NCBI GenBank assembly: GCA_964589855.1
Contig: CAZPVB010000002.1
Location: 12,274-76,273 of the forward strand
Reading direction: 5' to 3'
Origin: an uncultured Bacteroidales bacterium
Lineage (GTDB): Bacteria > Bacteroidota > Bacteroidia > Bacteroidales > UBA7960
DNA length: 64,000 nucleotides
Shown: positions 1 through 64,000 of the stretch, piece by piece
Position numbering within the stretch: the stretch's first letter is position 1
Layout: the number at the start of each line of letters is the position of its first letter
Translations under genes and position numbers: made by a program
Notes under the pieces: model-generated
Seen by the model: only the letters and a program-made list of their open reading frames with translations
Told to the model about the DNA's origin: nothing
Databases searched by the model: none

Positions 1-19
1 CCGGTTTGATCCGGTCTCC

Positions 20-310
20 TTATTCCAGCTTTTTACCTCGCCACGGAAGTTTTCCTTTAAGCTCTGCCTGAAGTGAAAAACTGAGAAATTTACGTATCAA
101 AACAACCAATCCAGGCACCAGGACAGAACCCATATTCGGTTTGGTTGATACGGTGGCAATAATATCGGCAGCTACAAGGATTTCCAGACCAAGTAAAATG
201 GCTTTCTCCAGATCCATTCTTAACCTTGAAAAGTTTACTTTTTGTTTCCTTAATACCTTGATGCCTGCCTCCATAGGGAAATACAGAATGCCGCCCGGTG
301 TGATCAACAC
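20..310 (-). CDS. DUF1622-like small membrane protein (start uncertain, possibly 5'-damaged)
   Basis: 96-aa ORF starting at a GTG. The motif LLGLEILVAADIIATV plus a hydrophobic C-terminal half resembles DUF1622-type membrane proteins. A conserved-looking N-terminal segment (NFEEYIEFIAKIIESAG) continues in frame upstream to a TAG at 362-364 with no ATG/GTG/TTG. Confidence 0.5.
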   Translation of the reverse strand: MLITPGGILYFPMEAGIKVLRKQKVNFSRLRMDLEKAILLGLEILVAADIIATVSTKPNMGSVLVPGLVVLIRKFLSFSLQAELKGKLPWRGKKLE

Positions 311-397
311 ACCGGCAGATTCAATAATTTTGGCAATAAATTCGATATATTCTTCAAAGTTCTACAAAACTAAAAACTGTTTTAATGAATATCTTCC

Positions 398-894
398 ATC
401 ATTTCATCTGTTTATAATTTTCAATATTTTGATTATGATGCACTTATGTTTCTTAATCAAAATCCGATAATGTCAGCGCAACGCGCCTTTGGATTCACTA
501 ATAGCATCAGATTTCTACCGTAATGTCAGCGCTACGCGCTTTGGCATTAGGCCAATAATCATCCTCGTGTGTTTAAGGATTAATCATGGATGTTTCATCT
601 GTTCATAATTTTCCAAAATTAATATTAGAACGCTGATGACACTGATTTTACAGATAATCGCTGATAGAAAAAATCTGTGCAAATCCGCTCAATCTGTGTC
701 ATCTGCGTTCCATTTATCTTAATCATCCTCGTGTGTGTTTAAGGCTTAATCATGGATGTTTCATCTGTTTATAATATGATTAAATAGGTCAGATGGAGCT
801 CGCCAAAATACCGGTTTTGTATTTTTGTCCATGCTAAGAATTATAATCATCCGCGTGTGTGTCATTAGTTATTGTCATGTCTCGGTTCATATAA
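398..894. repeat. Cluster of degenerate direct repeats in the intergenic region
   Basis: Repeat B (about 56 nt, aatcatcctcgtgtgt..ttaagg.ttaatcatggatgtttcatctgtt.ataat) occurs at 557-612 and 721-776. These two copies are about 93% identical and differ by a GT dinucleotide. A degenerate copy lies at 845-894 and a tail-only copy at 398-421. Repeat A (taatgtcagcgc.acgcgc.tttgg) occurs at 467-492 and 520-544. Confidence 0.7.
631..711. repeat. Short element built from reiterated gctgat / aatctgtg words, bracketed by repeat-B copies
   Basis: Sequence cgctgatgacactgattttacagataatcgctgatagaaaaaatctgtgcaaatccgctcaatctgtgtcatctgcgttcc. A loosely similar word structure (aattagtg..aattagtgttaatttgtgtaatt) occurs at 27686-27760. 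Confidence 0.4.
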
Positions 895-963
895 AGTCTC
901 TATAATTAAATATAGTATAGATTGCCCCGTAATTGCAAACAAACCCCCCTTCCAACACCCCTT

Positions 964-3126
964 CTACAACTTCACAAATTTCCTGCTGTAATAATCAATC
1001 CGGGTATCATTTCCCCGTTTTAACTGAAACTGAACAGTGAATAACCCTGGCGAAAGTGGAGATATATCCATCATAAAAACCTTTTCCTGACTCATGATCA
1101 GCTTGTCAACCGATTTCACGAAAACACAATCGCCGCTGGCATCAAATATCATAACATCACCCACCCCCGAGTGCTTATCAGGCAGGATAAACTGAATAAA
1201 TTTGCAAACCGGGTTGGGAAAAATTTTTACAGTCTGGGTGTTATGGGTCAAATAAGTATCTGCGAATTCGTCTGCATTTACCGGTAAACTTTTAAAGTTG
1301 GCAAAAAGTATCATGTCTGAATTGATAATCAATTCCAAAGGATTATCAGAGGAAAAAAGGTTACCGGTCCATTGATCAAACACATACCCTGAATCGGGTT
1401 CTGCTGTAAGCGTTACCGGGGTATTATCCAGGTAACTCCATCCGGGAGGATCAGCCAAGACCCTACCCTCGCCCTCAATGTATATCTGGATAGTGTTGAT
1501 CGACAAGGTCTCAAAAACAGCAGTTACTTCTTTGTTCTGATCCATAGTGATGATAACCGGGTTGGATGTTCCTGAGATGTCGCCACTCCACTCTTTGAAT
1601 ACTTCAAAAGGTCCCGGGGAAGCGGTAAGGGTAACTTCCTGACCAGCATCGTAAACACCCGAAGGGGGATCAGCAGCAATAGTTCCCTCACCCTCCGCAC
1701 TCATATACAGGATCACAAAATTTTGATCCTGCAAATATGTAGGTCCTGTATTGTATTCCGTGGCATGAGGTTGAATGATAACCTGGTCTGAAAATTCATT
1801 ACACCCAACATCCTTAAGGGTAATATCAGCAGGGCGGGTTTGTTTCATAATATCCAGCATTATATCATGATCAATATCGAGATCAGAAATAGCAGAAATG
1901 GGGGGAAATCCCTGTTGCGAAACATCAATTGCCGGACTGGTTTGTGCCAGCTGGTAAAACCCTTCGTTGTTGAGTACAAGTTCGGGGTTTATATCGGAAA
2001 GTCCTTCTGAAGGGGATATTCCTAAATCACCGTTAAAAATATTTCCCATCCAGTTTACGTTTCCGGTGGGGTCGCTGAATACATCCTCAGAGGGGTTATG
2101 AAAAATATTATTGGCGAAGGTAACATCGGCGGGTGGGTATGCACCACTGCCGCCCAGGGATGTTTTCGCGCTGTTAATGATGGTATTATATGCAATAAGT
2201 ATGCGTTGAAGCGGGTCAGCAGAATAGTTCTGAAGATTCATTGCCCTGTTTGTTAACCCACTAAAATAGTTATTAAATACTGTATGATCCTGACCTTCCT
2301 TGATTCTCACGCCACCATATCCATCTAAAAAGAAGTTTCCGTAAACGATCCCTTCATCTCCATGGCGGAGTACAAGTTCACCATATGGATTATCTTCAAA
2401 GGTGTTATAACGATACACATTCTGCCTGCTCTTATGGGATATGATTTCGCCATCACCGTTACATTGTGTGAAATAGCAATACTCCACAGTTGTTCGGCTA
2501 ATACGCTCAGCCTGTGAACTGAGACCAATGCGAATGGGCTCAACCCCGGCATCGCCCCCTGGGGAGGTACCTTCAAAGTTTTTGAATGAACAATACCGGA
2601 TGGTATGATATCCCGGGCTTGCAGATGAAACTAAAACCGAAAGGATATTCTGATCGCCTACAAATGTGCGATTCTCGAAATTGCAATAGGATATCGTGGT
2701 GTATTCTGAGACTTCGCGTATGATGAGGTATTTGTAACAATAGTAGTCCTTTATGTTTATTTGGGTAAGGTGGTTGTTGCTTCCTTCTATATCAATTACA
2801 TTAGCAGTGCCGATATTGCCTTCCAGAAACTGAAATCCACTAATGGTATTATGACTTCCCATCACTTTCATTTTTGATGCTCCGGTGAAAACAGTTTTAC
2901 CGGGAATTTCTGCCATGACAGTAAGTTCCCATTTGCTTACCATAATGTCGATATCGTAATACAAACCTTCTTTCCACACGATGGTATCTCCGGCGGATGC
3001 ATTATTCTGAGCAGTGTAAAAAGAATTTACAGAGTTTACTTCGTACACATTAGGCAACACAGCACCCGGAAAGAAAATAATGAATGCAACAAACAGAGAA
3101 ATGGATAAAAAAGGGTTTTGAGACAT
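964..3126 (-). CDS. Polysaccharide lyase family 6 (PL6) beta-helix lyase with two InlB-B-repeat-like domains and a T9SS C-terminal sorting domain
   Basis: N-terminal signal peptide. PL6 signature block EPIRIGLSS...CNGDGEIISHKSRQNVYRYNTF...GELVLRHGDEGIVYGNFF..GGVRIKEGQDHTVFNNYF, containing the catalytic-type Lys and Arg. Two VTLTA.P..G..F..W(S/T)G repeats. C-terminal KIFPNP...beta-sandwich tail. Confidence 0.85.
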   Translation of the reverse strand: MSQNPFLSISLFVAFIIFFPGAVLPNVYEVNSVNSFYTAQNNASAGDTIVWKEGLYYDIDIMVSKWELTVMAEIPGKTVFTGASKMKVMGSHNTISGFQFLEGNIGTANVIDIEGSNNHLTQINIKDYYCYKYLIIREVSEYTTISYCNFENRTFVGDQNILSVLVSSASPGYHTIRYCSFKNFEGTSPGGDAGVEPIRIGLSSQAERISRTTVEYCYFTQCNGDGEIISHKSRQNVYRYNTFEDNPYGELVLRHGDEGIVYGNFFLDGYGGVRIKEGQDHTVFNNYFSGLTNRAMNLQNYSADPLQRILIAYNTIINSAKTSLGGSGAYPPADVTFANNIFHNPSEDVFSDPTGNVNWMGNIFNGDLGISPSEGLSDINPELVLNNEGFYQLAQTSPAIDVSQQGFPPISAISDLDIDHDIMLDIMKQTRPADITLKDVGCNEFSDQVIIQPHATEYNTGPTYLQDQNFVILYMSAEGEGTIAADPPSGVYDAGQEVTLTASPGPFEVFKEWSGDISGTSNPVIITMDQNKEVTAVFETLSINTIQIYIEGEGRVLADPPGWSYLDNTPVTLTAEPDSGYVFDQWTGNLFSSDNPLELIINSDMILFANFKSLPVNADEFADTYLTHNTQTVKIFPNPVCKFIQFILPDKHSGVGDVMIFDASGDCVFVKSVDKLIMSQEKVFMMDISPLSPGLFTVQFQLKRGNDTRIDYYSRKFVKL

Positions 3127-3194
3127 TACAGATGAATTTGGTGTAAATTTTTTAAAAAATTTTAATTGCAGGTTAAAGAACCGGCAAGCAGCGG

Positions 3195-5099
3195 TTAAAT
3201 AAAGTCTGAAGGAAGAATAAATGAAGTGTTGATGCCCTGCAGATAATCGATAATTAATTCGAACTGGTTAAACCCATCATCATCCCAACTGCGTGGATGT
3301 CCCTGTATGGTTACCACATCATTGGATGAGTAGAAATAATAACTGTTGAAAAAATGGTAAAAATTGGGGCGATGCACAGGATATTCAATATTGAGTGCAG
3401 GAATTCTTTGAAGCATTACTTTTTCGTTTTGATAATCCTCCCGTGGATAAAACCATACTTTAATCTCCGGAAACTGTTTTAAAGCTGTATTCGTGTTTTC
3501 ATCCGTCCAGTTATAAGGTGCCCCAAAAGTGGTAAATTCGATACCCAGTTTATCAGCACCCAGATCCTGTGTTTTCTGCAAAAAATCAATCTGCTGCTGA
3601 ACTTCGGTGTTAAAAAACTCAGCATAACTTTCATTGTTCTCTTCCCATCTTTTGTGCAGATAACCATGGTTCCAGAATTCAAACAAACCGGTATTCTGCA
3701 ATTCTTTGATCCACGTAAAATAGGCATCATCTCCTTCTTCCAGCGAATTTCCTATAATACCGGGTGCTACTTTTACATTTTTCTGTACCGCAAGTTGAGC
3801 AAACCGTTCCCATTTTTCAGAAACGGGCGACAATGAGTCATTGTACACCACATCATCAACTTTATTGATCACTGCCGCCTTTTCACCTTGCCAGTTCCCC
3901 GATAATTTTAACCGGCGCAAGTTGGCTTCAATAAAGTAGTAATCAGCATAGATGATGGGTACATCAATTTCCGAATCTTTGGGGTAATCGCCTGTTGAGT
4001 GTTTTAACAGGAAATAGTTATTCTCACCCAAGGCAGCGCGATAATCAGGGGAAGATAAAGAAGTCAGGATTAAATCTGCCTGGTTCTGGTAGTATGCTTT
4101 TTGCTCCTCTGTACCATACATACTCAACTCGTAAAGCGCCGAGCAGATGATTGCTGCGGCAGATGCATCGCGTGGTTCGTTGTCTTTGTTGGGGACATCA
4201 AAATCCCAGTGGGGTACTTTATCTTCGGGTAAGTTGGGATGATCGAGTATAAACCGTGCAATTTTGTGCGCCTGATCCAGAAATTTATCCATTCCTGTTT
4301 CTCTGTAAGTCATTACATACCCATACAACCCCCAGGCCTGTCCGCGCGCCCATGAACTTTCGTGTGAATATCCCTGATGCGTGTTCTTCTTAACCGGTTT
4401 GCCCGTTAAAGTATCGTAAGATACTACATGATAGGAACTGTTATCTTTCCTGAAATGGTCACGGAGGGTTGTTTCGGCATGTGAAACGGCTATTTTGTAA
4501 TAAGTTGAATCCCGCGTTTCGCGGCTTGCCCAGAAAAGCAGTTCCAGGTTGAGCATATTATCTACGATAACAGGAAAGTCCCACTTATCTGCGTTATGAT
4601 CCCACGACCGTATAGCTCCCACCGTAGGGTTGAACCGTGTACAAAGGGTATTGGCTGACTGTAGCAATATATCCTTGTATTCTTGGTTGTTGGTAAGACG
4701 AAATCCGTTGCCAAAACTTGAGTACATCTTAAAACCCATGTCGTGCGTACCCCCATTGAACTTTTCTTTTTCAATATTCAGTGTATAATGCTCTGCTTCG
4801 TCACGCCAGGATGCTTCCCGTGAAAACTCATACATCATCCATAAATTACCGGGGAAAAAACCACTGGTCCAATCTTTTGATTTTACAAGTTTGGTAGTTT
4901 CGTCTTCCTGAACGCTTCTGGGATTCAATGAGGAATGATCTAACTCATCGAGCATGAACTTTAACTGCTCTTCCCCAAATGCCAGATTTTCTTTAACCAA
5001 TTGATCCATAGTACTTTTATCCGCCCGGTTACAAGACGAAAACAACATGACTACCATAGCGAGCGCTAAAAGGGTACTTTTCCAGAGATGCATCATCAT
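3195..5099 (-). CDS. GH88 unsaturated glucuronyl hydrolase fused to a C-terminal deacetylase-like (DUF2334/NodB-like) domain; lipoprotein
   Basis: Lipobox LFSSC. GH88-type motifs DWTSGFFPGNLWMMYE, THDMGF, AIRSWD, VIVDNMLNLELLFWA and SWARGQAWGLYG. About 230 extra residues at the C-terminus carry WNHGYLHKRW, FGAPYNW and GHPRSWDDDGF. Confidence 0.8.
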   Translation of the reverse strand: MMMHLWKSTLLALAMVVMLFSSCNRADKSTMDQLVKENLAFGEEQLKFMLDELDHSSLNPRSVQEDETTKLVKSKDWTSGFFPGNLWMMYEFSREASWRDEAEHYTLNIEKEKFNGGTHDMGFKMYSSFGNGFRLTNNQEYKDILLQSANTLCTRFNPTVGAIRSWDHNADKWDFPVIVDNMLNLELLFWASRETRDSTYYKIAVSHAETTLRDHFRKDNSSYHVVSYDTLTGKPVKKNTHQGYSHESSWARGQAWGLYGYVMTYRETGMDKFLDQAHKIARFILDHPNLPEDKVPHWDFDVPNKDNEPRDASAAAIICSALYELSMYGTEEQKAYYQNQADLILTSLSSPDYRAALGENNYFLLKHSTGDYPKDSEIDVPIIYADYYFIEANLRRLKLSGNWQGEKAAVINKVDDVVYNDSLSPVSEKWERFAQLAVQKNVKVAPGIIGNSLEEGDDAYFTWIKELQNTGLFEFWNHGYLHKRWEENNESYAEFFNTEVQQQIDFLQKTQDLGADKLGIEFTTFGAPYNWTDENTNTALKQFPEIKVWFYPREDYQNEKVMLQRIPALNIEYPVHRPNFYHFFNSYYFYSSNDVVTIQGHPRSWDDDGFNQFELIIDYLQGINTSFILPSDFI

Positions 5100-5114
5100 A
5101 TTAATTTTTAAAAT

Positions 5115-6302
5115 TTAATTATCATTCTCTAACCATAGAAGTGGATATCGCATCACCAGGTTGCGTTGTACTTCTGTTACTTCAGGATCAGGTTCCAGTT
5201 CTTTCCACAATTCAATATACTTTTCATTTGAATAGGCAATGCCTCCAAGCACCAATGCAGGTTGCCTTACCGGCCAGTCATCCCAGTACAATACATCTTG
5301 CTGGTAGGGCCATACCGATTTGTCTTTGATATAAGGATAAAGAAATTCGAGACCTTTTTTCAGTCCTCTGCCATCTTCCAGGGTAAAATTCCATAAATTT
5401 TCATCGCCTGCCAGGGTAAGTATTTGTGCCAGCATACTTATGGCATCGAGGTTAAAAAGTGAATAGCCGTAGGGTTTGGTTCTGTCAATCTCCAGAGGGA
5501 AACTTCCGTCAGCAGCCATTTGTGAGGGAAGAAGATGCTCTTTAAATCTTGTTTTGCAGAACTGAATCATTTCATCATTGCCTGTCAGCAGCGCATAAGT
5601 TGAAGCCTGCACTGCCCAAACAGTTCCATGATTGTTGGGATGGATCATTTCAGCCTGACCGTATTCATGGGTATAAATCCAGGTAAGAAAGTCACTGAAC
5701 CATTCTTTAATGATTTGAATGTCGCTGCTGTTAACACCCGATGCATCAGCCAGTAACTGTGCACTACGGGCAGCTTCCACCAAATGCAGTCCATCAATTA
5801 TTCCTATGCCACGACCGGTATGCCGGCCCATTATTGCCTGGGAGTAGAGCATGTGAGGATTCATTCTGGTAGAATCATTCACAAACCAGGCGTTAAGGTG
5901 CTTCATGGCTTCGGATGCGTATTGGTCATCGCCGGTAAGAATCCACTTGCTGGTCATTGCACCCACAATGCGACTCATACGCACCATGGCCAGACGGTGG
6001 TCAACAAAGTTATCGGGGTTGCTCATGCCATCGCGCTGCACGTAAGGTCCATCAGGATTTTCAGGATCGGGCCACCAATAATCGCCTTCAGAATAAAAAT
6101 CATTGCGGGTGCCTGCACTGCGCTCAGAAAATGCATCGGTTACCATAATGGCAGGTAAATCCATATATTCTTTCACCAGATCATCAATTCTGCTCTTTTC
6201 GGTTTTTCGTACTTCGTTTTGTAATGATTGCTCTTCATTCAACTGGCAGGAAATAAATAAGGGAAGAAAAATCGCAAGTAGTGTTAGTGTGCTAATTCTC
6301 AT
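5115..6302 (-). CDS. Alginate-lyase-like (PF05426-type alpha/alpha toroid) lipoprotein
   Basis: Motif DYWWPDPENPDGPYVQRDGMSNP, typical of the alginate_lyase Pfam family. Lipobox LFISC follows the ATG at 6302. The ORF-track start at 6353 is a TTG, which adds 17 unlikely residues. Confidence 0.65.
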   Translation of the reverse strand: MRISTLTLLAIFLPLFISCQLNEEQSLQNEVRKTEKSRIDDLVKEYMDLPAIMVTDAFSERSAGTRNDFYSEGDYWWPDPENPDGPYVQRDGMSNPDNFVDHRLAMVRMSRIVGAMTSKWILTGDDQYASEAMKHLNAWFVNDSTRMNPHMLYSQAIMGRHTGRGIGIIDGLHLVEAARSAQLLADASGVNSSDIQIIKEWFSDFLTWIYTHEYGQAEMIHPNNHGTVWAVQASTYALLTGNDEMIQFCKTRFKEHLLPSQMAADGSFPLEIDRTKPYGYSLFNLDAISMLAQILTLAGDENLWNFTLEDGRGLKKGLEFLYPYIKDKSVWPYQQDVLYWDDWPVRQPALVLGGIAYSNEKYIELWKELEPDPEVTEVQRNLVMRYPLLWLENDN

Positions 6303-6392
6303 AGAGAAGTTTGATTTTAAAATTGAGATGATTGATTGAGAGGGATTCAACAATTGTAGTGTGATTTTATTCGCAAATGAACAGCGGAAATC

Positions 6393-6437
6393 TTAAAAGA
6401 AAAAAAGAGTGCAGATACACGATGGCATCTGCACTCT
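6393..6437 (-). terminator. Rho-independent terminator after the 1645-aa gene
   Basis: Perfect 11-bp stem agagtgcagat (6406-6416) / atctgcactct (6427-6437) with a 10-nt loop. On the minus strand it is followed by a T-run (plus-strand A-run at 6400-6406). Confidence 0.75.
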
Positions 6438-6451
6438 TATCAGACCTTAGT

Positions 6452-9400
6452 TTATTGTACAATAATTTTTGAAGTGGTTACATGGTTGGAAGCATCCAGT
6501 ACCTTAACAATGTAAACACCTTTCTGATCCATACCTGCAGAAATACGATTGGTTTCATTACCATCGATATTCATGATTTTTCTGCCTGAGATGTCATATA
6601 TTGCCACCTGTGTAATATTTTCATTTTCAGAAGAAACAATAATATTTCCATTGTAATTGAATACCCTTACAGCGTTTTCATTTATGGTTTCCAATCCGGT
6701 ACTCATGGTAATATTGACCGGGTTTGATCCTTTTTCAGAAATATTACCGGCAGCATCAATGGCGTATGCAAAGTATATTCCAGGTGTTAATCCGCTGGTG
6801 GATATCTCAATATCTGTATCGGCAGATGTAACATCAGCAACACCAGCATTACTAATGGCAACAGCTGTGAGGAAATCGGCCAGTGTGGATTGTGGTTCTC
6901 CATCGAGCATGATATACACCCTGCCATTGTCTTCACTACTTTGTACCATTACATAGCTATCTGCTCCATTTGTGGCAGATTGCACCTCTGCGCTTACCAC
7001 AGGGGCAATACCATCGGTAATGGTAATGATGCTCTCATCTTTATCCGACATGTTGCCACTTCCATCTACAAAGTAGGCGTGATAGATGCCGGGAGTAATG
7101 GCATAAGTAGATATTGCTACATCCGTATAGGATGCTGTAACTTCTGCTTTGGCGCCATTGCCGGCAGCAACTGCATTGTCCAGGTCTTCTTCCGTTTCCT
7201 GTGCAACTCCGTCAAGAATAATATATACATATCCGGATCCCAACGAAGCTTGTACTGTAACGGTTTGATCCATACCATTTGTTGCATCTTGTTGTTCTGC
7301 AAACACAACGGGCATAAGCTCTTCAACAGTATATGTAACACTGTTTTGGTCAGGATCCACAACATTTCCACTCAGGTCTTCCACGTTGGCAACTGTAATA
7401 ACAATTTCAAGGTCTGTTAACCCAACAAAGCTACCTGTGGTAATCACAACTGCATGGAAATTATAGAGCTCAACATTGGTTACGTTTCCTGTTAACCCGG
7501 CTGACCCGCTCATCGTATAGTTTTCAGGAGTTATTGCCGAGGTGGTATCAATGGGTTCGCTAAATCTGATAAGCAAGGTAGAATCTGTTAAAGCGAGTAC
7601 TTCCTGCAATACTTTAGGACCTAAAACATCCGCCCAGCGAAGGTCTCCCAAAGGTAGTCCATCACTTCCCAAAGAATAAAGAGTCATATTTTCAAGTGTG
7701 AGGTCGCCTTCACTGGGGTTAGCAAATTGAGGATCCTGGTTCCATACATTGGTACCAACAACACCATTTCCTACAGCAACAGGAGGATTGGCTTCGAAGT
7801 AGTTGAAATAATCGATTGTTGACTGATTTGTATCATCACCATAAATATCGAAAATGGTAGGTGAGGGGGAGTTTGCAAAGATAGAGTTGGTTACGGTAAC
7901 TTTTGTCAATGAATCAGCCAATATTACATCCTTTGTTTCCGACCCCACGTTGTAAAAGGTAGCATGATCAATATCAATAGGAAATTCGGCATTTACAGAA
8001 GGTTGATCCTTGATACGGATGGCCTCTTCAGGAATATTCATAAAAGTACAGTTGGTAATTTCCATTTTGTCCCAGGTAGGAGAGTCCTCACTGGACAGAC
8101 CGGTCATGCTGATGGCTTCCATGTCTTCAAAAATACAATTGCGGAAAATAATGCTGTCGGCGTGGGTACCGCCGTATGTTTTCAGAATTGTACCTGTTTC
8201 TTTCAGTACACCGCGGAAGTGGCAATCTTCAACAACGAGAGAATAATTACCAATGTTTGAATCAGCGCGAATCATATATTTTACCGGGTAGGTTGGGTGC
8301 TCTTTGCTATTCAATTCTACTCCTTTAAGAGTTAAGGAAGAACCATCAGCGAACAATCTGAATATCTGGTATGTTCCGGATTCTCTGTAATTGCTGATTA
8401 CAGGTCGATTTACAAGGTCTCTGTCGGCCATGATGGTAATTTTTGCAGTGATTTTATGCCATGCTTCCAGCGCGTAATCACCGCCATCGGTGGTTAATAC
8501 AAATACATCACCATCGCTGGCAGAAATAATATCGTTGGAAAGTTCTGCTGTTTGCTGGTCAGTATAATATCTTATTAATGGAATATATTCGGTAACCGTT
8601 ACGCTGTTTGTACTTACATCAGAAATGTTTTCAGATAAATCAACTGCATAGGCAAAATAAGTTCCAGGAGTAACACCGTCCATTGAAACACCAATTTCCA
8701 GATCACCACCCGGTTCTACCATTCCCATGGCGCCGTTTCCGGCATCAACAGCCGCCTGAAGATCGGCAACTGTTGCTACAGTTTCGCCCTCAAGAATCAG
8801 GTAAACACCACCGGGCTCGTTAGTTGTTACCATAACGGGATCTTCGCCTGAGGAATTGTTTACTTCCTGGGCATCAAGGGTTACAACAGGTGCGGTAATA
8901 TCTGTAAGAACTACCTGGTTTTCACTTGGATCTGATATGTTATTAAAATCATCTACGGCATAGGCATGGTAGTTTCCAACCAGTATGCCAGAAACGGGCA
9001 ATTGAACATCGGTATCCGCTGTTTCCACCACAGCACCTACACCCACATAATTATCGATTGCTGTTTGAAAATCTTCAATAACTGTTATTACCTGATCTTC
9101 TCTGATGAGATAAATCATACCGGTTTCATTACTCTGAGCCAGGGCAACAACACCCGGATCGTTGTTCAGTTCCTGCTGTGCCATGGTAACTACAGGTGGT
9201 GTTTCATCTAAATATGTATAAGTAGCCACGTTGGCATCTCCCACCGGGTTACCTGCAAGGTCTGTTACATTTTCAACTGTAACCACAACTGTTTCATTGA
9301 AATTCATGGTGCTTAAATCAGGTACTTCGAGTAAAACACTTTTGAAGTCATCTGCCAAAACAGCACTGGTTGGGTTTCCTGTTAATCCAAATGTACCACT

Positions 9401-11389
9401 CAGTGTGTAATTAGTAAGCAGAACAGCACTTTCTGATTCTACTATTTCATTGAACTCAACACTAACATGTGTATCATCAACTCTGATAAGTTCTTCGTAA
9501 ACAACAGGTGCAAAAGTATCGTCGTACCAGGTTAGGTCACCTATAATTTGTAAGTCTCCACCAATCATCTCATCAGCGTTAAGCAGTGTAAGATTATTGT
9601 TTGCGGCATCTGCATAAATGGGGTCAACTTCAATTGAATTAGTGGCAACGGGTAGAGTTTCAAAGCCATTCACATAGCAATAATCAGGGGTGGCAAAAGC
9701 TTCTTCAATTGAGCCAGCTACTTCGCTGAATATACTGTTGGTAATCTGTACGTTACCCGTCATATCCCTGAATTTAAACACACCATCAGAACCACTGATA
9801 TTGTTAAATGTAGCATGATCAACTGTAACATCTGTACCTATTGCAACCACACCACCGGAAGATCTGTAATAAATAACCGGACCACCAATATTGTTAAATG
9901 AACTATTGGTAATGTTTACAGCACCATAAGTTTCTTCTGTTGTATAAAAATTTATAAAACGTTGGCCAGAATCCCATACCAGTGTATTTTCAACAGAAAT
10001 AGTAGAACCACCTGCCTGTATTCTGAAGCATCCGTTACTGTTGGTGTTACCGTGTATATCACAGTCTTTCACATGAATATTCACCTGGTCGTCAGACCGA
10101 ACCAATAAACCAATTTCGTTCGACTGATCAAACTCAAGGTTTTCAAGGGTTAGTGTAATTACCTCACTGGTATTTCTAACCCTGAAAATACCTGCCCAGC
10201 TGTTGGGGTTTGCGGTAAAACTCAGAACGGGTTTATTGACAAGATCGTCAGCCCCTTTGATAGTAGCGGTTGCCGAAAAGTCGGGTGCTTCGGTAAAGTC
10301 ATAAACTCCACCATCGGTAGTCAAAATATAGGTATCGTGTGCAGATGCATTGATATCAGCAATTAAATCAGCAATCTGATCTGTTGTATATTCATTTGGA
10401 ACAGATGAATCATCGTACCAACTCAGGTCGCCTAATGTCTGAGAGTCTCCACCAATCATTTCATCAGCATTCATCAGGGTAAGATCATTATTATCAGCAT
10501 CAGCAAAAACGGGTGCGGTTTCGATTGAGTTGGTTGCCACGGGTACAGTTTCAAAACCATTTACATAGCAATAATCAGGGGTGGCAAATGCTTCTTCAAT
10601 TGAGCCATCTACGTTACTGAATATGCTGTTGGTAATTTGAATCGTACCTGTCATATCCCTGAACTTAAATACCCCTTCTGTTCCACCAATGTTGTTAAAG
10701 GTAGAATGATCAACGGTTACATCGGTACCAATGGCAACAATACCACCGGAAGAGCGGTAATAAATAACAGGACCACCAATGTTGTTGAACGAACAGTTAA
10801 CAACACTCACTGCACCAAAAGATACATCGGTTGTGTAGAAATTTATAAACCTTTGTCCAGAATCATATACCAACGTATTTTCGAGAGAAACGGTGGAACC
10901 AGCGCCCTCTATCCGGAAGCTTCCGTTGCTATTGGTATTGCCATATATAGTACAGTTTTTCACTACTATATCTGCCTGGTCATCAGAACGGATCAGCAGA
11001 CCGATTTCAGTGGACTGGTCAAATTCCAGATTTTCAAGGGTTAGTGTAATTACTTCGGTTGTGTTTCTAACTCTGAAAATACCCGCCCAGTTGTTGGGAT
11101 TGGTTGTAAAGCTCACAACAGGTTTGTTGTCAAGGTTGTCAGCTCCTTTAATAGTAGCAGTTGCCGATACGTCGGGTGCTTCGGTAAAGTCATAAACTCC
11201 CCCATCGGTGCTTAGAATATACGTTTCATATGCTGATGCATTGATGTCTGCAATCAAATCAGCCAGCTGATCCACGGTATATTCATTTGATGTTTGGGCA
11301 CTCCCAAGATAACTTGTGAGCAGAAGCGCCATGAAAATGAAAGTCATTTTTGAGATGACGATCTTTTGAATGTTTGTAAATACCTTCAT
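6452..11389 (-). CDS. Giant secreted multi-domain beta-helix protein (three beta-helix modules, Ig-like domains, four copies of a roughly 100-aa module, T9SS C-terminal domain)
   Basis: 1645-aa ORF with a signal peptide. Periodic N-x-[ST]-[IF]-x-N beta-helix repeats, e.g. VNCSFNNIGG, VDHSTFNNIGG, ITNSIFSNV. SbsA-like Ig segments (NYTLSGTFGLTGNP, NYTMSGSAGLTGN). C-terminal ...AIYDISGRKIM...VYIVKV sorting domain. Confidence 0.85.
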   Translation of the reverse strand: MKVFTNIQKIVISKMTFIFMALLLTSYLGSAQTSNEYTVDQLADLIADINASAYETYILSTDGGVYDFTEAPDVSATATIKGADNLDNKPVVSFTTNPNNWAGIFRVRNTTEVITLTLENLEFDQSTEIGLLIRSDDQADIVVKNCTIYGNTNSNGSFRIEGAGSTVSLENTLVYDSGQRFINFYTTDVSFGAVSVVNCSFNNIGGPVIYYRSSGGIVAIGTDVTVDHSTFNNIGGTEGVFKFRDMTGTIQITNSIFSNVDGSIEEAFATPDYCYVNGFETVPVATNSIETAPVFADADNNDLTLMNADEMIGGDSQTLGDLSWYDDSSVPNEYTTDQIADLIADINASAHDTYILTTDGGVYDFTEAPDFSATATIKGADDLVNKPVLSFTANPNSWAGIFRVRNTSEVITLTLENLEFDQSNEIGLLVRSDDQVNIHVKDCDIHGNTNSNGCFRIQAGGSTISVENTLVWDSGQRFINFYTTEETYGAVNITNSSFNNIGGPVIYYRSSGGVVAIGTDVTVDHATFNNISGSDGVFKFRDMTGNVQITNSIFSEVAGSIEEAFATPDYCYVNGFETLPVATNSIEVDPIYADAANNNLTLLNADEMIGGDLQIIGDLTWYDDTFAPVVYEELIRVDDTHVSVEFNEIVESESAVLLTNYTLSGTFGLTGNPTSAVLADDFKSVLLEVPDLSTMNFNETVVVTVENVTDLAGNPVGDANVATYTYLDETPPVVTMAQQELNNDPGVVALAQSNETGMIYLIREDQVITVIEDFQTAIDNYVGVGAVVETADTDVQLPVSGILVGNYHAYAVDDFNNISDPSENQVVLTDITAPVVTLDAQEVNNSSGEDPVMVTTNEPGGVYLILEGETVATVADLQAAVDAGNGAMGMVEPGGDLEIGVSMDGVTPGTYFAYAVDLSENISDVSTNSVTVTEYIPLIRYYTDQQTAELSNDIISASDGDVFVLTTDGGDYALEAWHKITAKITIMADRDLVNRPVISNYRESGTYQIFRLFADGSSLTLKGVELNSKEHPTYPVKYMIRADSNIGNYSLVVEDCHFRGVLKETGTILKTYGGTHADSIIFRNCIFEDMEAISMTGLSSEDSPTWDKMEITNCTFMNIPEEAIRIKDQPSVNAEFPIDIDHATFYNVGSETKDVILADSLTKVTVTNSIFANSPSPTIFDIYGDDTNQSTIDYFNYFEANPPVAVGNGVVGTNVWNQDPQFANPSEGDLTLENMTLYSLGSDGLPLGDLRWADVLGPKVLQEVLALTDSTLLIRFSEPIDTTSAITPENYTMSGSAGLTGNVTNVELYNFHAVVITTGSFVGLTDLEIVITVANVEDLSGNVVDPDQNSVTYTVEELMPVVFAEQQDATNGMDQTVTVQASLGSGYVYIILDGVAQETEEDLDNAVAAGNGAKAEVTASYTDVAISTYAITPGIYHAYFVDGSGNMSDKDESIITITDGIAPVVSAEVQSATNGADSYVMVQSSEDNGRVYIMLDGEPQSTLADFLTAVAISNAGVADVTSADTDIEISTSGLTPGIYFAYAIDAAGNISEKGSNPVNITMSTGLETINENAVRVFNYNGNIIVSSENENITQVAIYDISGRKIMNIDGNETNRISAGMDQKGVYIVKVLDASNHVTTSKIIVQ
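9506..11287 (-). repeat. Intragenic tandem duplication, 2 x 891 nt (2 x 297 aa)
   Basis: aa 35-331 and aa 332-628 of the 1645-aa protein are near-identical (NEYTVDQLADLIADINASAYETYIL... versus NEYTTDQIADLIADINASAHDTYIL...). The nucleotide copies are offset by exactly 891 nt. I estimate about 85% identity from segments aligned by eye. Confidence 0.9.
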
Positions 11390-11479
11390 GATGTTTGTTT
11401 TTAGAGTGATAATTAATTGGTTTTTATAGCGAGAAAATCCTGAAGTATGTGTTTGGTAAGGATGAAAAAATGTATTGAA

Positions 11480-13870
11480 TTAATAGAAAAACTTGGTCTC
11501 TATTTCCCCCTTGTCATTCATCAGCCTGAGAATAAAAGGGACAAATCTGTCCATTGGAAGAGGTACGGCATAATCACCATTGATGTTGATCTCCTGAGCG
11601 ATTGCACGTCCTGAAATATCAAAAACAAAAAGGTTGTACTTTTCTGCTTCATTGGCAGGTTGTACGAATAACTTACCATTGCTGATAAACCAGTTTATCT
11701 CTATTTGGGTTTCTTCAAATACAGACGTAACGGGTCCTGTTTGTTCCACGATTACTGCCACATCGTCTGGTAGTGAGACTCTGCCATCGGTATCAGTGGC
11801 AAAGTACCGGTAAATGCCTCCATGAAGACCTTCAGTGTAAATAGGTACTGTAACACCGGGTTGAGCAACCTCTGCCCGCGCAGCCATGTGATTGGCCAGT
11901 GAGTTTTCTATATCTTCTATTGTGGTGATATTTTCGCTTAACCTGATGAGGTAAACAAATCCTGTTTTTGTGCTTTTTGCAACCCCAAATCCTCCGGGTT
12001 CGTTGTTGGTGGAAATTTCTATACCCTCAACAACAGGTCGCTCATCAGGTACGACATATTCGCTGCTGTTGAGTCCTGTAACAGAGAGTCCACTTTCAGA
12101 AAGCACATTACTGGAAATGATTCGAATGAGCGATTCGGCCGGAAGTATCCCCAGATCAGAGAAAATAAACTTTACTGATTGGTTATCAACTAATTCTAAC
12201 ACAAACGGTTCATCGTTTATTCCTGCTGTACCACCCACTTCAAAATTTTCAGGGACCACGGTTGACGGATCAACGGGAAGATTGAAATTCATCACAAAGA
12301 CAGAATCACTGAGTTTTTCAAGATTGATAAATGTTGAAAAAACGATGGTTCCATTCAATCTTTGATCGAGTTGAGTTTCGTAGAGTGATTGGGGAAAAAT
12401 CCCGGTTTTATTGTGACCCACCCATACACCATCAGGTCTGTCAGGTCTTGCACCAGGTAGTTTTTCTCCCATGAATCCAAAGTTGTAGTTTTTTGCAGAT
12501 GCCCAGGGACTCTGACAAACGGAACCACTTCCTTCACAGTTCCAGAATACCTGATTGGCACCAGCCCATCCGTGGCCAGAACCCATATCGTCGCGGTCCT
12601 GTACATTGATCTGGTTATCGGTTGTGATTTGATCGAACAATGCGCCCATGGCCCAGCGATGATGCGGACCTATATCGCTATAAGCATTGCTTGCCGTACT
12701 TTGTGTAAAAACATTAGGTCCGCATACACGTGATCCCAAAACATAGTCGTGTCGTCCTTCTGTGGTCTCACAATTTTTAAATAAATTAAGTTGCCCTTCG
12801 CAGTAGAACGAATAGCGGCGTGCTCCTGTAATAATAGATTTTGGCTCATAACTTCCGCAATTGATAACCGAGATCATTTTGGCATTGCGCTTTACAGATA
12901 CACATGCATAGGCAAAGTACCATGATTTCACATCTCTGACCCAACCATTTTTTACCGAGTTATATTCAACGGCAGTCCATGCATGGTCTTCGTCTGTTTC
13001 GGAGGCGTATTCAGACTTAAAGGCAATGTTCTCAACACCAACATTCTCTATCCGATCGAAAGATGCCTTGTAGACCATGCCACCACCAAAGTTTTCATCC
13101 AGGGCCATTACAATAGGATTTCTGAAAAACAGGGTATCCCCATTGATTTGGGTAAGCGTTCTCTCAAAATAAAAACTATAGCTTGCCGGTGTCCATTGTT
13201 GCGTTGGATCTCCGGGTGTTCCTTCTGTTATCTGATCCATTTTAATAGCAGAAATCCACTCCTGAGTACCGGGACGATAAATAGCGATCAGATCTCCGGT
13301 CTGAAAACCTGATGCATTTTCAACCACAAGGTATTGCCTTCCCACAGGGACAAAATCTTCAACCACCTCAACACCGGTGGCGGACTGTATCTGCAAAGTT
13401 GAACTGTTTCCGGCAACCACCAACGAACGATCATCGGTACCGGTGGCCCAGACTACCGTTCCCTCGTCATCATTGCCTTCACCTTTGACAACAATGCCAC
13501 TTTGGGTAATGGTTAACTGTCCTTCAACCTGGTATTCACCAGATTTCAGCAATACAGCACCTCTGAAACCATTGGCATCTGGTTCAACATCGTAAAGAGA
13601 TTCAATGGCTGCCTGTATAGTTGCGCCATCTTCGCCTTCAACAGGCGAAACTTCAACTGCAACAGGAACATCAGGAATGGGCTCATCACCGTATTTATAT
13701 CCCACATGACTGAAATCGGGTATGATGTTGCCCTCTTCATCGGGTGTATAACTCAGGGTGCCCCCGTTGCCAAAATAGACATATTCGGATGACCAGTTAC
13801 TCTGCGCTCCCACTGAATATGCTATGCAGATAATGAGAAGAGCAGGAATATATTTTAAAATTTGCGTCAT
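11480..13870 (-). CDS. Secreted beta-helix (pectate-lyase-fold-like) putative glycan-degrading enzyme with an Ig-like domain, the roughly 100-aa module and a T9SS C-terminal domain
   Basis: Signal peptide. N-terminal IPDFSHVGYKYGDEPIP...DGATIQAAIESL...GAVLLKSGEYQVEGQLTI pattern, typical of pectate-lyase-superfamily enzymes. Block GPHHRWAMGALFD...GSGHGWAGANQVFWNCEG. C-terminal NLFVFDISGRAI tail. Confidence 0.6.
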   Translation of the reverse strand: MTQILKYIPALLIICIAYSVGAQSNWSSEYVYFGNGGTLSYTPDEEGNIIPDFSHVGYKYGDEPIPDVPVAVEVSPVEGEDGATIQAAIESLYDVEPDANGFRGAVLLKSGEYQVEGQLTITQSGIVVKGEGNDDEGTVVWATGTDDRSLVVAGNSSTLQIQSATGVEVVEDFVPVGRQYLVVENASGFQTGDLIAIYRPGTQEWISAIKMDQITEGTPGDPTQQWTPASYSFYFERTLTQINGDTLFFRNPIVMALDENFGGGMVYKASFDRIENVGVENIAFKSEYASETDEDHAWTAVEYNSVKNGWVRDVKSWYFAYACVSVKRNAKMISVINCGSYEPKSIITGARRYSFYCEGQLNLFKNCETTEGRHDYVLGSRVCGPNVFTQSTASNAYSDIGPHHRWAMGALFDQITTDNQINVQDRDDMGSGHGWAGANQVFWNCEGSGSVCQSPWASAKNYNFGFMGEKLPGARPDRPDGVWVGHNKTGIFPQSLYETQLDQRLNGTIVFSTFINLEKLSDSVFVMNFNLPVDPSTVVPENFEVGGTAGINDEPFVLELVDNQSVKFIFSDLGILPAESLIRIISSNVLSESGLSVTGLNSSEYVVPDERPVVEGIEISTNNEPGGFGVAKSTKTGFVYLIRLSENITTIEDIENSLANHMAARAEVAQPGVTVPIYTEGLHGGIYRYFATDTDGRVSLPDDVAVIVEQTGPVTSVFEETQIEINWFISNGKLFVQPANEAEKYNLFVFDISGRAIAQEININGDYAVPLPMDRFVPFILRLMNDKGEIETKFFY

Positions 13871-13939
13871 AACACAATTATTAGATTATGATTGTTTCTG
13901 AAAACTAAGGTTGTTTTCCCCTGCATATCAGAAGATTAA

Positions 13940-15532
13940 TCATTGAACGCGCAATAGTTTACCGCTCTTCGTGTATGATGCCGTCTCAATTTGATAAAAC
14001 AGCACACGGTTACTAACTTTTGTACCACTTGTATTGGTTGCATCCCAGGTAAGGTTATATTCACCGATGGGTTGCTCTGCATGTATCAATTGATTGATTT
14101 CTCTTCCGCTTACGTCGTAAATGGTAACGGTAACCATCCCTTTTTTCATTACCTCGTAAGATATATTTACGGTATGATTGAAAGGGTTAGGAAATGCATT
14201 CACCGCAGGTTCGTGGATTACAAGCTGTTCTGTTCCGGTTTCAATTCCCGGGAAATAGTTGAGGTTTCCAACAGGTAGTCCGCCATCGGCAGCGGTATAA
14301 GATTGTGAGTTTGTATCATAGGAAAGATCAATCTGATCAGAGAAATATCCACCGTCTCCACCAACACACCAGCTATCGGGGTAGGTTCCGGCACTGGGAT
14401 CGGCATAATAAAGTGCAATATAGGAAATCTGGGGATCGCACATGGTGGTAAACTCCAGTGGTTCTGAAAAATACATATTGTCTGCATTTTCTTCGCCAAT
14501 TGCCTGAATAAGGAGTGGGTTTACAAAATCGGGTTGACTTACTGAGTCTATCTGATTCCATAGGTTGATTACTGATTCATCCCAGTAAATATTGTTGTTT
14601 CTTATCTCATAACTGCCATTTTCATGGATGGTATCCAGTGTAATAACAGAAAACCGTGGTGGTTCTTCAGGTTGAGTTTGTTCGGAAGTAAGAGCATCGG
14701 TATGACCAATCATCACAACATTGGCAAAAACAGAATTTTTCACTGTAGCGTTAATACAGTTACCCAATTGTATTCCACCGTGCCTTCCCACGGTATTAAC
14801 TGCCGTTAGGTGATCGATATACAAATAATTTACCTTTGTATTCATATTTCTGATAATCCTGTCAGTAAGATTGTAGGTGGTAGAGTTTTCAATGATAAGA
14901 GTATCCAGAAACTGGGCTTCCGGTCTGAGGTCAATAAACCTTCCGTTTCCACCAAATGCAGTGCGGTATCCGATGTTTCCCATGGTGCAGTTCTTAACAA
15001 AAATACTCAGCGAGTCGGCACGGGCACAAACAGAAGCTGCCCTGTCGCCATCGAAAGAAACGTTGATAAACTCATATCGTCCGCCGGTACCTCTTAATTC
15101 CACTTCCCAGTGTTGAAAACCACCATCAGGCAGATATCCCATAAAGGCGATATTTTCAAGTGTCATATCATAATATGAACGGATATAATCGAGTCCGTAG
15201 GTACCATCAGATTTTTCAGATGGTTGTATTTCTGGTGGTAAACCTTCGCCTTCTTTACCTCTGATATGCAATTTGAAATCAAAGTTTTCAATTTGTTTTC
15301 CCAGGTAGTAAATCTGATTTCTGTTAAGTTCAAAGATTACATTAGGGTTGGTTTCTCTTTCTACCGAATCTTCCAAAATGGCATAGTAGAGAAGGTTTTT
15401 ATAAGGTTCGGGATCTTCGCCCGATGCAGGGTCCCATCCTTGTACTTCTACAATCCGGGTTTCTTGCGCAAAAAGACCAAGGGAAATAATCAACAGTAAC
15501 AGCGTTACAAAAAGCGTGTAATGATTTTTCAT
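13940..15532 (-). CDS. Secreted beta-helix protein with T9SS C-terminal domain, sitting in the position normally taken by SusD
   Basis: Signal peptide without a lipobox Cys. Beta-helix repeats (VKNCTMGNIG, IIENSTTYNLTDRIIRN, VKNSVFANV) related to the modules of the 1645-aa protein. C-terminal NAFPNPFNHTVNISYEV...VTIYDVSGREI. The gene starts 33 nt after the receptor gene ends. Confidence 0.7.
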   Translation of the reverse strand: MKNHYTLFVTLLLLIISLGLFAQETRIVEVQGWDPASGEDPEPYKNLLYYAILEDSVERETNPNVIFELNRNQIYYLGKQIENFDFKLHIRGKEGEGLPPEIQPSEKSDGTYGLDYIRSYYDMTLENIAFMGYLPDGGFQHWEVELRGTGGRYEFINVSFDGDRAASVCARADSLSIFVKNCTMGNIGYRTAFGGNGRFIDLRPEAQFLDTLIIENSTTYNLTDRIIRNMNTKVNYLYIDHLTAVNTVGRHGGIQLGNCINATVKNSVFANVVMIGHTDALTSEQTQPEEPPRFSVITLDTIHENGSYEIRNNNIYWDESVINLWNQIDSVSQPDFVNPLLIQAIGEENADNMYFSEPLEFTTMCDPQISYIALYYADPSAGTYPDSWCVGGDGGYFSDQIDLSYDTNSQSYTAADGGLPVGNLNYFPGIETGTEQLVIHEPAVNAFPNPFNHTVNISYEVMKKGMVTVTIYDVSGREINQLIHAEQPIGEYNLTWDATNTSGTKVSNRVLFYQIETASYTKSGKLLRVQ

Positions 15533-15565
15533 AGTAAAACTTATTTAGGTGATAAATTGATTGGT

Positions 15566-18442
15566 TTAGAATTTATATCGTATCCCGATATCGAAGGTGC
15601 TTCCATATCGGTTTTCAGACGTAACATAGCGGGGCCTCCAGGTGTATCTGCGCTCACTTTCTGCTGTAATATTGGCAAGGTTTGCCATGAGCATGAGATT
15701 GGGACCAATTTTTTGAGATATACTTGCATCAAATCTCAAATGATCATCAACGTAGGAATAAAAGTATTCAGTAGTTTCGGATGTACCCCTGCTGCTAAAT
15801 CCGGTAAGATAAGCAGCCTGGTAAACAGCAGATAACCTGATGGAAAATCCTTCGAAATCATAACCAATGGATAGGTTTGTTATCCAATCGACCTGGTTTG
15901 GTAAGTTGGTGGCATTTCTTTGATAAAATGATGAATCGGCCAGGAAAACATTACGACGAAGAACCGGATCGTAGTATTCGAAAGGCTGGAATGTAAAAGA
16001 AAATGTTTCTGACCACAATCTTGTAGCGTTGAGGTTGAGGACAATACCATTGAAAGGTGCCGGCAAATAATTGAAATTGGTTTGCAGATCAGCTTCCAAC
16101 CCGAGCACTTTTGAATCATCAAAATTCAGATAATCCTCATCAACATCGTAAACCTGCTCAGGGTATCCTCTTTCCACTGCTTCTTCCATTCCCATTCTAC
16201 GGGTAGTTTTGGTAAAATAGTTGTCAAATTCTTTATAAAAGGCACCTACTGAGAACAATCCGAATTTGTTGGTAAAAAACGACATATTATAATCATAGTT
16301 CCATGCCGTAGCATGATGCAACTCTGTGTTGCTCTTGTTAATTCTTGCATCCTGAATATTAAGATTGACCCTGGGGGCAAGCATGTTATAAGCAGGGCGT
16401 GCAATAGTGCGGGCAGCCGACATGCGTATATCAAACCATTCGAAGGGTTTTATCTTCAGATGTGCGCTGGGCAGGAGTTCTCCATAGTTTTGGTCAGAAG
16501 TAAGATCTTTTACCTGCCCCGACTCGCCGTGAAGATCAATATCTGAATAAACACCCGAATAGGTGTTTTCTGATTGTTCGTAACGAATACCAGGTATAAA
16601 AGTAATGATCCGCCCAAAATTCAGTTTGGTCATAATATAACCGGCGTAAACGTTTTCATGCGCCTGGTATTTCAGATATTCTTCATTATAAACAGGATTT
16701 AATTCATCCTGCTGGTGCGTTTGCCATTCATCTATCCTGTCGAAATTAAATGCCGGATAAATATTGTAGCTTCCATTCCAGATACTAAGATCACTGCCAT
16801 CCTGCACAAAATTATTAAGACTTATTTTATCGTAAATGGTATATTGCATGTCATAAGGCCAGTTATCAACTGCTCTGTTTATATAAGCCTGATCGAGGTA
16901 ATACCAAAAAACTAACTGGTGGTTATGGTCATAAATCCGCTCGTCGGTTGTTAGTTTTCCTCCAATTTTCAAAAACCCTGAAGTTGACCCTCCGAGGGTA
17001 AAGTCATATTTCAGATCCAATGCAGCCTGCAAATTATCATGTTCATTCCATGCGGGAGAAAAATAGTATTTTTCCAATTGGGCATCAGCAAAATTTTCAA
17101 TTCGTTTTGCGTTGAGTGCTTCGGGATTATCTTCCATGGGAGAATCCTCAATACCATCATATTGTACGATATCAAGCGATACATCGTAGGGTTTCTCATT
17201 TACTGTGCTGCTGCGAGACAAGCGCCATTCTGCTTCTATTCCGGCAAAACGTTGCTTACCTGATAATAGTCCCTGCAGAACCGACATGGTTCCGTAATTA
17301 TGCGTGGGCCGATGCATAATTCTACCTGCATTTTCAAGTGAATTAACGGAAAGGAATTTATCGGTGCTGCGGCCACTATAAAAACCTTGCGCCATGACAT
17401 AACCGCTTGAATAATCATAATCAAATTGCGCACTACCCCCAAAGCGCTGGATGGTTTTGTTTTCATCCGTAATATTAAGGCGTGAAACCAATACCTCACC
17501 CACATCAATATTGTTCTTATTCCATCCAACATTGATCCGCTCAGAGCTTCGGTTGGTATTTTCATAATTGGCCTTGAAGATCACGCCCAGTTTTTGATCA
17601 AAAAACCGATGGTTAAAATTTAACGATCCTTTATAATTTCCCAGTTCTGACTTCAAACTGTTGTACCCTCCATACATCCTAACCTCGGTTACCGGTATAT
17701 CAGATGCTTTGATCACACCCAAATTGAGCACCCCACCGATAAAATCGCCATCCATGTCGGCAGTTGGCGATTTAAAGAGTTCAATGTTGGATAGTAATTC
17801 GGGAGATATCATGCTCAAATCTACAGAACGGTCACCTGAAGAAGTGGAAGGTAATTTCACACCATTAATGGTAACAGAAGTGAGGTCAGGACTTAATCCA
17901 CGTACAACTACTTTGGAAGCTTCCCCGCCACTGCGCTGCACACTTACACCGGGCAAGCGGCCAATGGCTTCGGCAGCATTTACGTCGGGTAATTCTCTGA
18001 TCTTATCTACAGAAACAACATTGGTCAATGCATCAGAATTCAACTGCCTGTTTATGGCCGCCCGCTGCCCCATCATCTGTGCAGAAACAATTACTTCCGA
18101 CAAACCAACAGCATCTACACTAATGGACACATTTAATTCTGTTTCACTTCCGGCAACGATTGCGGTTTCAACTCTTTTACTTTTATACCCAATATAAGAG
18201 ATAATAAATGTATATTCCCCGGAAGGAATATTCATAATGCGAAAGGAACCATCAATATCGGTGACAGTACCTGTAGACATTCCATCAATCGCAATGGTAG
18301 CACCTGGCAGAGGTTCATTGTTGGATTCATCGGTAATAATTCCAAATAGAGAGCCGTTACCTTGCGAAAAACCGCTAATGCCAAATATCAGAAAAAAAAC
18401 AGATTGTAAAAAGACAGTTTTCATTATACTACTCATAACCAA
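15566..18442 (-). CDS. TonB-dependent receptor (CarboxypepD_reg + plug + barrel), non-SusC type
   Basis: N-terminal GIITDESNNEPLPGATIAIDG...GSFRI domain. Plug motifs DKIRELPDVNAAEAIGRLPGVSVQRSGGEASKVVVRGLSPDLTSVTINGV. Terminal aromatic residue (...GIRYKF). Confidence 0.9.
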   Translation of the reverse strand: MVMSSIMKTVFLQSVFFLIFGISGFSQGNGSLFGIITDESNNEPLPGATIAIDGMSTGTVTDIDGSFRIMNIPSGEYTFIISYIGYKSKRVETAIVAGSETELNVSISVDAVGLSEVIVSAQMMGQRAAINRQLNSDALTNVVSVDKIRELPDVNAAEAIGRLPGVSVQRSGGEASKVVVRGLSPDLTSVTINGVKLPSTSSGDRSVDLSMISPELLSNIELFKSPTADMDGDFIGGVLNLGVIKASDIPVTEVRMYGGYNSLKSELGNYKGSLNFNHRFFDQKLGVIFKANYENTNRSSERINVGWNKNNIDVGEVLVSRLNITDENKTIQRFGGSAQFDYDYSSGYVMAQGFYSGRSTDKFLSVNSLENAGRIMHRPTHNYGTMSVLQGLLSGKQRFAGIEAEWRLSRSSTVNEKPYDVSLDIVQYDGIEDSPMEDNPEALNAKRIENFADAQLEKYYFSPAWNEHDNLQAALDLKYDFTLGGSTSGFLKIGGKLTTDERIYDHNHQLVFWYYLDQAYINRAVDNWPYDMQYTIYDKISLNNFVQDGSDLSIWNGSYNIYPAFNFDRIDEWQTHQQDELNPVYNEEYLKYQAHENVYAGYIMTKLNFGRIITFIPGIRYEQSENTYSGVYSDIDLHGESGQVKDLTSDQNYGELLPSAHLKIKPFEWFDIRMSAARTIARPAYNMLAPRVNLNIQDARINKSNTELHHATAWNYDYNMSFFTNKFGLFSVGAFYKEFDNYFTKTTRRMGMEEAVERGYPEQVYDVDEDYLNFDDSKVLGLEADLQTNFNYLPAPFNGIVLNLNATRLWSETFSFTFQPFEYYDPVLRRNVFLADSSFYQRNATNLPNQVDWITNLSIGYDFEGFSIRLSAVYQAAYLTGFSSRGTSETTEYFYSYVDDHLRFDASISQKIGPNLMLMANLANITAESERRYTWRPRYVTSENRYGSTFDIGIRYKF

Positions 18443-18600
18443 TAAAGATTTTAAGGAATCTAAGCGATAATTAAAAATAAAAAGACAATTAGTGACACGA
18501 TCAGTATAATACCAATGATCACCTCAGGTATTACCTTATTACTATAATTTTTAAATTTCAATTTATTAAACATCATTTATTTTTTTTCGTGGTGACAAGT

Positions 18601-18633
18601 CAAATGTAAACCAAATGTTAAGCGGGGCACAAT
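18601..18633 (-). promoter_or_regulatory. Candidate Bacteroidota-type promoter of the receptor operon
   Basis: On the minus strand: TTG (18632-18630), 21 nt spacer, then TACATTTG (18608-18601). This matches the TTTG-N19-21-TAnnTTTG consensus with one mismatch in the -33 box. Confidence 0.4.
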
Positions 18634-18638
18634 AAGAT

Positions 18639-18707
18639 AGGTTGCAAAAAATGTCAGTATCGATACAAATGATGTAAAACAGGTTGCAAAACATCATGCA
18701 GGTTGCA
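18639..18707. promoter_or_regulatory. Three direct repeats of AGGTTGCA (minus strand TGCAACCT) directly upstream of the candidate promoter
   Basis: Copies at 18639-18646, 18681-18688 and 18700-18707, with spacings of 42 and 19 bp. The first two extend to AGGTTGCAAAA.AT. The 10-mer ATAGGTTGCA recurs at 22961-22970, upstream of the HTCS gene. Confidence 0.45.
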
Positions 18708-18714
18708 TGAAGCG

Positions 18715-21700
18715 TCAGAAAAGAGATTTTGAGGTTGCTTTTTTACTGAATTCTTTGGGGGTGTATCCGGTGAATTTTTTAAAGGTAGATATAAAATGAG
18801 AGTTGCTGTTGAAACCGGTTCTTAAGCTCACTTCATTAACATTGTACTCACCTTCCTTTAATAACTTTTTGGCCAGTTTAATTCTTTCGGCTCTTATGTA
18901 ATCGCTGGGTGTATTGTCTGTAATTGCTTTAAACTTACGAAACAACTGAGAACGGCTCATACCCAACAAATTACCCAGATCTTCAACAGAAAAGTTGTAA
19001 TCAGAGATATTTTCCTGTACAGCATTTTCTACCTTTTCGAAAAAAAACTTATCAGATTTGTTTATTGCCACTTCAGATGGCTGCACATCAAATTGATTGG
19101 CGAACCTTTTGCGCAACAGGTTCCGCTGCTTCAGGAGGTTTTGTATTTGTGCATCTAAAAAATGCAGATCAAACGGTTTTTCCACATATGCATCGGCACC
19201 GTTTTCCATTCCTTCTATTTTGTGCTCTACAGCAGTTTTGGCAGTAAGCAATATTACAGGTATATGGCTGGTAATAAAACTGGATTTAACCGCTTTACAC
19301 AATGATACCCCATCCATGCGTGGCATCATGATATCTGAAATGACCAGGTCGGGCATCGATTCATGGATCATTTCAACAGCTTCCAGTCCATCCCCCGCTT
19401 CCAAAATGTGATAAGCACTGAGGTGAGTTTTTAAAAATTTCCTCAATTCAATATTATCTTCAACCAATAATACCTTGTTCTGTTTCGGTTTTTTATTTTC
19501 ACTACCCTCTTCTGATTCGTGCTGATCAAAGTTTGACTTTATTTCCGGAGATTTCATGGTGGATAATACCGCGTCAAATTCACTCAAAGAATCATTGGGA
19601 AAAGCATTTTTAGTGATGGGGATATTTACGGTAAAAACAGTTTCTGTTCCGGGCTGGCTTTTCACACTTATTTCGCCACCATGCAATTTAATAAGGCTTT
19701 GCGAAAATGCCAGGCCGATGCCCGTACCGTTATATTCTCCAAAATCATGATTATCTGTATAGAAACGTTCAAATATTTTGTGTATCTTTTCTTGTTTAAT
19801 TCCCACACCGTGATCAATCACCTTAATGATAGCTCTGCTGTTGTCGTGCAATTCTAATACTACTTCGATGTTTGATTGCCTACGGGAAAATTTTAAAGCA
19901 TTTGAAAGGAGGTTAAAAACAACACTATCTATGACATTTGGGTCAAACCACTGCTGTTTACCCTGGTATTCAGAATTGTACTGATAATTTATGCAAATAG
20001 ATTTTTCTTTGGAATAATCCTCAAAACCATTGATAATTTCCTGAATAAACAATACAAGATCGCCCTGCCTGACTTTGAGATTATATTGCTGGTTCTCTAT
20101 CTTGGTAAAATCCATCAGTTGCCTTATCAGGCGAAGCAAACGCATTACATTCTTATGCATCCCTGAAAATAAGTCCTTTCTTTGGCTGTTGTCCTGATCG
20201 GTTTGTCTGATTAATATATCCAGAGGAGCAGCAATCAATGTAAGCGGTGTTCTGAATTCATGGGAAATATTGGTAAAGAACCGCAATTTCATCTGATTGA
20301 TCTGTTCTGATCTTTCATGCTCTCTTCGCTCCTGCTCAAGGAGTCTTTCCTGTTCGATACGCTTAACAATAAAATAATACATGCTCAATACCAGCGATCC
20401 AATGAAAACAATGTAAAGGGTGTATGCCCATTTTGTTTTCCAGGGCGGTGGAGCAATTGATAACTTTACAGATCTGCTTTCAGGACTAAACAATCCCTGA
20501 TCATCCATGACTTCTACCTGAAATTCATACTCACCAGGATTGATGTTGGTATAGGTGGCAACAGATTTTGAACCTGCTTCAATCCAATCTTCATCATACC
20601 CTGTAAGTTTGTAGCGGTAATTTTTTCTTTTGGTTGAGTTATAATTCAATCCCACAAATTCAAAGGTGAAATCAGCCTGATAATGCTTTAAATCAATATG
20701 ACTGGTGCGATTGATATGCTTCTGAAGGGGTGAGGACTTTTCTCCAATGGGCACGGACTTATTAGAGATTTTAAAATCGACAAAGTGAATTGGCAAATTT
20801 ACAGAGTGATCTATAATCTGTTCAGGATTAAAAATATTAAACCCATTACTACCACCAAACAGCAGTTTTCCATCATCAGTTTTCAATGAAACATAATTCT
20901 CAAATTGATTCCCCTGCAACCCGTCTTCCATATAATAATTCCGAAAAATTGCGGCAGCAGGATCAAACCGGGAAAGACCATTAGAGGTACTGATCCATAT
21001 CTGTCCCGCATCATCTATCTCAAGGGCACTGATCTTATTGCCGGACAAACCGTCTTCCTCTGTCCAGGTTTCTATAATCTGATCATTTACACGCAGATAA
21101 TTAAGTCCTTCATCGGTACCAATCCACATATTTCCCTGTTCATCAAACCGAAGCGCTGTAATGTTATTGCTGGATAATTTCCCGTTGGTATTCTCAACAT
21201 TAATCTCCTCTATTTCACCATCAGAAAACCTCAATAGTCCGTTGAATTTGCTGCACATCCAGAAATCATCACTGTGCTCATCCTGTACAAAACTTTTTAC
21301 AGACAGATTGCCTTCAACCGGCCTAAAACTAAGATCATCCTGGTTGAATCGAAATACCCGTCGAAGACTTGATACCCATATTTGTCCTGAATGATCCTTA
21401 AGAATGGAATAAATCCGATTATTTTCCGGATCAATTGTTCCATCCATGCTTATCTTGAGGTTGGTGAAAGTTTCTGTTCTTTTATCAAAAAGATCAATTC
21501 CTTCTCCATAAGTACCAATAATAAGTGTGTGTTCGTTTAGCTGGTTGATGGCAAAAACATAGTCGCTACTAATCGAAGGAACACCATCCTTACTTTTATA
21601 ATTCTTGAATGTACCTGTCTCTGGGTTAAATTGGCTCAATCCTCCCCCCTCTTTGGTTCCGACCCATATCAACCCTTCACTATCCTGAAAAAAACATTTG

Positions 21701-22800
21701 ATATCGTTGCTAAGCAATCCATCAGACCTGTAATTCACCTTATAATGATGAAAGGGATTGCGGTTATGATTGATATAGTTAACACCTTTGTTCCAGGTGC
21801 CCAGCCAAACGATGTTATTCGTGCTGAACACCCCCGATATGATACCTTTGCTGTTTAAACCATTCTGATCGTAAATATCCGGTTGAATTAAAGATAGTTC
21901 TTTATCTATGTAGTTATATATGTACAAACCCTGGTCGCGGGCCAGAAAATAAAGATTCTGTGCATTATCTTCAAGGATTGTATGGATACGATCAGAGTAC
22001 GACATAGATTCAAACCGATCGGTAAAGTTCAGCAGGATTTCAGTTTGCAAATCAGCCTCGAAAACCCCCATATGCTCTGTACTTATCCAATAATTACCCT
22101 TTGAATCCTTCCATACACTTTTTACATCCTTTAGCAGATCACTTTCGAACAGATGCGTAACTGTTTTGCTATCAGGATCCATCAAATCAACCCCCTCGTT
22201 GGTACTTATTATGATTCCATATTCACTGTCGAATAATAAATGATTTATACGATCTGAAATCATTGATGCTGAATCATCCGGAAGGTTTGTTATATGCTCT
22301 AATTGCCTACTTTCCTTATCATAACAAAATAAACCAACATAAGTCCCTATCCATAGACGGTTTTCATCATCAAAGGCAAGGGTAAAAACATTATTATCAA
22401 TAGAATTTGATTGATCATGAAATTTTCGGGTAAAACTGTAGGTGGATTTATCAAAATAACTGACTCCTCGCTGGGTGCCGATCCATAAATTGCCTGTGAC
22501 CGGTTCACTTACAACAGAGCGAATGACATTATGATGCAAACTGGTAGAATCATTTTTATCGTTTTTAAAAACAATTATTTCCTCTCCGTTATATAAGTTT
22601 AGTCCCTCGTCGGTACCAAACCAGATAAATCCTTCATCGTCCTCATAAATACAAGTGATATGATTGGAGGACAAACCCTCATTATTAGACAGGTGATCAA
22701 AGTAAAGAAATTGACTTTTGGGGATTGAAAAACCACTTGATATGAGCATTGCAAATAATATCCCCCAAAAAAACTTTCTGATATGTATAAAATTTAGCAT
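18715..22800 (-). CDS. Hybrid two-component system sensor kinase / response regulator with AraC-type HTH (HTCS)
   Basis: Periplasmic beta-propeller repeats (W.GT..GL..Y/F reiterated). TM segment WAYTLYIVFIGSLVLSMYYFIV. H-box FFTNISHEFRTPLT. ATPase boxes DHGVGI and GTGIGLAF. Receiver domain KVLLVEDN...VISDIMMPRMDG. C-terminal AraC HTH (...SHFISTFKKFTGYTPKEF). Confidence 0.95.
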   Translation of the reverse strand: MLNFIHIRKFFWGILFAMLISSGFSIPKSQFLYFDHLSNNEGLSSNHITCIYEDDEGFIWFGTDEGLNLYNGEEIIVFKNDKNDSTSLHHNVIRSVVSEPVTGNLWIGTQRGVSYFDKSTYSFTRKFHDQSNSIDNNVFTLAFDDENRLWIGTYVGLFCYDKESRQLEHITNLPDDSASMISDRINHLLFDSEYGIIISTNEGVDLMDPDSKTVTHLFESDLLKDVKSVWKDSKGNYWISTEHMGVFEADLQTEILLNFTDRFESMSYSDRIHTILEDNAQNLYFLARDQGLYIYNYIDKELSLIQPDIYDQNGLNSKGIISGVFSTNNIVWLGTWNKGVNYINHNRNPFHHYKVNYRSDGLLSNDIKCFFQDSEGLIWVGTKEGGGLSQFNPETGTFKNYKSKDGVPSISSDYVFAINQLNEHTLIIGTYGEGIDLFDKRTETFTNLKISMDGTIDPENNRIYSILKDHSGQIWVSSLRRVFRFNQDDLSFRPVEGNLSVKSFVQDEHSDDFWMCSKFNGLLRFSDGEIEEINVENTNGKLSSNNITALRFDEQGNMWIGTDEGLNYLRVNDQIIETWTEEDGLSGNKISALEIDDAGQIWISTSNGLSRFDPAAAIFRNYYMEDGLQGNQFENYVSLKTDDGKLLFGGSNGFNIFNPEQIIDHSVNLPIHFVDFKISNKSVPIGEKSSPLQKHINRTSHIDLKHYQADFTFEFVGLNYNSTKRKNYRYKLTGYDEDWIEAGSKSVATYTNINPGEYEFQVEVMDDQGLFSPESRSVKLSIAPPPWKTKWAYTLYIVFIGSLVLSMYYFIVKRIEQERLLEQERREHERSEQINQMKLRFFTNISHEFRTPLTLIAAPLDILIRQTDQDNSQRKDLFSGMHKNVMRLLRLIRQLMDFTKIENQQYNLKVRQGDLVLFIQEIINGFEDYSKEKSICINYQYNSEYQGKQQWFDPNVIDSVVFNLLSNALKFSRRQSNIEVVLELHDNSRAIIKVIDHGVGIKQEKIHKIFERFYTDNHDFGEYNGTGIGLAFSQSLIKLHGGEISVKSQPGTETVFTVNIPITKNAFPNDSLSEFDAVLSTMKSPEIKSNFDQHESEEGSENKKPKQNKVLLVEDNIELRKFLKTHLSAYHILEAGDGLEAVEMIHESMPDLVISDIMMPRMDGVSLCKAVKSSFITSHIPVILLTAKTAVEHKIEGMENGADAYVEKPFDLHFLDAQIQNLLKQRNLLRKRFANQFDVQPSEVAINKSDKFFFEKVENAVQENISDYNFSVEDLGNLLGMSRSQLFRKFKAITDNTPSDYIRAERIKLAKKLLKEGEYNVNEVSLRTGFNSNSHFISTFKKFTGYTPKEFSKKATSKSLF

Positions 22801-23222
22801 TGGTAGGGTGAGTTGGTTTTGAGTAGTTCAATTAGTTGAGTCCTGAATTTTTAAACAATCTTTCGGCCAATATTCTATGGAAATTCGAATTCGTTTTCCA
22901 TGACCAAATATACATCATTAAAAACAAATTGACTTCTTTTTTCGTGTCAAAAAATAGGTCATAGGTTGCATTCCGGAGATCAAATACTGGGATATAAAAG
23001 GATTATTGATCCTGGATGTTTCTATTTCTATTTGTAATAGAAAAACCTTCGGAATCTTAAAGTCAGATAGTTCCTTTTCTAAATTAACATGTCGGACAGT
23101 TAATCTTCGGGATTATGGATTGCATTGTTTCGGGAACCATTAATTTTGACAACTACAGTGTGTTGAGTTTACCGAAACAATTGTTTTTAAGCACAAAAGA
23201 TGTATTTTATTTTTCCACATAT

Positions 23223-23255
23223 GAAAAAATTCCAAAATCATGGTTCAAATTGGAA
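23223..23255 (-). terminator. Weak hairpin plus T-run immediately after the NTPase stop codon
   Basis: ttccaa (23230-23235) pairs with ttggaa (23250-23255) around a 14-nt loop. On the minus strand it is followed by TTTTTT (plus-strand A-run at 23224-23229). Confidence 0.35.
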
Positions 23256-23259
23256 AAAC

Positions 23260-26200
23260 CTAAAGTTTCAAACCAAACATATGCCTGAACATAATACGTA
23301 CGGTGTTATCGTACCAGTCAATACTGCTTTTAGATTGCAGCGATGCTTTTACCGATTCGTAGGCAAAATCATCCACCACTTTCATGTTCAGCAATGCCCA
23401 CATCAAAAAATTCCCGAACTTATGTGTAAACAGATCTGATAGGGTTTCGCCACTAGGGTTGTAGTTGAGTATTTCTTCCCTGTATTGCTCAATGCCCGGA
23501 AATGGCAACCCGATGATCTCGCGCCGCAGGAAAGTGTTGACTTCGGCAGGAAAGTAGTTTTTGGCCGTGCTTAGTACATTTCCGATGAGTTGGGTAACAG
23601 ATTGCTTATAAACACCCTCTCGTGGCACTTCAACCTGATCGATGTTGTTTGTTAATTCAACAGAATCAAGTTTTAGCATGATATACTTTAACAGGTCAAG
23701 AGCAGTTCGTATATAGCCAAAGTCAGATATCAATTCTGAAATGTTTTCAATCAAATGAAAAAGCAGTTCTTTATCATGATCTGCAATAGCCTGATCGATC
23801 ATCTTGTAAAACACCGGTACGCATTTCTCATCCTTCTCATGAGGAACAGCATCGCCGCTATGTGAGCAATACACCACGCAGTACCAGTTCATTACGTTTC
23901 GTTTGTATAGTCCGGTGGTGTTTGCCTTGTGACTGTTTCTTCCTTTGAACAATCCCCGGTGCCTTATTGTCCAGTCCGCGCTCTCACGCTCGTAAATGCT
24001 CATCAACTCCTCATTGTATTCAGCGGCATTCACCTGAACCTGATAAAGGACATATAACATAGACATTTGTGCATAACCGAAAAACTCGGTCTGCCTCGAA
24101 TCGCCATTGAAAAATCGTTTTACAATGGGTGCGATATTACCCCAATGGCTTACCCCCATAATGATCAGTGTGCGTTCCAGAATAAAAAAGGAGAAACTAT
24201 CCGAAATCTGATAGGCGTCCAGAATTTTGTCGTGCATACCGGTAAAACTTTCGCTTACGGGTTCAGCCTGATCATTCTTACACCTGTAATAATGATAGAC
24301 GTATTCGATAATCTCTCCCATATCAGGTTTGCTCCATTGCTTGGCAACCGGGTTGGAAGGAATAACATTCCCGTCCCAATGGGTCTGATACTCAATGGCA
24401 TTGTTTACATAATCGGCCTGAAAAGTAATTTGTTTTCTGAGAAGTATTTTCAGCAAAGGCATGATGGCACGGATCAGAACAAAATTTGCTGTGATGTATT
24501 TCATCAGATTTTTGAGCTCTGTCATCAGTTCAGAGGCCTTTTTTTCTGACTCCTCCTTCTCTGCCATCAAGGTATCTATGATCAGCAAAACAATCAGCCG
24601 CGTTGCCGTTTCCAGAAACAGCATGCTGCGCTGGCGCACATTTTTCAGCAGTGCAGTCTTTACCAGCGAATTGCTTTTGATGGTGCCATACATCTCTTTT
24701 ACGATCCTTTCCGAAAGGTTTTCTTTCAGGGGTGAATATTCAAGCGTGTACTTTTTATTGGAAAGATAATAGGCATACATGCATGAATCGTTCACAATTT
24801 CGGTGATCGGGTCGGTCATCAATCGCCACAACAGGTTGAAAGGATTTTTCTTATATAAATTTTCATTGAAATAATCGGTAAGAAAAACGCCGTTTAAAGT
24901 ACTTACCAATGCCAGTTTTCGCATGCGCACAACAGGTAAAAGCACCTCACTGATCTGCTTATGGCGGGCAATGATCTTACTGTCTGCCTGGTTGGTTTCA
25001 ATCTTTTTGTTGATCTGGTTAAATTCGGATATGATGGATTCGCCTTTTTCGGGTTTTTCATCAAGCAATTTAGTGATGAGTTCAAACAATACTTTCTCGT
25101 AATTTTCACGGATAAGCACGTTAAATACCTCATTGATCAGCAATCCGGTTTCAGGATCATTTCCATAAACCCTTACCAGATCAATGATGGCAGAAAGAGA
25201 TTGTGTGCGTTGAAAATCCATCAGTATGGCATTACAGATAGAGCGCATAAAAACCACGTTAGCATTACCTCCCCTGAGCATTCCGGCAAACTTTGAAGCA
25301 GGTATGCCGAGGTTTTTATCTTCCAGCAGGGCAGTTTCACGTTCTGTAAACACCAGTGCCATGATATATTCCAGAAATCGCTCGTAAATGAACTGAATCT
25401 GATCTTCGCCTTTTTCGTTGGGATTTTCTGTTAACCGAAGTACGGGTCTTTCAGGTTTATTGAGCAATTCGGCGTAAGCAATGGTAATTCCATCCTTTTT
25501 GTAGATCAGCTTTGCCAGTTTGTGAAGGTCGGATTGCGGATCATCATAAGCAGCCCTTAACATTGGTGCAGATATCCGGTCGCTGGGTTCATTATTTTCG
25601 TACTTCTCAAGCATATAGGTAGCCAATCCTTTGATGATGGCGCATTGATACTTTCCGGCATAGGAGTTGGATATTTTTGTCATCATCTCATCAAACAGGG
25701 TTATGGATGTATAGGAAAGCATGGATCCCGGCATCTCCAATCCTAAATAATTGGTGCATGCAATCTTCAGCACCAGAGGGTCTTTTAAACGGATGGTGGA
25801 AGAACGCGGAAGAGCAGGATAATCTGTTTTCATCTGATACAAATGACCATATATCTTATACGCCTCTTTTAGTTCGCTATCAGTAAATCCCCTTACGGCA
25901 GCCTCATCCTCATTGTCTGCTCCAAAAATATGGTGCGACAGTCCGGAAACATAATTCTGGAAAAGTGTTTTCCAGGTATAGGTGCGACAGGTAAATAAAA
26001 TCTTAAACCTTGTGTATTCTTTTTTCAGAAAAAGATCACAAATGGCATCAAACAAGGCCACAGGACCTTCTTTTTCGCCTATTCCTTTATATGTCAAACA
26101 TTCGTTGATAGCATCGAAAAATATATATACATCCTGCCCTTTCTTTTCAGCTTCCTCGTGCAATACATCTATTTGTTTGCTTATTGCTTTTCTGCCCCTT

Positions 26201-27432
26201 ATTCCAAAAGCAGATTTGATTTTTTCCTGGAGCGTAACAGAAGAAAAATCTGATCCTCCCAGAAGCAAAATACCCTTATCGTTGATGAGCATTTGCTCTG
26301 TCCAGAAACACAACTGATTGGTTTTTCCCTGCCCGGCTTCACCCAAAAGGGGGAAGATGACTTTATCGCTATCCAGAAATTCCTGCAATAATGACGATAA
26401 ATGTTTGCGATCAACAAACAGTTCCTGGTTGTATTTTTTGTCTTTGTATGCTCTGCCCAGAAAATTCTGCGACTCCCTGTACATCAATGTCCGCCATTCA
26501 TCCCAGTTCAAACTTTTGGATATATCAAAAGCAGGATTGGTTTTTTGCAGTTTTTTATCGAAATGATCATTCCAGCAGTCATCAATAAAGGTCACTGCAT
26601 TTTCATCAGACGATATCCAGGAAACAGACTCCTCTTTCAGGGATTGAAATACATACACATACCCTCTCTCATTGCGAAAAACCAAAGGGAAAAGATCAAC
26701 GGGGCTGGCAGTGGTTCCTGCTTTGATGTAATAATGATGAGCCTTAAATGTCTGGTCTCCTTTTATGCCTTCTTTTCTTCCGCTTCCATTGTGTGAGATA
26801 AGTTTTTTTTCATCTCCCTCTCCGGAGCAACAAGAAAAAACCTCCCATTGCTGCATAGGGGCAACAGCCCTCAGCATTGCCATCAATAAGGGTTCGAGTG
26901 TGTAAACCACGTTTTTATAAATATTTTCGGAAAGTGTGGTGCTGTGCCCCTTGTATTCGTTTCGTATCCTCACCACGCTGGGTTCCTTTTTGTAGCCAAG
27001 CAGTTTATTTTGTTTTTTCACGATGAGATGCTCCCGGATGTTTTTTACCAGTTCATTTTCGGGGAGGGCCCGGGATGATATCTGGATGAGAGGGTTAAAA
27101 ATATCGTTTACCCAGTCGCCAAAAGACAAGGGGCGTTTATTGTCGATAAAATTCACAATTCGCAGCAATTCACTCTCGCCGGCAGGCAATTGTTTTTCTT
27201 TCTCCTGCAAGATTGCAAGCAAAACGCAGGAAACATACTGCACCGTGATCTCGAAAAAGTCCAGGGCATAGTTCATACCCCTTCCAAAGTTTTCATGATC
27301 GATCTGACGATACATTTGCTCCACCGGATAAGACATTGTAAATGGCAGATTCGATATGCTACTTTCAGTCAGCAAGCGGTTTTCCGCTAATTCTTCGCTG
27401 CTGTATTCTCTTAAAAACTGAAAATGATTCAT
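23260..27432 (-). CDS. Stand-alone NACHT/STAND-type P-loop NTPase with an unassigned N-terminal module (HEPN-like motif) and a roughly 900-aa helical C-terminal region
   Basis: Residue numbers follow the 1414-aa ORF-track translation. Walker A LLGEAGQGKT (nt 26320-26343). Walker B VYIFFDAINE (26101-26130). NACHT-type ILFTCR (25984-25995). A pre-P-loop FVDRKHLSSLLQEFL segment typical of STAND proteins. The ATG at 27432 is preferred over the GTG at 27504, which overlaps the predicted -33 box. Confidence 0.85.
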   Translation of the reverse strand: MNHFQFLREYSSEELAENRLLTESSISNLPFTMSYPVEQMYRQIDHENFGRGMNYALDFFEITVQYVSCVLLAILQEKEKQLPAGESELLRIVNFIDNKRPLSFGDWVNDIFNPLIQISSRALPENELVKNIREHLIVKKQNKLLGYKKEPSVVRIRNEYKGHSTTLSENIYKNVVYTLEPLLMAMLRAVAPMQQWEVFSCCSGEGDEKKLISHNGSGRKEGIKGDQTFKAHHYYIKAGTTASPVDLFPLVFRNERGYVYVFQSLKEESVSWISSDENAVTFIDDCWNDHFDKKLQKTNPAFDISKSLNWDEWRTLMYRESQNFLGRAYKDKKYNQELFVDRKHLSSLLQEFLDSDKVIFPLLGEAGQGKTNQLCFWTEQMLINDKGILLLGGSDFSSVTLQEKIKSAFGIRGRKAISKQIDVLHEEAEKKGQDVYIFFDAINECLTYKGIGEKEGPVALFDAICDLFLKKEYTRFKILFTCRTYTWKTLFQNYVSGLSHHIFGADNEDEAAVRGFTDSELKEAYKIYGHLYQMKTDYPALPRSSTIRLKDPLVLKIACTNYLGLEMPGSMLSYTSITLFDEMMTKISNSYAGKYQCAIIKGLATYMLEKYENNEPSDRISAPMLRAAYDDPQSDLHKLAKLIYKKDGITIAYAELLNKPERPVLRLTENPNEKGEDQIQFIYERFLEYIMALVFTERETALLEDKNLGIPASKFAGMLRGGNANVVFMRSICNAILMDFQRTQSLSAIIDLVRVYGNDPETGLLINEVFNVLIRENYEKVLFELITKLLDEKPEKGESIISEFNQINKKIETNQADSKIIARHKQISEVLLPVVRMRKLALVSTLNGVFLTDYFNENLYKKNPFNLLWRLMTDPITEIVNDSCMYAYYLSNKKYTLEYSPLKENLSERIVKEMYGTIKSNSLVKTALLKNVRQRSMLFLETATRLIVLLIIDTLMAEKEESEKKASELMTELKNLMKYITANFVLIRAIMPLLKILLRKQITFQADYVNNAIEYQTHWDGNVIPSNPVAKQWSKPDMGEIIEYVYHYYRCKNDQAEPVSESFTGMHDKILDAYQISDSFSFFILERTLIIMGVSHWGNIAPIVKRFFNGDSRQTEFFGYAQMSMLYVLYQVQVNAAEYNEELMSIYERESADWTIRHRGLFKGRNSHKANTTGLYKRNVMNWYCVVYCSHSGDAVPHEKDEKCVPVFYKMIDQAIADHDKELLFHLIENISELISDFGYIRTALDLLKYIMLKLDSVELTNNIDQVEVPREGVYKQSVTQLIGNVLSTAKNYFPAEVNTFLRREIIGLPFPGIEQYREEILNYNPSGETLSDLFTHKFGNFLMWALLNMKVVDDFAYESVKASLQSKSSIDWYDNTVRIMFRHMFGLKL

Positions 27433-27473
27433 GTATAATAATGGTGAGTGAGTTTTTCCGTTGCATTTTTTTT

Positions 27474-27507
27474 CAAATTTATGAAAAATGTTAAAATACC
27501 CCACAAA
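27474..27507 (-). promoter_or_regulatory. Candidate promoter of the NTPase gene
   Basis: On the minus strand: TTTG (27507-27504), 22 nt spacer, then TAAATTTG (27481-27474). The spacer is 1 nt longer than the usual 19-21. This would give a 5' UTR of about 35 nt before the ATG at 27432. Confidence 0.35.
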
Positions 27508-27901
27508 AATCAGACATTGATTGCAAAATGAGGAGATTCAATTGAACTCACATCTAGCTTATACAATATTTTTCAGGCAATAACGATCATATTGGTTTTA
27601 AGTTTTTATGCACAGGCAGAGATCGTTTTTCCTCTCATGCAGTCTGAGAAATAATTAAAGAGTCTGCTCCGAAAAGTCATTTTTTAATTAATTAGTGAAA
27701 ATCTTAAATTTTTAGTTGCCTGAAAATCAAAGAAATTAATTAGTGTTAATTTGTGTAATTGACTTTGTCGAGCTCCGCTTCGCTCCGGTTCGTGGACAAC
27801 AAACTTTCCAGAGTGGACTCATTAAATGGTTTCCGCACACGCATCCTTTCAAAAAGAATGCAAAAAACAAGATACCACGTTGTTATTAGATAGATATCTC
27901 A

Positions 27902-27950
27902 TAAAAAAAGGTGGTTTTCTGTGAAACGTATTGTTTCCGAAAACCACCTT
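27902..27950 (-). terminator. Rho-independent terminator of the 502-aa surface-protein gene
   Basis: Perfect 12-bp inverted repeat aaggtggttttc (27908-27919) / gaaaaccacctt (27939-27950). On the minus strand it is followed by TTTTTTT. Confidence 0.8.
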
Positions 27951-27980
27951 GCTTACACACACAATAATATTTTTAGCAGG

Positions 27981-29489
27981 TTAGCGAACCATGATCGTTC
28001 TGTCATCAGATTTTTCAGAAGAAAACAATCTTACCATTACCAGTTCACCCGTATAGTTTGCAGGTAAAGCAATTTGTATCTCCTGGTTATAACCGGTTTT
28101 ATCCACTTCGGTATTGGTGAGAACCCTGCCACGCATATCAGCGACAACCATTTTGGAACCGGGGATTTCATTTTTGTAGGTTACGTAAAGTGTTCCACCG
28201 CTCACCCTTGTATTTACGATCTCTGAAGATAATTCAGTATTTGTAAGTTCTACTGCAGCAGGTTGGAAATATTCAAATTTTCCGTCATAATCAGTTTGTT
28301 TTAAGCGATAATAAGATATGCCATCTACCGGAAACTGATCAGTAAAACTATAATGGCGGGTATGATTGCAGTTTCCTGCACCGGTTTCAAATGTAATCAC
28401 TTCCCAGTTAATGCCATCCATGCTTCTTTCGATGGTAAAATAGTCGTTGTTGATTTCGGTTGCTGTGCCCCATTCAAGATAAACTTGTCCTGAAACGGCT
28501 TTTGCTTTGAAATAAAGCAACTCTATTGGTAGCGGAGAGTTTGAAAAATCAATTTGGTTAGAAATGGGTGAGAATTTATATCCTTCACTTTTATTGGTCT
28601 GCTGGTATACTGCCCTTACATAATAAACAGGTGCATCTCCGGGCAAGTATTCATGTGAATCATCGAAATTCAAATCTTTATTACCTGAAAATGTGCTGTT
28701 CTCAATTACACCCTGCACAATCTCATCATAATGTAAACTTCCTCCCAGGTTTCTGAACACCTGAAAACCTGCAAACTCATATCCATCAGGGGTTGATTCA
28801 ACATATTCCCATGTAAGGCTGATTTTCAGATCAGCGTCAACTGAGGCATCCAGGTTTTCAGGTGAAGCAAGAGACAGTAAGGTCTCATCGCCAACAATGT
28901 AACCAGTAAATGCATCATAATCCATACCGCTGATATTGTGTACGTAAAGATTTCCGGTTCCTTCTATAGTGTTGGCATTTTGGTTATGACCGTTAATCTC
29001 GTCAGCAACAAGATCACCGTTTACTTCCATAGATGCCTGATTATGCATATCAATACTGCCGTCCACAACAAAAATTCCTCCTTCTTTAATGTCAACAGAC
29101 AAATGATTGTGAACGTTCACATCTCCGTGAATGATCAACTCTCCGCCATCATTTACAATAATGGTAAGTTTGGTTCCATTAGATGCATCAACATTACCGA
29201 AGATTTCAAGACTACCGGACACTTCAATGGTAAAATTCTTTTCAATAGACAAATCCTTGTTAGCTTCGTCACTATTTCCCAAATTTACAGTATGCGAATC
29301 ATTAACTTTAATTGTATCAAAATTATGTTTATTCTTTTTTATGGTAAGTGGCACTGAAATATTCTCTTCCCAGGTTGTTTTTTCTTCCCAATCTCCCGTT
29401 TCCCTGCTGGTTTGTGCTTTTAAACCAGTATTTACTGCTAAACCAACTATGATCAGAATGGCGAAAATGTTTGTAAAAAGTGCTTTCAT
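27981..29489 (-). CDS. Secreted cell-surface protein (repetitive beta-solenoid-like N-terminal region, FN3-like domain, C-terminal beta-sandwich domains)
   Basis: Signal peptide. Reiterated G.L.I.G.V.. segments (GSLEIFGNVDA, GELIIHGDVNV, GIFVVDGSIDM, MEVNGDLVA). The LLYFKAKAVSGQVYLEWGTATEINNDYFTIERSMDG...YYRLKQTDYDG domain is common in Bacteroidota surface proteins. Confidence 0.6.
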   Translation of the reverse strand: MKALFTNIFAILIIVGLAVNTGLKAQTSRETGDWEEKTTWEENISVPLTIKKNKHNFDTIKVNDSHTVNLGNSDEANKDLSIEKNFTIEVSGSLEIFGNVDASNGTKLTIIVNDGGELIIHGDVNVHNHLSVDIKEGGIFVVDGSIDMHNQASMEVNGDLVADEINGHNQNANTIEGTGNLYVHNISGMDYDAFTGYIVGDETLLSLASPENLDASVDADLKISLTWEYVESTPDGYEFAGFQVFRNLGGSLHYDEIVQGVIENSTFSGNKDLNFDDSHEYLPGDAPVYYVRAVYQQTNKSEGYKFSPISNQIDFSNSPLPIELLYFKAKAVSGQVYLEWGTATEINNDYFTIERSMDGINWEVITFETGAGNCNHTRHYSFTDQFPVDGISYYRLKQTDYDGKFEYFQPAAVELTNTELSSEIVNTRVSGGTLYVTYKNEIPGSKMVVADMRGRVLTNTEVDKTGYNQEIQIALPANYTGELVMVRLFSSEKSDDRTIMVR

Positions 29490-30004
29490 GTGTGTGAGTT
29501 TTAAATAATTATTGTTTTCCTGTGTTTCTTACTGTTTATAATACGATGTTTGATGTGTTTATTACCCTGATCGTATTAGTCATTATTTACTTATACAAAA
29601 GTAGGTATTTTTACTTACACCAAACACAGCATTTGTACTTTTATGATTCTTTTTGTTTTCAACAATGCCTTATTGTCTGTATTTCAGCACATTAACTTTT
29701 CAACATTTTGATAAATGTCGCCCAAATTACTTTTATATTCGACGGAAAAGTATTTTCAAACAACTCATTTTTGGCGAAAAAACCAAAAGACAAGTAAATT
29801 TCGTATATATCCAAACAAAAAATAAGTATTTTACTTACTCACAAATAAGTATTATCCTTCATGTTTCAGACATTAATTTTTGAAAGAATGACGATTTTTA
29901 TGTGAAGTGTTCATGTTGGCAGGGATTTGAAACTGTAATACTGGTAACAAAAATTTCAGTTTACCCTCATTAACAATCTTGGTGATTTTTCATACAAACT
30001 TCAT

Positions 30005-30034
30005 CTTGCCCGGCAAAGTATTTTTGTAATTTTG
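30005..30034 (+). promoter_or_regulatory. Candidate promoter of the metallophosphoesterase gene
   Basis: cTTG (30005-30008), 18 nt spacer, then TAATTTTG (30027-30034). The TTG start codon used by the ORF track (30032) lies inside this -7 box. Confidence 0.35.
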
Positions 30035-30103
30035 ACAACATATAATATTACCTGCACTCCGGCAGAATTCAGTTATCATTTATCCTTTAATAAAGAAACG
30101 CCA

Positions 30104-31969
30104 ATGCATAATAAAAACCTACACTTCATCTACACCATTATCCTGTTTGCATTTATCCATACAGGATGCGATCATTCAGAAAAAAAAGATATCCGTTTTG
30201 CATTTCTCACAGATATGCATTTTGCTGAGGGCAACGAAAGTGCTGAGCAAATGCGGGAGATCATCAGCGAAATCAATACCAGCGACCTGGAATTTGTGGT
30301 CATCAATGGAGATATCAGCAACCAGGGATCAGACAGCGAACTGCAATTTGCTTACGAAATTTTCGATGAACTGCAAATACCTTATTATATCGTCCCGGGC
30401 AACCATGAAACGAATTGGTCTGAAAGTGCAGGAGAAAGTTTTAATAAAATATTCGGCGATGATAAATTCTCATTTGTGAGAGATGATTTTCTTTTTGCAG
30501 GGGTCAACTCAGGTCCTTTTATGCGCATGGGCGATGGACACATCAAAAATGAAGATATTCAATGGATAGAAACTACATTGACTGAATATTCGGAGAAAAA
30601 AGTTATTTTTTTTGCTCACTATCCGCTGGCCGAAGGATTAGACCGGTGGCCCGAAATAACCGATCTGCTAAAAGAATATGATATCCAAATGGCATTTTGC
30701 GGACACGGGCATCAGCTGCAATTGCTCAATTTTAATGGCATCCCTGGTATTATGGGTCGCTCAAGGGTGCTGAGAGGAGAAAATGAACCCGGATATAACA
30801 TTGTTCATCTTTCCTCTGATAGTATTTTTGCATTTGAAAAAATATTGCATCAACCCAATCCGGAAAAAACCCTTTCTTTTGCACTGAAAGATCCTCAAAC
30901 CACCCTCAACATTGCTTCTTCGCCTTTGCCCGATTATAGCATAAATGAAGATTATGCATTTGTAAAACCTTCTTTTGCTTACAGGGATTCGCTTTCTTCT
31001 GTCTTCACGGGGCCATTGGTTGTGGGTGATTCTATCCTGATCTATGGAAATTCGCTGGGGTGGATAAAAGCATTAGACATCCCTTCACGGAAAGTGATAT
31101 GGGAAACCCAATTAAACGGTCCCTTGTTCTCAACTCCGGTTGATTACAATGGATTAATCATTTTGGGCGATGCAGAGGGGATTCTTTGGGCACTGGATGC
31201 CTCCAATGGAAACACATCCTGGAAAATACAAACAGAAGAGCCTGTTTTGGCAACACCGCTGATCCATGACGGGCATATTTTTACAGGGTCGGGAAGCAAT
31301 GCTTTTTTGAAAATTGACGCCAGGACCGGTAGCATCATCTGGTCTTTTGAAGAGGTAAAAGGACTTATGCAGGCCAAAGCAGCAGTTCATGAAAACTATG
31401 TGGTTTTTACGTCATGGGACACCCATGTGTATTGCCTTGATAATGAAACCGGTACGCTGTTATGGAAATGGAACAATGACAGACCCGTTTCGCTCCTTTC
31501 ACCGGGTAATGTAGTACCCGTGATCCAGAACGAAAAAGTATTTATTGTGGCGCCTGATCGCAAAATGACTGCTATCGACCTGAAAACCGGAAACCAGGTT
31601 TGGCGAACCGGCAAACACCAGGTTCGGGAGTCTATGGGAATTTCTTATCAAGACGAACTTATTTTTGCGAAACTTATGAATGACAGCATATTGGCAGTAA
31701 AAACCCAACCCGATGATTTTGAGAGCGCATGGGTAGTGGATGCCGGATTTGGGTATGACCACAATCCTTGTCCCCTGGTGCAAATGAACAATACCTTGTT
31801 TGCAGCAACCAAAAACGGGGTAGTCATGGCCATCAACATACAGAATCAAACCTTGCAATGGAAATACAAAGTAAGCAACACAGCGGTTAATTTCTTTTAT
31901 CCCGACAACAAAACAAACAAAATCTGGATATCAACTACAGATGGCATCATCATGGCATTTGACAACTAA
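30104..31969 (+). CDS. Calcineurin-like metallophosphoesterase fused to a PQQ/BamB-like beta-propeller; lipoprotein
   Basis: Lipobox FIHTGC after the ATG at 30104. Phosphoesterase motifs FLTDMHF, INGDISNQG, GNHE and CGHGHQ. The C-terminal half has repeated WxxxxxG...S.P beta-propeller blades (VIWETQLNGPLFSTP, TSWKIQTEEPVLATP, LLWKWNN). Confidence 0.8.
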   Translation: MHNKNLHFIYTIILFAFIHTGCDHSEKKDIRFAFLTDMHFAEGNESAEQMREIISEINTSDLEFVVINGDISNQGSDSELQFAYEIFDELQIPYYIVPGNHETNWSESAGESFNKIFGDDKFSFVRDDFLFAGVNSGPFMRMGDGHIKNEDIQWIETTLTEYSEKKVIFFAHYPLAEGLDRWPEITDLLKEYDIQMAFCGHGHQLQLLNFNGIPGIMGRSRVLRGENEPGYNIVHLSSDSIFAFEKILHQPNPEKTLSFALKDPQTTLNIASSPLPDYSINEDYAFVKPSFAYRDSLSSVFTGPLVVGDSILIYGNSLGWIKALDIPSRKVIWETQLNGPLFSTPVDYNGLIILGDAEGILWALDASNGNTSWKIQTEEPVLATPLIHDGHIFTGSGSNAFLKIDARTGSIIWSFEEVKGLMQAKAAVHENYVVFTSWDTHVYCLDNETGTLLWKWNNDRPVSLLSPGNVVPVIQNEKVFIVAPDRKMTAIDLKTGNQVWRTGKHQVRESMGISYQDELIFAKLMNDSILAVKTQPDDFESAWVVDAGFGYDHNPCPLVQMNNTLFAATKNGVVMAINIQNQTLQWKYKVSNTAVNFFYPDNKTNKIWISTTDGIIMAFDN

Positions 31970-32010
31970 CGAATCCTGAATACAATACACAAATTTCAGT
32001 GTTACGCTAT

Positions 32011-33879
32011 TCATTCAATCACAATCTTTTTGACCAGGATAGTGTTCGCATTTGAGATCTTCATCATATAAACCCCGGGCGATAAATCTTTCAGGTGCAA
32101 GGGATGATTGCCCTTGCCCGACAAAGTTGTTTTTACATTGATTCTGCCATCAGTTCCAATGATCTCAATTTGCGATTCAATACCCATATCCCCCTCAAGG
32201 GTAAACATGCCATTTCCGGGATTGGGGTAAATATTTACCTGCAGATCTGATCTTTCAACCACATCTGTTCCATCATCTTCTACAGTGATTAATGCCGCTA
32301 CCTCAAGCGGGGTAGGTGGGTCAGACTGCTCTACCCCTTCCGGCAGATCAAAAACACCCATAGCATTGTAAACACCGGGTACATTGGCATTATAGTCATC
32401 CGAAGACCAGTTAAGATCAACGGTATATCTGGTGCCCGCTGCGCTGGTTATGGTTGTCTGATCGCTGAGCATGGCAAGGGCATCTTCCATGCTGGTGCCC
32501 AATTCAACAGAAATATCCTCCACATCTTCAATGCCGGCAATTTGGTTCAGTGACGAAAAATCGTCATAGGAAACCACACGTATGGCATCTGCCACCACAT
32601 AACTATTAGTGTTGGCAGCAGCGGTAATGGTCACTTTTTCACTGTTATCGCCGTTAAACTGGTAAGTGCCGATGAGGGTCCACATAGAACCCCCGTTTGA
32701 TTGATCTACCTTCTCTTCTGTAACACCCTCAGCATGTTCTATAATAAAAGGAGTGTCTGAAGCCCTGTTTGGGTGGGATACCCACCAACCATATATTTCA
32801 TATTCGCCAGGTTGGGGCAAATGGAGTGGAAATTCATAAAAATCATCATCTGTACCCAGCGGGTGCAGCAGGCTAGGAGTTTCCCAAAAACCATCATTTG
32901 CAGTCTCAAACCAACTACCCTGCGAACTCACGCCCTCATCAGAAGTGTCTATTATTTTCTCATATTCAGGCGTTTGCGGCAGGTAAAGCGAATCGGCATG
33001 CACAATGCCCAATATAGACGGAACTGCCCGTCCCTGGTCATAAATACTCTCAGAACCTGCTGCCATGGCACTACTCCCTCCACCGTCAAGATTCATTGCC
33101 TCATAGCATCCAATGGCTGCCAGTTCTTCTGCCATCTCACCTATCTTCATGGAATTGGTAACAAATAAAATGGCTTTGTTGTCTTGTGTATAACCTACCG
33201 CTGTGCGAGGGCGATAATCAGTAAGAAACACACCCGACCCCCAGAAGATCTCTTCGCAATAGGTAATCTCAATCTCTCCATCTTTAATAAGCATAGGTCC
33301 GCCACCAATACCGTAGGCAATATCTTCATATTGCGTTCCGTCTTCTAATGATGGAACGGGCAAAGGATCGGGGTCATCGCAAGTATAGGAAAGAGGTTGC
33401 TCATATTTATAAATATCCTCAAAATTATAGGAGTGATGATACACCCATTCTGCTGAAAGGGTACGATCCTGATTCATGGCAAAAATGGGACGAATAACCG
33501 GGTAGGTCTTACCATTGCGGTTTACAGAAATAAGGTTACGCGCTGGTACTTCATTGGGATAAATAACTGATGAAACCGAGGAAGTACTGGAAAAAAAACC
33601 TCCATTGATGGCGCCATATGCACCCACATCAGCCGAGAAATCGTGAACCTGCTGAGTGCCTGAGATTAAATAAGGTCGGATAGCGATCTCTTCAACAGAA
33701 AGATCAACTTCATAATACCAGGCTTCGAAATTATCATTACCGGAAATTTCTCCATGAAAAAAGCGTAAACCTTCCGGTAAATCATATTCTGATGTAATAT
33801 CATTCCAGTTGATGGTTTGAGCTACATTACCACTAATGCTGGTTATTACGAGCAAAATAAAAAGAAAGATACTTTTCAT
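32011..33879 (-). CDS. Phosphodiester glycosidase family (DUF2233) protein with a golvesin-C-like domain and T9SS C-terminal domain
   Basis: Motifs GAINGGFF, RPRTAVGYT and AMNLDGGGSS. The segment GEYEIYGWWVSHPNRASDTPF...WTLIGTYQF...VVADAIRVV is golvesin-like. C-terminal VNIYPNPGNGMFTLEG...VYMMKI tail. Confidence 0.8.
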   Translation of the reverse strand: MKSIFLFILLVITSISGNVAQTINWNDITSEYDLPEGLRFFHGEISGNDNFEAWYYEVDLSVEEIAIRPYLISGTQQVHDFSADVGAYGAINGGFFSSTSSVSSVIYPNEVPARNLISVNRNGKTYPVIRPIFAMNQDRTLSAEWVYHHSYNFEDIYKYEQPLSYTCDDPDPLPVPSLEDGTQYEDIAYGIGGGPMLIKDGEIEITYCEEIFWGSGVFLTDYRPRTAVGYTQDNKAILFVTNSMKIGEMAEELAAIGCYEAMNLDGGGSSAMAAGSESIYDQGRAVPSILGIVHADSLYLPQTPEYEKIIDTSDEGVSSQGSWFETANDGFWETPSLLHPLGTDDDFYEFPLHLPQPGEYEIYGWWVSHPNRASDTPFIIEHAEGVTEEKVDQSNGGSMWTLIGTYQFNGDNSEKVTITAAANTNSYVVADAIRVVSYDDFSSLNQIAGIEDVEDISVELGTSMEDALAMLSDQTTITSAAGTRYTVDLNWSSDDYNANVPGVYNAMGVFDLPEGVEQSDPPTPLEVAALITVEDDGTDVVERSDLQVNIYPNPGNGMFTLEGDMGIESQIEIIGTDGRINVKTTLSGKGNHPLHLKDLSPGVYMMKISNANTILVKKIVIE

Positions 33880-34182
33880 AATTGGGGTTTTTAATAATTT
33901 TTTTTATGTAAAAGTAAGGATTTAATTTTCACTTTCAAAGCAGCATTTAAATATGTTTATAAAATCTTTCACTTAAAAACATCACAAAGAGTTAAACAAC
34001 ATATGCAGATAAAAACAACATTTTTTAAATAAAATATTTTAAAAACCACTTAAACCTTATTTATTTTTCTTTTATCTTTGTAGTATTCTTTCTTATATTT
34101 ACCAAATTTTCAAGAAACAATTTACGCCAAACCTGCTTTTTATCTATAATATAAAGATTACATATCTAAAACCAAACCTATC

Positions 34183-36543
34183 ATGACACGAAAAACTGCT
34201 GCCCTCGATTCTTTCAATGTTGTTTACAGTAACGTTGAAGAAACTTTCAGAAAAAAATCAGGTCTTAACCAGATCAGCACGCAAATTCCGTATATCACTG
34301 TTGACAATTTTCCTCAGCTTGGACTGATTACGGCCTTGAGGTTTTTGGAATGGGTTTCGGAAAACCCCGAAGGAGTAATCAGCCTGCCCACAGGAAAAAC
34401 ACCAGAATTTTTTATTAAATGGACAGATTACCTGCTGGAAAACTGGGAAACCCAAAAAGGTGCGGAAATGAGAAAACAGTTTGGATTACAGGTGAGCAAA
34501 AAGCCTGAATTAAAAGGATTGCAGTTTATCCAGATTGATGAGTTTTACCCTATCAGCAGCAAACAACACAATAGTTTTTATGATTATGTGATCAATTTTT
34601 ATCTGAAAAATTTTGGTTTGGATAAAAATCGCGCACTACTGATCAACAGCGATGAAATACCCCTTGCTGACAATAAACACTTCAGTGAAGTATTTCCTGA
34701 AGGAAACATTGATCTTTCACTGCGCTATCGCGAATCAAGAAACCATGCCGAAGAGATGCAACAAAAGTCAATTTTTATGATTGATGACTGGTGCAGTGAT
34801 TATGAGCAAAAAATCCGTGAAAAAGGGGGTATTGGATTCTTCCTCGGTGGTATTGGACCTGATGGTCACATCGCTTTCAACGTAAGAGGATCGGATGAAT
34901 TCAGCACTACCAGACTTACGGCAACCAATTTTGAAACACAAGCGGTAGCCGCCTCCGATCTGGGGGGAATTGAAATATCAGCCAACAGACTGGTGATCAC
35001 CATAGGACTTGAATCCATCACCTACAACCCTGATGCCGTGGCCATCATCATCGCCGCCGGTGAAGCCAAGGCGGGCATTGTAAAAGAATCGCTGGAAAAC
35101 GAAATATCGAATCTTTACCCGGCCTCCGTTCTGGCAAAATTGAAAAACGGACGCTTCTACCTAACTCAGGGTGCCGCCAGCAAATTAAACGATATGGTAA
35201 TAAGGCAATATAAAACCGGTAAATGGACCCAGGAGAAGAGTGAGAAATCAGTGATTGACCTTTGCAAGAAAGTTCAGAAATTCGGACATAGACTGGTTCT
35301 AGACGACCTGAAGAATGATACATTTACCAGGATGATACCCAACCTGGATGAGAACATCGTACAGCAGGTGTCTGATGAGATTGTAGATAAAATGAAAAAA
35401 GGTTTGCAAAAAGAAGAAAACCAGGTTTTTCTGCATACCGGACCCCATCATGATGATATCATGTTGGGAATCCTGCCTTTTATCACCAACCACATCAGCA
35501 CCCCATCCAACAAGTTTAAATTTGCTGTTCTTACCAGCGGTTTTACAGCAGTAACCAACAGATTTGTTATGGACCTGCTCAACGACACGAAAAGACTGAT
35601 GGACAAAGGACAGATACAAATGATCAACTACCCCGACTTTTTTGAGGTAGGATATAAACTGAAAAGCGATAAAGATGTTTATCATTACCTGAACAATGTT
35701 GCCTCCGGCAACCAGGAAGAGTGCAGAAGAGGTGTGTGCCACAGACTGGTAAGGGCATTGGTAGACACCTATAATGTAAAAAGCATTGAACACCTTCGCG
35801 ACACCCTCAACGAAGTGATTGTGATCCTGAAAAACAGCTACGATGGCGAAAAAAACCCTCCGAAGATTCAAAGAATCAAGGGAATGATCAGAGAATTTGA
35901 AGAAGAACTGGTTTGGGCACATTTTGGTGTACAGGTAAAAAATGTTGATCATTTGCGCCTGGGATTCTATAAGGGCGACATCTTTACAGAACAACCCAAA
36001 CTTAACCGCGATGTGGAACCGGTACTCGAACTGCTCAGGGAGGTAAGACCTACTGTTTTAAGTCTCACCTTTGACCCGGAAGGTAGCGGACCCGATACAC
36101 ATTACAAGGTTCTGCAGGCAACTGCCGAAGCGCTGCGATTGTGGAAAAAGGAAGAAGACCTCTCTCAATTGCGCATCTGGGGTTACCGGAATGTTTGGTA
36201 CCGCTTCCATCCCGCAGAGGCAGATATCATTTTCCCCGTTTCACTCAATGCCATGGCCGAGATGAACGATTCTTTCACCAATTGCTATGTGAGCCAGGTA
36301 GATGCCTCTTTTCCCAGTTATGAACATCATGGCAAATTCAGCGAACTGGCGCAGAAAATATGGGTACAACAACTGAAAGATGTGCAATTGCTCCTGGGAA
36401 AAAACCACTTCTATCTGAATGAAGACCCACGCATAAGAGCTTGCCATGGTTTGCTTTATGTAAAAGAGATGAATGTTGATGAATTCCTGTCTCACGCCCG
36501 GGAACTCAAAGAATCGGTTGAAGGGATGGTAGCAGGATTGTAA
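34183..36543 (+). CDS. nagB: Long-form glucosamine-6-phosphate deaminase (NagB domain plus C-terminal LmbE/PIG-L-like domain)
   Basis: Motifs LPTGKTP and GGIGPDGHIAFN (sugar-phosphate isomerase/deaminase fold). A PIG-L-type motif HTGPHHDDIMLG lies in the C-terminal half. Confidence 0.75.
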   Translation: MTRKTAALDSFNVVYSNVEETFRKKSGLNQISTQIPYITVDNFPQLGLITALRFLEWVSENPEGVISLPTGKTPEFFIKWTDYLLENWETQKGAEMRKQFGLQVSKKPELKGLQFIQIDEFYPISSKQHNSFYDYVINFYLKNFGLDKNRALLINSDEIPLADNKHFSEVFPEGNIDLSLRYRESRNHAEEMQQKSIFMIDDWCSDYEQKIREKGGIGFFLGGIGPDGHIAFNVRGSDEFSTTRLTATNFETQAVAASDLGGIEISANRLVITIGLESITYNPDAVAIIIAAGEAKAGIVKESLENEISNLYPASVLAKLKNGRFYLTQGAASKLNDMVIRQYKTGKWTQEKSEKSVIDLCKKVQKFGHRLVLDDLKNDTFTRMIPNLDENIVQQVSDEIVDKMKKGLQKEENQVFLHTGPHHDDIMLGILPFITNHISTPSNKFKFAVLTSGFTAVTNRFVMDLLNDTKRLMDKGQIQMINYPDFFEVGYKLKSDKDVYHYLNNVASGNQEECRRGVCHRLVRALVDTYNVKSIEHLRDTLNEVIVILKNSYDGEKNPPKIQRIKGMIREFEEELVWAHFGVQVKNVDHLRLGFYKGDIFTEQPKLNRDVEPVLELLREVRPTVLSLTFDPEGSGPDTHYKVLQATAEALRLWKKEEDLSQLRIWGYRNVWYRFHPAEADIIFPVSLNAMAEMNDSFTNCYVSQVDASFPSYEHHGKFSELAQKIWVQQLKDVQLLLGKNHFYLNEDPRIRACHGLLYVKEMNVDEFLSHARELKESVEGMVAGL

Positions 36544-36628
36544 AAAAAATAAGAAAAAACGGACAAGTTTCAGGATTGTTTTTGTGAGTTGTTAATCGTT
36601 TAGTTTTTTTAGTAGTTTGATTTCCAAA

Positions 36629-36665
36629 ACGGCATCCTCCGAACCGGAGGGTGTCGTTCTTTTTT
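36629..36665 (+). terminator. Rho-independent terminator downstream of nagB
   Basis: 13-bp stem acggcatcctccg / cggagggtgtcgt (two G-U pairs) with loop aac, followed by tcTTTTTT. Confidence 0.8.
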
Positions 36666-36801
36666 ACCTGATTGCTCAAACAAGCTACAATCAATTGCCC
36701 GTTGATTTTTCACAGATAACAGGTGTTGCTGTTTTCATAATTTTTGATTTTTCATTCAGAAACATTTCCGCTTCATTTTTAAACAACACTATCTTTGTTG
36801 T

Positions 36802-37878
36802 GTGGCAGACTGCAGAAAAATAATACATATCGATATGGATGCATTTTATGCATCGGTAGAACAAAGAGACAACCCAAGTCTCTGCGGAAAACCCATTGCC
36901 GTGGGAGGTGGTGCCGAAAGAGGTGTGGTAGCTGCTGCCAGTTATGAAGCCAGGGAATTTGGGGTGAGATCAGCAATGCCTGCTTCACTGGCAAAAAGAA
37001 AATGCCCGCAATTGATCTTCGTTAAACCACGGTTTGATGTTTACCGCAGTGTCTCTAATCAGATCAGAAAAATATTTTTAGAATATACGCACCTGGTCGA
37101 ACCGCTGTCCCTCGATGAAGCCTATCTGGATGTGACACACCCCCTCAAAGGGCCCAATTCTGCAACCCTTATCGCCAATGAGATAAGAAAAAGAATTGAT
37201 AAAGAATTACATCTCAAGGCATCAGCGGGTATTTCCTTCAATAAGTTCCTTGCCAAAACTGCCTCAGACATCAACAAACCTAACGGATTCTTTGTGATAA
37301 AACCTGAAGAAGCCAATGCTTTTATAGAAAAATTACCCGTGAGCAAATTTTTTGGCGTTGGTAAGGTTACCGCCGAAAAACTGCATAAACTTGGCATAAA
37401 AAACGGTGCCGACCTGAAAAAAACAACAAAAGAGTTACTGATCAGGCATTTCGGAAAACACGGCATATTCTTTTACAATATTGCCAGAGGTGCTGACAAC
37501 AGGGTTGTTGAACCAGAGCGCATACGCAAATCGGTGGGGGCTGAAAATACTTTCTTCCAGGATCTGAAAACCACCGAAGAACTCAACCAGGCAATGGAGG
37601 ATATTTGCCAGACACTGTTTTTAAGACTTACCAGAGCCGACATGTGGGGAAAAACGTTAACGGTAAAAATCAAATACCATGATTTTACCCGGATAACGCG
37701 CAGCCGTACCTTTGTTGAACCGGTTACAGATAAGGATATGATCTTTGAACAGTCCGTACAATTGCTGCATGAAAACAGGCAAAAAGATAAACCCATCAGA
37801 CTGCTGGGTGCCACCTTTTCTCAGTTGGAAAGCAATCAACACAGTGCCGGAAAGCAACTCCGGCTGCAATTTTGGTAG
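36802..37878 (+). CDS. dinB: DNA polymerase IV (Y-family)
   Basis: Motifs IIHIDMDAFYASVEQRDNP and SLDEAYLDVT with GISFNKFLAKTASD. GTG start; no in-frame ATG lies before the conserved N-terminus. Confidence 0.9.
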   Translation: MADCRKIIHIDMDAFYASVEQRDNPSLCGKPIAVGGGAERGVVAAASYEAREFGVRSAMPASLAKRKCPQLIFVKPRFDVYRSVSNQIRKIFLEYTHLVEPLSLDEAYLDVTHPLKGPNSATLIANEIRKRIDKELHLKASAGISFNKFLAKTASDINKPNGFFVIKPEEANAFIEKLPVSKFFGVGKVTAEKLHKLGIKNGADLKKTTKELLIRHFGKHGIFFYNIARGADNRVVEPERIRKSVGAENTFFQDLKTTEELNQAMEDICQTLFLRLTRADMWGKTLTVKIKYHDFTRITRSRTFVEPVTDKDMIFEQSVQLLHENRQKDKPIRLLGATFSQLESNQHSAGKQLRLQFW

Positions 37879-37939
37879 TTTCAGCATATTTCAGAAAATA
37901 AGGCGGTCTGTTCATCATGTAACGGGTGCAAAGGAAGTC

Positions 37940-40780
37940 CTACTCCTCCCCTGCCTTTATTTTCTCTGCACGTTCTTCTGCTTTTTGCAAAAGTTCATCT
38001 GCCTGTTCATCCGCTTGCTTTTCAAGGGTATTGGCCTGTCTGTCTGCTTCTTCAATCAGTTCCTGCCCTGCTCTGCGGGCAGCGGCTCTGGCTATGGGAT
38101 TACTTGCCTCTTCTTCCAGTTCCTCTGCTTTTCTGCGTGCTTCTTGTCTTACAGCATCGGCAGCTTTTTGGGCTTCATTTCGCATGTTTTGCGCCTGCTG
38201 CTGAGCTTCTTCTAACACCTGATCCGCCCTTCTTTCCAGTTCCTGTTGGGCTTTCTCCTGATTTTCATCAATCGCCTCCTGCGCCTGATCCCTGACCTCC
38301 TCTTTTTTCTCTTCAATGATATCTTCAATGGCACTCTCTGCCTGTTCGCGGGCAGTTGTTTCACCATCGCCCATGCGAACAGCAACAGACGGATCACCGA
38401 CATCCCCTGTAATGGATATTTGAATCTTTACAGTTTCAGAAAGACCAACGTTCATACCCGTTGCCGCCTCTGCCTGCCCCGCAAGTTCATTGATAAGATC
38501 ATTGGCGGCACTGCCAAATTCGCTGCGCGGCACGGACAAAACCATCAGATAATCCATGGTTTGATCAAAGGAATGACTGCCCGAAAGCCTGGCCGTGGCA
38601 TTACCCAGTTTCATGTCAAAAGGATCTACCTCTACCTTTCCATCCGAGAAAGCAAAATTCACATTCACATCTTTCATATTCAAGGTTTTAAATCTTTCCA
38701 GTTTCAACCTTTCTGCTATCTTTACCATTACTTCACTGTTTTCAATTCTGATATCATCTGATTGAAAACGCCCGGAACCTGCCAACGAGTCCATTACAGG
38801 TTCCATTTTTTCATTCAGCGATGAATTGATTGCAAGGGATGCCGAAAATGTCCCTTTGGCATTCTCCCCAATGGGGGCAAGTTTACGAAAGGTATTGAAA
38901 GTGGAGAAGGTGCTACCAAGGTCAAAACCTGATATATCCAAACCAAAATCAAATCCCGGATTTTCTGGATCTGTTGTGAAATAGGAACCATTCACAGTCA
39001 TTTCACCTTCAAGCATATTCATCTTTAAATTGCGCAATTCCGCCTTTTGTTCTGCCACGAGAATTGCACCTCTCATCTGCGTCATCTCCAATTTGTCGTA
39101 TAACAACTGGTCAAAACTGCTTTGCAAGGTGAAATTGATATTTGCAGGTATCTCTATGACGGAAAGTTCTGCTACAGTATCTTGCTCTTCCACAGGTATG
39201 GTATCAGAAGTTTCCATCAGCGGATTAAGATCAAAAAAGGCTGACCTGGTCTCAAAACTGCCTTTGAGTATTTCATCATTCAACGCATAACCCAAAATAT
39301 TATCGATTTTCCCGGAAGCATTCAGATCGCTTTCCCCCATGGTCATGGAAAATTCATTCAGTTCTGCCTGCCGGGGCGTAAAAGCGAGTTCCATCAGCGA
39401 AATGTTCAGGTTTTGGGGAATATCATCACCAGCATATTCAAAATCAGACATTGACAGGTTTCCGGTGAAAACAAATTCCTCGTACTCCTCATTTTCAATA
39501 GACGACATGCTTCCCTGTGCAATCATATCACTATCTATAATTCCTGACAGGCGCATATCTTCAAGGGGGTAAACATCCTGTATCCTTGCAAGGTCGATCT
39601 TACCGTTCAGTCGTGCATCAATTCGGGGATCTGATACAGGTGTTTCCAGTCTCAATCCCATACGAACAGGATTGCCGGCAACTTCCAGTTCAAAAGTACT
39701 AATATCTGCTACTGTTAAATCAGCATCGCCTCCCGGATTAAAGAGTCTGGTGGTTACATTCACATTTTCCACGGCTGCCGGAAGGTCAGGATACTGAAAC
39801 ATGCCATTTTCCACACGAAAGTCAATATCAAAACCAGGAATATTCTCCTCATCATAAATACCTTTTACACTACCACCGATACTCATGGAACCGGAAGTTT
39901 GCAAACCGTCGAAATCTTTGGTGTAAAGCGCAGGTATGAGTGATAGAAAAGATTTGAATTGAGTTTGTGGAGAACCAAAGACAAGATCAAAATCATACCC
40001 ACCTTCAGGCATGGCAAAGGTACCTTCGGCACTAATCTGTAAATCATTCAGAAATAATTCATTGTCTTCAATTGTAAAGATCCATGCGTTGAGATCGGCG
40101 CCAATATTTGCTTTCAGGCGGGCTTGCACACCTGCCAGATAAGGAATGCCATCATACGAAAAAGAAAAAGCCCCGGCACGGGTGTCAGAAATTTGAAGGG
40201 TTGTAAAATCAGCTGAAAAATCGCCGGAAAGGGTATGGTCAAAATCGCTCAGCTTGGTGTAAACCTTATAGTAACGGTCGTCGTAAACAATTTGTGCATT
40301 GTTGAGCGTCAGTTTTTTCAATGCAATGTTAAAATCTGCCGGATCTGCTGCCAAAGTATCCGGGATCTTTTCATCAGTTCCTGTTTCAGGAACAATATCA
40401 TAATTGGTGGTCCCGTCTTCAAGCACAAGTATATTGACTACAGGATCGTCTATTCTCACCTTTTTTATTTCATATTCACCACCTTTCCAGATACCCGATA
40501 AATTGAAAGTTAAAAATATGGTACCGGCCGATACAAGGGTATCTCCCTCAAAGGCAGATTTTCCAATCACACTCAGGTCATTGATGCTGAGCGAAACATC
40601 AGGAAAACCCCTTAAAAAAGACAATCCAAAATCACCAAAATCGATGGTAGCATCCAAATTTTGGTTCATGGCAATTTTAACTTGCTCCACAATACGATCC
40701 TTAAAGATATAGGGAAGTGTTAACAATAGTATGAAAACAACAAGAAGAACAATACCGGTGATTTTTAATATTTTTTTCAT
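37940..40780 (-). CDS. AsmA-family outer-membrane biogenesis protein with a long charged coiled-coil C-terminal tail
   Basis: N-terminal TM anchor (ITGIVLLVVFILLLTL). A long beta-rich AsmA-like body. The last roughly 150 aa are E/A/Q/R-rich (EAQQQAQNMRNEAQKAADAVRQEARRKAEELEEE...). Confidence 0.7.
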   Translation of the reverse strand: MKKILKITGIVLLVVFILLLTLPYIFKDRIVEQVKIAMNQNLDATIDFGDFGLSFLRGFPDVSLSINDLSVIGKSAFEGDTLVSAGTIFLTFNLSGIWKGGEYEIKKVRIDDPVVNILVLEDGTTNYDIVPETGTDEKIPDTLAADPADFNIALKKLTLNNAQIVYDDRYYKVYTKLSDFDHTLSGDFSADFTTLQISDTRAGAFSFSYDGIPYLAGVQARLKANIGADLNAWIFTIEDNELFLNDLQISAEGTFAMPEGGYDFDLVFGSPQTQFKSFLSLIPALYTKDFDGLQTSGSMSIGGSVKGIYDEENIPGFDIDFRVENGMFQYPDLPAAVENVNVTTRLFNPGGDADLTVADISTFELEVAGNPVRMGLRLETPVSDPRIDARLNGKIDLARIQDVYPLEDMRLSGIIDSDMIAQGSMSSIENEEYEEFVFTGNLSMSDFEYAGDDIPQNLNISLMELAFTPRQAELNEFSMTMGESDLNASGKIDNILGYALNDEILKGSFETRSAFFDLNPLMETSDTIPVEEQDTVAELSVIEIPANINFTLQSSFDQLLYDKLEMTQMRGAILVAEQKAELRNLKMNMLEGEMTVNGSYFTTDPENPGFDFGLDISGFDLGSTFSTFNTFRKLAPIGENAKGTFSASLAINSSLNEKMEPVMDSLAGSGRFQSDDIRIENSEVMVKIAERLKLERFKTLNMKDVNVNFAFSDGKVEVDPFDMKLGNATARLSGSHSFDQTMDYLMVLSVPRSEFGSAANDLINELAGQAEAATGMNVGLSETVKIQISITGDVGDPSVAVRMGDGETTAREQAESAIEDIIEEKKEEVRDQAQEAIDENQEKAQQELERRADQVLEEAQQQAQNMRNEAQKAADAVRQEARRKAEELEEEASNPIARAAARRAGQELIEEADRQANTLEKQADEQADELLQKAEERAEKIKAGEE

Positions 40781-41105
40781 TTTTACAGTGGTTTGATGAG
40801 ATATTAATTCAGAACTATCAGATTATGAGACAAAGCAGGCATTAAGAATTATTTCATGAATGTAAAATTAAACTATTATTTTACATATTACAAGCGATTC
40901 AATTATTCTATTCTTTTATGAATTAGATTTTGTATATTTGATTTGTTGACCATTAAAAAATATTCAGATGCAATGATCCCAATTCCCGGAAAAAAACATG
41001 CATATTTTATCAAACTAATGTAATGTTTTATTGTAAATTTTACATTTTCCAGGTTTTAAAAAAATATTTATTCATTCAATTTATTCATTCACCTAAAACA
41101 ATACT

Positions 41106-43943
41106 ATGATTCCTTCCTTTATCAAACACCGCTTGTTTCTTTTTTTGATGACTTCTTTCCTGATCATTTCAGGAAAAGCGTTTTCGCAGGTCATTTACTC
41201 AGAACCTGGTTTGCCAACCGACCAGGAAGAGGTTAGTGTATTTTTCAATGCCACTGATACGCCACTGGAATCCTACACAGGAGATGTTTATGCCCATACA
41301 GGTGTAAATCTTGAACAAGCCGGCAACTGGCAGCATGTAATCGGAAGCTGGGGTGATAACAACAACCAACCCCAACTAACCCGCGTTGATGGAGAAGACA
41401 ACCTTTTTCGGCTGGACATAACGCCCAACATCAGGGATTTTTACAATGTTACCTCATCGGAAACCATCACCGGACTGGCATTTGTTTTCAGAGCCGCGGA
41501 AGGTTCTCCGCAGTCTGAAGACCTTTTCCTCGATGTGTATGAAGCAGGATTGAGCGTTTCCATTGTCAATCCTCCTGCTGATCAACCCATTGTGGAATCA
41601 GATGAAACGCTTTATATCCAGGCCGTTTCCAATGAATCAGATAATCTGTCTGTTTTTCTTGATGATGATCCACTGGTTACCACCACCGAAACATCTGTAT
41701 TTTTCGATCTGGACGCTTCCCTTTACAACCCCGGCGGATACTGGATCATCGCCAAAGCAGACGATGCCAATACCTCCATTTACGATTCTACTTATATTTT
41801 TATAAGAGATGAACCTCAGGTCGCATCCCTTCCAGAAAACACTGTGCCAGGTGCGAATTACCATGACGATGGATCGGTTACATTGGTTTTGCATGATCCA
41901 CCCGCACTCAAGGAATACGTGTTTGTTACAGGCGATTTTAACGACTGGATTATATCAGAAGAAGGATATATGAATCGTACCCCTGATGGCAAGCACTTTT
42001 GGCTAACCCTTGAAAACCTTACCGACGGTACTGAATATGCATACCAGTATTTTATTGATAATGAACTAAGACTGGCAGACCCTTATGCTCAAAAAGTTCT
42101 GGATCCATGGAACGACCAATATATTTCATCAACAACCTATCCCAACCTGAAAGAATATCCTCAAGGAAAAGCAGAAGGAATCGTAAGTGTTATTCACCCC
42201 GGAAAACAAGACTATGTTTGGGAAGTGACCGACTTTACCCCTCCTGATCCCGAAGACCTTGTCATCTATGAATTACTCATCCGGGATTTCGTGGAAACCT
42301 CCGACATCAAAACCGTGATGGATTCCTTGGATTATCTGCAAAATCTGGGGGTTAATGCTATTGAACTCATGCCTTTCAATGAATTTGAAGGAAATATATC
42401 CTGGGGATATAACCCATCTTTTTATTTTGCAACAGATAAAGCCTACGGAACAGCCAACGATTACAAAGCTTTTATTGATGAATGCCACCGAAGAGGCATT
42501 GCCGTGATCATGGATATCGTTTTGAACCACTCTTTCAATCTTTCACCCTTTGTACAAATGTATTTCGACCCAGAGGCGGGCGATTGGGGAAAACCATTGC
42601 CGGAAAACCCCTGGTTTCTCACCGACTGCCCCCACGAACCCTGGTGCTGGGGTAATACCTTTGACCAGGATAGCGAATATACCCACGAACTCTTTAACAG
42701 GGTCACCGAATACTGGCTCACCGAATTCAATGTTGACGGATTCCGGTTTGATTTCACCAAAGGATTTACCAATGAGCAAACTGGCGGACAAGGTTGGAAT
42801 TACGATGAAGCACGCATCAGCAACCTGAAAAGAATTCACAATCATGTAAAAACCGTTAATCCTGATGCTTATGTTATCCTTGAGCACTTTACCGATAACA
42901 CCGAAGAAAAAGAACTGGCAGATTACGGCATGATGATCTGGGGAAACCTGACCCATAGCTACCAGGAAGCAGGAATGGGATGGATACCCGACAGCGATTT
43001 TAGTGGTATCTCTTACACTCAAAGAGACTGGGAGCACCCTCACCTGATCGGATATATGGAAAGTCATGATGAAGAAAGAATCATGTTTAAGAATTTAAAT
43101 TTTGGCAATGCCGCCAATGGTTACAACATTCAGGAACCTGGCATTGCTCTGGAAAGGGCAGAATTGATGGCTGCGTTTTACTTTACCATTCCCGGCCCCA
43201 AAATGATCTGGCAATTTGGAGAACTGGGCTACGATTTCTCTATCAATCACTGTCAGAATGGAAGCATTGATGAAGGATGCCGTGTTGACCCCAAACCCAT
43301 CCGGTGGGATTATTATGACGATTGGCGCCGTAAAAGATTGCACGATGTTTACGCAATGCTGATCAACCTGAAAAAAGAACAGGAAGTATTTCGTACTGAC
43401 GACTACGATCTGTCAGTTTCCAGCGGTGTAAAAAGAATACATCTCAATCATGAATCCGCCAATGTAACTGTAATTGGAAATTTCAACGTTACAGAATCTA
43501 CATTTGTTCCCAATTTTCAGCAAACCGGAACATGGTACGAATTTTTCTCGCGTGAAACCCTGGAGGTAACAGACCTGAGCAGTTCTATTACATTGCAACC
43601 CGGCGAATACAGACTCTATTCAACCGTAGAATTCCCGGACCATGGTGTAGCGCTTTCTGATGAATTACAACATACAAATGCCAACCCGGATCCTGCTGTT
43701 TCACCCAATCCATCTGACAACGGCTTTTATTTTTCATTTGATGCCGACACAACGTATAAACTTGAAATTTTTAACCTGAACGGACAGTTGGTGTACAAAA
43801 AAGAAAATGCCATCAACCCCTCTCAAAACACTTTTTTCTGGAATAGCAAAAATATGAAGGGAAACAACGTTGGCGAAGGCATGTACTTTTATACACTTTC
43901 GGCAAAAGATAAAACCAAAAGTGGAAAAATTTTGGTGAAATAA
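41106..43943 (+). CDS. GH13 alpha-amylase-family enzyme with CBM48/E-set-like domain and T9SS C-terminal domain
   Basis: GH13 conserved regions DIVLNHS, GFRFDFTKG, VILEHF and YMESHDEER. An upstream GDFNDW...W carbohydrate-binding-type domain. C-terminal VSPNPSDNGFYFSF...LEIFNLNGQLV. Confidence 0.85.
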   Translation: MIPSFIKHRLFLFLMTSFLIISGKAFSQVIYSEPGLPTDQEEVSVFFNATDTPLESYTGDVYAHTGVNLEQAGNWQHVIGSWGDNNNQPQLTRVDGEDNLFRLDITPNIRDFYNVTSSETITGLAFVFRAAEGSPQSEDLFLDVYEAGLSVSIVNPPADQPIVESDETLYIQAVSNESDNLSVFLDDDPLVTTTETSVFFDLDASLYNPGGYWIIAKADDANTSIYDSTYIFIRDEPQVASLPENTVPGANYHDDGSVTLVLHDPPALKEYVFVTGDFNDWIISEEGYMNRTPDGKHFWLTLENLTDGTEYAYQYFIDNELRLADPYAQKVLDPWNDQYISSTTYPNLKEYPQGKAEGIVSVIHPGKQDYVWEVTDFTPPDPEDLVIYELLIRDFVETSDIKTVMDSLDYLQNLGVNAIELMPFNEFEGNISWGYNPSFYFATDKAYGTANDYKAFIDECHRRGIAVIMDIVLNHSFNLSPFVQMYFDPEAGDWGKPLPENPWFLTDCPHEPWCWGNTFDQDSEYTHELFNRVTEYWLTEFNVDGFRFDFTKGFTNEQTGGQGWNYDEARISNLKRIHNHVKTVNPDAYVILEHFTDNTEEKELADYGMMIWGNLTHSYQEAGMGWIPDSDFSGISYTQRDWEHPHLIGYMESHDEERIMFKNLNFGNAANGYNIQEPGIALERAELMAAFYFTIPGPKMIWQFGELGYDFSINHCQNGSIDEGCRVDPKPIRWDYYDDWRRKRLHDVYAMLINLKKEQEVFRTDDYDLSVSSGVKRIHLNHESANVTVIGNFNVTESTFVPNFQQTGTWYEFFSRETLEVTDLSSSITLQPGEYRLYSTVEFPDHGVALSDELQHTNANPDPAVSPNPSDNGFYFSFDADTTYKLEIFNLNGQLVYKKENAINPSQNTFFWNSKNMKGNNVGEGMYFYTLSAKDKTKSGKILVK

Positions 43944-43972
43944 GCACACATGTTTTTCACATGAGCATTGAA

Positions 43973-44013
43973 AGTGGAGTAAACTGAAAATTTTTGGTTT
44001 ACTCTACTTTTCT
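43973..44013 (+). terminator. Rho-independent terminator after the GH13 gene
   Basis: 12-bp stem agtggagtaaac / gtttactctact (one G-U pair), followed by a T-rich tract tttTCT. Confidence 0.65.
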
Positions 44014-44249
44014 AATATAACCTTCTTTCCGAAGAAATTAAAATAGCACTTTCCCTGTTTATTCCTATAACTATAATAAATGTTACATATATATTTTAAT
44101 ATGACAAACGTGTTTTCATAAACGATAATTTTGTTGTATGGAAGAAGGGAGAACATCATTTATGTCTTCATGGAATTTTTCAATCCTGGTGAATGTTTTT
44201 GTAATTTTGCATCTGACTCTAACCCCTTTTCCTAAACCGCCGGAATTTT

Positions 44250-45053
44250 ATGACTGAGCAAAATTATTTCCTGCAACAGCCTCGCTACCTTGATAATCCA
44301 CACGGATGGATTCAGCATATTCCGTTTGCATTCTTTCTTGTGGAAAGCCTACAGCCCAGATTAATCACTGAACTTGGCACATACAGCGGAAATTCGTACT
44401 TTGCCTTTTGCCAGGCCATAAAAGACATGAAACTGCCGTCACACTGCTACGCCATTGATACATGGGAAGGCGACATACATGTTGGGAAGTATAAAAGTGA
44501 TGTTTTCGAACGGGTCAACAGGATCAACCAAAAAGAGTTTAGATATTTTTCAACCCTGAAAAGAATGACTTTCGACCAGGCGCTTCCTGATTTTCGCGAC
44601 GAAAGCATCGATCTGCTCCACATTGATGGCACACATACCTATGAGGCAGTGAAACATGATTTTGAAAGCTGGCTCCCCAAAATGTCTGAGGAAGGAATTA
44701 TACTTTTGCACGATACCAGGGTAAAGAAAAGAGGGTTTGGAGTATGGAGGTTTTATGAAGAGATCAGAAACCTTTTTCCTTCATTCGAATTTCACTACAG
44801 CGAAGGATTGGCGGTTGTTTGCACTGGAAAAAACATTCATCCGTTTCTGCATCCAATGCTGGAAAACGAATCAAAGCATAACAGCCGGTTTTTAACTCTT
44901 CTGGAAACACTGGGTGAAAATATCCGGATCAAAAGAGAAATGGAATTACTAAGAAAAGACAGAAGTAAATCGAGAAAGAAAACAGCACAACTCAATATAG
45001 AACTGCTTAACGCTAAAAAACAAATCAAAAAAATGCAAAAAACAGGCAAGTAA
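44250..45053 (+). CDS. Class I SAM-dependent methyltransferase (CmcI/Methyltransf_24-like) with a basic coiled-coil tail
   Basis: Motif I-like ITELGTYSGNSYFAF, plus LLHIDGTHTYEAVKHDFESWLPKMSEEGIILLHD. Confidence 0.65.
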   Translation: MTEQNYFLQQPRYLDNPHGWIQHIPFAFFLVESLQPRLITELGTYSGNSYFAFCQAIKDMKLPSHCYAIDTWEGDIHVGKYKSDVFERVNRINQKEFRYFSTLKRMTFDQALPDFRDESIDLLHIDGTHTYEAVKHDFESWLPKMSEEGIILLHDTRVKKRGFGVWRFYEEIRNLFPSFEFHYSEGLAVVCTGKNIHPFLHPMLENESKHNSRFLTLLETLGENIRIKREMELLRKDRSKSRKKTAQLNIELLNAKKQIKKMQKTGK

Positions 45054-45173
45054 ATCCTAACGACCCGCGCCTCACTAATCTACCAACTATTTTTTTTCAA
45101 TTTGGAAGATAGTTGCACCCCAAAAAGGTTATACACAAAAGAGTTTTTGCAAAAAAGATACATGTTAAATACA

Positions 45174-45225
45174 AACACCCAAGCGAGAGGATTTCAACCA
45201 CTTGCTCAGGTGTTATTTTCTTTTT
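45174..45225 (+). terminator. Possible terminator hairpin with T-run
   Basis: aacacc...ggtgtt outer stem plus caag/cttg inner stem, followed by aTTTTCTTTTT. Confidence 0.35.
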
Positions 45226-45389
45226 AGTATTATTGAGTCTGGTCTGAAAACTTGTTTTTAGACGTTAATGCTCATCTTTACGCTGCCATGAATCTATATA
45301 TCAGATCATTAAGCAAATAATCATTCATGTAATTAGTGGGCAATAACTTTTTTATACCGGACTCATTATCTCAAACGATTATCAAATCA

Positions 45390-46499
45390 TTATTTATCTG
45401 GTTTTGCTTCATTTGAATCTAAACCGGAAACCGCATTCCGAAATTCGTCTATTAATTCCTGAAAAACTTCTTTCACCGAAATGATGCGTGTAGCAAGGTA
45501 TGCATTGCTTCCGGCAAACGCAAAACCGCTGTTCATATTTCCCTTGTATGCACTATACAGTGCATTGATGATACAATATGGGCTGTTTGAAATATCGCAG
45601 GATTTAATGCAGTGAAAAGGGCATTTAATAGGGGTTTTCAATCCATCTTTTACCTTATTAATAAAATTATTTTTTACCGCACGACCCGGCATTCCTACAG
45701 GACTATTAATAATTTCCACATCTTCCTGTGCTGCATCAATGTAGGATTGCTTAAAAGCATCTGACGCATCGCATTCGGTGGTGGTTACAAAGCGGGTGCC
45801 CAATTGTACAGCACTAGCTCCTTTGCTCATAATGTTGTAAATATCTTTTCCGTTATAAATACCACCAGCGGCAATAACAGGGATTTTACATCCATACTTA
45901 TCTTCAAAAACTTTTACTGTTGACACTACCTGGGGAACCAATTCTTCCAAACTGTATTGCTGATCATCTATCTGATTCTTTTTAAAACCCAGATGACCTC
46001 CTGCTTTGGGTCCTTCCACAACAATGGCATCGGGCAAATAATCAAAAAGCGATTTCCATTTTTCGCAAATGATCTTGGCTGCTCTCCCTGACGAAACAAT
46101 AGGAGCCAGTTTGGTAACACTATCCGGAAGCAAAAATTTTGGCAGATCCAGAGGCAATCCTGCACCTGAAAAAATAATATCTGCTTTTTCAGCAATCGAA
46201 GTACGGACAAGATCAGCAAAATTCGTCATGACCATCATTATATTCACACCAATAACACCCTGGGTTTTTTCTTTCGCTTTTCTGATCTCCTTTCTTAGTC
46301 CTTCCATATTGGCATCGAGATAACTAAGAGTAGTGTTGCGATGTACCAAACCTAATCCGGCTGCAGATATAACGCCTACGCCACCCTGATTGGCCACTGA
46401 AGCAGCCAAACCAGACATTGATATCCCTACACCCATACCTCCCTGTATAATCGGAACGGGGATGGTTAATCCTCCGATCTTTAATTCCTTAAAACTCAT
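45390..46499 (-). CDS. NMO/FabK-family flavin oxidoreductase (nitronate monooxygenase / enoyl-ACP reductase II-like)
   Basis: Motifs PIIQGGMGVGIS and VIAAGGIYNGKDI, on a TIM-barrel FMN pattern. The ATG at 46499 (MSFKELKIGG) is preferred over the ORF-track start at 46535. Confidence 0.75.
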   Translation of the reverse strand: MSFKELKIGGLTIPVPIIQGGMGVGISMSGLAASVANQGGVGVISAAGLGLVHRNTTLSYLDANMEGLRKEIRKAKEKTQGVIGVNIMMVMTNFADLVRTSIAEKADIIFSGAGLPLDLPKFLLPDSVTKLAPIVSSGRAAKIICEKWKSLFDYLPDAIVVEGPKAGGHLGFKKNQIDDQQYSLEELVPQVVSTVKVFEDKYGCKIPVIAAGGIYNGKDIYNIMSKGASAVQLGTRFVTTTECDASDAFKQSYIDAAQEDVEIINSPVGMPGRAVKNNFINKVKDGLKTPIKCPFHCIKSCDISNSPYCIINALYSAYKGNMNSGFAFAGSNAYLATRIISVKEVFQELIDEFRNAVSGLDSNEAKPDK

Positions 46500-46938
46500 A
46501 ATGTGTAATACTTTAAATATAATACATAAAAACATCCTATAACCTCAACGATCGCTTGCTTACAGAGAAAATAAAAGCTTTTACAAACAAAAAAAATGTT
46601 TTAAACAAGCGTAAAATTCAGAAGGTAAAGGTAGGAAAACAAATGGTGCAAACAACATAAAAACACAAGAGTCACAGAATCAAAAACCAATTAACAACCT
46701 GCTTTTTTTTAAGAATCAAAAAAAAGAAATTTCCTTCATATATTTAAATCGATTTTAAAGGTATAAAGGCAAAAACAGTTGACAACTTTTTATTTCATTT
46801 CTTCCTTACAGAAATCTTTTTTTTAATTTTAACATTTATAAACTATAAAATATTTTTTTCATCCTTTAGACCGGGATGCATTTACAGTTTTACATCTATT
46901 TTCCTACTTTTGCTCTCACAAGAAACAGAATAAACTAA

Positions 46939-48132
46939 ATGTATATGATTGATAAAATAAAATCACTTTCCGAAGAATTATTTGAAGAGATACGTCATGT
47001 AAGACGCCATTTGCATAAATACCCCGAACTTTCGCTCAAAGAATACAAAACTTCTGAATACATATGTAAGATATTGAGAGAGGAAGGCATAGCTTATACT
47101 TCCGGAATGGCACAAACGGGTGTGGTGGCAGTTTTGGAAGGACAACTACCTTCAGACAAAGTGTTGGCACTTAGAGCAGATATGGATGCTTTGCCAATAC
47201 AGGAAGAGAACGATATAGATTTTAAATCGGTTCATAAGGGTGTGATGCATGCCTGCGGGCATGATATGCACATGGCATCGCTTTTGGGCGCAGCAAAAAT
47301 TTTGCACAGATTGAAAAACAAATGGGGCGGAAAAATAAAGTTGATTTTTCAACCTTCAGAAGAAAGTTATCCGGGTGGTGCCAGTATGCTGATCAAAGAA
47401 GGTGTTTTAAAGAATCCCGAACCGCATGGGATTTTCGGACAACATGTAGCGCCTCAAATCGAAACAGGTAAGGTAGGGATCAGAAATGGCATGTATATGG
47501 CATCTTCAGACGAAATCTATTTAAAAGTTAAAGGTGCAGGCGGACATGCTGCCACCCCTCATCTGGTCAACGACACAGTTCTCATTGCCTCGCATATTGT
47601 AGTTGCGCTGCAGCAGATTGTAAGCAGAAATGCAAAACCCTGGACCCCTTCCGTACTTTCTTTCGGCAGAATGATCGCCAACGGCAGAATGAATGTAATT
47701 CCTTCTGAAGTGACCATTGATGGTACATTCCGTACTTTTGACGAACAATGGAGAGAGGAAGTACACCATAAGATCAGATCCATAGCATCAGGCACAGCAG
47801 AAGGTATGGGGGCAAAGTGTGAAGTAAGAATTGAAAAAGGTTATCCTTTCCTGAGTAATAACGAGGAACTGGCAGGACATTTTCGCCAATGTGCTCAGCA
47901 ATACCTGGGCACTGAAAATATTGTAGAACTGGATTTATCCATGACAGCCGAAGATTTTGCCTTTTATTCGCATGTAATCCCGGCATGTTTTTACCGCCTT
48001 GGCGTTTACAGCAGCAATACCAAAACTACCAATGTGCACACATCTACTTTTCATCCCGACGAAAATGCACTTAAAACAGGCATGGGAGTTATGTCCTGGG
48101 TAGCGTTGAAAAGGTTAAATCCTGATTTTTAA
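46939..48132 (+). CDS. M20-family amidohydrolase (N-acyl-L-amino-acid amidohydrolase / hippurate hydrolase-like)
   Basis: Motifs RADMDALP, HACGHDMH, FQPSEE and GGHAA. Confidence 0.85.
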   Translation: MYMIDKIKSLSEELFEEIRHVRRHLHKYPELSLKEYKTSEYICKILREEGIAYTSGMAQTGVVAVLEGQLPSDKVLALRADMDALPIQEENDIDFKSVHKGVMHACGHDMHMASLLGAAKILHRLKNKWGGKIKLIFQPSEESYPGGASMLIKEGVLKNPEPHGIFGQHVAPQIETGKVGIRNGMYMASSDEIYLKVKGAGGHAATPHLVNDTVLIASHIVVALQQIVSRNAKPWTPSVLSFGRMIANGRMNVIPSEVTIDGTFRTFDEQWREEVHHKIRSIASGTAEGMGAKCEVRIEKGYPFLSNNEELAGHFRQCAQQYLGTENIVELDLSMTAEDFAFYSHVIPACFYRLGVYSSNTKTTNVHTSTFHPDENALKTGMGVMSWVALKRLNPDF

Positions 48133-48273
48133 TCCATTTAAATCAATTTTTTATCCGGTTTTCTACTATCTTTTTCTTAAATTTACGCATTCAACAAAAG
48201 GGCACCGCTCAAACGAATCCTCGTTCTAAAAAGCGTGCTTTCAAACAGTTTGTTTACTTAAAAAGCAAGTATT

Positions 48274-50922
48274 ATGAAAAGGAAAATCATCATCTGCCTG
48301 TTGATTGGAATGTTATTTCCTATGATGAATTTTGCACAGGATACCAGTTTTGAAGAATATAAAAAACAACAGGAACAAGCCTTCAAAAATTTTGTGAACG
48401 AGCGCGACAGCGTAATGCAGGCCATGAAAAAAGATTTTGAAGATTATGTTGAACAACGCAATCGTGAATATGCCCGGTACCTGAAACAAGAATGGGAAAG
48501 AAGGCAGACAAAAGATGGCGCCCGGCCCGAAACAGACACAAAACCTGAGGTAATCCCGGATTACAATCAAACAGAACCTGAAGAAAGAGGAAATATTGCC
48601 ATTGGACGCATTACGCCTTCTGCAGCATCTATACCGGCAAAAGAAAAATTCAGTGCTCCCATCACCATCCTGCCCAAAGAATCTGCCAAACAAAATATAC
48701 CACAAATGAATGTCTACTTCTATGGTCGCAACTTCAGAGTTGATACAGACAGATCGCTACCTGGTGTGAGAAGCAAAGGCATTACAGAGGAGGAAATTTC
48801 TCAGTGGTTTACAAGTGTAGCAGAAAAAAACTACACCCCCACACTTATCAGCCTTCTTGAAATCGCTGAAGAAACCGGCATGAACGATTGGGCATTATAC
48901 GTACTTACACACAATTTGTCTGCTCAGTTGGCCAAAGACAGGAAACAGGAAACAAAACTGTACACATGGTTTTTGCTTTTACAAGCGGGATATGATATAC
49001 GTTTAGCAAGGCAGGACGACCAACTGGTTTTGCTCATGCCATTCAGCAACATCGTTTATAACACACCCCGTATCGATCTTAACCAAAAAACATATTACAT
49101 GATCGGGGGAAACGGCAACGAACAGGTATACACCTACTCCGAAAGCATGAAGGGTGCTTTTAAAGATTTCGACATGAATTTTTACAAAACCCCTGATTTT
49201 GCCTTGCAAGGTAAAGAAAAAACAATCGGTTTTGCTTTTGGTGAGGATGATTATGAGTTGACCTTGGAATACGACCCCATACTGATAGAGGTACTCGCCG
49301 ACCAACCCCAGGCACACATGAATATTTATCTTGACGCTGATGCCTCCAATACTTTTGTGCAGTCATGTGAAAATGTACTTACACCTCTTATCGAAAACAT
49401 GAACGATACCCAGAAAGTAAACTTCCTGCTGCGGATGGTGCAAACATCGTTTGAATACCAAACCGATATTGAGCATTTTGGCGGGCAAAGGTATATGTTG
49501 CCCGATGAAGTGATACATTACGCATATTCTGATTGCGATGACAGGGCGGTATTATTTGCCTGGCTGGTAAGAAATTTTGCCAACAAACAAGTGGCTGCAC
49601 TTTTATATCCAGAACATCTGGCTACCGCTGTACATTTTGAAAACGGAAATCCCCCGGGAGATTATGTGATGATAGACGGTAAAGAATTTGTTGTGGCAGA
49701 CCCCACATTCATCAATGCACCCATTGGCATCACCATGCCTGATTATGCCCATTTTACGCCCTCCTCATGGATCGTTGATGCCGACAAATACTTCTACGAA
49801 TTATCTGATAAAGTATGGAATAAAGTATTTGAATACGGCGGATACCGAGGGAACAACTATAAAGACATGGCATCTGATGCTTCAGGAAATATTTACATTA
49901 CCGGTTATTTTACCAATGAATTTGGAGATGGCAATACACGTCTTACCTCCAATAGCGAAAACAGACAAGGATTTGTTGCAGCCCTTAACAATGACATGGA
50001 GATCCTCTGGGCACATCATCTTAGGTCAACAGACAATGCCATGGGATTCTCTCTCGTCATAGATGCAAGAAATCAGCTGGTGGTAGCAGGTACTTTTGCA
50101 GAAGACCTAACCATACAGGGAAGAAATATTAAAAATGAAAACAACAAAAAGGATGTTTTTGTAGCTGCTTTTCGTCCACAGGGAAGACTGATATGGGCAG
50201 AAAAGGCCAACTTTGACGCATCAAATACTGACAATGCAGTTGCCTACGCATTACATATGAATCTTGATGGAAAAACCACCAGCTTGCAGTTCTACAACGA
50301 CCCCCGGCAAAGATTAAGCGGCCTTTACAATGACGGAGACCACGGAGTAGTGCTCACAGGAACATTTGGAAATACCAGCGGACTTTCGGTGGAAAGTGCT
50401 CCACAGACTGCCAGTGGAGGGTCATTGAATTATGCCGATATGCTGATCAAAAAAAACCGGGAAATGATCAATCAAAATGTGGAATCTTCTATTGCAGGCC
50501 TGTATGCCGCTATCAACCTTACCAAAGCAGATGGAACCGTGATTCCCGGAACCGCAGCTCAGGAAGCCATTAAAAAAAGTAACCCGTCGTTTTCGCGAAA
50601 CTTCCCTGAAACTTTTAAAAACATCGGTAAGATTTATTTCCTGAAAAATAAATCAGGCGTAATTGAGATCAGAACAGAAAACGGAGATGATGTATATTTC
50701 GACAAACTCCGAATCAAAGATAAATCAACCATACGCATTAATACCCTGGCAAACAATGATGAGCAAATAGACATTATATCCAGAATAGAAGTAGGCAAAA
50801 TGGTTGTTTGGTATCCGTTGAATTACATCAGGTTATACAGGAGAACAGGTGATCTGTTGTTCGACTACAGAAGCAACAACACCAAAGTAACACTAAACAT
50901 GAAAAAAGATATTCTCAGGTAA
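48274..50922 (+). CDS. Secreted hypothetical protein with a charged coiled-coil N-terminal region, a transglutaminase/papain-like core and a C-terminal beta-propeller-like region
   Basis: Signal peptide. Cys421 (nt 49534-49536) lies in YSDCDDRAVLFAWLVRNF and is followed by EHLATAVHF and FVVADPT, giving Cys-His-Asp spacing typical of transglutaminase-like folds. Reiterated G(N/D)IY(I/V)TG-type segments follow. Confidence 0.5.
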   Translation: MKRKIIICLLIGMLFPMMNFAQDTSFEEYKKQQEQAFKNFVNERDSVMQAMKKDFEDYVEQRNREYARYLKQEWERRQTKDGARPETDTKPEVIPDYNQTEPEERGNIAIGRITPSAASIPAKEKFSAPITILPKESAKQNIPQMNVYFYGRNFRVDTDRSLPGVRSKGITEEEISQWFTSVAEKNYTPTLISLLEIAEETGMNDWALYVLTHNLSAQLAKDRKQETKLYTWFLLLQAGYDIRLARQDDQLVLLMPFSNIVYNTPRIDLNQKTYYMIGGNGNEQVYTYSESMKGAFKDFDMNFYKTPDFALQGKEKTIGFAFGEDDYELTLEYDPILIEVLADQPQAHMNIYLDADASNTFVQSCENVLTPLIENMNDTQKVNFLLRMVQTSFEYQTDIEHFGGQRYMLPDEVIHYAYSDCDDRAVLFAWLVRNFANKQVAALLYPEHLATAVHFENGNPPGDYVMIDGKEFVVADPTFINAPIGITMPDYAHFTPSSWIVDADKYFYELSDKVWNKVFEYGGYRGNNYKDMASDASGNIYITGYFTNEFGDGNTRLTSNSENRQGFVAALNNDMEILWAHHLRSTDNAMGFSLVIDARNQLVVAGTFAEDLTIQGRNIKNENNKKDVFVAAFRPQGRLIWAEKANFDASNTDNAVAYALHMNLDGKTTSLQFYNDPRQRLSGLYNDGDHGVVLTGTFGNTSGLSVESAPQTASGGSLNYADMLIKKNREMINQNVESSIAGLYAAINLTKADGTVIPGTAAQEAIKKSNPSFSRNFPETFKNIGKIYFLKNKSGVIEIRTENGDDVYFDKLRIKDKSTIRINTLANNDEQIDIISRIEVGKMVVWYPLNYIRLYRRTGDLLFDYRSNNTKVTLNMKKDILR

Positions 50923-50995
50923 TAAAAATATACATTGTTAGACTACCGTTCTTTATTAATGGAAAAAATAAACCAAAAACCAACAGTTTACTAAA

Positions 50996-52717
50996 ATGCA
51001 TTTAAATATTGCAACCACGCGTCATATTACAGTTTTTCTTTTTCTCTTTTTCTTTCTGAATAATTTTGCCGAAGCCCAACCCCCCTCAGTAAGGCTGCAG
51101 GATGGTGACCTAATGGGTCAGGGACCCTACAGTGAAGGGATGAAAAATGGTTTCTGGGAATATTACGACCAGGATATGACTTTGCGTCAACAGGGGAACT
51201 ACGATATGGGAGAAAGAACCGGAACCTGGACATTTTTTAGCGGCGACAGTATTAAAACTCATGAAGTTAACCTCGATGAAGGCATTTATACCGGCTTTCA
51301 TGATGATGGCAGCGTAAGTGCCACCGGAGGCTGGGATAAAAATGGAAAAACTGGTCAATGGATTTACCTCCACCCAAATGGCGAAAAAAGAGCAGAAGGT
51401 GTTTATGAAAACAACAATAGATCGGGGATTTGGAAATTCTTTGATAACAAAGGGATAATTACCCAAAACCAGGATTATGACACCGGAGAATTCAATGCCT
51501 TCTACCCTGACGGCAACATGAAGGAAGAGGGTTATAGAGAAAATAATGCAAAAAATGGAGAATACAAGTATTATTACAACTCCGGACAATTATGGTCTTG
51601 CGGATGGTACGAATTTGATGAAAAAGTTGGTCTTTGGCAATTTTGGTACGAAGATGGACAAAAATGGGCAGAAATACAACACAATAAAGGGATAAGCAAA
51701 ACATGGTACCCTGGCGGAAAACTGGAAATGCAAGGACCCGTAAGAATGGGAATGAAACAAGGCGAATGGGAATATTATTACCAGAACGGACAAGCAAAAG
51801 AAATTTCAAATTACCATCTTGACAAAAAACATGGAAGCAGCCATGAATTCTTTGAAAACGGCAATGAAAAATTTAAAGGCTCATACAAAAACAATAAACT
51901 GCATGGATACGCAACCTGGTGGATTGAAAACGGAAACAAAGAAATGGAAGGAAAAACTATTGAAGACCTGCAGGATAGTACATGGGTGTATTATTTCCCC
52001 AACGGCATAGTTTCCAGCAAAGGAGACTTCGAAAAAGGTATTCAGCATGGAGATTGGACCTACTTTTACACTACAGGCGAAAAATTAAGATATGGACAAA
52101 TAGAACAAGGAAAGAGAAACGGACTGTGGACTACGCTCTATGAAAGCGGAAGAAAAAGTCATGAAGGACCTTTTAAAAATGATCTGGAACATGGACTGTG
52201 GTCCAGCTGGTTCGAAAACGGACAGATGAAAGACAAGGGATGGTTTTATGAAGCGCAAATGGATAGCTTGTGGGAAGGATGGCACCAGAACGGCCAAAAA
52301 AGATATGAAGTGCACTATAAGAATGGATTACGGGAAGGAAAATCTGTAAACTGGTTGGAAAACGGAAACTTACAAAGGGTTGCACACTACAGCGATGGGA
52401 TGCTAAACGGCAGTTTCTCAAACTACTACACCAATGGAAACATCATGGAAGAAGGCACCTATGCCAACGATATGAAAACCGGTAGGTGGTATTTCTATGA
52501 CGAAAGAGGTCAAAAACTCAGACAGATGGAGTTTAAAAACAACAGAATGCACGGTGAGTTCACATCTTTTTACCAAAATGGAGAGATAAGAGAAAATGGT
52601 AATTACCAGGAAGGTGTTAAGCAAGGAAGATGGAATATCTACAATCAGCAAGGGAAACGCATCAGGAGAGTTGACTTTGAAAACGGAAATATTACCAATA
52701 TGAAAACATACGATTAA
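50996..52717 (+). CDS. MORN-repeat-variant (YwqK-like) repeat protein, secreted
   Basis: More than 15 tandem repeats of about 23 aa with the form G.W..YY.NGQ....G.Y..G...G.W. N-terminal signal-like segment. Confidence 0.75.
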   Translation: MHLNIATTRHITVFLFLFFFLNNFAEAQPPSVRLQDGDLMGQGPYSEGMKNGFWEYYDQDMTLRQQGNYDMGERTGTWTFFSGDSIKTHEVNLDEGIYTGFHDDGSVSATGGWDKNGKTGQWIYLHPNGEKRAEGVYENNNRSGIWKFFDNKGIITQNQDYDTGEFNAFYPDGNMKEEGYRENNAKNGEYKYYYNSGQLWSCGWYEFDEKVGLWQFWYEDGQKWAEIQHNKGISKTWYPGGKLEMQGPVRMGMKQGEWEYYYQNGQAKEISNYHLDKKHGSSHEFFENGNEKFKGSYKNNKLHGYATWWIENGNKEMEGKTIEDLQDSTWVYYFPNGIVSSKGDFEKGIQHGDWTYFYTTGEKLRYGQIEQGKRNGLWTTLYESGRKSHEGPFKNDLEHGLWSSWFENGQMKDKGWFYEAQMDSLWEGWHQNGQKRYEVHYKNGLREGKSVNWLENGNLQRVAHYSDGMLNGSFSNYYTNGNIMEEGTYANDMKTGRWYFYDERGQKLRQMEFKNNRMHGEFTSFYQNGEIRENGNYQEGVKQGRWNIYNQQGKRIRRVDFENGNITNMKTYD

Positions 52718-52839
52718 TGTTTTTAACCTGGAAACCAAAAAGAATTTTCAGAGTAGTTTGTTGACTAAAATTGTTTATTTTTGTTTTGAAAAATTTTTCA
52801 GAACCTTACTTTTCCCATAATTCAACAAACTTATTAGTG

Positions 52840-54075
52840 ATGAAAATCTTAAAAATAACAGTTTTTTGTTTCGTTGTATTTACCATGATCTATCCATTGC
52901 ACGCCCACGTAAAAACAGGCATTGAAGTGCTGCGCGAAAAAAAATTCGAACCCCTCTCAGGGAAACGTGTCGGACTGATCACCAATCCTACGGGTGTAGA
53001 CCGCAACCTGAAATCTACGATTGATATTTTGGCAGAGGCAGACAATTTCGAACTGATCGCTTTATATGGACCAGAGCATGGCGTGCGGGGCAACTACAAC
53101 GCAGGTGACCTGGTTGGTAATGACTATGATACCAAAACCGGTATTCCCATGTTCAGCCTTTACGGGAGCGCCCGGAAACCAACCCCCGAAATGCTTGAAG
53201 ATATTGACGTGTTAATCTATGACATCCAGGATATTGGATCCAGATCGTACACATACATCAGCACAATGGGATTAGCCATGGAAGCCGCTGCGGAAAATGA
53301 TATTGAGTTTATGGTACTGGACAGACCTAATCCACTGGGTGGCTATAAATTTGAAGGACCTCTGGTTGAAGAAGGATTTCTGTCTTTTGTCAGCCAATTC
53401 CCAATCCCTTATGTTCATGGTTTTACAGTGGGCGAACTGGCAACCTTTCTCAACAATGAAGGACTGCTCGCAGATAGGGTTAAAGCAAACCTGACCGTAA
53501 TCAACATGAAAGGATGGGAACGACGAATGGCATTTGAAGACACTGGATTGCCCTGGGTAATGTCTTCACCCCACATCCCGCAATACCAGTCTGCTTATTT
53601 TTATCCCGTCTCCGGTATTCTCGGAGAACTCTATACCATCAACATCGGAGTAGGATATACTCTCCCCTTTCAGGTATTTGGCGCACCCTGGATTGAAGAT
53701 CCCGAAACACTTGCAGAAAATCTTAATCAACTAAAACTTCCCGGAGTACAGTTCCGCCCAATCCATTACCGTCCTTATTACACGGAACTGAAAGGGCAAG
53801 ACCTTGGAGGAGTGCAGGTACACATTCCTTATATGGTCAAATCCGATCTTTCTATTATTCAGTTTTATGTGATGCAGGAAATATATAAGTTATACCCTGA
53901 ATATAACGTTTTTGAAATGGCTCCCGAACGACTGGATATGTTTGACAAAGTGTGTGGGACAGATAAGATCAGAAAAACTTTTGAACAAAGATTCCTGGTT
54001 GAAGATATTCTGGACATGTGGACCGAAGAATCAGAAAGGTTTGCTAAAAAAGCAAGTGAATATTTTGTTTATTAG
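52840..54075 (+). CDS. DUF1343-family protein (NamZ-like exo-beta-N-acetylmuramidase)
   Basis: Motifs VGLITNPTGVD, LYGPEHG, DVLIYDIQDIGSRSYTY and LDRPNPLGG. The ATG at 52840 gives a signal peptide (MKILKITVFCFVVF). Confidence 0.75.
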   Translation: MKILKITVFCFVVFTMIYPLHAHVKTGIEVLREKKFEPLSGKRVGLITNPTGVDRNLKSTIDILAEADNFELIALYGPEHGVRGNYNAGDLVGNDYDTKTGIPMFSLYGSARKPTPEMLEDIDVLIYDIQDIGSRSYTYISTMGLAMEAAAENDIEFMVLDRPNPLGGYKFEGPLVEEGFLSFVSQFPIPYVHGFTVGELATFLNNEGLLADRVKANLTVINMKGWERRMAFEDTGLPWVMSSPHIPQYQSAYFYPVSGILGELYTINIGVGYTLPFQVFGAPWIEDPETLAENLNQLKLPGVQFRPIHYRPYYTELKGQDLGGVQVHIPYMVKSDLSIIQFYVMQEIYKLYPEYNVFEMAPERLDMFDKVCGTDKIRKTFEQRFLVEDILDMWTEESERFAKKASEYFVY

Positions 54076-54287
54076 AAACTGATAACAGAATTTTTTGCTA
54101 TATTACAAGTCGTTTCTAAAACCCTTTGAGTAGTCGAAGACCCTCGAAGTGGTTGCCAATTATTAGTTAGTTAGCAATAGTAGAATCTAATATTTTAGCT
54201 TTTAAACTGTACTCATAATATAAATCCGCAAAGTGCCTTTTGTGTATTATAAGTTTATTATTATTTTCCCTCAAAAAAATAAAACAT

Positions 54288-55616
54288 ATGCAAATCAACA
54301 GAAGATCTTTTATTCAGAAAGCAGCAATGGGAGCTGCAGGTGCCGGGATGTTCACCATCCTTCCCGGTAAGGTTTGGAGTGCTTCCACAGCACCCTCCGA
54401 TACAATCAATGTAGCACTTATTGGTTGCCGAAACCACGGTTTCAAAATACTGAAAGACCATTTGAGATACGATGATGCCAATTGTGTGGCACTTTGCGAT
54501 GTAGATGAAAACATCCTTCAGGAAAGAGCAACCACGATTATACAGGATTACAACCAACATCCAGAGTTGTACAAAGACTTCCGGAAAATGCTGGAACAAA
54601 AAGACATTGATGCGGTAATCATTGGAACCCCCGACCATTGGCATTGTCTTAATTTTGTTTATGCAGCCCAGGAAGGCAAAGATATTTATGTGGAAAAACC
54701 GCTGGCAAATACCATTGCCGAGTGCGATATCATGGTTAGAGCCGCCAACAGATACAACATTGTTGTGCAGGTTGGTCAGCAGCAGCGCAGCAATGTTGCT
54801 TTTGGGGAACCTGTTGAAATGATTAAAAATGGGCACATCGGTAATCTGAGAAAGGTAAATATTTGGGCCAATTTTAATTACGGTTTGGGCACCTCTTTTG
54901 CCGAAGATGCCCCCGCACCCCGGGGTGTTGATTACGATATGTGGCTCGGCCCTGCTCCGGAGAGACCTTTTAACAGAGCCCGCTTCCATGGATCATGGAG
55001 GCATTTCTGGGACTATGGCGGAGGATTATTCTCCGATTGGGGTGTGCATTTGATCGATATGGGATTATGGACTAAAGACATGATCAAGGCTCCTGATACA
55101 ACCATGGTTTATGCCACCAATAACTCCGCACAGAAACGTATGAAAGAAACCTTTGATAACATGAATGTAGTATACCCCAAAAAAGACTTTGTCATCAATT
55201 TCGATATGACCGCGGGGGTTCAAAATGGTCCCTGGGATCAACTCTTTGGGGTAAGCTTTGTGGGCGACAAAGCAACCATTGTTACCAACCGCAACGGATA
55301 TAAAGTATTGCCCGAATACGACAGCGAAAAAAGCGCTTTTAAAACACACAGTCAAACCCTTACGGAGGCCCGGGAATCACACCCTGTCCATGTACGAAAT
55401 TTCCTTGATTGTATCAAAACAAGGAAAACACCTGATTGTACTCCTGAAATAGGCAGAGCTGCTGCTCTACATGCCCACATTGGCAACATTGCGGCACGAA
55501 CCGGCGAAAACATCCTGATGTGGGATGACCAGAAAAGTCGCTTTACCAATAGTGATAAAGCCAATGAATACATCACACCTGAATACAGAAAACCCTGGGT
55601 GCTGCCAAAAATTTAA
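54288..55616 (+). CDS. TAT-exported Gfo/Idh/MocA-family oxidoreductase
   Basis: Twin-arginine signal MQINRRSFIQKAAMGAAGAG. Rossmann segment INVALIGCRNHGF. EKP motif (YVEKPLA). Confidence 0.85.
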   Translation: MQINRRSFIQKAAMGAAGAGMFTILPGKVWSASTAPSDTINVALIGCRNHGFKILKDHLRYDDANCVALCDVDENILQERATTIIQDYNQHPELYKDFRKMLEQKDIDAVIIGTPDHWHCLNFVYAAQEGKDIYVEKPLANTIAECDIMVRAANRYNIVVQVGQQQRSNVAFGEPVEMIKNGHIGNLRKVNIWANFNYGLGTSFAEDAPAPRGVDYDMWLGPAPERPFNRARFHGSWRHFWDYGGGLFSDWGVHLIDMGLWTKDMIKAPDTTMVYATNNSAQKRMKETFDNMNVVYPKKDFVINFDMTAGVQNGPWDQLFGVSFVGDKATIVTNRNGYKVLPEYDSEKSAFKTHSQTLTEARESHPVHVRNFLDCIKTRKTPDCTPEIGRAAALHAHIGNIAARTGENILMWDDQKSRFTNSDKANEYITPEYRKPWVLPKI

Positions 55617-55640
55617 TCCTTCATAAAAAATTCCTGAAAG

Positions 55641-56495
55641 ATGCAAACACGAAGAAAGTTTATAAAATCCATGATCGCAGGTTCTGCCGGTTTATATGCT
55701 GCCGGAGCATTGCAATCCTGCAACATGTTTACGCAAAACAAACTAAATAATATTGGATACATTACAGGCATTCTGGGAAAAAATCTCGGAGAAAAAGACT
55801 GGAAAAGTATACTCTCGCAAACAGCCGCTTTTGGATATACCGAAATTGAAACCGGTAACTTCCTGGGAGAATCAGCAAAAAGTTTCCTCAATTTCTGCAA
55901 TGATACCGGACTAAAGCCCATTGCCGGTGGTATAGGCATGACCGATGATACCGATGAACTGAATCGTGGACTCGACAAACTCAATGAACTTGAATTGCAG
56001 TATGCCATAAACTATTGGCCATGGTTCGTGGGTTCCCCTTTTTCTCTCGACGACTGCAAAAAAAGCGTGGAAACACTCAACAAAAATGGTGAAATCTGCA
56101 AATCACGCGGATTAACACTCTGCTGGCACAATCACGACCATGAGTTTGTTCCTATGGAAACAGGATTGCCTTTCGATTATATGATGGACAATACCGATTC
56201 TGAGCTGGTAAAATGTGAACTGGACATCTACTGGACACAAAAAGGGGGAGCAGATCCGGTACAAACGCTCAAAAAGTACCCTGGCAGATATCCCATACTG
56301 CACGTTAAAGATATGGCTCCGGGTGAAGAACAGGATTTTGAATGCCCCGGAAAGGGTATTATCGAGTGGGAGTCTGTTTTTGCCGAATCTACAAAACAAA
56401 ACATACAACACTATTTTGTTGAAAAAGATGGCGCAGTTGATGGTTTGGGATGCCTGGAAAGCGCTGCAGAATTCCTGAAAAACATTCGTTTTTAA
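55641..56495 (+). CDS. TAT-exported xylose-isomerase-like TIM-barrel protein (sugar phosphate isomerase/epimerase family)
   Basis: Twin-arginine signal MQTRRKFIKSMIAGSAG. Motifs HNHDHEF and YFVEKD are typical of the AP-endonuclease-2/xylose-isomerase-like fold. Confidence 0.7.
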   Translation: MQTRRKFIKSMIAGSAGLYAAGALQSCNMFTQNKLNNIGYITGILGKNLGEKDWKSILSQTAAFGYTEIETGNFLGESAKSFLNFCNDTGLKPIAGGIGMTDDTDELNRGLDKLNELELQYAINYWPWFVGSPFSLDDCKKSVETLNKNGEICKSRGLTLCWHNHDHEFVPMETGLPFDYMMDNTDSELVKCELDIYWTQKGGADPVQTLKKYPGRYPILHVKDMAPGEEQDFECPGKGIIEWESVFAESTKQNIQHYFVEKDGAVDGLGCLESAAEFLKNIRF

Positions 56496-56840
56496 AGTGC
56501 ATGTATCAGGCTTTCATCCATTTCCCCAAATTCAACACAGAAAACTATTTTTTGCTGGTTTTATATAAAAGGGTGAACTGAACCAGGATAATAACATAAT
56601 AACATTGATGCAAACGAAGACTGAGGTTTGTATATAGCCGGTGGTGGATTAAAACAAACCCCAATGATGACCATCAGCATAAAAGGAACGCTGACAACAC
56701 AGATGCTTACAGCAATCGCTGATGATCCGGGTTTTTTATCTGCGAAAATGAGCGTTGCCTGCATCTGCGATGAACATTTTTCGCAAAAAAAGCAACCAGA
56801 TAAAATAATATCTTTCTCCAAACCCTGCAGTACAGAAAAC

Positions 56841-56880
56841 AAAAAACCCGGTAAAAAAATAATACCGGGTTTTTTATTTT
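56841..56880. terminator. Bidirectional rho-independent terminator
   Basis: 13-bp perfect stem aaaaaacccggta (56841-56853) / taccgggtttttt (56863-56875), flanked by A-runs and T-runs on both sides. It lies 20 nt beyond the stop codon of the 56900-58771 gene. Confidence 0.8.
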
Positions 56881-56899
56881 GAATCAGCACAATAAAAAA

Positions 56900-58771
56900 T
56901 TATCCTTTGCTGATAATCTTCTCATAATCTTCTACTGAACCACCATCAAGGCATGTTTCAATGATTCGTTTACCCATATCCGATAAACCAGGTACAATAT
57001 ACTGAGGTAACTCTTTTTTAAAGAAATCATACAGCATTTCTGCCCCTTTATCATATCCTTCAAACCCTACTTCAGGTTGCTTGTAAACCTTCAGGAAACG
57101 TGAAGGGATCTTCGCATTTTCAATGGTAAGATAATTGAGTTCGTATCCCAAAAGCGGACATCTGGCTGCCTGATACTGATCAGCCCTGAATCTGGAATTT
57201 CCTCTGTGGGTAAGGTATTCGCGCATCAGAAGTTGCGGCATAAAACCTACTTTCCAAATGCCTACATGTTGGTTGGGAGCGATTACATAACGTGTGATGG
57301 TATTCTCCACAATCTGATCAAGTAGCAGGTTTGAGTGTGTTACCTTTTCTCCGGTTGCAAATGGCCAGTAAGAGCCTACACCTTCACTCTGCATGCCGCC
57401 CTGATCAACAATGCTGGGGTTGGCATGCCCGCGGGGCGACACCAATCTCCAGACCCATGCAAGAGCAGGGGGAAGAAGATGGAACAGTCCAAAAATTCCA
57501 AAACCTGGATTTTCCGCTGTCGTTGGGGGAGTGCGTACACCAAAGCTACGTACATCAATAGATACAGGTTCATTCACAACATTAGGAAAAGAATCGCGGG
57601 GTACTACCACCCTGGGGTTGGGGCAACGTTTGCCGGGCGCATCTTCAATATGGTTCCAGATCAAAGCAGTGCCGCCAGGATTGGTATCAATATTCAGAAA
57701 CAATAATGGTTTTTTGCTGTTGATCGTTATTTTTTCCAGATTAGGATCAGAACCATATTCAAGAATATTATCTGTTCGCACAAACCATGCATTTTCAGCA
57801 TCCTGTATCCGGAGTCTTTTGCTTCCGGTCTGAAATGTTGGGTGAACCATGCCCATATCATCGCAAATAGGTCGGGTTTCACAAAATCGTGGTACGGTTA
57901 TACTCCTTATTTCATTAGTTTGAAGATTTTTACCAATGAGCACTTCTCCGGTAGGTAGTCTTAATATGTGCTGTAGCATTTCGGTTTTACCTCCACCGCT
58001 GGCACCCTCGTGCATAAAACGGGTAATATTGTCGTAAGGACTGATAGATTCAACACCAGAACAATGTGCTGTAGACCATCCTTCATCTTCACCCATACTA
58101 AGAATGACTCCATAAATCCCTTTTTTAGCACTGGGACCAGGATATAAATTATAAGAAAATATCTCATATACCTCGGTGCAACGATTATGTACAACTACCT
58201 GTTTTCCGTCAAGATGCGTATGACGGAACGGAGGAGCAATATACATCACCGCCTTGATGACTTTTCCTTCAGGAATGGTATCTTTGGGAACTATTTTTTG
58301 TAGCATGGCCAATCCCATGGCAAAAAATCCTGCATTATCCGGAACAATAGCCAAACCATATTCCGGTTTATCCAGGTTTCCTATCTGAAAATAAAATGCT
58401 GCCAGATTTTGTTTTTCCATCCACACAAAAGTTTCTTTGCGGAGTTTGTCAAAAGAATACCCAAACCGGTCTTTAAACCTTGGCTGATCAGAGGGTTTAC
58501 AATCGCCTATGGCCATGGTATTAGGATCGCGACGGCGCATGTAAGGATCAACATAATTAGCAGAAATACCATTGGTTACCCTGTGAACGATGGCTTCTGT
58601 TATTTCACCTTTGCCTTCTACATTGTACTTCACTTCAAAATAGTTACTGTCGGGTCCGTTTACAGCAGCATCTGCCAATTGCTCTACTGTATCAAAAACC
58701 TTAAAAGAAGGGGCATTGGAAATTAAATGATCGGCCTCCGGGGGCAGAACTAACCTTTTTTTCGTGTCCAT
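56900..58771 (-). CDS. Uncharacterised 623-aa protein with an HprK/PEPCK-like P-loop (resembles the DUF4914 family)
   Basis: Walker-A-like HEGASGGGKTEML (nt 57980-58006) matches the G.SG.GK[ST]E form used by HPr kinase and PEP carboxykinase-fold enzymes. No signal peptide. Confidence 0.6.
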   Translation of the reverse strand: MDTKKRLVLPPEADHLISNAPSFKVFDTVEQLADAAVNGPDSNYFEVKYNVEGKGEITEAIVHRVTNGISANYVDPYMRRRDPNTMAIGDCKPSDQPRFKDRFGYSFDKLRKETFVWMEKQNLAAFYFQIGNLDKPEYGLAIVPDNAGFFAMGLAMLQKIVPKDTIPEGKVIKAVMYIAPPFRHTHLDGKQVVVHNRCTEVYEIFSYNLYPGPSAKKGIYGVILSMGEDEGWSTAHCSGVESISPYDNITRFMHEGASGGGKTEMLQHILRLPTGEVLIGKNLQTNEIRSITVPRFCETRPICDDMGMVHPTFQTGSKRLRIQDAENAWFVRTDNILEYGSDPNLEKITINSKKPLLFLNIDTNPGGTALIWNHIEDAPGKRCPNPRVVVPRDSFPNVVNEPVSIDVRSFGVRTPPTTAENPGFGIFGLFHLLPPALAWVWRLVSPRGHANPSIVDQGGMQSEGVGSYWPFATGEKVTHSNLLLDQIVENTITRYVIAPNQHVGIWKVGFMPQLLMREYLTHRGNSRFRADQYQAARCPLLGYELNYLTIENAKIPSRFLKVYKQPEVGFEGYDKGAEMLYDFFKKELPQYIVPGLSDMGKRIIETCLDGGSVEDYEKIISKG

Positions 58772-59477
58772 AAAATAATGATTTGTGAATAATATAATTA
58801 AATAAGTAGTTTATTTTAATAAATCTTAGAATAAAAATCAGCAACTAAGCACATGTGTTTCAGGTGTGGGCAAAAGATTGGTTTCCGCGCATAAACTCAT
58901 CAATTCAACAAATATCCTGAAATCTTTTGAATAGTTTACATAGTTATCTCGGGTCATGAAATTTTTTTATGCATCTTAAAATTATGTGGGGAAAGACAAA
59001 TTCTTTACCTTTCATAATTCAACAGCCTTCGACCGATGGTGTAAAAAAAGGGGAAAATTAATTTCCAGTAAAAAAACCTGTCGTAAATCATTGCTTGTCA
59101 AAAACTTAGAGAAACGTTTTAAGGAAAACGTAACTTATAACATGGCAAAGATAGTTATTATTCTGAATTTTTCTAATCAGGATAAACAATCCTGGATAAA
59201 AGAATATATTGAAATATACAATTCATAGACCACAGGACTGAAATTGTTTACCAAACAAATAAACATCCGAAAAAACAACGAACACATTGTATCCATCTTA
59301 CTTTTCCCGGATTGAAAGGCACGATTGCCTGAGCGCAGGGCATTGGCCCACGGAATATAGGTAACATGAATTTAACCTTGCCTTTTGCAACGCATCCTGC
59401 AACCTTACATAAAGTTCAACAGGATTTTATCGTTGGGGTGCATTAAGTTGGGAGCTTCGCCCGGCAATCTGTTTCTC

Positions 59478-60470
59478 TTATTTTTGCATGGCATCATCGA
59501 AAGCGATACCAGAGGGTTCAAAATCAATATTTTTGGTAAAAGTACACGACTCTGTCGCGCCGGCTTCTCTGTCCATACCACTGTCTTCCCACTCAATGGA
59601 AAGAGGCCCCTGGTAACCAATATCATTCAATGCTCTGATTATCCTTTCAAAATCAATTTTACCGCGCCCTATGCTGCGAAAGTCCCAAAATCGGCGGTGA
59701 TCTCCAAATTGGGTGTGTCCTCCAAAAACACCAACATCTTTGGGTACATCACTCCAGTGAACATCCTTCATATGTACATGAAAAATACGATCGGCAAAAT
59801 CATAGATAAATTTCACGTAATCTACACCCTGATAACCAAGATGACTGGGATCGTAGTTAAAACCAAAGGCAGGATGGTCATCAAGCACTTTCAATGCACT
59901 TTGGGCTGATGCAATATCGAAAGCAATCTCAGTAGGATGCACCTCAAGGGCAAACTTTACACCCATTTTCTCATAAGCATCCAAAATCGGTTTCCATCGG
60001 GTGGCAAATTCTTCAAATCCCCTGTCAATCATTATTTGTGGTGTTGGCGGAAAAGAATACAGCAAATGCCAGATTGGGCTGCCTGTAAAACCTACAACGG
60101 TATCCAGTCCCAGTCTTTTAGCAACTTTTCCTGTTTCAATAACCTCTTCAGCAGCCCGCTGCCTTACCCCTTCCGGATCTCCGTCGCCCCAAATGTATTC
60201 GGGTAAAATTCCTTTATGGCGTTCATCTATCGGATCACATACGCACTGTCCTACAAGGTGGGTAGAAATGGTAAAAAGTTGTAATCCGTATTTTTGCAAT
60301 AATTCTTTTCTTTGATCACAGTAGTTTTGGTCGGCTTTATCAATTTCCATATGATCGCCCCAGGTGCATAATTCCACTCCGTCGTAGCCAAAGGTTTTGG
60401 CTTTTTCGCACATGGTCTCTATGGGCAGATCTGCCCATTGTCCGGTGAATAAGGTTACGGGTCTCGACAT
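59478..60470 (-). CDS. Cytoplasmic xylose-isomerase-like TIM-barrel protein (sugar phosphate isomerase/epimerase family)
   Basis: Motifs [22 protein letters not shown] and SIEWED are characteristic of the fold. No signal peptide. Confidence 0.75.
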
Positions 60471-60709
60471 AATTTTTCCTTTTTTAGTGAATATTAGATT
60501 CAGGTTTGTAATCTTTTTTTAAACAAAGCAAATATATAGTCAAATTTGGCATTCTGCAAATCAATTAAACTTTTAAATGGGTATATTTTTACAATTCTTG
60601 CAGCATTTTTGTAACTTCATTCGTATACAATGATAATTGTCTCTTACAAAAATTACCAGAAAGTTTCACCCTTTTAAAACCAATTTTATTTATCTCAAAA
60701 CCCTTAAAA

Positions 60710-61939
60710 ATGAAAGACATATCGATTATTACTATATTTATGATTTCTGTACTTTTCCTGTCTTCCTGCGAGAAAAGAAATGAAAAGCCTGTAAATGATC
60801 CCAAAACTCTGACGCTGACAACCAAAGCAGAAGAGGTGATAAAAAGCAGCAATCAATTTGGTATTGATTTCTTTACCCATGTTGCCAAAGATGAAAACAG
60901 CAATATGATGGTCTCCCCGCTGAGCGCAAGCATTGCGCTTACCATGCTGTTAAATGGTGCCGACAATGAAACTTACAACCAAATTAAGGAAATGCTTGAT
61001 TATGATGAAAATATGACTATAGAGGAGATCAATGAGGCATATATGAGCCTTGTTCCTCAATTGATCAATGCCGACGAAAAGGTAACCACCACGATTGCCA
61101 ATGCGGTTTTTTACCGCATGAATTTCAGTTTCCGGCAATCTTTTCTTGATCAACTCATCAATAATTTTGATGCCCATGCAGAAAGCCTCGACTTTAACAA
61201 CCCAGAGGCAGTAAATACCATTAACGAATGGGCTGGTGATCAGACAAACGGAAAAATTGACAAAGTAATTGAAGCTATTGACCCTTTAACAGTCATGTTT
61301 ATAATGAATGCTCTCTACTTTAAAGGTGACTGGACCAATCAGTTTGATGCCTCCAGTACTACCTCCCTTCCTTTCTACTTCGATAACAACACGCAGGAAG
61401 ATGTGGAAACCATGACCGGAGAAATTCCTGCAAAAACTTTCGGAACCAATGAGTTTAGTGCTTTAGAACTACCCTACGGACGTAAAAATTTCTCAATGGT
61501 GCTCATCAAACCCCAGCATACGCTCAATGAATTCTACAACAACTTTGATGACCAAATATGGCAAGAAATAACTGAATCCTTTCAAAATCAGGAAAACTGG
61601 GTTCCGGTGCAAGTTCAATTGCCCAAATTCAGTTTCGAATATGAAAAAACACTGAACAAAATTTTAGAAGAAATGGGCATGGTAGATGCCTTCAGCGAAG
61701 CATTGGCGGACCTTTCAGGTATTTCTGAGGAAGAACTTTATGTAAGTTTTGTGAAACAAAACACGTTTATAGATGTGAACGAAGAGGGTACGGAGGCAGC
61801 AGCAGTAACAACCATTGGGATCAATACAGAAAGTGTAGGTCCGGTATTTTTTGCCAACAAACCTTTCATTTTTGCAATTCGCGAACGAACCACCAATACA
61901 CTACTTTTTATGGGTAGTGTAGAAAATCCTAATGATTAG
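60710..61939 (+). CDS. Serpin (family I4 serine protease inhibitor), lipoprotein
   Basis: Lipobox LSSC. Serpin body motifs (NMMVSPLSASIALTMLLNGA, NALYFKGDW). Canonical hinge NEEGTEAAAVT followed by ..ANKPFIFAIRE. Confidence 0.85.
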   Translation: MKDISIITIFMISVLFLSSCEKRNEKPVNDPKTLTLTTKAEEVIKSSNQFGIDFFTHVAKDENSNMMVSPLSASIALTMLLNGADNETYNQIKEMLDYDENMTIEEINEAYMSLVPQLINADEKVTTTIANAVFYRMNFSFRQSFLDQLINNFDAHAESLDFNNPEAVNTINEWAGDQTNGKIDKVIEAIDPLTVMFIMNALYFKGDWTNQFDASSTTSLPFYFDNNTQEDVETMTGEIPAKTFGTNEFSALELPYGRKNFSMVLIKPQHTLNEFYNNFDDQIWQEITESFQNQENWVPVQVQLPKFSFEYEKTLNKILEEMGMVDAFSEALADLSGISEEELYVSFVKQNTFIDVNEEGTEAAAVTTIGINTESVGPVFFANKPFIFAIRERTTNTLLFMGSVENPND

Positions 61940-62078
61940 TTATGAAGCACATCCTTTAAAAATCCTATTTCACAGATATTTTCACAATTCTCCTGAAAAC
62001 ATTTTCTGTACATTCATCCACTCACCTGCCATTTTTTTGGCGTATCTTTGAAAAAAGAAACTCAAAAAATCATTATTC

Positions 62079-64000
62079 ATGCAGGAAAAGAAGAAATTGT
62101 TTTTATTAGATGCCATGGCGCTCATCTACAGGGCTTATTTTGCCCTGAACCGAAACCCCAGAATCAACTCAAAAGGATTGAACACTTCGGCAGTTCTGGG
62201 TTTCGCCAATACATTGCTTGAAGTGCTCAAAAAAGAGAACCCCAGTCATATTGCTGTCGCATTTGATGCATTTGCCCCCACACAAAGAAAAACTGATTTC
62301 ACACAATACAAAGCCAACCGTGAAGATACTCCTGAAGATATCGTGCTGGCGATCCCTTACATTAAAAAGCTTATTGAAGGATTTCATATTCCTGTGCTTG
62401 AAGTTCCCGGATATGAGGCCGATGATATTGTAGGTACCCTGGCGAAAAAAGCAGAAAAAGAAAATTTCACTGTTTTCATGATGACTTCCGATAAAGATTT
62501 CGGACAATTGGTATCCGAAAATATTTTTATGTACAAACCTGCACGCATGGGGAATGGGGCAGAAGTTTGGGGAGTAAAGGAGGTATGTGAAAAATTCGCC
62601 ATCAACGAACCTGATCAGCTCATTGACATTCTTGGGTTATGGGGCGATGCATCAGATAATATACCAGGAGTGCCGGGAATTGGCGAAAAAAAGGCAAAAA
62701 AACTCATTGGTGAATTCGGTTCTATTGAGAATATTCTGGAAAATTTAGATAAAGTTGCAGAAAAACGCAGTCGCGAAAGTTTGAAAGAAAATGCTCAGCA
62801 GGCACTCATGTCAAAAAGCCTTGCCACCATTATTTTGGATGTACCTGTAGAATGGGACGAGGAAAAACTCAAAAGAAAAGATCCTGACCCCAACGTATTG
62901 ATACCTCTGTTCGATGAACTTGAATTCAGAACCTATGCCAAACGGGTCTTTGAACATATCAGCGAAGAAGCACCCCAGGCAATGCCTTCCAAAGAAAAAG
63001 CCTCTGCGCAGATGGATATGTTTGCAGGAACAGATGCTTTTGAAGACCCCAAAGTGTTGGTGAAAAACAAAGCAGAAAAATTGATGAAGGATCATGATTT
63101 TCAACTGGCAGACACAACAGAAAAGATTAACAACCTGCTTGACCAGTTAAACCAAAACAATTCCTTTTGCTTTGACACTGAAACTACAGGACTTACAAGT
63201 AACAACACACAACTTGTTGGCATTGCCTTTTCTGTGAAACCACAACAGGCATGGTATGTACCTTTTCCCGAAGACCAAAAGAAAGCAAAAGAATTAGCGG
63301 AAAAATTCAAACAGGTCTTTGAAGATCCTGATATTGAAAAAACCGGGCAAAACCTAAAGTTTGATATAGGGGTACTTAAAAATTATGAGATACATGTACA
63401 GGGAAAATTATTTGATACCATGATTGCCCACTACTTGCTGCAACCAGATATGCGCCACAATATGGATGTTCTTTCCGAAACATACCTGAACCATCAACCC
63501 ATGAGCATTGAACTGCTCATTGGTAAAAAGGGTAAAAATCAGAAAAGCATGCGCGATGTACCCATCGATATCATTACAGCTTATGCATGCGAAGATGCAG
63601 ATATAACCTTAAAACTCAGAAAAGTATTCGAACCCCAGCTCAGAGAATATAAACTGGAGAAATTATTTTATGAAATGGAAACCCCATTGATATATGTACT
63701 TTCTGATATGGAATCAAACGGTGTAAAACTGGATACAGATGCTTTGGCAGAATATTCACAGAAACTGCAAAAAGACATAGAAAACATTGAAAAAGAAATT
63801 TATGACATTGCCGGAATTCAGTTTAATATTGGATCCCCCAAACAGTTGGGAGAAATATTATTTGATAAGCTCAAAATTGTGGAAAAGGCAAAAAAGACCA
63901 AAACCAAACAATACAGTACCAGTGAAGATGTACTTTCTAAACTGGCTCATAAACATCCCATCGTTGAAAAAATTCTGAACTACCGGTCGCTCACCAAACT
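62079..64000 (+). CDS. polA: DNA polymerase I, 5' part (runs off the window end)
   Basis: Open frame from the ATG at 62079 to the window end; it has no stop, so it is absent from the ORF track. 5'-nuclease motifs LFLLDAMALIYRAYFA, GYEADDIVGTLA and GDASDNIPGVPGIGEKKA. 3'-5' exonuclease motif CFDTETTGL. Ends in ...HPIVEKILNYRSLTKL. Confidence 0.9.
   Translation, partial: MQEKKKLFLLDAMALIYRAYFALNRNPRINSKGLNTSAVLGFANTLLEVLKKENPSHIAVAFDAFAPTQRKTDFTQYKANREDTPEDIVLAIPYIKKLIEGFHIPVLEVPGYEADDIVGTLAKKAEKENFTVFMMTSDKDFGQLVSENIFMYKPARMGNGAEVWGVKEVCEKFAINEPDQLIDILGLWGDASDNIPGVPGIGEKKAKKLIGEFGSIENILENLDKVAEKRSRESLKENAQQALMSKSLATIILDVPVEWDEEKLKRKDPDPNVLIPLFDELEFRTYAKRVFEHISEEAPQAMPSKEKASAQMDMFAGTDAFEDPKVLVKNKAEKLMKDHDFQLADTTEKINNLLDQLNQNNSFCFDTETTGLTSNNTQLVGIAFSVKPQQAWYVPFPEDQKKAKELAEKFKQVFEDPDIEKTGQNLKFDIGVLKNYEIHVQGKLFDTMIAHYLLQPDMRHNMDVLSETYLNHQPMSIELLIGKKGKNQKSMRDVPIDIITAYACEDADITLKLRKVFEPQLREYKLEKLFYEMETPLIYVLSDMESNGVKLDTDALAEYSQKLQKDIENIEKEIYDIAGIQFNIGSPKQLGEILFDKLKIVEKAKKTKTKQYSTSEDVLSKLAHKHPIVEKILNYRSLTK

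Follow-up and report, generated by a model that had tools for sequence, protein, structure and literature searches.

The window analysed here is a 64-kb stretch of DNA in which positions 964-22800 carry eight co-oriented open reading frames on the minus strand, all lying where an earlier note on this DNA had placed them. Together they constitute a genuine acidic-polysaccharide utilisation locus, in a Bacteroidota bacterium resembling the Prolixibacteraceae, that joins a hybrid two-component system (HTCS) regulator to a CAZyme cluster, much as that note had proposed; the regulator architecture is complete and the PL and GH families are matched. The features are:

18715..22800, minus strand: HTCS regulator, 1361 aa, with Reg_prop, Y_Y_Y, HisKA, HATPase_c, Response_reg and HTH_18/AraC all matched
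18443..18714, minus strand: intergenic region of 272 nt between HTCS and transporter, presumed promoter of the transporter operon
15566..18442, minus strand: TonB-dependent transporter (TBDT), with N-terminal CarboxypepD_reg extension, plug and TIGR01782-type barrel (Pfam CarbopepD_reg_2, Plug, TonB_dep_Rec_b-barrel)
13940..15532, minus strand: p530, 530 aa, with signal peptide, beta-helix (right-handed, about aa 25-430) and type IX secretion system (T9SS) C-terminal sorting domain (CTD) (AF2 model, fold match, synteny)
11480..13870, minus strand: p796, with signal peptide, beta-helix similar to those of capsule depolymerases/lyases, Ig-like domains and divergent CTD (AF2 pLDDT 91.7)
6452..11389, minus strand: p1645, with signal peptide, two beta-helix modules, Ig-like region, third beta-helix module (DUF5123), second Ig-like region and T9SS CTD (HMM matches, internal repeats)
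6405..6438, minus strand: terminator-like hairpin by its pattern, lying between p1645 and PL38, with a 14-bp stem and then a run of T
5115..6302, minus strand: PL38-type polysaccharide lyase, 395 aa, with lipoprotein signal (…LFISC); PF05426 278.8 bits
3195..5099, minus strand: unsaturated glucuronyl hydrolase of family GH88 (aa 7-395) with a fused DUF2334/polysaccharide-deacetylase-like domain (aa 415-604) and lipoprotein signal (…LFSSC)
964..3126, minus strand: PL6 lyase, with beta-helix, two Flg_new_2 repeats and weak T9SS CTD (Chondroitinas_B 115.5 bits, Flg_new_2 75 bits)

A promoter search of 18443..18714 returned generic sigma-70-like matches only, at chance level. The strong hairpin between p1645 and PL38 (6438-6405) makes two transcription units possible, one with the transporter and one with PL38, GH88 and PL6, and any co-regulation of the two would be a presumption. 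Genes for downstream sugar catabolism are absent from the locus, and no sulfatase was found in the 64-kb window, in agreement with the earlier note.

Enzymes and T9SS-tagged proteins

The PL6 and GH88 enzymes recognised previously are both present with intact catalytic residues. In PL6 the catalytic Lys (SHKS), the catalytic Arg (LRHG) and the Ca-site D/E residues align with K220, R241, E213 and E215 of AlyGC, and the protein scores about 85 bits against solved PL6 alginate lyases. GH88 falls below the threshold of the Pfam GH88 model, retains equivalents of Asp88 and Asp149, the catalytic residues of Bacillus UGL 1vd5, and matches 3wiw from Pedobacter heparinus (E 1.5e-115). This closest GH88 is Phep_2830, a 1,4-linkage-specific unsaturated glucuronyl hydrolase. 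The C-terminal domain of the present protein matches DUF2334 (33 bits, cutoff 26) and Polysacc_deac_1 (17 bits), a fusion that the earlier note had not recorded. A third protein had been described as alginate-lyase-like; the PF05426 match bears this out, but its more exact placement, previously missed, is with PL38. This protein matches 3nfv (5e-60) and BoPL38 8bdq (5e-40), and retains the BoPL38 residues Y91, D108, Q173, E236, N242, H243, R292 and Y298, with H297 replaced by Gly (preprint 10.1101/2024.12.11.627697). Its ORF would begin at 6353 if read from an upstream TTG; public gene calls include the 395-aa form. The lipoprotein-type signals of PL38 and GH88, read by eye and overlooked earlier, stand beside T9SS-tagged proteins, which points to the use of both export routes by the locus.

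Four proteins had been assigned T9SS tags, and the evidence differs among them. The p1645 tag is above threshold (Por_Secre_tail 28.8 bits; TIGR04183 34.9 bits, cutoff 23), with a score of 37.9 bits against the ChiA-type model NF033708 (cutoff 40). The CTD of p530 is recognised by its fold, which matches PorZ 5m11 and PorU 6za2, its HMM score being borderline. The PL6 tag lies under the cutoff (Por_Secre_tail 20.2 bits, cutoff 27), and p796 has no HMM match, though its final 78 aa align with the p1645 CTD (E 1e-6). The description of beta-helix proteins among these holds, the helix being seen in the AF2 models of p530 and p796 and in the DUF5123 matches of p1645 (94 bits over three stretches), whose first two beta-helix modules are 80% identical. 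Foldseek matched p796 to the phage K64-1 depolymerase 9k4a (1.3e-11), LKA1 gp49 and the K1 capsule lyase 7w1c; its match to the BT3328-family lyase model NF058554 is weak (53 bits). Its C-terminal part aligns (E 7e-10) with the Ig-like region and CTD of p1645, and the two proteins co-occur in four related loci (L011, L012, L013 and L009, the last from the cultured Roseimarinus sediminis DSM 28824). For p796 there are 3867 homologues, of which those bearing a name are 'hypothetical'.

A non-SusC transporter and its conserved partner

The transporter comprises 958 aa from a TTG start (public gene calls begin 6 nt later, giving 956 aa) and contains the plug motif that the earlier note had quoted in calling it a non-SusC receptor. 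This assignment stands: the protein passes TIGR01782 TonB-Xanth-Caul (350.1 bits, cutoff 310) and fails SusC/RagA TIGR04056 (86.1 bits, cutoff 368), to which the match is limited to aa 34-224. Since its CarboxypepD_reg N-terminal extension is of the Bacteroidota/SusC type, the architecture is a hybrid one. Among 1825 homologues at E<=1e-20, those named are from Bacteroidota. The locus had also been described as SusD-less, and within the 64 kb this survives reannotation: SusD Pfam families gave zero matches to the large ORFs of the window, and a six-frame search with six SusD-like proteins of related loci gave nothing better than E=0.1. The lineage itself is not SusD-free, as related genomes carry the same transporter and its p530 neighbour beside ordinary SusC/SusD. 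The presence of SusC/SusD in six related loci also implies that the TBDT-p530 pair is not simply a SusCD replacement.

The p530 gene, which starts 33 nt downstream of the TBDT, was overlooked by the earlier reading and is a conserved partner of the transporter across many lineages. In 22 of 22 distinct related loci retaining upstream DNA, combined from two samples, a TBDT homologue lies directly upstream of the p530 homologue. On the TBDT side, seven homologues (100, 68, 50, 48, 40, 38 and 38% identity) each have a Por_Secre_tail protein of 520-620 aa directly downstream; on the p530 side, a scan of GTDB species genomes for p530 homologues showed a TBDT homologue immediately before p530 at every locus with upstream DNA. 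The intervening gaps are mostly 25-50 nt, and the hosts include Bacteroidota, a Rhodothermales MAG (L026) and a Balneolaceae MAG (L030). Homology among the proteins in the p530 position is genuine (five loci, 36-67% identity), and their identities rise and fall with those of the TBDTs (r=0.97, n=21), as linked vertical inheritance would also produce. In most related loci an HTCS homologue adjoins the TBDT. The surrounding enzymes vary, including lyases, sulfatases, GH2, GH3 and GH92; the genes around the pair serve glycan degradation, with a bias towards anionic substrates (Sulfatase 22 and Hepar_II_III_C 8, as well as GH88, GH92 and GH2), and PL38, PL6 and GH88 recur. We found no paper on the TBDT-p530 pair.

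The AF2 model of p530 (pLDDT 92.4) comprises a beta-helix and a PorZ/PorU-like sorting domain; the protein would leave the cell through the T9SS and probably stay attached to its surface. The helix matches no Pfam family even at E<=10, neither DUF4957 nor DUF5123. Nevertheless the family (898 representatives at E<=1e-30) grades into DUF4957/DUF5123, and some members (e.g. P0380) match DUF4957 within the p530-like region; our literature search on these domains returned no functional study, only one paper on another subject that mentions each domain a single time. Across 72 family sequences of 26-75% identity about 45 residues are nearly invariant, many of them charged (R198, D201, R203, D224, R225, R228, D240, H241 and E284). 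We infer that p530 may bind glycan, cleave it or contact the transporter, adjacency alone being no proof of a physical or functional complex. As TIGR01782-type TBDTs function without any partner in Proteobacteria, p530 may even be dispensable for uptake.

Function and substrate of the locus

We consider it probable that the locus serves the HTCS-controlled use of an unsulfated uronic-acid polysaccharide and is built on a conserved outer-membrane module other than SusC/SusD. The T9SS would carry p530, PL6, the capsule-depolymerase-like p796 and p1645, whose three beta-helix modules are of DUF5123 type, to the cell surface or its vicinity, where they would bind and cut the polymer. Co-made with the transporter, p530 might capture or trim chains at its mouth, and the TBDT would admit oligosaccharides. 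The lipoproteins PL38 and GH88 would complete degradation, PL38 giving unsaturated oligomers from which GH88 would take off the unsaturated glucuronyl end while its deacetylase-like domain strips acetyl groups. A periplasmic product sensed by the HTCS would then induce the operons.

The substrate is likely to be an unsulfated polymer with 4-linked uronic acid. The previous argument, which led from 4-linked uronate to unsaturated glucuronyl ends and left the identity undefined, seems reasonable and is not decisively improved here. Characterised PL38 enzymes act on alginate, on beta-1,4-glucuronan, or on hyaluronan and chondroitin sulfate (PMC13027841, PMC12423752). Given this range, and a PL6 that scores no more than about 85 bits against any characterised enzyme, several substrates come into consideration.

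It is a serious possibility, somewhat short of an even chance, that p530 is not a binding protein and instead an endo-acting depolymerase founding an unclassified lyase/hydrolase family, which would make a cut-and-import pair in which its role is SusG-like rather than SusD-like. Such strong residue conservation is more in keeping with catalysis than with binding tuned to one substrate, unless the residues contact the transporter instead. The helix resembles tailspike depolymerases and the RbmB lyase, but only weakly (TM 0.25-0.39), none of the known catalytic motifs was recognised in it, and the DUF4957/DUF5123 families into which the p530 family merges offer no functional precedent that we could find.

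Rather unlikely is an ordinary alginate locus, in which PL6 and PL38 degrade alginate, the TBDT alone imports oligo-alginate as proteobacterial TIGR01782 transporters do, and p530, p796 and p1645 are secreted accessory enzymes or adhesins not specially linked to the transporter. In Tangfeifania (L020) the pair does adjoin GntR-SusC-SusD-PL6 (PL6 345 bits), an alginate-PUL-like arrangement. PF05426 and PL6 are classic alginate-lyase families, and BoPL38 and Aly38A are alginate lyases (PMC13027841). However, the present locus lacks PL7, PL17, KdgF and DEH-reductase genes, and its PL6 is distant from characterised alginate lyases. It also encodes GH88, which targets unsaturated glucuronyl/iduronyl ends and to our knowledge plays no part in alginate breakdown. 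Moreover, TBDT-p530 adjacency persists where the enzymes are sulfatases/GH92 or GH3/GH78/GH67, so the pairing is not alginate-specific.

It is very unlikely that the locus is non-nutritional, serving biofilm dispersal or predation through T9SS beta-helix proteins and lyases that remodel the exopolysaccharide or capsule of the organism itself or of its neighbours, while the TBDT just salvages fragments. In favour of this stand the likeness of p796 to phage capsule depolymerases and capsule-specific lyases, the weak likeness of p530 to the biofilm matrix lyase RbmB, and the missing sugar-catabolism genes. Against it, the combination of an HTCS, a TBDT and an exo-acting GH88 is what typically marks a locus for glycan catabolism, and sulfatases and exo-glycosidases abound in the related loci. 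That a SusD-like lipoprotein encoded elsewhere serves the TBDT in trans, making the system only apparently SusD-less, is extremely improbable: the 64-kb view is a limited one and related genomes encode SusC/SusD, sometimes within the pair's own locus, but the barrel is TIGR01782-type rather than SusC-type, and the SusD gene of such hybrid loci directly follows its own SusC-like gene (e.g. L020, L024 and L027).

Like canonical Bacteroidota PULs, the locus has an HTCS, a TBDT with CarboxypepD_reg extension, a partner gene immediately 3' of the transporter, and putative surface and periplasmic CAZymes in a single co-oriented cluster. It differs in its TIGR01782-type barrel, in a partner that is a beta-helix with T9SS sorting domain rather than a TPR-like SusD lipoprotein, and in the apparent service of the T9SS to four proteins (the p796 and PL6 tags being below HMM thresholds). 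Proteobacterial TBDT glycan loci (Xanthomonas/Caulobacter TIGR01782 class, marine Gammaproteobacteria) share the TBDT model and the lack of SusD; their regulators are usually LacI/GntR-type or other, not HTCS, and we know of no CarboxypepD_reg extension or T9SS partner for their transporters. As here, these transporters are clustered with CAZymes (review PMC13543919). Bacteroides alginate loci (PL6/PL17/PL38) and the Roseihalotalea indica GAG locus (PL8/PL35/PL38/CE19) resemble the present one in a PL38-type lyase with BoPL38 catalytic residues, in PL6 and in combining lyase with esterase/deacetylase-like function, and have SusC/SusD (PMC13027841); in contrast to them, GH88 is present here and PL7, PL17 and PL8 are absent. 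Among the DUF4957/DUF5123 beta-helix proteins of Bacteroidota glycan loci, p1645 is comparable through its DUF5123, whereas p530 matches neither model. Chitin utilisation by Flavobacterium johnsoniae relies on T9SS-secreted ChiA, a key depolymerase with a T9SS CTD, and keeps SusC/SusD pairs; we know of no description there of a conserved T9SS partner encoded next to the transporter. The present locus is likewise a Bacteroidota glycan locus with a candidate T9SS-CTD depolymerase, and the CTD of p1645 comes near the ChiA type.

Gene content and transporter class

The locus consists of eight co-oriented open reading frames on the minus strand of the window (964-22800), to which domains were assigned by Pfam and NCBIfam scans.

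Genes of the locus (coordinates, strand, domain content)
HTCS, 18715-22800 (-): hybrid two-component regulator with Reg_prop, Y_Y_Y, HisKA, HATPase_c, receiver and AraC HTH domains
TBDT, 15566-18442 (-): TonB-dependent transporter with CarboxypepD_reg N-terminal extension, plug and barrel
p530, 13940-15532 (-): beta-helix protein whose sole Pfam/NCBIfam signal is a C-terminal FlgD_ig/Por_Secre_tail
p796, 11480-13870 (-): beta-helix protein without a Pfam match that scores weakly on the BT3328-family hyaluronic acid endo-lyase model
p1645, 6452-11389 (-): beta-helix protein with three DUF5123 stretches and a T9SS sorting domain
PL38, 5115-6353 (-): PF05426 'Alginate lyase', 279 bits
GH88, 3195-5099 (-): sub-threshold Pfam GH88 with a C-terminal DUF2334/polysaccharide-deacetylase-like domain
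PL6, 964-3126 (-): Chondroitinas_B, two Flg_new_2 repeats and a weak sorting domain

In the order HTCS to PL6 the intergenic gaps are 272, 33, 69, 90, 98, 15 and 68 nt, the 98 nt between p1645 and PL38 becoming 149 nt if measured to the public PL38 start. A terminator-like hairpin is located between these two genes, which suggests that the locus comprises two transcription units. The public contig that carries PL6 stops shortly past that gene, and window positions 1-963 contain no ORF that would extend the operon beyond PL6; in this stretch there are three copies of a ~165-nt repeat (400-870) with 43-nt cores that are 95% identical, and a second short repeat at 468-548. The gene located directly upstream of HTCS (23260-27504, minus strand) encodes a protein of 1414 aa that shows a Walker-A NTPase motif and matches no Pfam family. 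It was rejected as a member of the locus, being instead an Avs2-like NTPase according to a weak PADLOC match (Avs2, STAND NTPase defence; E 1.3e-9).

The regulator is a true HTCS, carrying everything from the periplasmic Reg_prop/Y_Y_Y sensor through to the AraC HTH in one protein, with all domains above the Pfam cutoffs. As HTCS, TBDT, PL38, GH88 and PL6 are encoded within 21.8 kb, the region constitutes a CAZyme gene cluster or non-canonical polysaccharide utilisation locus (PUL). It does not possess the adjacent SusC-like and SusD-like genes of the PULDB definition; the locus works like a PUL, yet it falls outside the strict definition.

The earlier note had described the receptor as non-SusC and the locus as SusD-less, and both descriptions are borne out. 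The TBDT belongs to TIGR01782 (TonB-Xanth-Caul), against which it scores 350.1 bits (cutoff 310) in two stretches, the better of which aligns aa 436-958 with model positions 383-868. In contrast, its score against the SusC/RagA model TIGR04056 is 86.1 bits (cutoff 368), and this match is confined to aa 34-224, comprising the N-terminal extension and plug. Across the 64 kb window, no large ORF matches a SusD Pfam family, and a six-frame tblastn search of the window with six SusD-like proteins from related loci gave a best E value of 0.1. The barrel is of the TIGR01782 class, but because a Bacteroidota-type extension is retained at the N-terminus, the TBDT is, as judged from its sequence, a hybrid of the two styles. 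A secreted, repeat-rich protein of 502 aa (27981-29489, minus strand) was considered as a diverged SusD and rejected, since it shows no SusD match and only a faint DUF2807 adhesin-head match. Its C-terminus appears sorting-domain-like by eye and is matched by no model.

Conserved pairing of the transporter with a beta-helix protein

The p530 gene lies directly downstream of the TBDT gene, and this arrangement was sampled from both sides. Seven TBDT homologues (100, 68, 50, 48, 40, 38 and 38% identity) are all followed immediately downstream by a protein of 520-620 aa with a T9SS tail, and these proteins are true p530 homologues (36-67% identity). The enzymes encoded around the seven vary, and include GH2; PL6; four sulfatases with GH92; GH3/GH78/GH67 with a heparinase-II/III-like protein; GH43 with CBM96; and GH88. 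From the p530 side, a 5-sequence p530 alignment run against one genome per GTDB species returned 24 loci, and in every scanned locus with upstream DNA a TBDT homologue ends just upstream of the p530 homologue. When both samples are pooled, the two genes are adjacent in 22 of 22 distinct loci, separated mostly by 25-50 nt, with gaps near zero in L024, L026 and L027 and of 156 nt in L030. The pair is carried by Roseimarinus sediminis, Prolixibacteraceae and Tangfeifania MAGs, Reichenbachiella and unclassified Bacteroidia, and also by one Rhodothermales MAG and one Balneolaceae MAG. Sequence identities of the TBDT and of its partner rise and fall together (r = 0.97, n = 21), although linked vertical inheritance alone would produce such covariation.

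In the closest relatives (L008, L009, L011 and L012) p796 and p1645 homologues follow the pair, and in L013 they are inverted. The Balneolaceae locus (L030, 2205-9874) encodes a TBDT, a p530-like protein (608 aa) and a p796-like protein (891 aa) in the same order, outside Bacteroidota proper. Six related loci (L019, L020, L022, L023, L024 and L027) hold both the pair and SusC/SusD in the same cluster, so the two import systems coexist and are not mutually exclusive. For example, the Tangfeifania diversioriginum MAG (L020, 641-20212) encodes a heparinase-II/III-like protein, HTCS (on the opposite strand), TBDT, p530, GntR, SusC, SusD and PL6.

The AlphaFold model of p530 (pLDDT 92.4) is a right-handed beta-helix of ~400 residues followed by a sorting domain, a C-terminal beta-sandwich that matches the PorZ and PorU sorting domains in a Foldseek search. 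Relaxing the Pfam threshold to E <= 10 yields no family for the helix, which resembles solved structures weakly, these being phage tailspike depolymerases and the Vibrio matrix lyase RbmB. Among 1.84 billion cluster representatives searched with a profile, 898 are family members at E <= 1e-30, weaker matches being mostly due to the shared sorting domain. Where members are named at all, it is only as 'T9SS type A sorting domain-containing protein' or 'hypothetical protein'. Four longer members of 900-960 aa (P0364, P0366, P0376 and P0380) possess a fasciclin domain at the N-terminus or additional DUF4957/DUF5123/Beta_helix modules, and in P0380 the DUF4957 match falls within the p530-like region. 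As some of the longer members score on DUF4957 or carry such modules, the p530 family is best placed as a distant offshoot of the DUF4957/DUF5123 beta-helix group, for which we found essentially no literature. A paralogous relationship with p796 was rejected, as no similarity is detected by BLASTP.

p530 may function in binding, as an enzyme or as a structural partner. A functional analogue of SusD would form a physical complex with the transporter and bind glycan on its extracellular side; what is observed is the conserved adjacency in all 22 loci. Around 45 positions are near-invariant across 72 family sequences, many of them Arg, Asp or His. Because these charged residues are strongly conserved across loci with different enzymes, we lean towards catalysis or a conserved transporter contact as the probable role, over SusD-like substrate-specific binding.

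Putative degradative proteins and their predicted export

The AlphaFold model of p796 (pLDDT 91.7) has a fold that matches phage capsule depolymerases and capsule-specific lyases (9k4a, 4ru4 and 7w1c, E down to 1e-11). The protein has no Pfam match even at E <= 10, and its 53 bits against the BT3328-family hyaluronic acid endo-lyase model lie far below the cutoff. The p796 family comprises thousands of proteins, the named members of which are all 'hypothetical'. In p1645, two beta-helix modules are followed by an Ig-like region, a third beta-helix, a second Ig-like region and a sorting domain. The first two modules are 80% identical and the third is 28-30% identical to those, as mapped by comparing protein segments, since whole-protein self-BLAST gave the identity match only.

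Sorting signals (CTDs) differ in strength among these proteins. The p1645 tail is a T9SS type A domain (34.9 bits, cutoff 23), and that of p530 scores 22.8 bits against TIGR04183 (cutoff 23) and 25.2 bits against PF18962 (cutoff 27). No sorting-domain HMM matches the C-terminus of p796, but over its final 180 residues it aligns with the p1645 stretch comprising an Ig-like region and the sorting domain (E 7e-10), and over the final 78 with the p1645 sorting domain (E 1e-6). The PL6 tail reaches 20.2 bits against a cutoff of 27. Inspection of the sequence shows lipoprotein-type signal peptides on PL38 and GH88, and the public gene calls begin PL38 at a Met that yields the lipoprotein signal. On the basis of these CTD scores, alignments and fold, and of the signal peptides, four proteins (p530, p796, p1645 and PL6) plausibly use the T9SS and two (PL38 and GH88) are predicted lipoproteins. 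Further CTD-bearing proteins are encoded in the window, a NAGPA/Golvesin_C protein (32011-33879, minus strand) and a GH13 alpha-amylase with CBM48-like signals (41106-43943, plus strand). Their presence suggests that the organism has a T9SS in use, and it appears to use it widely for glycan enzymes.

The PL6 protein scores 115.5 bits against PF14592 (Chondroitinas_B; cutoff 24), and when aligned to AlyGC it retains the catalytic Lys and Arg, with D/E as Ca ligands. By sequence it is a PL6 family member of predicted activity, although it is distant from every characterised PL6 enzyme (~85 bits). The protein previously termed 'alginate-lyase-like' does match PF05426, and this call can be refined to the group containing 3nfv (E 4.8e-60) and BoPL38 (8bdq, E 4.5e-40). 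Nine key residues have been singled out in BoPL38 (preprint 10.1101/2024.12.11.627697), eight of which are kept (Y91, D108, Q173, E236, N242, H243, R292 and Y298), the ninth, H297, being replaced by Gly. The Pfam GH88 model alone is below its cutoff for the 634-aa GH88 protein (15.9 versus 26.6), but the GH88 call stands, given the matches to Pedobacter heparinus GH88 (3wiw, E 1.5e-115) and to Bacillus UGL (1vd5, E 2.2e-50) and the alignment of both catalytic residues of the latter, Asp88 and Asp149, to Asp. Fusion of GH88 to DUF2334 is not universal, as the homologue in L033 consists of GH88 only (409 aa).

Candidate substrates, proposed mechanism and significance

In the closer clade (L004, L011, L015, L019, L023, L025 and L033), PL38, PL6 and GH88 are again encoded near the pair. 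Neighbours across all loci are enriched in sulfatases and heparinase-II/III-like proteins, and the TBDT-p530 module is therefore associated with anionic glycans in general. No sulfatase was found in the window, and neither PL7 nor PL17 is present among the locus genes. Together with the intact GH88, whose nearest solved relative (3wiw) is the heparin-disaccharide hydrolase of P. heparinus, and with its deacetylase-like fusion, these absences point to an unsulfated polymer containing 4-linked glucuronic (or iduronic) acid, possibly acetylated. Candidates fitting this description are beta-1,4-glucuronan, a heparosan-like or another bacterial exopolysaccharide, and a hyaluronan-like polymer.

Alginate has to be weighed against this reading, because characterised PL38 enzymes act on alginate, on glucuronan, or on hyaluronan and chondroitin sulfate (PMC13027841, PMC12423752), and because the pair in Tangfeifania adjoins a GntR-SusC-SusD-PL6 block that resembles an alginate locus. 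However, of the set expected for alginate utilisation (an exo-acting oligoalginate lyase of PL15/PL17 with KdgF, DEH reductase and KdgK/KdgA), no Hepar_II_III, cupin/KdgF or SDR match is present in the eight genes or in the other scanned ORFs of the window, though such genes may be encoded elsewhere in the genome. We give a GlcA-type polymer a little under an even chance, regard a substrate of some other kind as rather unlikely and consider alginate unlikelier still.

Alongside the observed gene content, family memberships, intact catalytic residues, absence of SusD and TBDT-p530 adjacency, a working scheme can be proposed. The T9SS would place p530, p796, p1645 and PL6 at the cell surface, where they would bind and cut the polymer; the resulting oligosaccharides would be imported by the TBDT, degradation would be completed by PL38 and the GH88-DUF2334 fusion, and HTCS would sense a product.

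T9SS-exported enzymes are known in glycan loci, for example in the Flavobacterium johnsoniae ChiA system. The locus TBDT is of the same transporter class as the TIGR01782 TBDTs of Xanthomonas, Caulobacter and marine Gammaproteobacteria, where such transporters are used without partners (PMC13543919), and 'non-canonical' PULs without SusC/SusD have been acknowledged (PMC9122927). What appears to be new here is the conserved pairing of a TBDT clade with a T9SS-tagged beta-helix protein, of which we could not find a description in the literature, our coverage of which is admittedly incomplete. We tentatively propose, with confidence well short of even, that the pair represents a second type of system for capturing and importing glycans, one that does without SusD, in FCB bacteria possessing a T9SS. 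In this model a TIGR01782 transporter would operate only in complex with a beta-helix protein anchored by way of the T9SS, and that protein would bind or cleave the polymer at the mouth of the transporter. PUL prediction in Bacteroidota (PULDB and many metagenome studies) is keyed on the SusC/SusD pair and would overlook TBDT-p530 loci for this reason, leaving a recurrent module invisible to such pipelines even though, at 50% clustering, the partner family still counts ~900 representatives. Were the partner needed for uptake, the T9SS would be tied directly to nutrient import, beyond enzyme export. The p530 protein would represent a new family, either of binding proteins or of lyases or hydrolases. 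Three other candidates for a part in degrading acidic glycans, all uncharacterised, are the p796 family, the protein with triple DUF5123 and the GH88-DUF2334 fusion. Experiments on the question are feasible in a cultured carrier, Roseimarinus sediminis DSM 28824.

Elsewhere in the window, a glucosamine-6-phosphate-deaminase-like region is fused to a PIG-L-type deacetylase region (34183-36543, plus strand) and a NamZ exo-MurNAc hydrolase is encoded at 52771-54075 (plus strand), so genes for amino-sugar catabolism occur 12-30 kb from the locus. A protein of 946 aa (37940-40780, minus strand) has a long C-terminal coiled coil with weak DivIVA/Scy-like and apolipoprotein-like matches.

Follow-up and report, generated by a model that had tools for sequence, protein, structure and literature searches.

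Three functionally independent units, brought together by happenstance in this Bacteroidales lineage, are the probable content of the interval 54288-60470 of the window (the whole 64-kb stretch of DNA that was analysed). The grouping of the four genes is at most a chance juxtaposition, and recurrence is limited to the first pair. The DUF4914 protein encoded by the third gene is probably a PEP/oxaloacetate-type carboxykinase. The features of the region are as follows.

54288..55616, forward strand: gene 1, TAT-exported Gfo/Idh/MocA oxidoreductase, 442 aa (ORF; Pfam, NCBIfam and PDB matches)
55641..56495, forward strand: gene 2, xylose-isomerase-like TIM barrel with a TAT motif, 284 aa (ORF; Pfam and PDB matches)
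56900..58771, reverse strand: gene 3, DUF4914 protein, 623 aa (ORF; Pfam PF16260, AlphaFold, Foldseek)
58772..59477, reverse strand: spacer of 706 nt between the cytoplasmic barrel and DUF4914 (sequence; alignment with the sister contig L001)
59478..60470, reverse strand: gene 4, cytoplasmic xylose-isomerase-like TIM barrel, 330 aa (ORF; Pfam PF01261, PDB matches)
60529..60560, reverse strand: Bacteroidetes-type promoter-like site, TTTG..TAnnTTTG (pattern search)

The ORF check and Pfam placed all four ORFs where the preliminary description had put them, in the families that it had named. Genes 1 and 2 are separated by exactly 24 nt. The two pairs had been called both divergent and convergent; only the second term holds, as two forward genes are followed by two reverse genes. 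Also as described, the interval 54288-60470 is free of transporter and regulator genes. A signal peptide is absent from both the DUF4914 protein and the cytoplasmic barrel.

The oxidoreductase has the N- and C-terminal domains of the Gfo/Idh/MocA family (PF01408, 4.4e-16; PF19051, 1.7e-23; PF02894, 2.5e-09), an N-terminal Rossmann domain being followed by the C-terminal alpha/beta domain. Its TAT signal scores 21.4 bits with TIGR01409 against a cut-off of 16.7, and its RR-x-F motif (NRRSFIQ) is kept in homologues on other contigs (n=25 homologues). The corresponding motif of the exported barrel (TRRKFIK) is likewise kept in its homologues on other contigs, and the TAT signals claimed for both proteins are thus real. 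The best curated match of the oxidoreductase is the BT_2158 glycoside 3-dehydrogenase family (NCBIfam BT_2158_fam, NF058561). At 190.5 bits the match is far below the curated cut-off of 750 bits for this equivalog model, and the protein is therefore assigned to a family paralogous to BT_2158. The best solved relatives are PDB 8tdf (2.7e-35) and 8tdh (2.4e-32), and orthologues are 63-89% identical. From these sequence matches the oxidoreductase is a probable periplasmic glycoside/sugar 3-dehydrogenase-type enzyme.

The exported barrel belongs to PF01261 (AP_endonuc_2, xylose-isomerase-like TIM barrel; 8.2e-13). Its PDB matches are 8tcs (4.9e-24), 8tcd (5.6e-24) and 8bvk, the Agrobacterium beta-eliminase AtOGE (1.6e-13). 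It is a probable 3-keto-glycoside eliminase or hydratase partner of the oxidoreductase. A ..LQSC motif suggests that it is possibly a lipoprotein.

Pairing of this kind recurs among the 81 loci of the oxidoreductase family that were surveyed. A TIM-barrel partner is found on the same strand and within 1.5 kb, on either side, in 14 loci; in a further 6 (phmmer) to 9 (clustering) the neighbourhood includes a 3-keto-disaccharide hydrolase (PF06439). One or the other is a neighbour in about a quarter of the 81 loci. The preliminary description had stated that Gfo/Idh/MocA and TIM-barrel pairs carry out glycoside oxidation followed by elimination or isomerisation. This is supported by the BT_2158-family match, by the solved relatives of the two proteins (8tdf/8tdh and 8tcs/8tcd) and by the recurrent pairing. 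By homology and recurrence, then, the oxidoreductase and the exported barrel represent a known kind of two-gene periplasmic module, with sugar oxidation as its predicted chemistry. The oxidoreductase, probably with tightly bound NAD(P), would oxidise a sugar or glycoside, with C3 as the most likely position. The exported barrel, as a presumably metal-dependent enzyme, would then either eliminate the aglycone from the keto-sugar by beta-elimination or hydrate the resulting glycal. This proposal is modelled on the Bacteroides BT2156-BT2159 and the Agrobacterium OGE/HYD systems.

The 3-keto-glycoside pathway of B. thetaiotaomicron BT2156-BT2160 has been described by genetics and biochemistry (PMC8121099). 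The window shares with this locus (8tcd/8tdf series) a TAT-exported Gfo/Idh/MocA protein (BT2158) and a xylose-isomerase-like barrel (BT2156-type), both of them periplasmic. The domain architectures match, and the periplasmic pair is homologous to BT2158/BT2156. On other contigs the oxidoreductase family adjoins PF06439 hydrolases of the BT2157 type, as in the Bacteroides locus. Unlike that locus, the window lacks a DUF1080 gene, a second Gfo reductase (BT2159) and a SusR-type regulator.

The cytoplasmic barrel matches PF01261 with 149.7 bits and aligns over its full length with two solved proteins. The closer is SCO6571 of Streptomyces coelicolor (2zds; 6.9e-123, residues 1-328, ~57% identity), which is clearly in the same orthologous group. 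It was deposited as a 'putative DNA-binding protein', a name so uninformative that the match adds no mechanism. The other is the Agrobacterium tumefaciens 2-hydroxy-3-keto-glucal hydratase AtHYD (8ro4; 3.5e-44, residues 17-327, ~33% identity). In Deinococcus, Novosphingobium and Arthrobacter replicons, from three phyla, the orthologue sits after a cytoplasmic Gfo/Idh/MocA gene, and a GMC dehydrogenase often accompanies this pairing. By its sequence relatives the barrel appears to be a stand-alone enzyme of the SCO6571/AtHYD group, related to keto-sugar hydratases. It would probably hydrate or isomerise a keto-sugar, for example a 2-hydroxy-3-keto-glycal.

The AtOGE beta-eliminase has been described (PMC10628242). 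AtOGE (8BVK) and AtHYD (8RO4) are both TIM-barrel enzymes that act on 3-keto-glycosides or their glycal product, and they work together with a Gfo reductase (PMC10628242); no reductase is present in the window. Unlike the Agrobacterium enzymes, the two barrels of the window are in separate compartments, lie on opposite strands and are not syntenic elsewhere. Even so, the periplasmic chemistry could conceivably feed into the cytoplasm, since the relatives of the cytoplasmic barrel include the hydratase that acts on the Agrobacterium eliminase product. This homology, in a gene that lies only 3 kb from the periplasmic pair, may point to a genuine functional connection. The periplasmic pair would release a 2-hydroxy-3-keto-glycal, which would be imported and hydrated by the AtHYD-like barrel, and DUF4914, although it sits between them, would be unrelated. 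All three protein families are used in an oxidation-elimination-hydration-reduction route (PMC10628242), and a stretch of 6 kb holds the three genes in two related contigs. However, an orthologue of the cytoplasmic barrel occurs in 0/81 oxidoreductase loci, the two matches there being distant paralogues (E 1e-18 and 8e-9). The cytoplasmic Gfo reductase, its conserved partner elsewhere, has no counterpart in the whole 64-kb window, and a transporter is absent. A shared route of these three genes is consequently doubtful.

The preliminary description had tentatively linked all four genes in a single split pathway, in which the periplasmic pair modifies a sugar and the cytoplasmic barrel, with DUF4914 as a putative kinase, here taken as one for sugars, processes the product. 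The genes are close together both in the window and in L001, a sister contig of the same lineage (96% identical), and a 2-hydroxy-3-keto-glucal hydratase is among the relatives of the cytoplasmic barrel. The arrangement was sought within +/- 10 kb of DUF4914 in 80 genome loci, L001 included. The cytoplasmic barrel adjoins DUF4914 in L001 only, and in 0/79 other genomes does an orthologue of the oxidoreductase or of either barrel lie near DUF4914. Stray phmmer matches in these 79 genomes are one to the oxidoreductase at 7 kb, one to the exported barrel and three weak ones to barrels at 5-6 kb. DUF4914, in turn, is near the oxidoreductase in 0/81 loci. As one co-occurring cluster the four genes are thus largely refuted at the level of co-location. 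Two cases that seem to speak for the cluster are a Bacteroidetes locus (L049), where DUF4914 is closely followed by a 3-keto-disaccharide hydrolase and a TIM barrel, and a Phycisphaerae contig in which a divergent TIM barrel adjoins it. Both agree with chance expectation, as a genome has tens of copies of these families. Even where synteny is lacking, genes that are scattered in other genomes may be co-regulated or share a pathway.

The description of the cytoplasmic barrel and DUF4914 as a pair also needs correction, as the 706-nt spacer splits them. The spacer has no convincing ORF; its 80-aa ORF at 58986-59228 has no Pfam match, and the spacer itself has no Rfam match. In the alignment with L001, two stretches of the spacer (59146-59176 and 59060-59103) stand out as nearly identical; both are found in the window and L001 only. 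The first ends in TATCTTTG, a promoter-like sequence resembling the Bacteroidetes -7 element. With such an element inside the spacer, co-transcription of the two genes is not evident. A further promoter-like site (60529..60560) lies 59 nt upstream of the start codon of the cytoplasmic barrel. Its pattern has 4 matches in the window where ~3 are expected by chance, and the site is therefore weak evidence on its own.

The DUF4914 protein matches PF16260 over its full length (907 bits). The P-loop that had been reported is present, as a Walker A motif GASGGGKT at residues 256-263. No match was found with the Pfam PEPCK models (PEPCK_ATP, PEPCK_GTP), PF16260 being the only hit at E up to 10, and PDB sequence searches with the single sequence or a profile found none. 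The AlphaFold model is confident (pLDDT 93.3, pTM 0.91). In Foldseek its best 50 matches are all PEPCKs of the ATP-, GTP- or PPi-type (E 1.3e-22 to 5e-20), with alignments of 620-715 columns, or about 1,000 for the PPi-type enzymes. TM-scores against PEPCKs reach 0.76 (target-normalised) and 0.73 (query-normalised), and the predicted structure has the complete two-domain PEPCK fold.

The catalytic residues of PEPCKs can be traced in the same protein. Alignment of DUF4914 with E. coli PckA by hhalign (91.7% probability) places S258-G-G-G-K262-T and D304-D305 on S250/K254/T255 and D268/D269 of PckA; both the kinase-1a P-loop and the kinase-2 DD motif are invariant in divergent DUF4914 subfamilies. 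Y210-x5-K216-K217 aligns with Y207 and K212/K213, H236-C-S with H232, and N385-P-R387 with N331/R333. The Mn2+ ligands of PckA (K213, H232, D269) thus correspond to K217, H236 and D305, and its substrate residues Y207 and R333 to Y210 and R387. The aligned residues are invariant even in DUF4914 subfamilies that are 27-39% identical, except H236, which is at least 90% conserved. R79 and R81 are also invariant. Around R65 of PckA, the N-terminal arginine for oxaloacetate/PEP binding, the profile alignment is unreliable; R81 is a candidate counterpart of R65 by eye, from a comparison of R81-D-P with R65-S-P.

DUF4914 and PckA (1aq2, 1os1) have the two-domain fold in common (TM-score 0.76 when normalised by PckA), and the P-loop, DD, Y-x4-KK-G, H-C-S and N-x-R motifs occur in one order. 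The 19-residue spacing between K213 and H232 is the same in both. They differ in that identity is only 12-14%, the stretch from the P-loop lysine to the DD motif is 28 residues longer in DUF4914, and a C-terminal helical extension is present. GKSE replaces GKTT, and no conserved nucleotide pocket of the PckA type can be recognised. The PPi-PEPCKs, which occur in anaerobes, are a precedent for a PEPCK class that sequence divergence had hidden from homology searches. These enzymes (Propionibacterium freudenreichii 8e1u; 6k31) gave the highest query-normalised TM-scores, 0.69-0.73. At ~1,100 residues with extra domains they are much larger than the 623-residue DUF4914 protein, and identity is ~11%.

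On its modelled fold and aligned residues, DUF4914 belongs to the PEP carboxykinase superfamily as a divergent member. Its most likely reaction would be a phosphoryl transfer that has a nucleotide (or pyrophosphate) on one side and an enolate/carboxylate substrate on the other, and in which CO2 is taken up or released. It is probably a carboxykinase-type enzyme at the PEP/oxaloacetate node, which would act in the central carbon metabolism of anaerobes and not phosphorylate a sugar of the neighbouring genes. The earlier label of 'putative kinase' drew on a phosphotransferase P-loop that is indeed there. The protein nevertheless resembles no sugar kinase: its predicted PEPCK fold is full-length, the PEPCK substrate and metal residues are retained, and no sugar-kinase family was matched in Pfam, also at E up to 10. 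Moreover, the 3-keto-glycoside pathways that are known do without a dedicated kinase (PMC8121099, PMC10628242), and 706 nt separate the barrel from DUF4914. A single pathway split between the four genes is hence highly improbable.

The likeness to HprK that had been proposed alongside that to PEPCK fared less well, with no match to Pfam Hpr_kinase at E up to 10. HPr kinase/phosphorylase has the P-loop G-x-S-G-x-G-K-S-E followed by a DD motif, and its PEPCK-like part is the C-terminal domain only. DUF4914 is alike at the motif level, in P-loop form and subsequent DD motif; its P-loop, G-A-S-G-G-G-K-S/T-E, is nearer to the HprK form than to the GLSGTGKTT of PckA. An HTH-cupin regulator, the commonest DUF4914 neighbour (25/80 loci, upstream), would suit an HprK/P-type protein kinase/phosphorylase or another regulatory P-loop enzyme, although it is uninformative on the substrate. 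Unlike HprK, however, DUF4914 aligns structurally with whole PEPCKs across both domains, and the N-terminal domain and the PEPCK Mn and PEP/oxaloacetate residues (Y207, K213, H232, D269, R333 in PckA) are kept. A regulatory enzyme in place of a metabolic carboxykinase is accordingly unlikely.

DUF4914 is very widespread, with 50-80% identity across anaerobic phyla; it is a separate, internally conserved family and usually stands alone. No mention of it was found in the literature searched. Neighbours in other phyla include a fumarase, a CitMHS carboxylate transporter and an IMPase/FBPase-family gene. In 4 of the 80 Bacteroidota loci the next gene downstream, in the same orientation, encodes a beta-carbonic anhydrase, and in a fifth such a gene lies at 1.4 kb; these loci are few and some are mutually related. 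The same gene is also directly downstream of DUF4914, on the same strand, in an Elusimicrobia contig.

The four genes at 54288-60470 probably form three independent units, and one of these, the DUF4914 (PF16260) protein, would be a carboxykinase-type enzyme acting at the phosphoenolpyruvate (PEP)/oxaloacetate node. The first unit is a putative periplasmic module that would oxidise its substrate and then eliminate or hydrate the product. The second is a predicted solitary relative of the keto-sugar hydratases typified by AtHYD of Agrobacterium and SCO6571 of Streptomyces coelicolor. The third, DUF4914, is by fold and catalytic residues a stand-alone member of the PEP carboxykinase (PEPCK) superfamily, with a predicted reaction in which phosphoryl transfer is coupled to carboxylation or decarboxylation.

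Genes of the interval and their Pfam assignments
54288-55616, + strand: gene 1, Gfo/Idh/MocA Rossmann and C-terminal domains (442 aa)
55641-56495, + strand: gene 2, xylose-isomerase-like TIM barrel, AP_endonuc_2 (284 aa)
56900-58771, - strand: gene 3, full-length DUF4914 (623 aa; 907 bits)
59478-60470, - strand: gene 4, xylose-isomerase-like TIM barrel, AP_endonuc_2 (330 aa)

The preliminary description combined these genes into one split periplasmic/cytoplasmic sugar pathway with a putative kinase. Its ORF positions agree with ours, including the 24-nt gap after which gene 2 follows gene 1, and its family assignments for genes 1, 2 and 4 are confirmed by the Pfam domains. The proposed TAT export of genes 1 and 2 is also upheld: gene 1 passes the TAT-signal model, and both exported proteins start with an RR-x-F motif, which their homologues on many contigs retain. 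Genes 3 and 4, described as cytoplasmic, have no signal peptide. However, the two pairs said to be divergent are convergent, and between genes 4 and 3 there is a spacer of 706 nt that holds no credible ORF. Pfam identifies the upstream flanking gene as an exo-beta-N-acetylmuramidase (NamZ) and the downstream one as a serpin, and neither seems to be connected with the sugar genes. An operon of NamZ and the oxidoreductase was ruled out, as NamZ lies near the oxidoreductase in 0 of 86 loci.

The co-location of the four genes was examined from both sides. Genes 1, 2 and 4 were searched for within 10 kb on each side of DUF4914 in 80 genome loci. The cytoplasmic barrel adjoins DUF4914 only in L001, a sister contig of the same lineage (96% identity), and each of the other 79 loci lacks orthologues of all three genes. 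The more sensitive phmmer search of these loci added no more than isolated matches: an oxidoreductase at a distance of 7 kb, a homologue of the exported barrel, and three weak barrel matches at 5-6 kb. Sugar-type neighbours of DUF4914 occur in two loci, L049 (a DUF1080 gene and a barrel) and a Phycisphaerae contig (a divergent barrel), which is about the level expected by chance for families with tens of copies per genome. The reciprocal sample comprised 80 metagenome loci of the oxidoreductase and three contigs obtained by exact look-up. None of the fetched oxidoreductase loci holds DUF4914. They also lack orthologues of the cytoplasmic barrel: both matches to it are distant paralogues. Thus the families do not co-occur in the sense of co-location, an outcome that the preliminary description itself had named as refuting its cluster. 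A single four-gene sugar pathway is highly improbable, and the set should not be carried on as a candidate pathway, which spares work on a false operon. A relay of the three sugar genes is unlikely too. The passing of an eliminase product from the periplasm to the cytoplasmic barrel is chemically conceivable, but conserved gene order gives this hand-over no backing.

The role proposed for the periplasmic pair has fared better. The oxidoreductase family is well conserved, with best matches 63-89% identical. Its best curated match, the BT_2158 glycoside 3-dehydrogenase family, scores 190 bits against a cut-off of 750, so gene 1 belongs to a paralogous family. The closest solved structures are 8tdf and 8tdh for the oxidoreductase and 8tcs, 8tcd and 8tct for the exported barrel; the Agrobacterium eliminase AtOGE (8bvk) is more distant from the latter. 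An exported-barrel homologue lies within 1.5 kb of the oxidoreductase, on the same strand and on either side, in 14 of 81 non-redundant loci, and a PF06439 3-keto-disaccharide hydrolase is nearby in six (phmmer) or nine (clustering). The same set of partners is found in the 3-keto-glycoside locus BT2156-BT2160 of Bacteroides thetaiotaomicron, in which BT2157 (DUF1080) cleaves 3-keto-trehalose and BT2156 is an IolE-like barrel (PMC8121099). A TIM-barrel beta-eliminase of Agrobacterium converts 3-keto-glucosides to the aglycone and a 2-hydroxy-3-keto-glycal (PMC10628242). Given these partners and this precedent, homology and the repeated pairing provide a sound basis for a predicted role in oxidation followed by elimination or isomerisation. 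With this pair, one more family would join the oxidative, non-hydrolytic pathway by which Bacteroidota cleave glycosides, a route described recently. In the exported barrel the TAT region is followed by a Cys (..GALQSC), and a Cys occupies the equivalent position in several homologues; the protein may be a TAT-exported lipoprotein. In another oxidoreductase locus, L085, a canonical ATP-PEPCK is encoded at 3112-5391 (- strand), 2.6 kb from the oxidoreductase orthologue. It has 759 aa, shares 62% identity with PckA of E. coli and is extended at its C-terminus by about 220 residues; its proximity to the oxidoreductase is judged coincidental.

The cytoplasmic barrel shares about 57% identity with SCO6571 (2zds; 6.9e-123) and about 33% with AtHYD (8ro4; 3.5e-44), the 2-hydroxy-3-keto-glucal hydratase of Agrobacterium. 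A literature search by the hydratase name returned no match. Orthologues of 51-64% identity on large Deinococcus, Novosphingobium and Arthrobacter replicons always directly follow a cytoplasmic Gfo/Idh/MocA gene. In the vicinity there are often GMC oxidoreductases, more TIM barrels, a GH3 enzyme or a C-glycoside-lyase-like set. AtHYD is likewise listed together with a Gfo oxidoreductase (PMC10628242). This usual partner, a second Gfo gene, is absent from the whole 64-kb window. A Bacteroidetes-type promoter-like site 59 nt upstream of gene 4 fits a solitary gene.

DUF4914 is a large family of at least 8,000 clusters at the 90% identity level, and its degree of conservation is unusual. Members within the Bacteroidales are 64-81% identical, and those of Cellulosilyticum, Vallitalea, Dictyoglomus, Elusimicrobia, Endomicrobia, Phycisphaerae and Gastranaerophilus are 49-57% identical. 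Identity across the anaerobic phyla, which include relatives of gut Bacteroidales, is 50-80%. Full-length divergent representatives number only about ten at 50% clustering. Neither DUF4914 nor PF16260 is mentioned in the literature searched, and sources label the protein simply 'DUF4914 family protein'. Pfam at E values up to 10 returned DUF4914 alone for gene 3. Against the PDB, the single sequence had no match and the profile gave chance matches only (E at least 0.5). Comparing the DUF4914 profile with PckA of E. coli (sequence from NC_000913) gave a probability of 91.7% (E 8e-7, 240 columns), and a full-length local run gave 90.8%. The comparison aligns the following residues.

Residues aligned between DUF4914 and PckA in the profile alignment
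DUF4914 Y210-P-G-P-S-A-K216-K217-G with PckA Y207-G-G-E-M-K212-K213-G
DUF4914 H236-C-S with PckA H232-C-S
DUF4914 S258-G-G-G-K262-T with PckA S250-G-T-G-K254-T255
DUF4914 D304-D305 with PckA D268-D269
DUF4914 N385-P-R387 with PckA N331-T-R333

In PEPCK these residues bind Mn, form the P-loop or hold PEP/oxaloacetate. Even in DUF4914 subfamilies that share just 27-39% identity with the window protein they do not vary, with the exception of H236 (at least 90% conserved). An AlphaFold model from 19 sequences (at least 63% identical) was poor over residues 230-570 (pLDDT 52.7). The repeat, with an alignment of 137 sequences to which other phyla and one divergent subfamily had been added, reached pLDDT 93.3 and pTM 0.91. 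Every one of the best 50 Foldseek matches to this model in the PDB is a PEP carboxykinase, and the GTP, ATP and PPi classes are all represented (E 1.3e-22 to 5e-20). The alignments run over 620-715 columns where the match is an ATP- or GTP-type enzyme and over about 1,000 where it is of the PPi type. At 11-14% identity, the TM-score is as high as 0.76 when normalised by PckA of E. coli, and 0.73 for the PPi enzyme when normalised by the query. These matches show that DUF4914 has a whole PEPCK fold. The preliminary description called it an HprK/PEPCK-like P-loop protein; it is more than an HprK-like P-loop domain, and an HprK-type regulatory kinase is a very unlikely identity for the protein taken alone. 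Fold and catalytic residues are PEPCK-type. DUF4914 is an uncharacterised branch of the superfamily that cannot be recognised by sequence, and the sugar genes are added members of known families.

The gene is mostly solitary amid housekeeping genes, and no canonical pckA lies near it in the fetched DUF4914 loci. The commonest neighbour is an HTH_3-Cupin_2 regulator (about 183 aa), directly upstream on the same strand in 25 of the 80 loci (e.g. L041:9030-9581). A beta-carbonic anhydrase (PF00484) is directly downstream on the same strand in four Bacteroidota loci (L010, L033, L060 and L073; about 34-110 nt) and 1.4 kb away in a fifth (L056), and on an Elusimicrobia contig its gene (L174:8869-9420) overlaps the DUF4914 stop codon. 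A class II PurE-like AIR carboxylase (PF00731, SAHK motif) is downstream in five of the 80 (L030, L041, L052, L054 and L071), overlapping the stop codon in three; this is another CO2-using enzyme, and the association may be lineage synteny. Fumarase subunits are encoded two genes downstream in Cellulosilyticum, an inositol-monophosphatase/FBPase-family gene overlaps the stop codon in Dictyoglomus, and a CitMHS carboxylate transporter and a P-II protein are divergently upstream in Gastranaerophilus. Each of these is anecdotal, but jointly they point to CO2 and C4-acid metabolism and not to glycoside catabolism. A search of the 64-kb window revealed no remnant of the regulator, a carbonic anhydrase, PurE or DUF1080.

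DUF4914 is a real lead as a widespread PEPCK-like enzyme of anaerobes without an assigned function. It is conceivable, and we suggest it only tentatively, that the family makes up a fourth, hitherto unrecognised class of PEP carboxykinase, or is a closely related C3/C4 carboxykinase with another phosphoryl donor or 2-oxo-acid substrate, in the central carbon metabolism of anaerobic carbohydrate fermenters across many phyla. These would include the Bacteroidales, Clostridia, Elusimicrobia, Dictyoglomi, Melainabacteria and Phycisphaerae. If DUF4914 catalyses a carboxykinase reaction, models of CO2 fixation, succinate/propionate formation and gluconeogenesis in these organisms are short of one enzyme.

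Some other features of the window were recorded. Positions 964-22800 hold an alginate/uronate-type polysaccharide utilisation region with a chondroitinase-B-like lyase, an alginate lyase, a TonB-dependent receptor, a hybrid two-component regulator and a 1645-aa T9SS-sorted protein with DUF5123; it was rejected as context for the four genes because it lies 30 kb away. At the thresholds used, Pfam matched none of the large ORFs at 11480-13870 (796 aa), 23260-27504 (1414 aa), 27981-29489 (502 aa) and 48274-50922 (882 aa). Rfam gave zero matches in 52000-62500. A scan for sigma-70 promoters and terminators gave the counts expected from shuffled sequence and carries no information; a further type of promoter is in use in Bacteroidota. 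The spacer upstream of DUF4914 has diverged from that of L001 (706 nt and 927 nt, respectively) except for two near-identical blocks, 59060-59103 and 59146-59176 (- strand), with one mismatch each. The blocks have no Rfam match and are absent from all other loci. At its end, the block at 59146-59176 carries TATCTTTG, a Bacteroidetes -7-like element that precedes the DUF4914 start codon by about 370 nt, which suggests that the gene may have its own promoter and a long leader.
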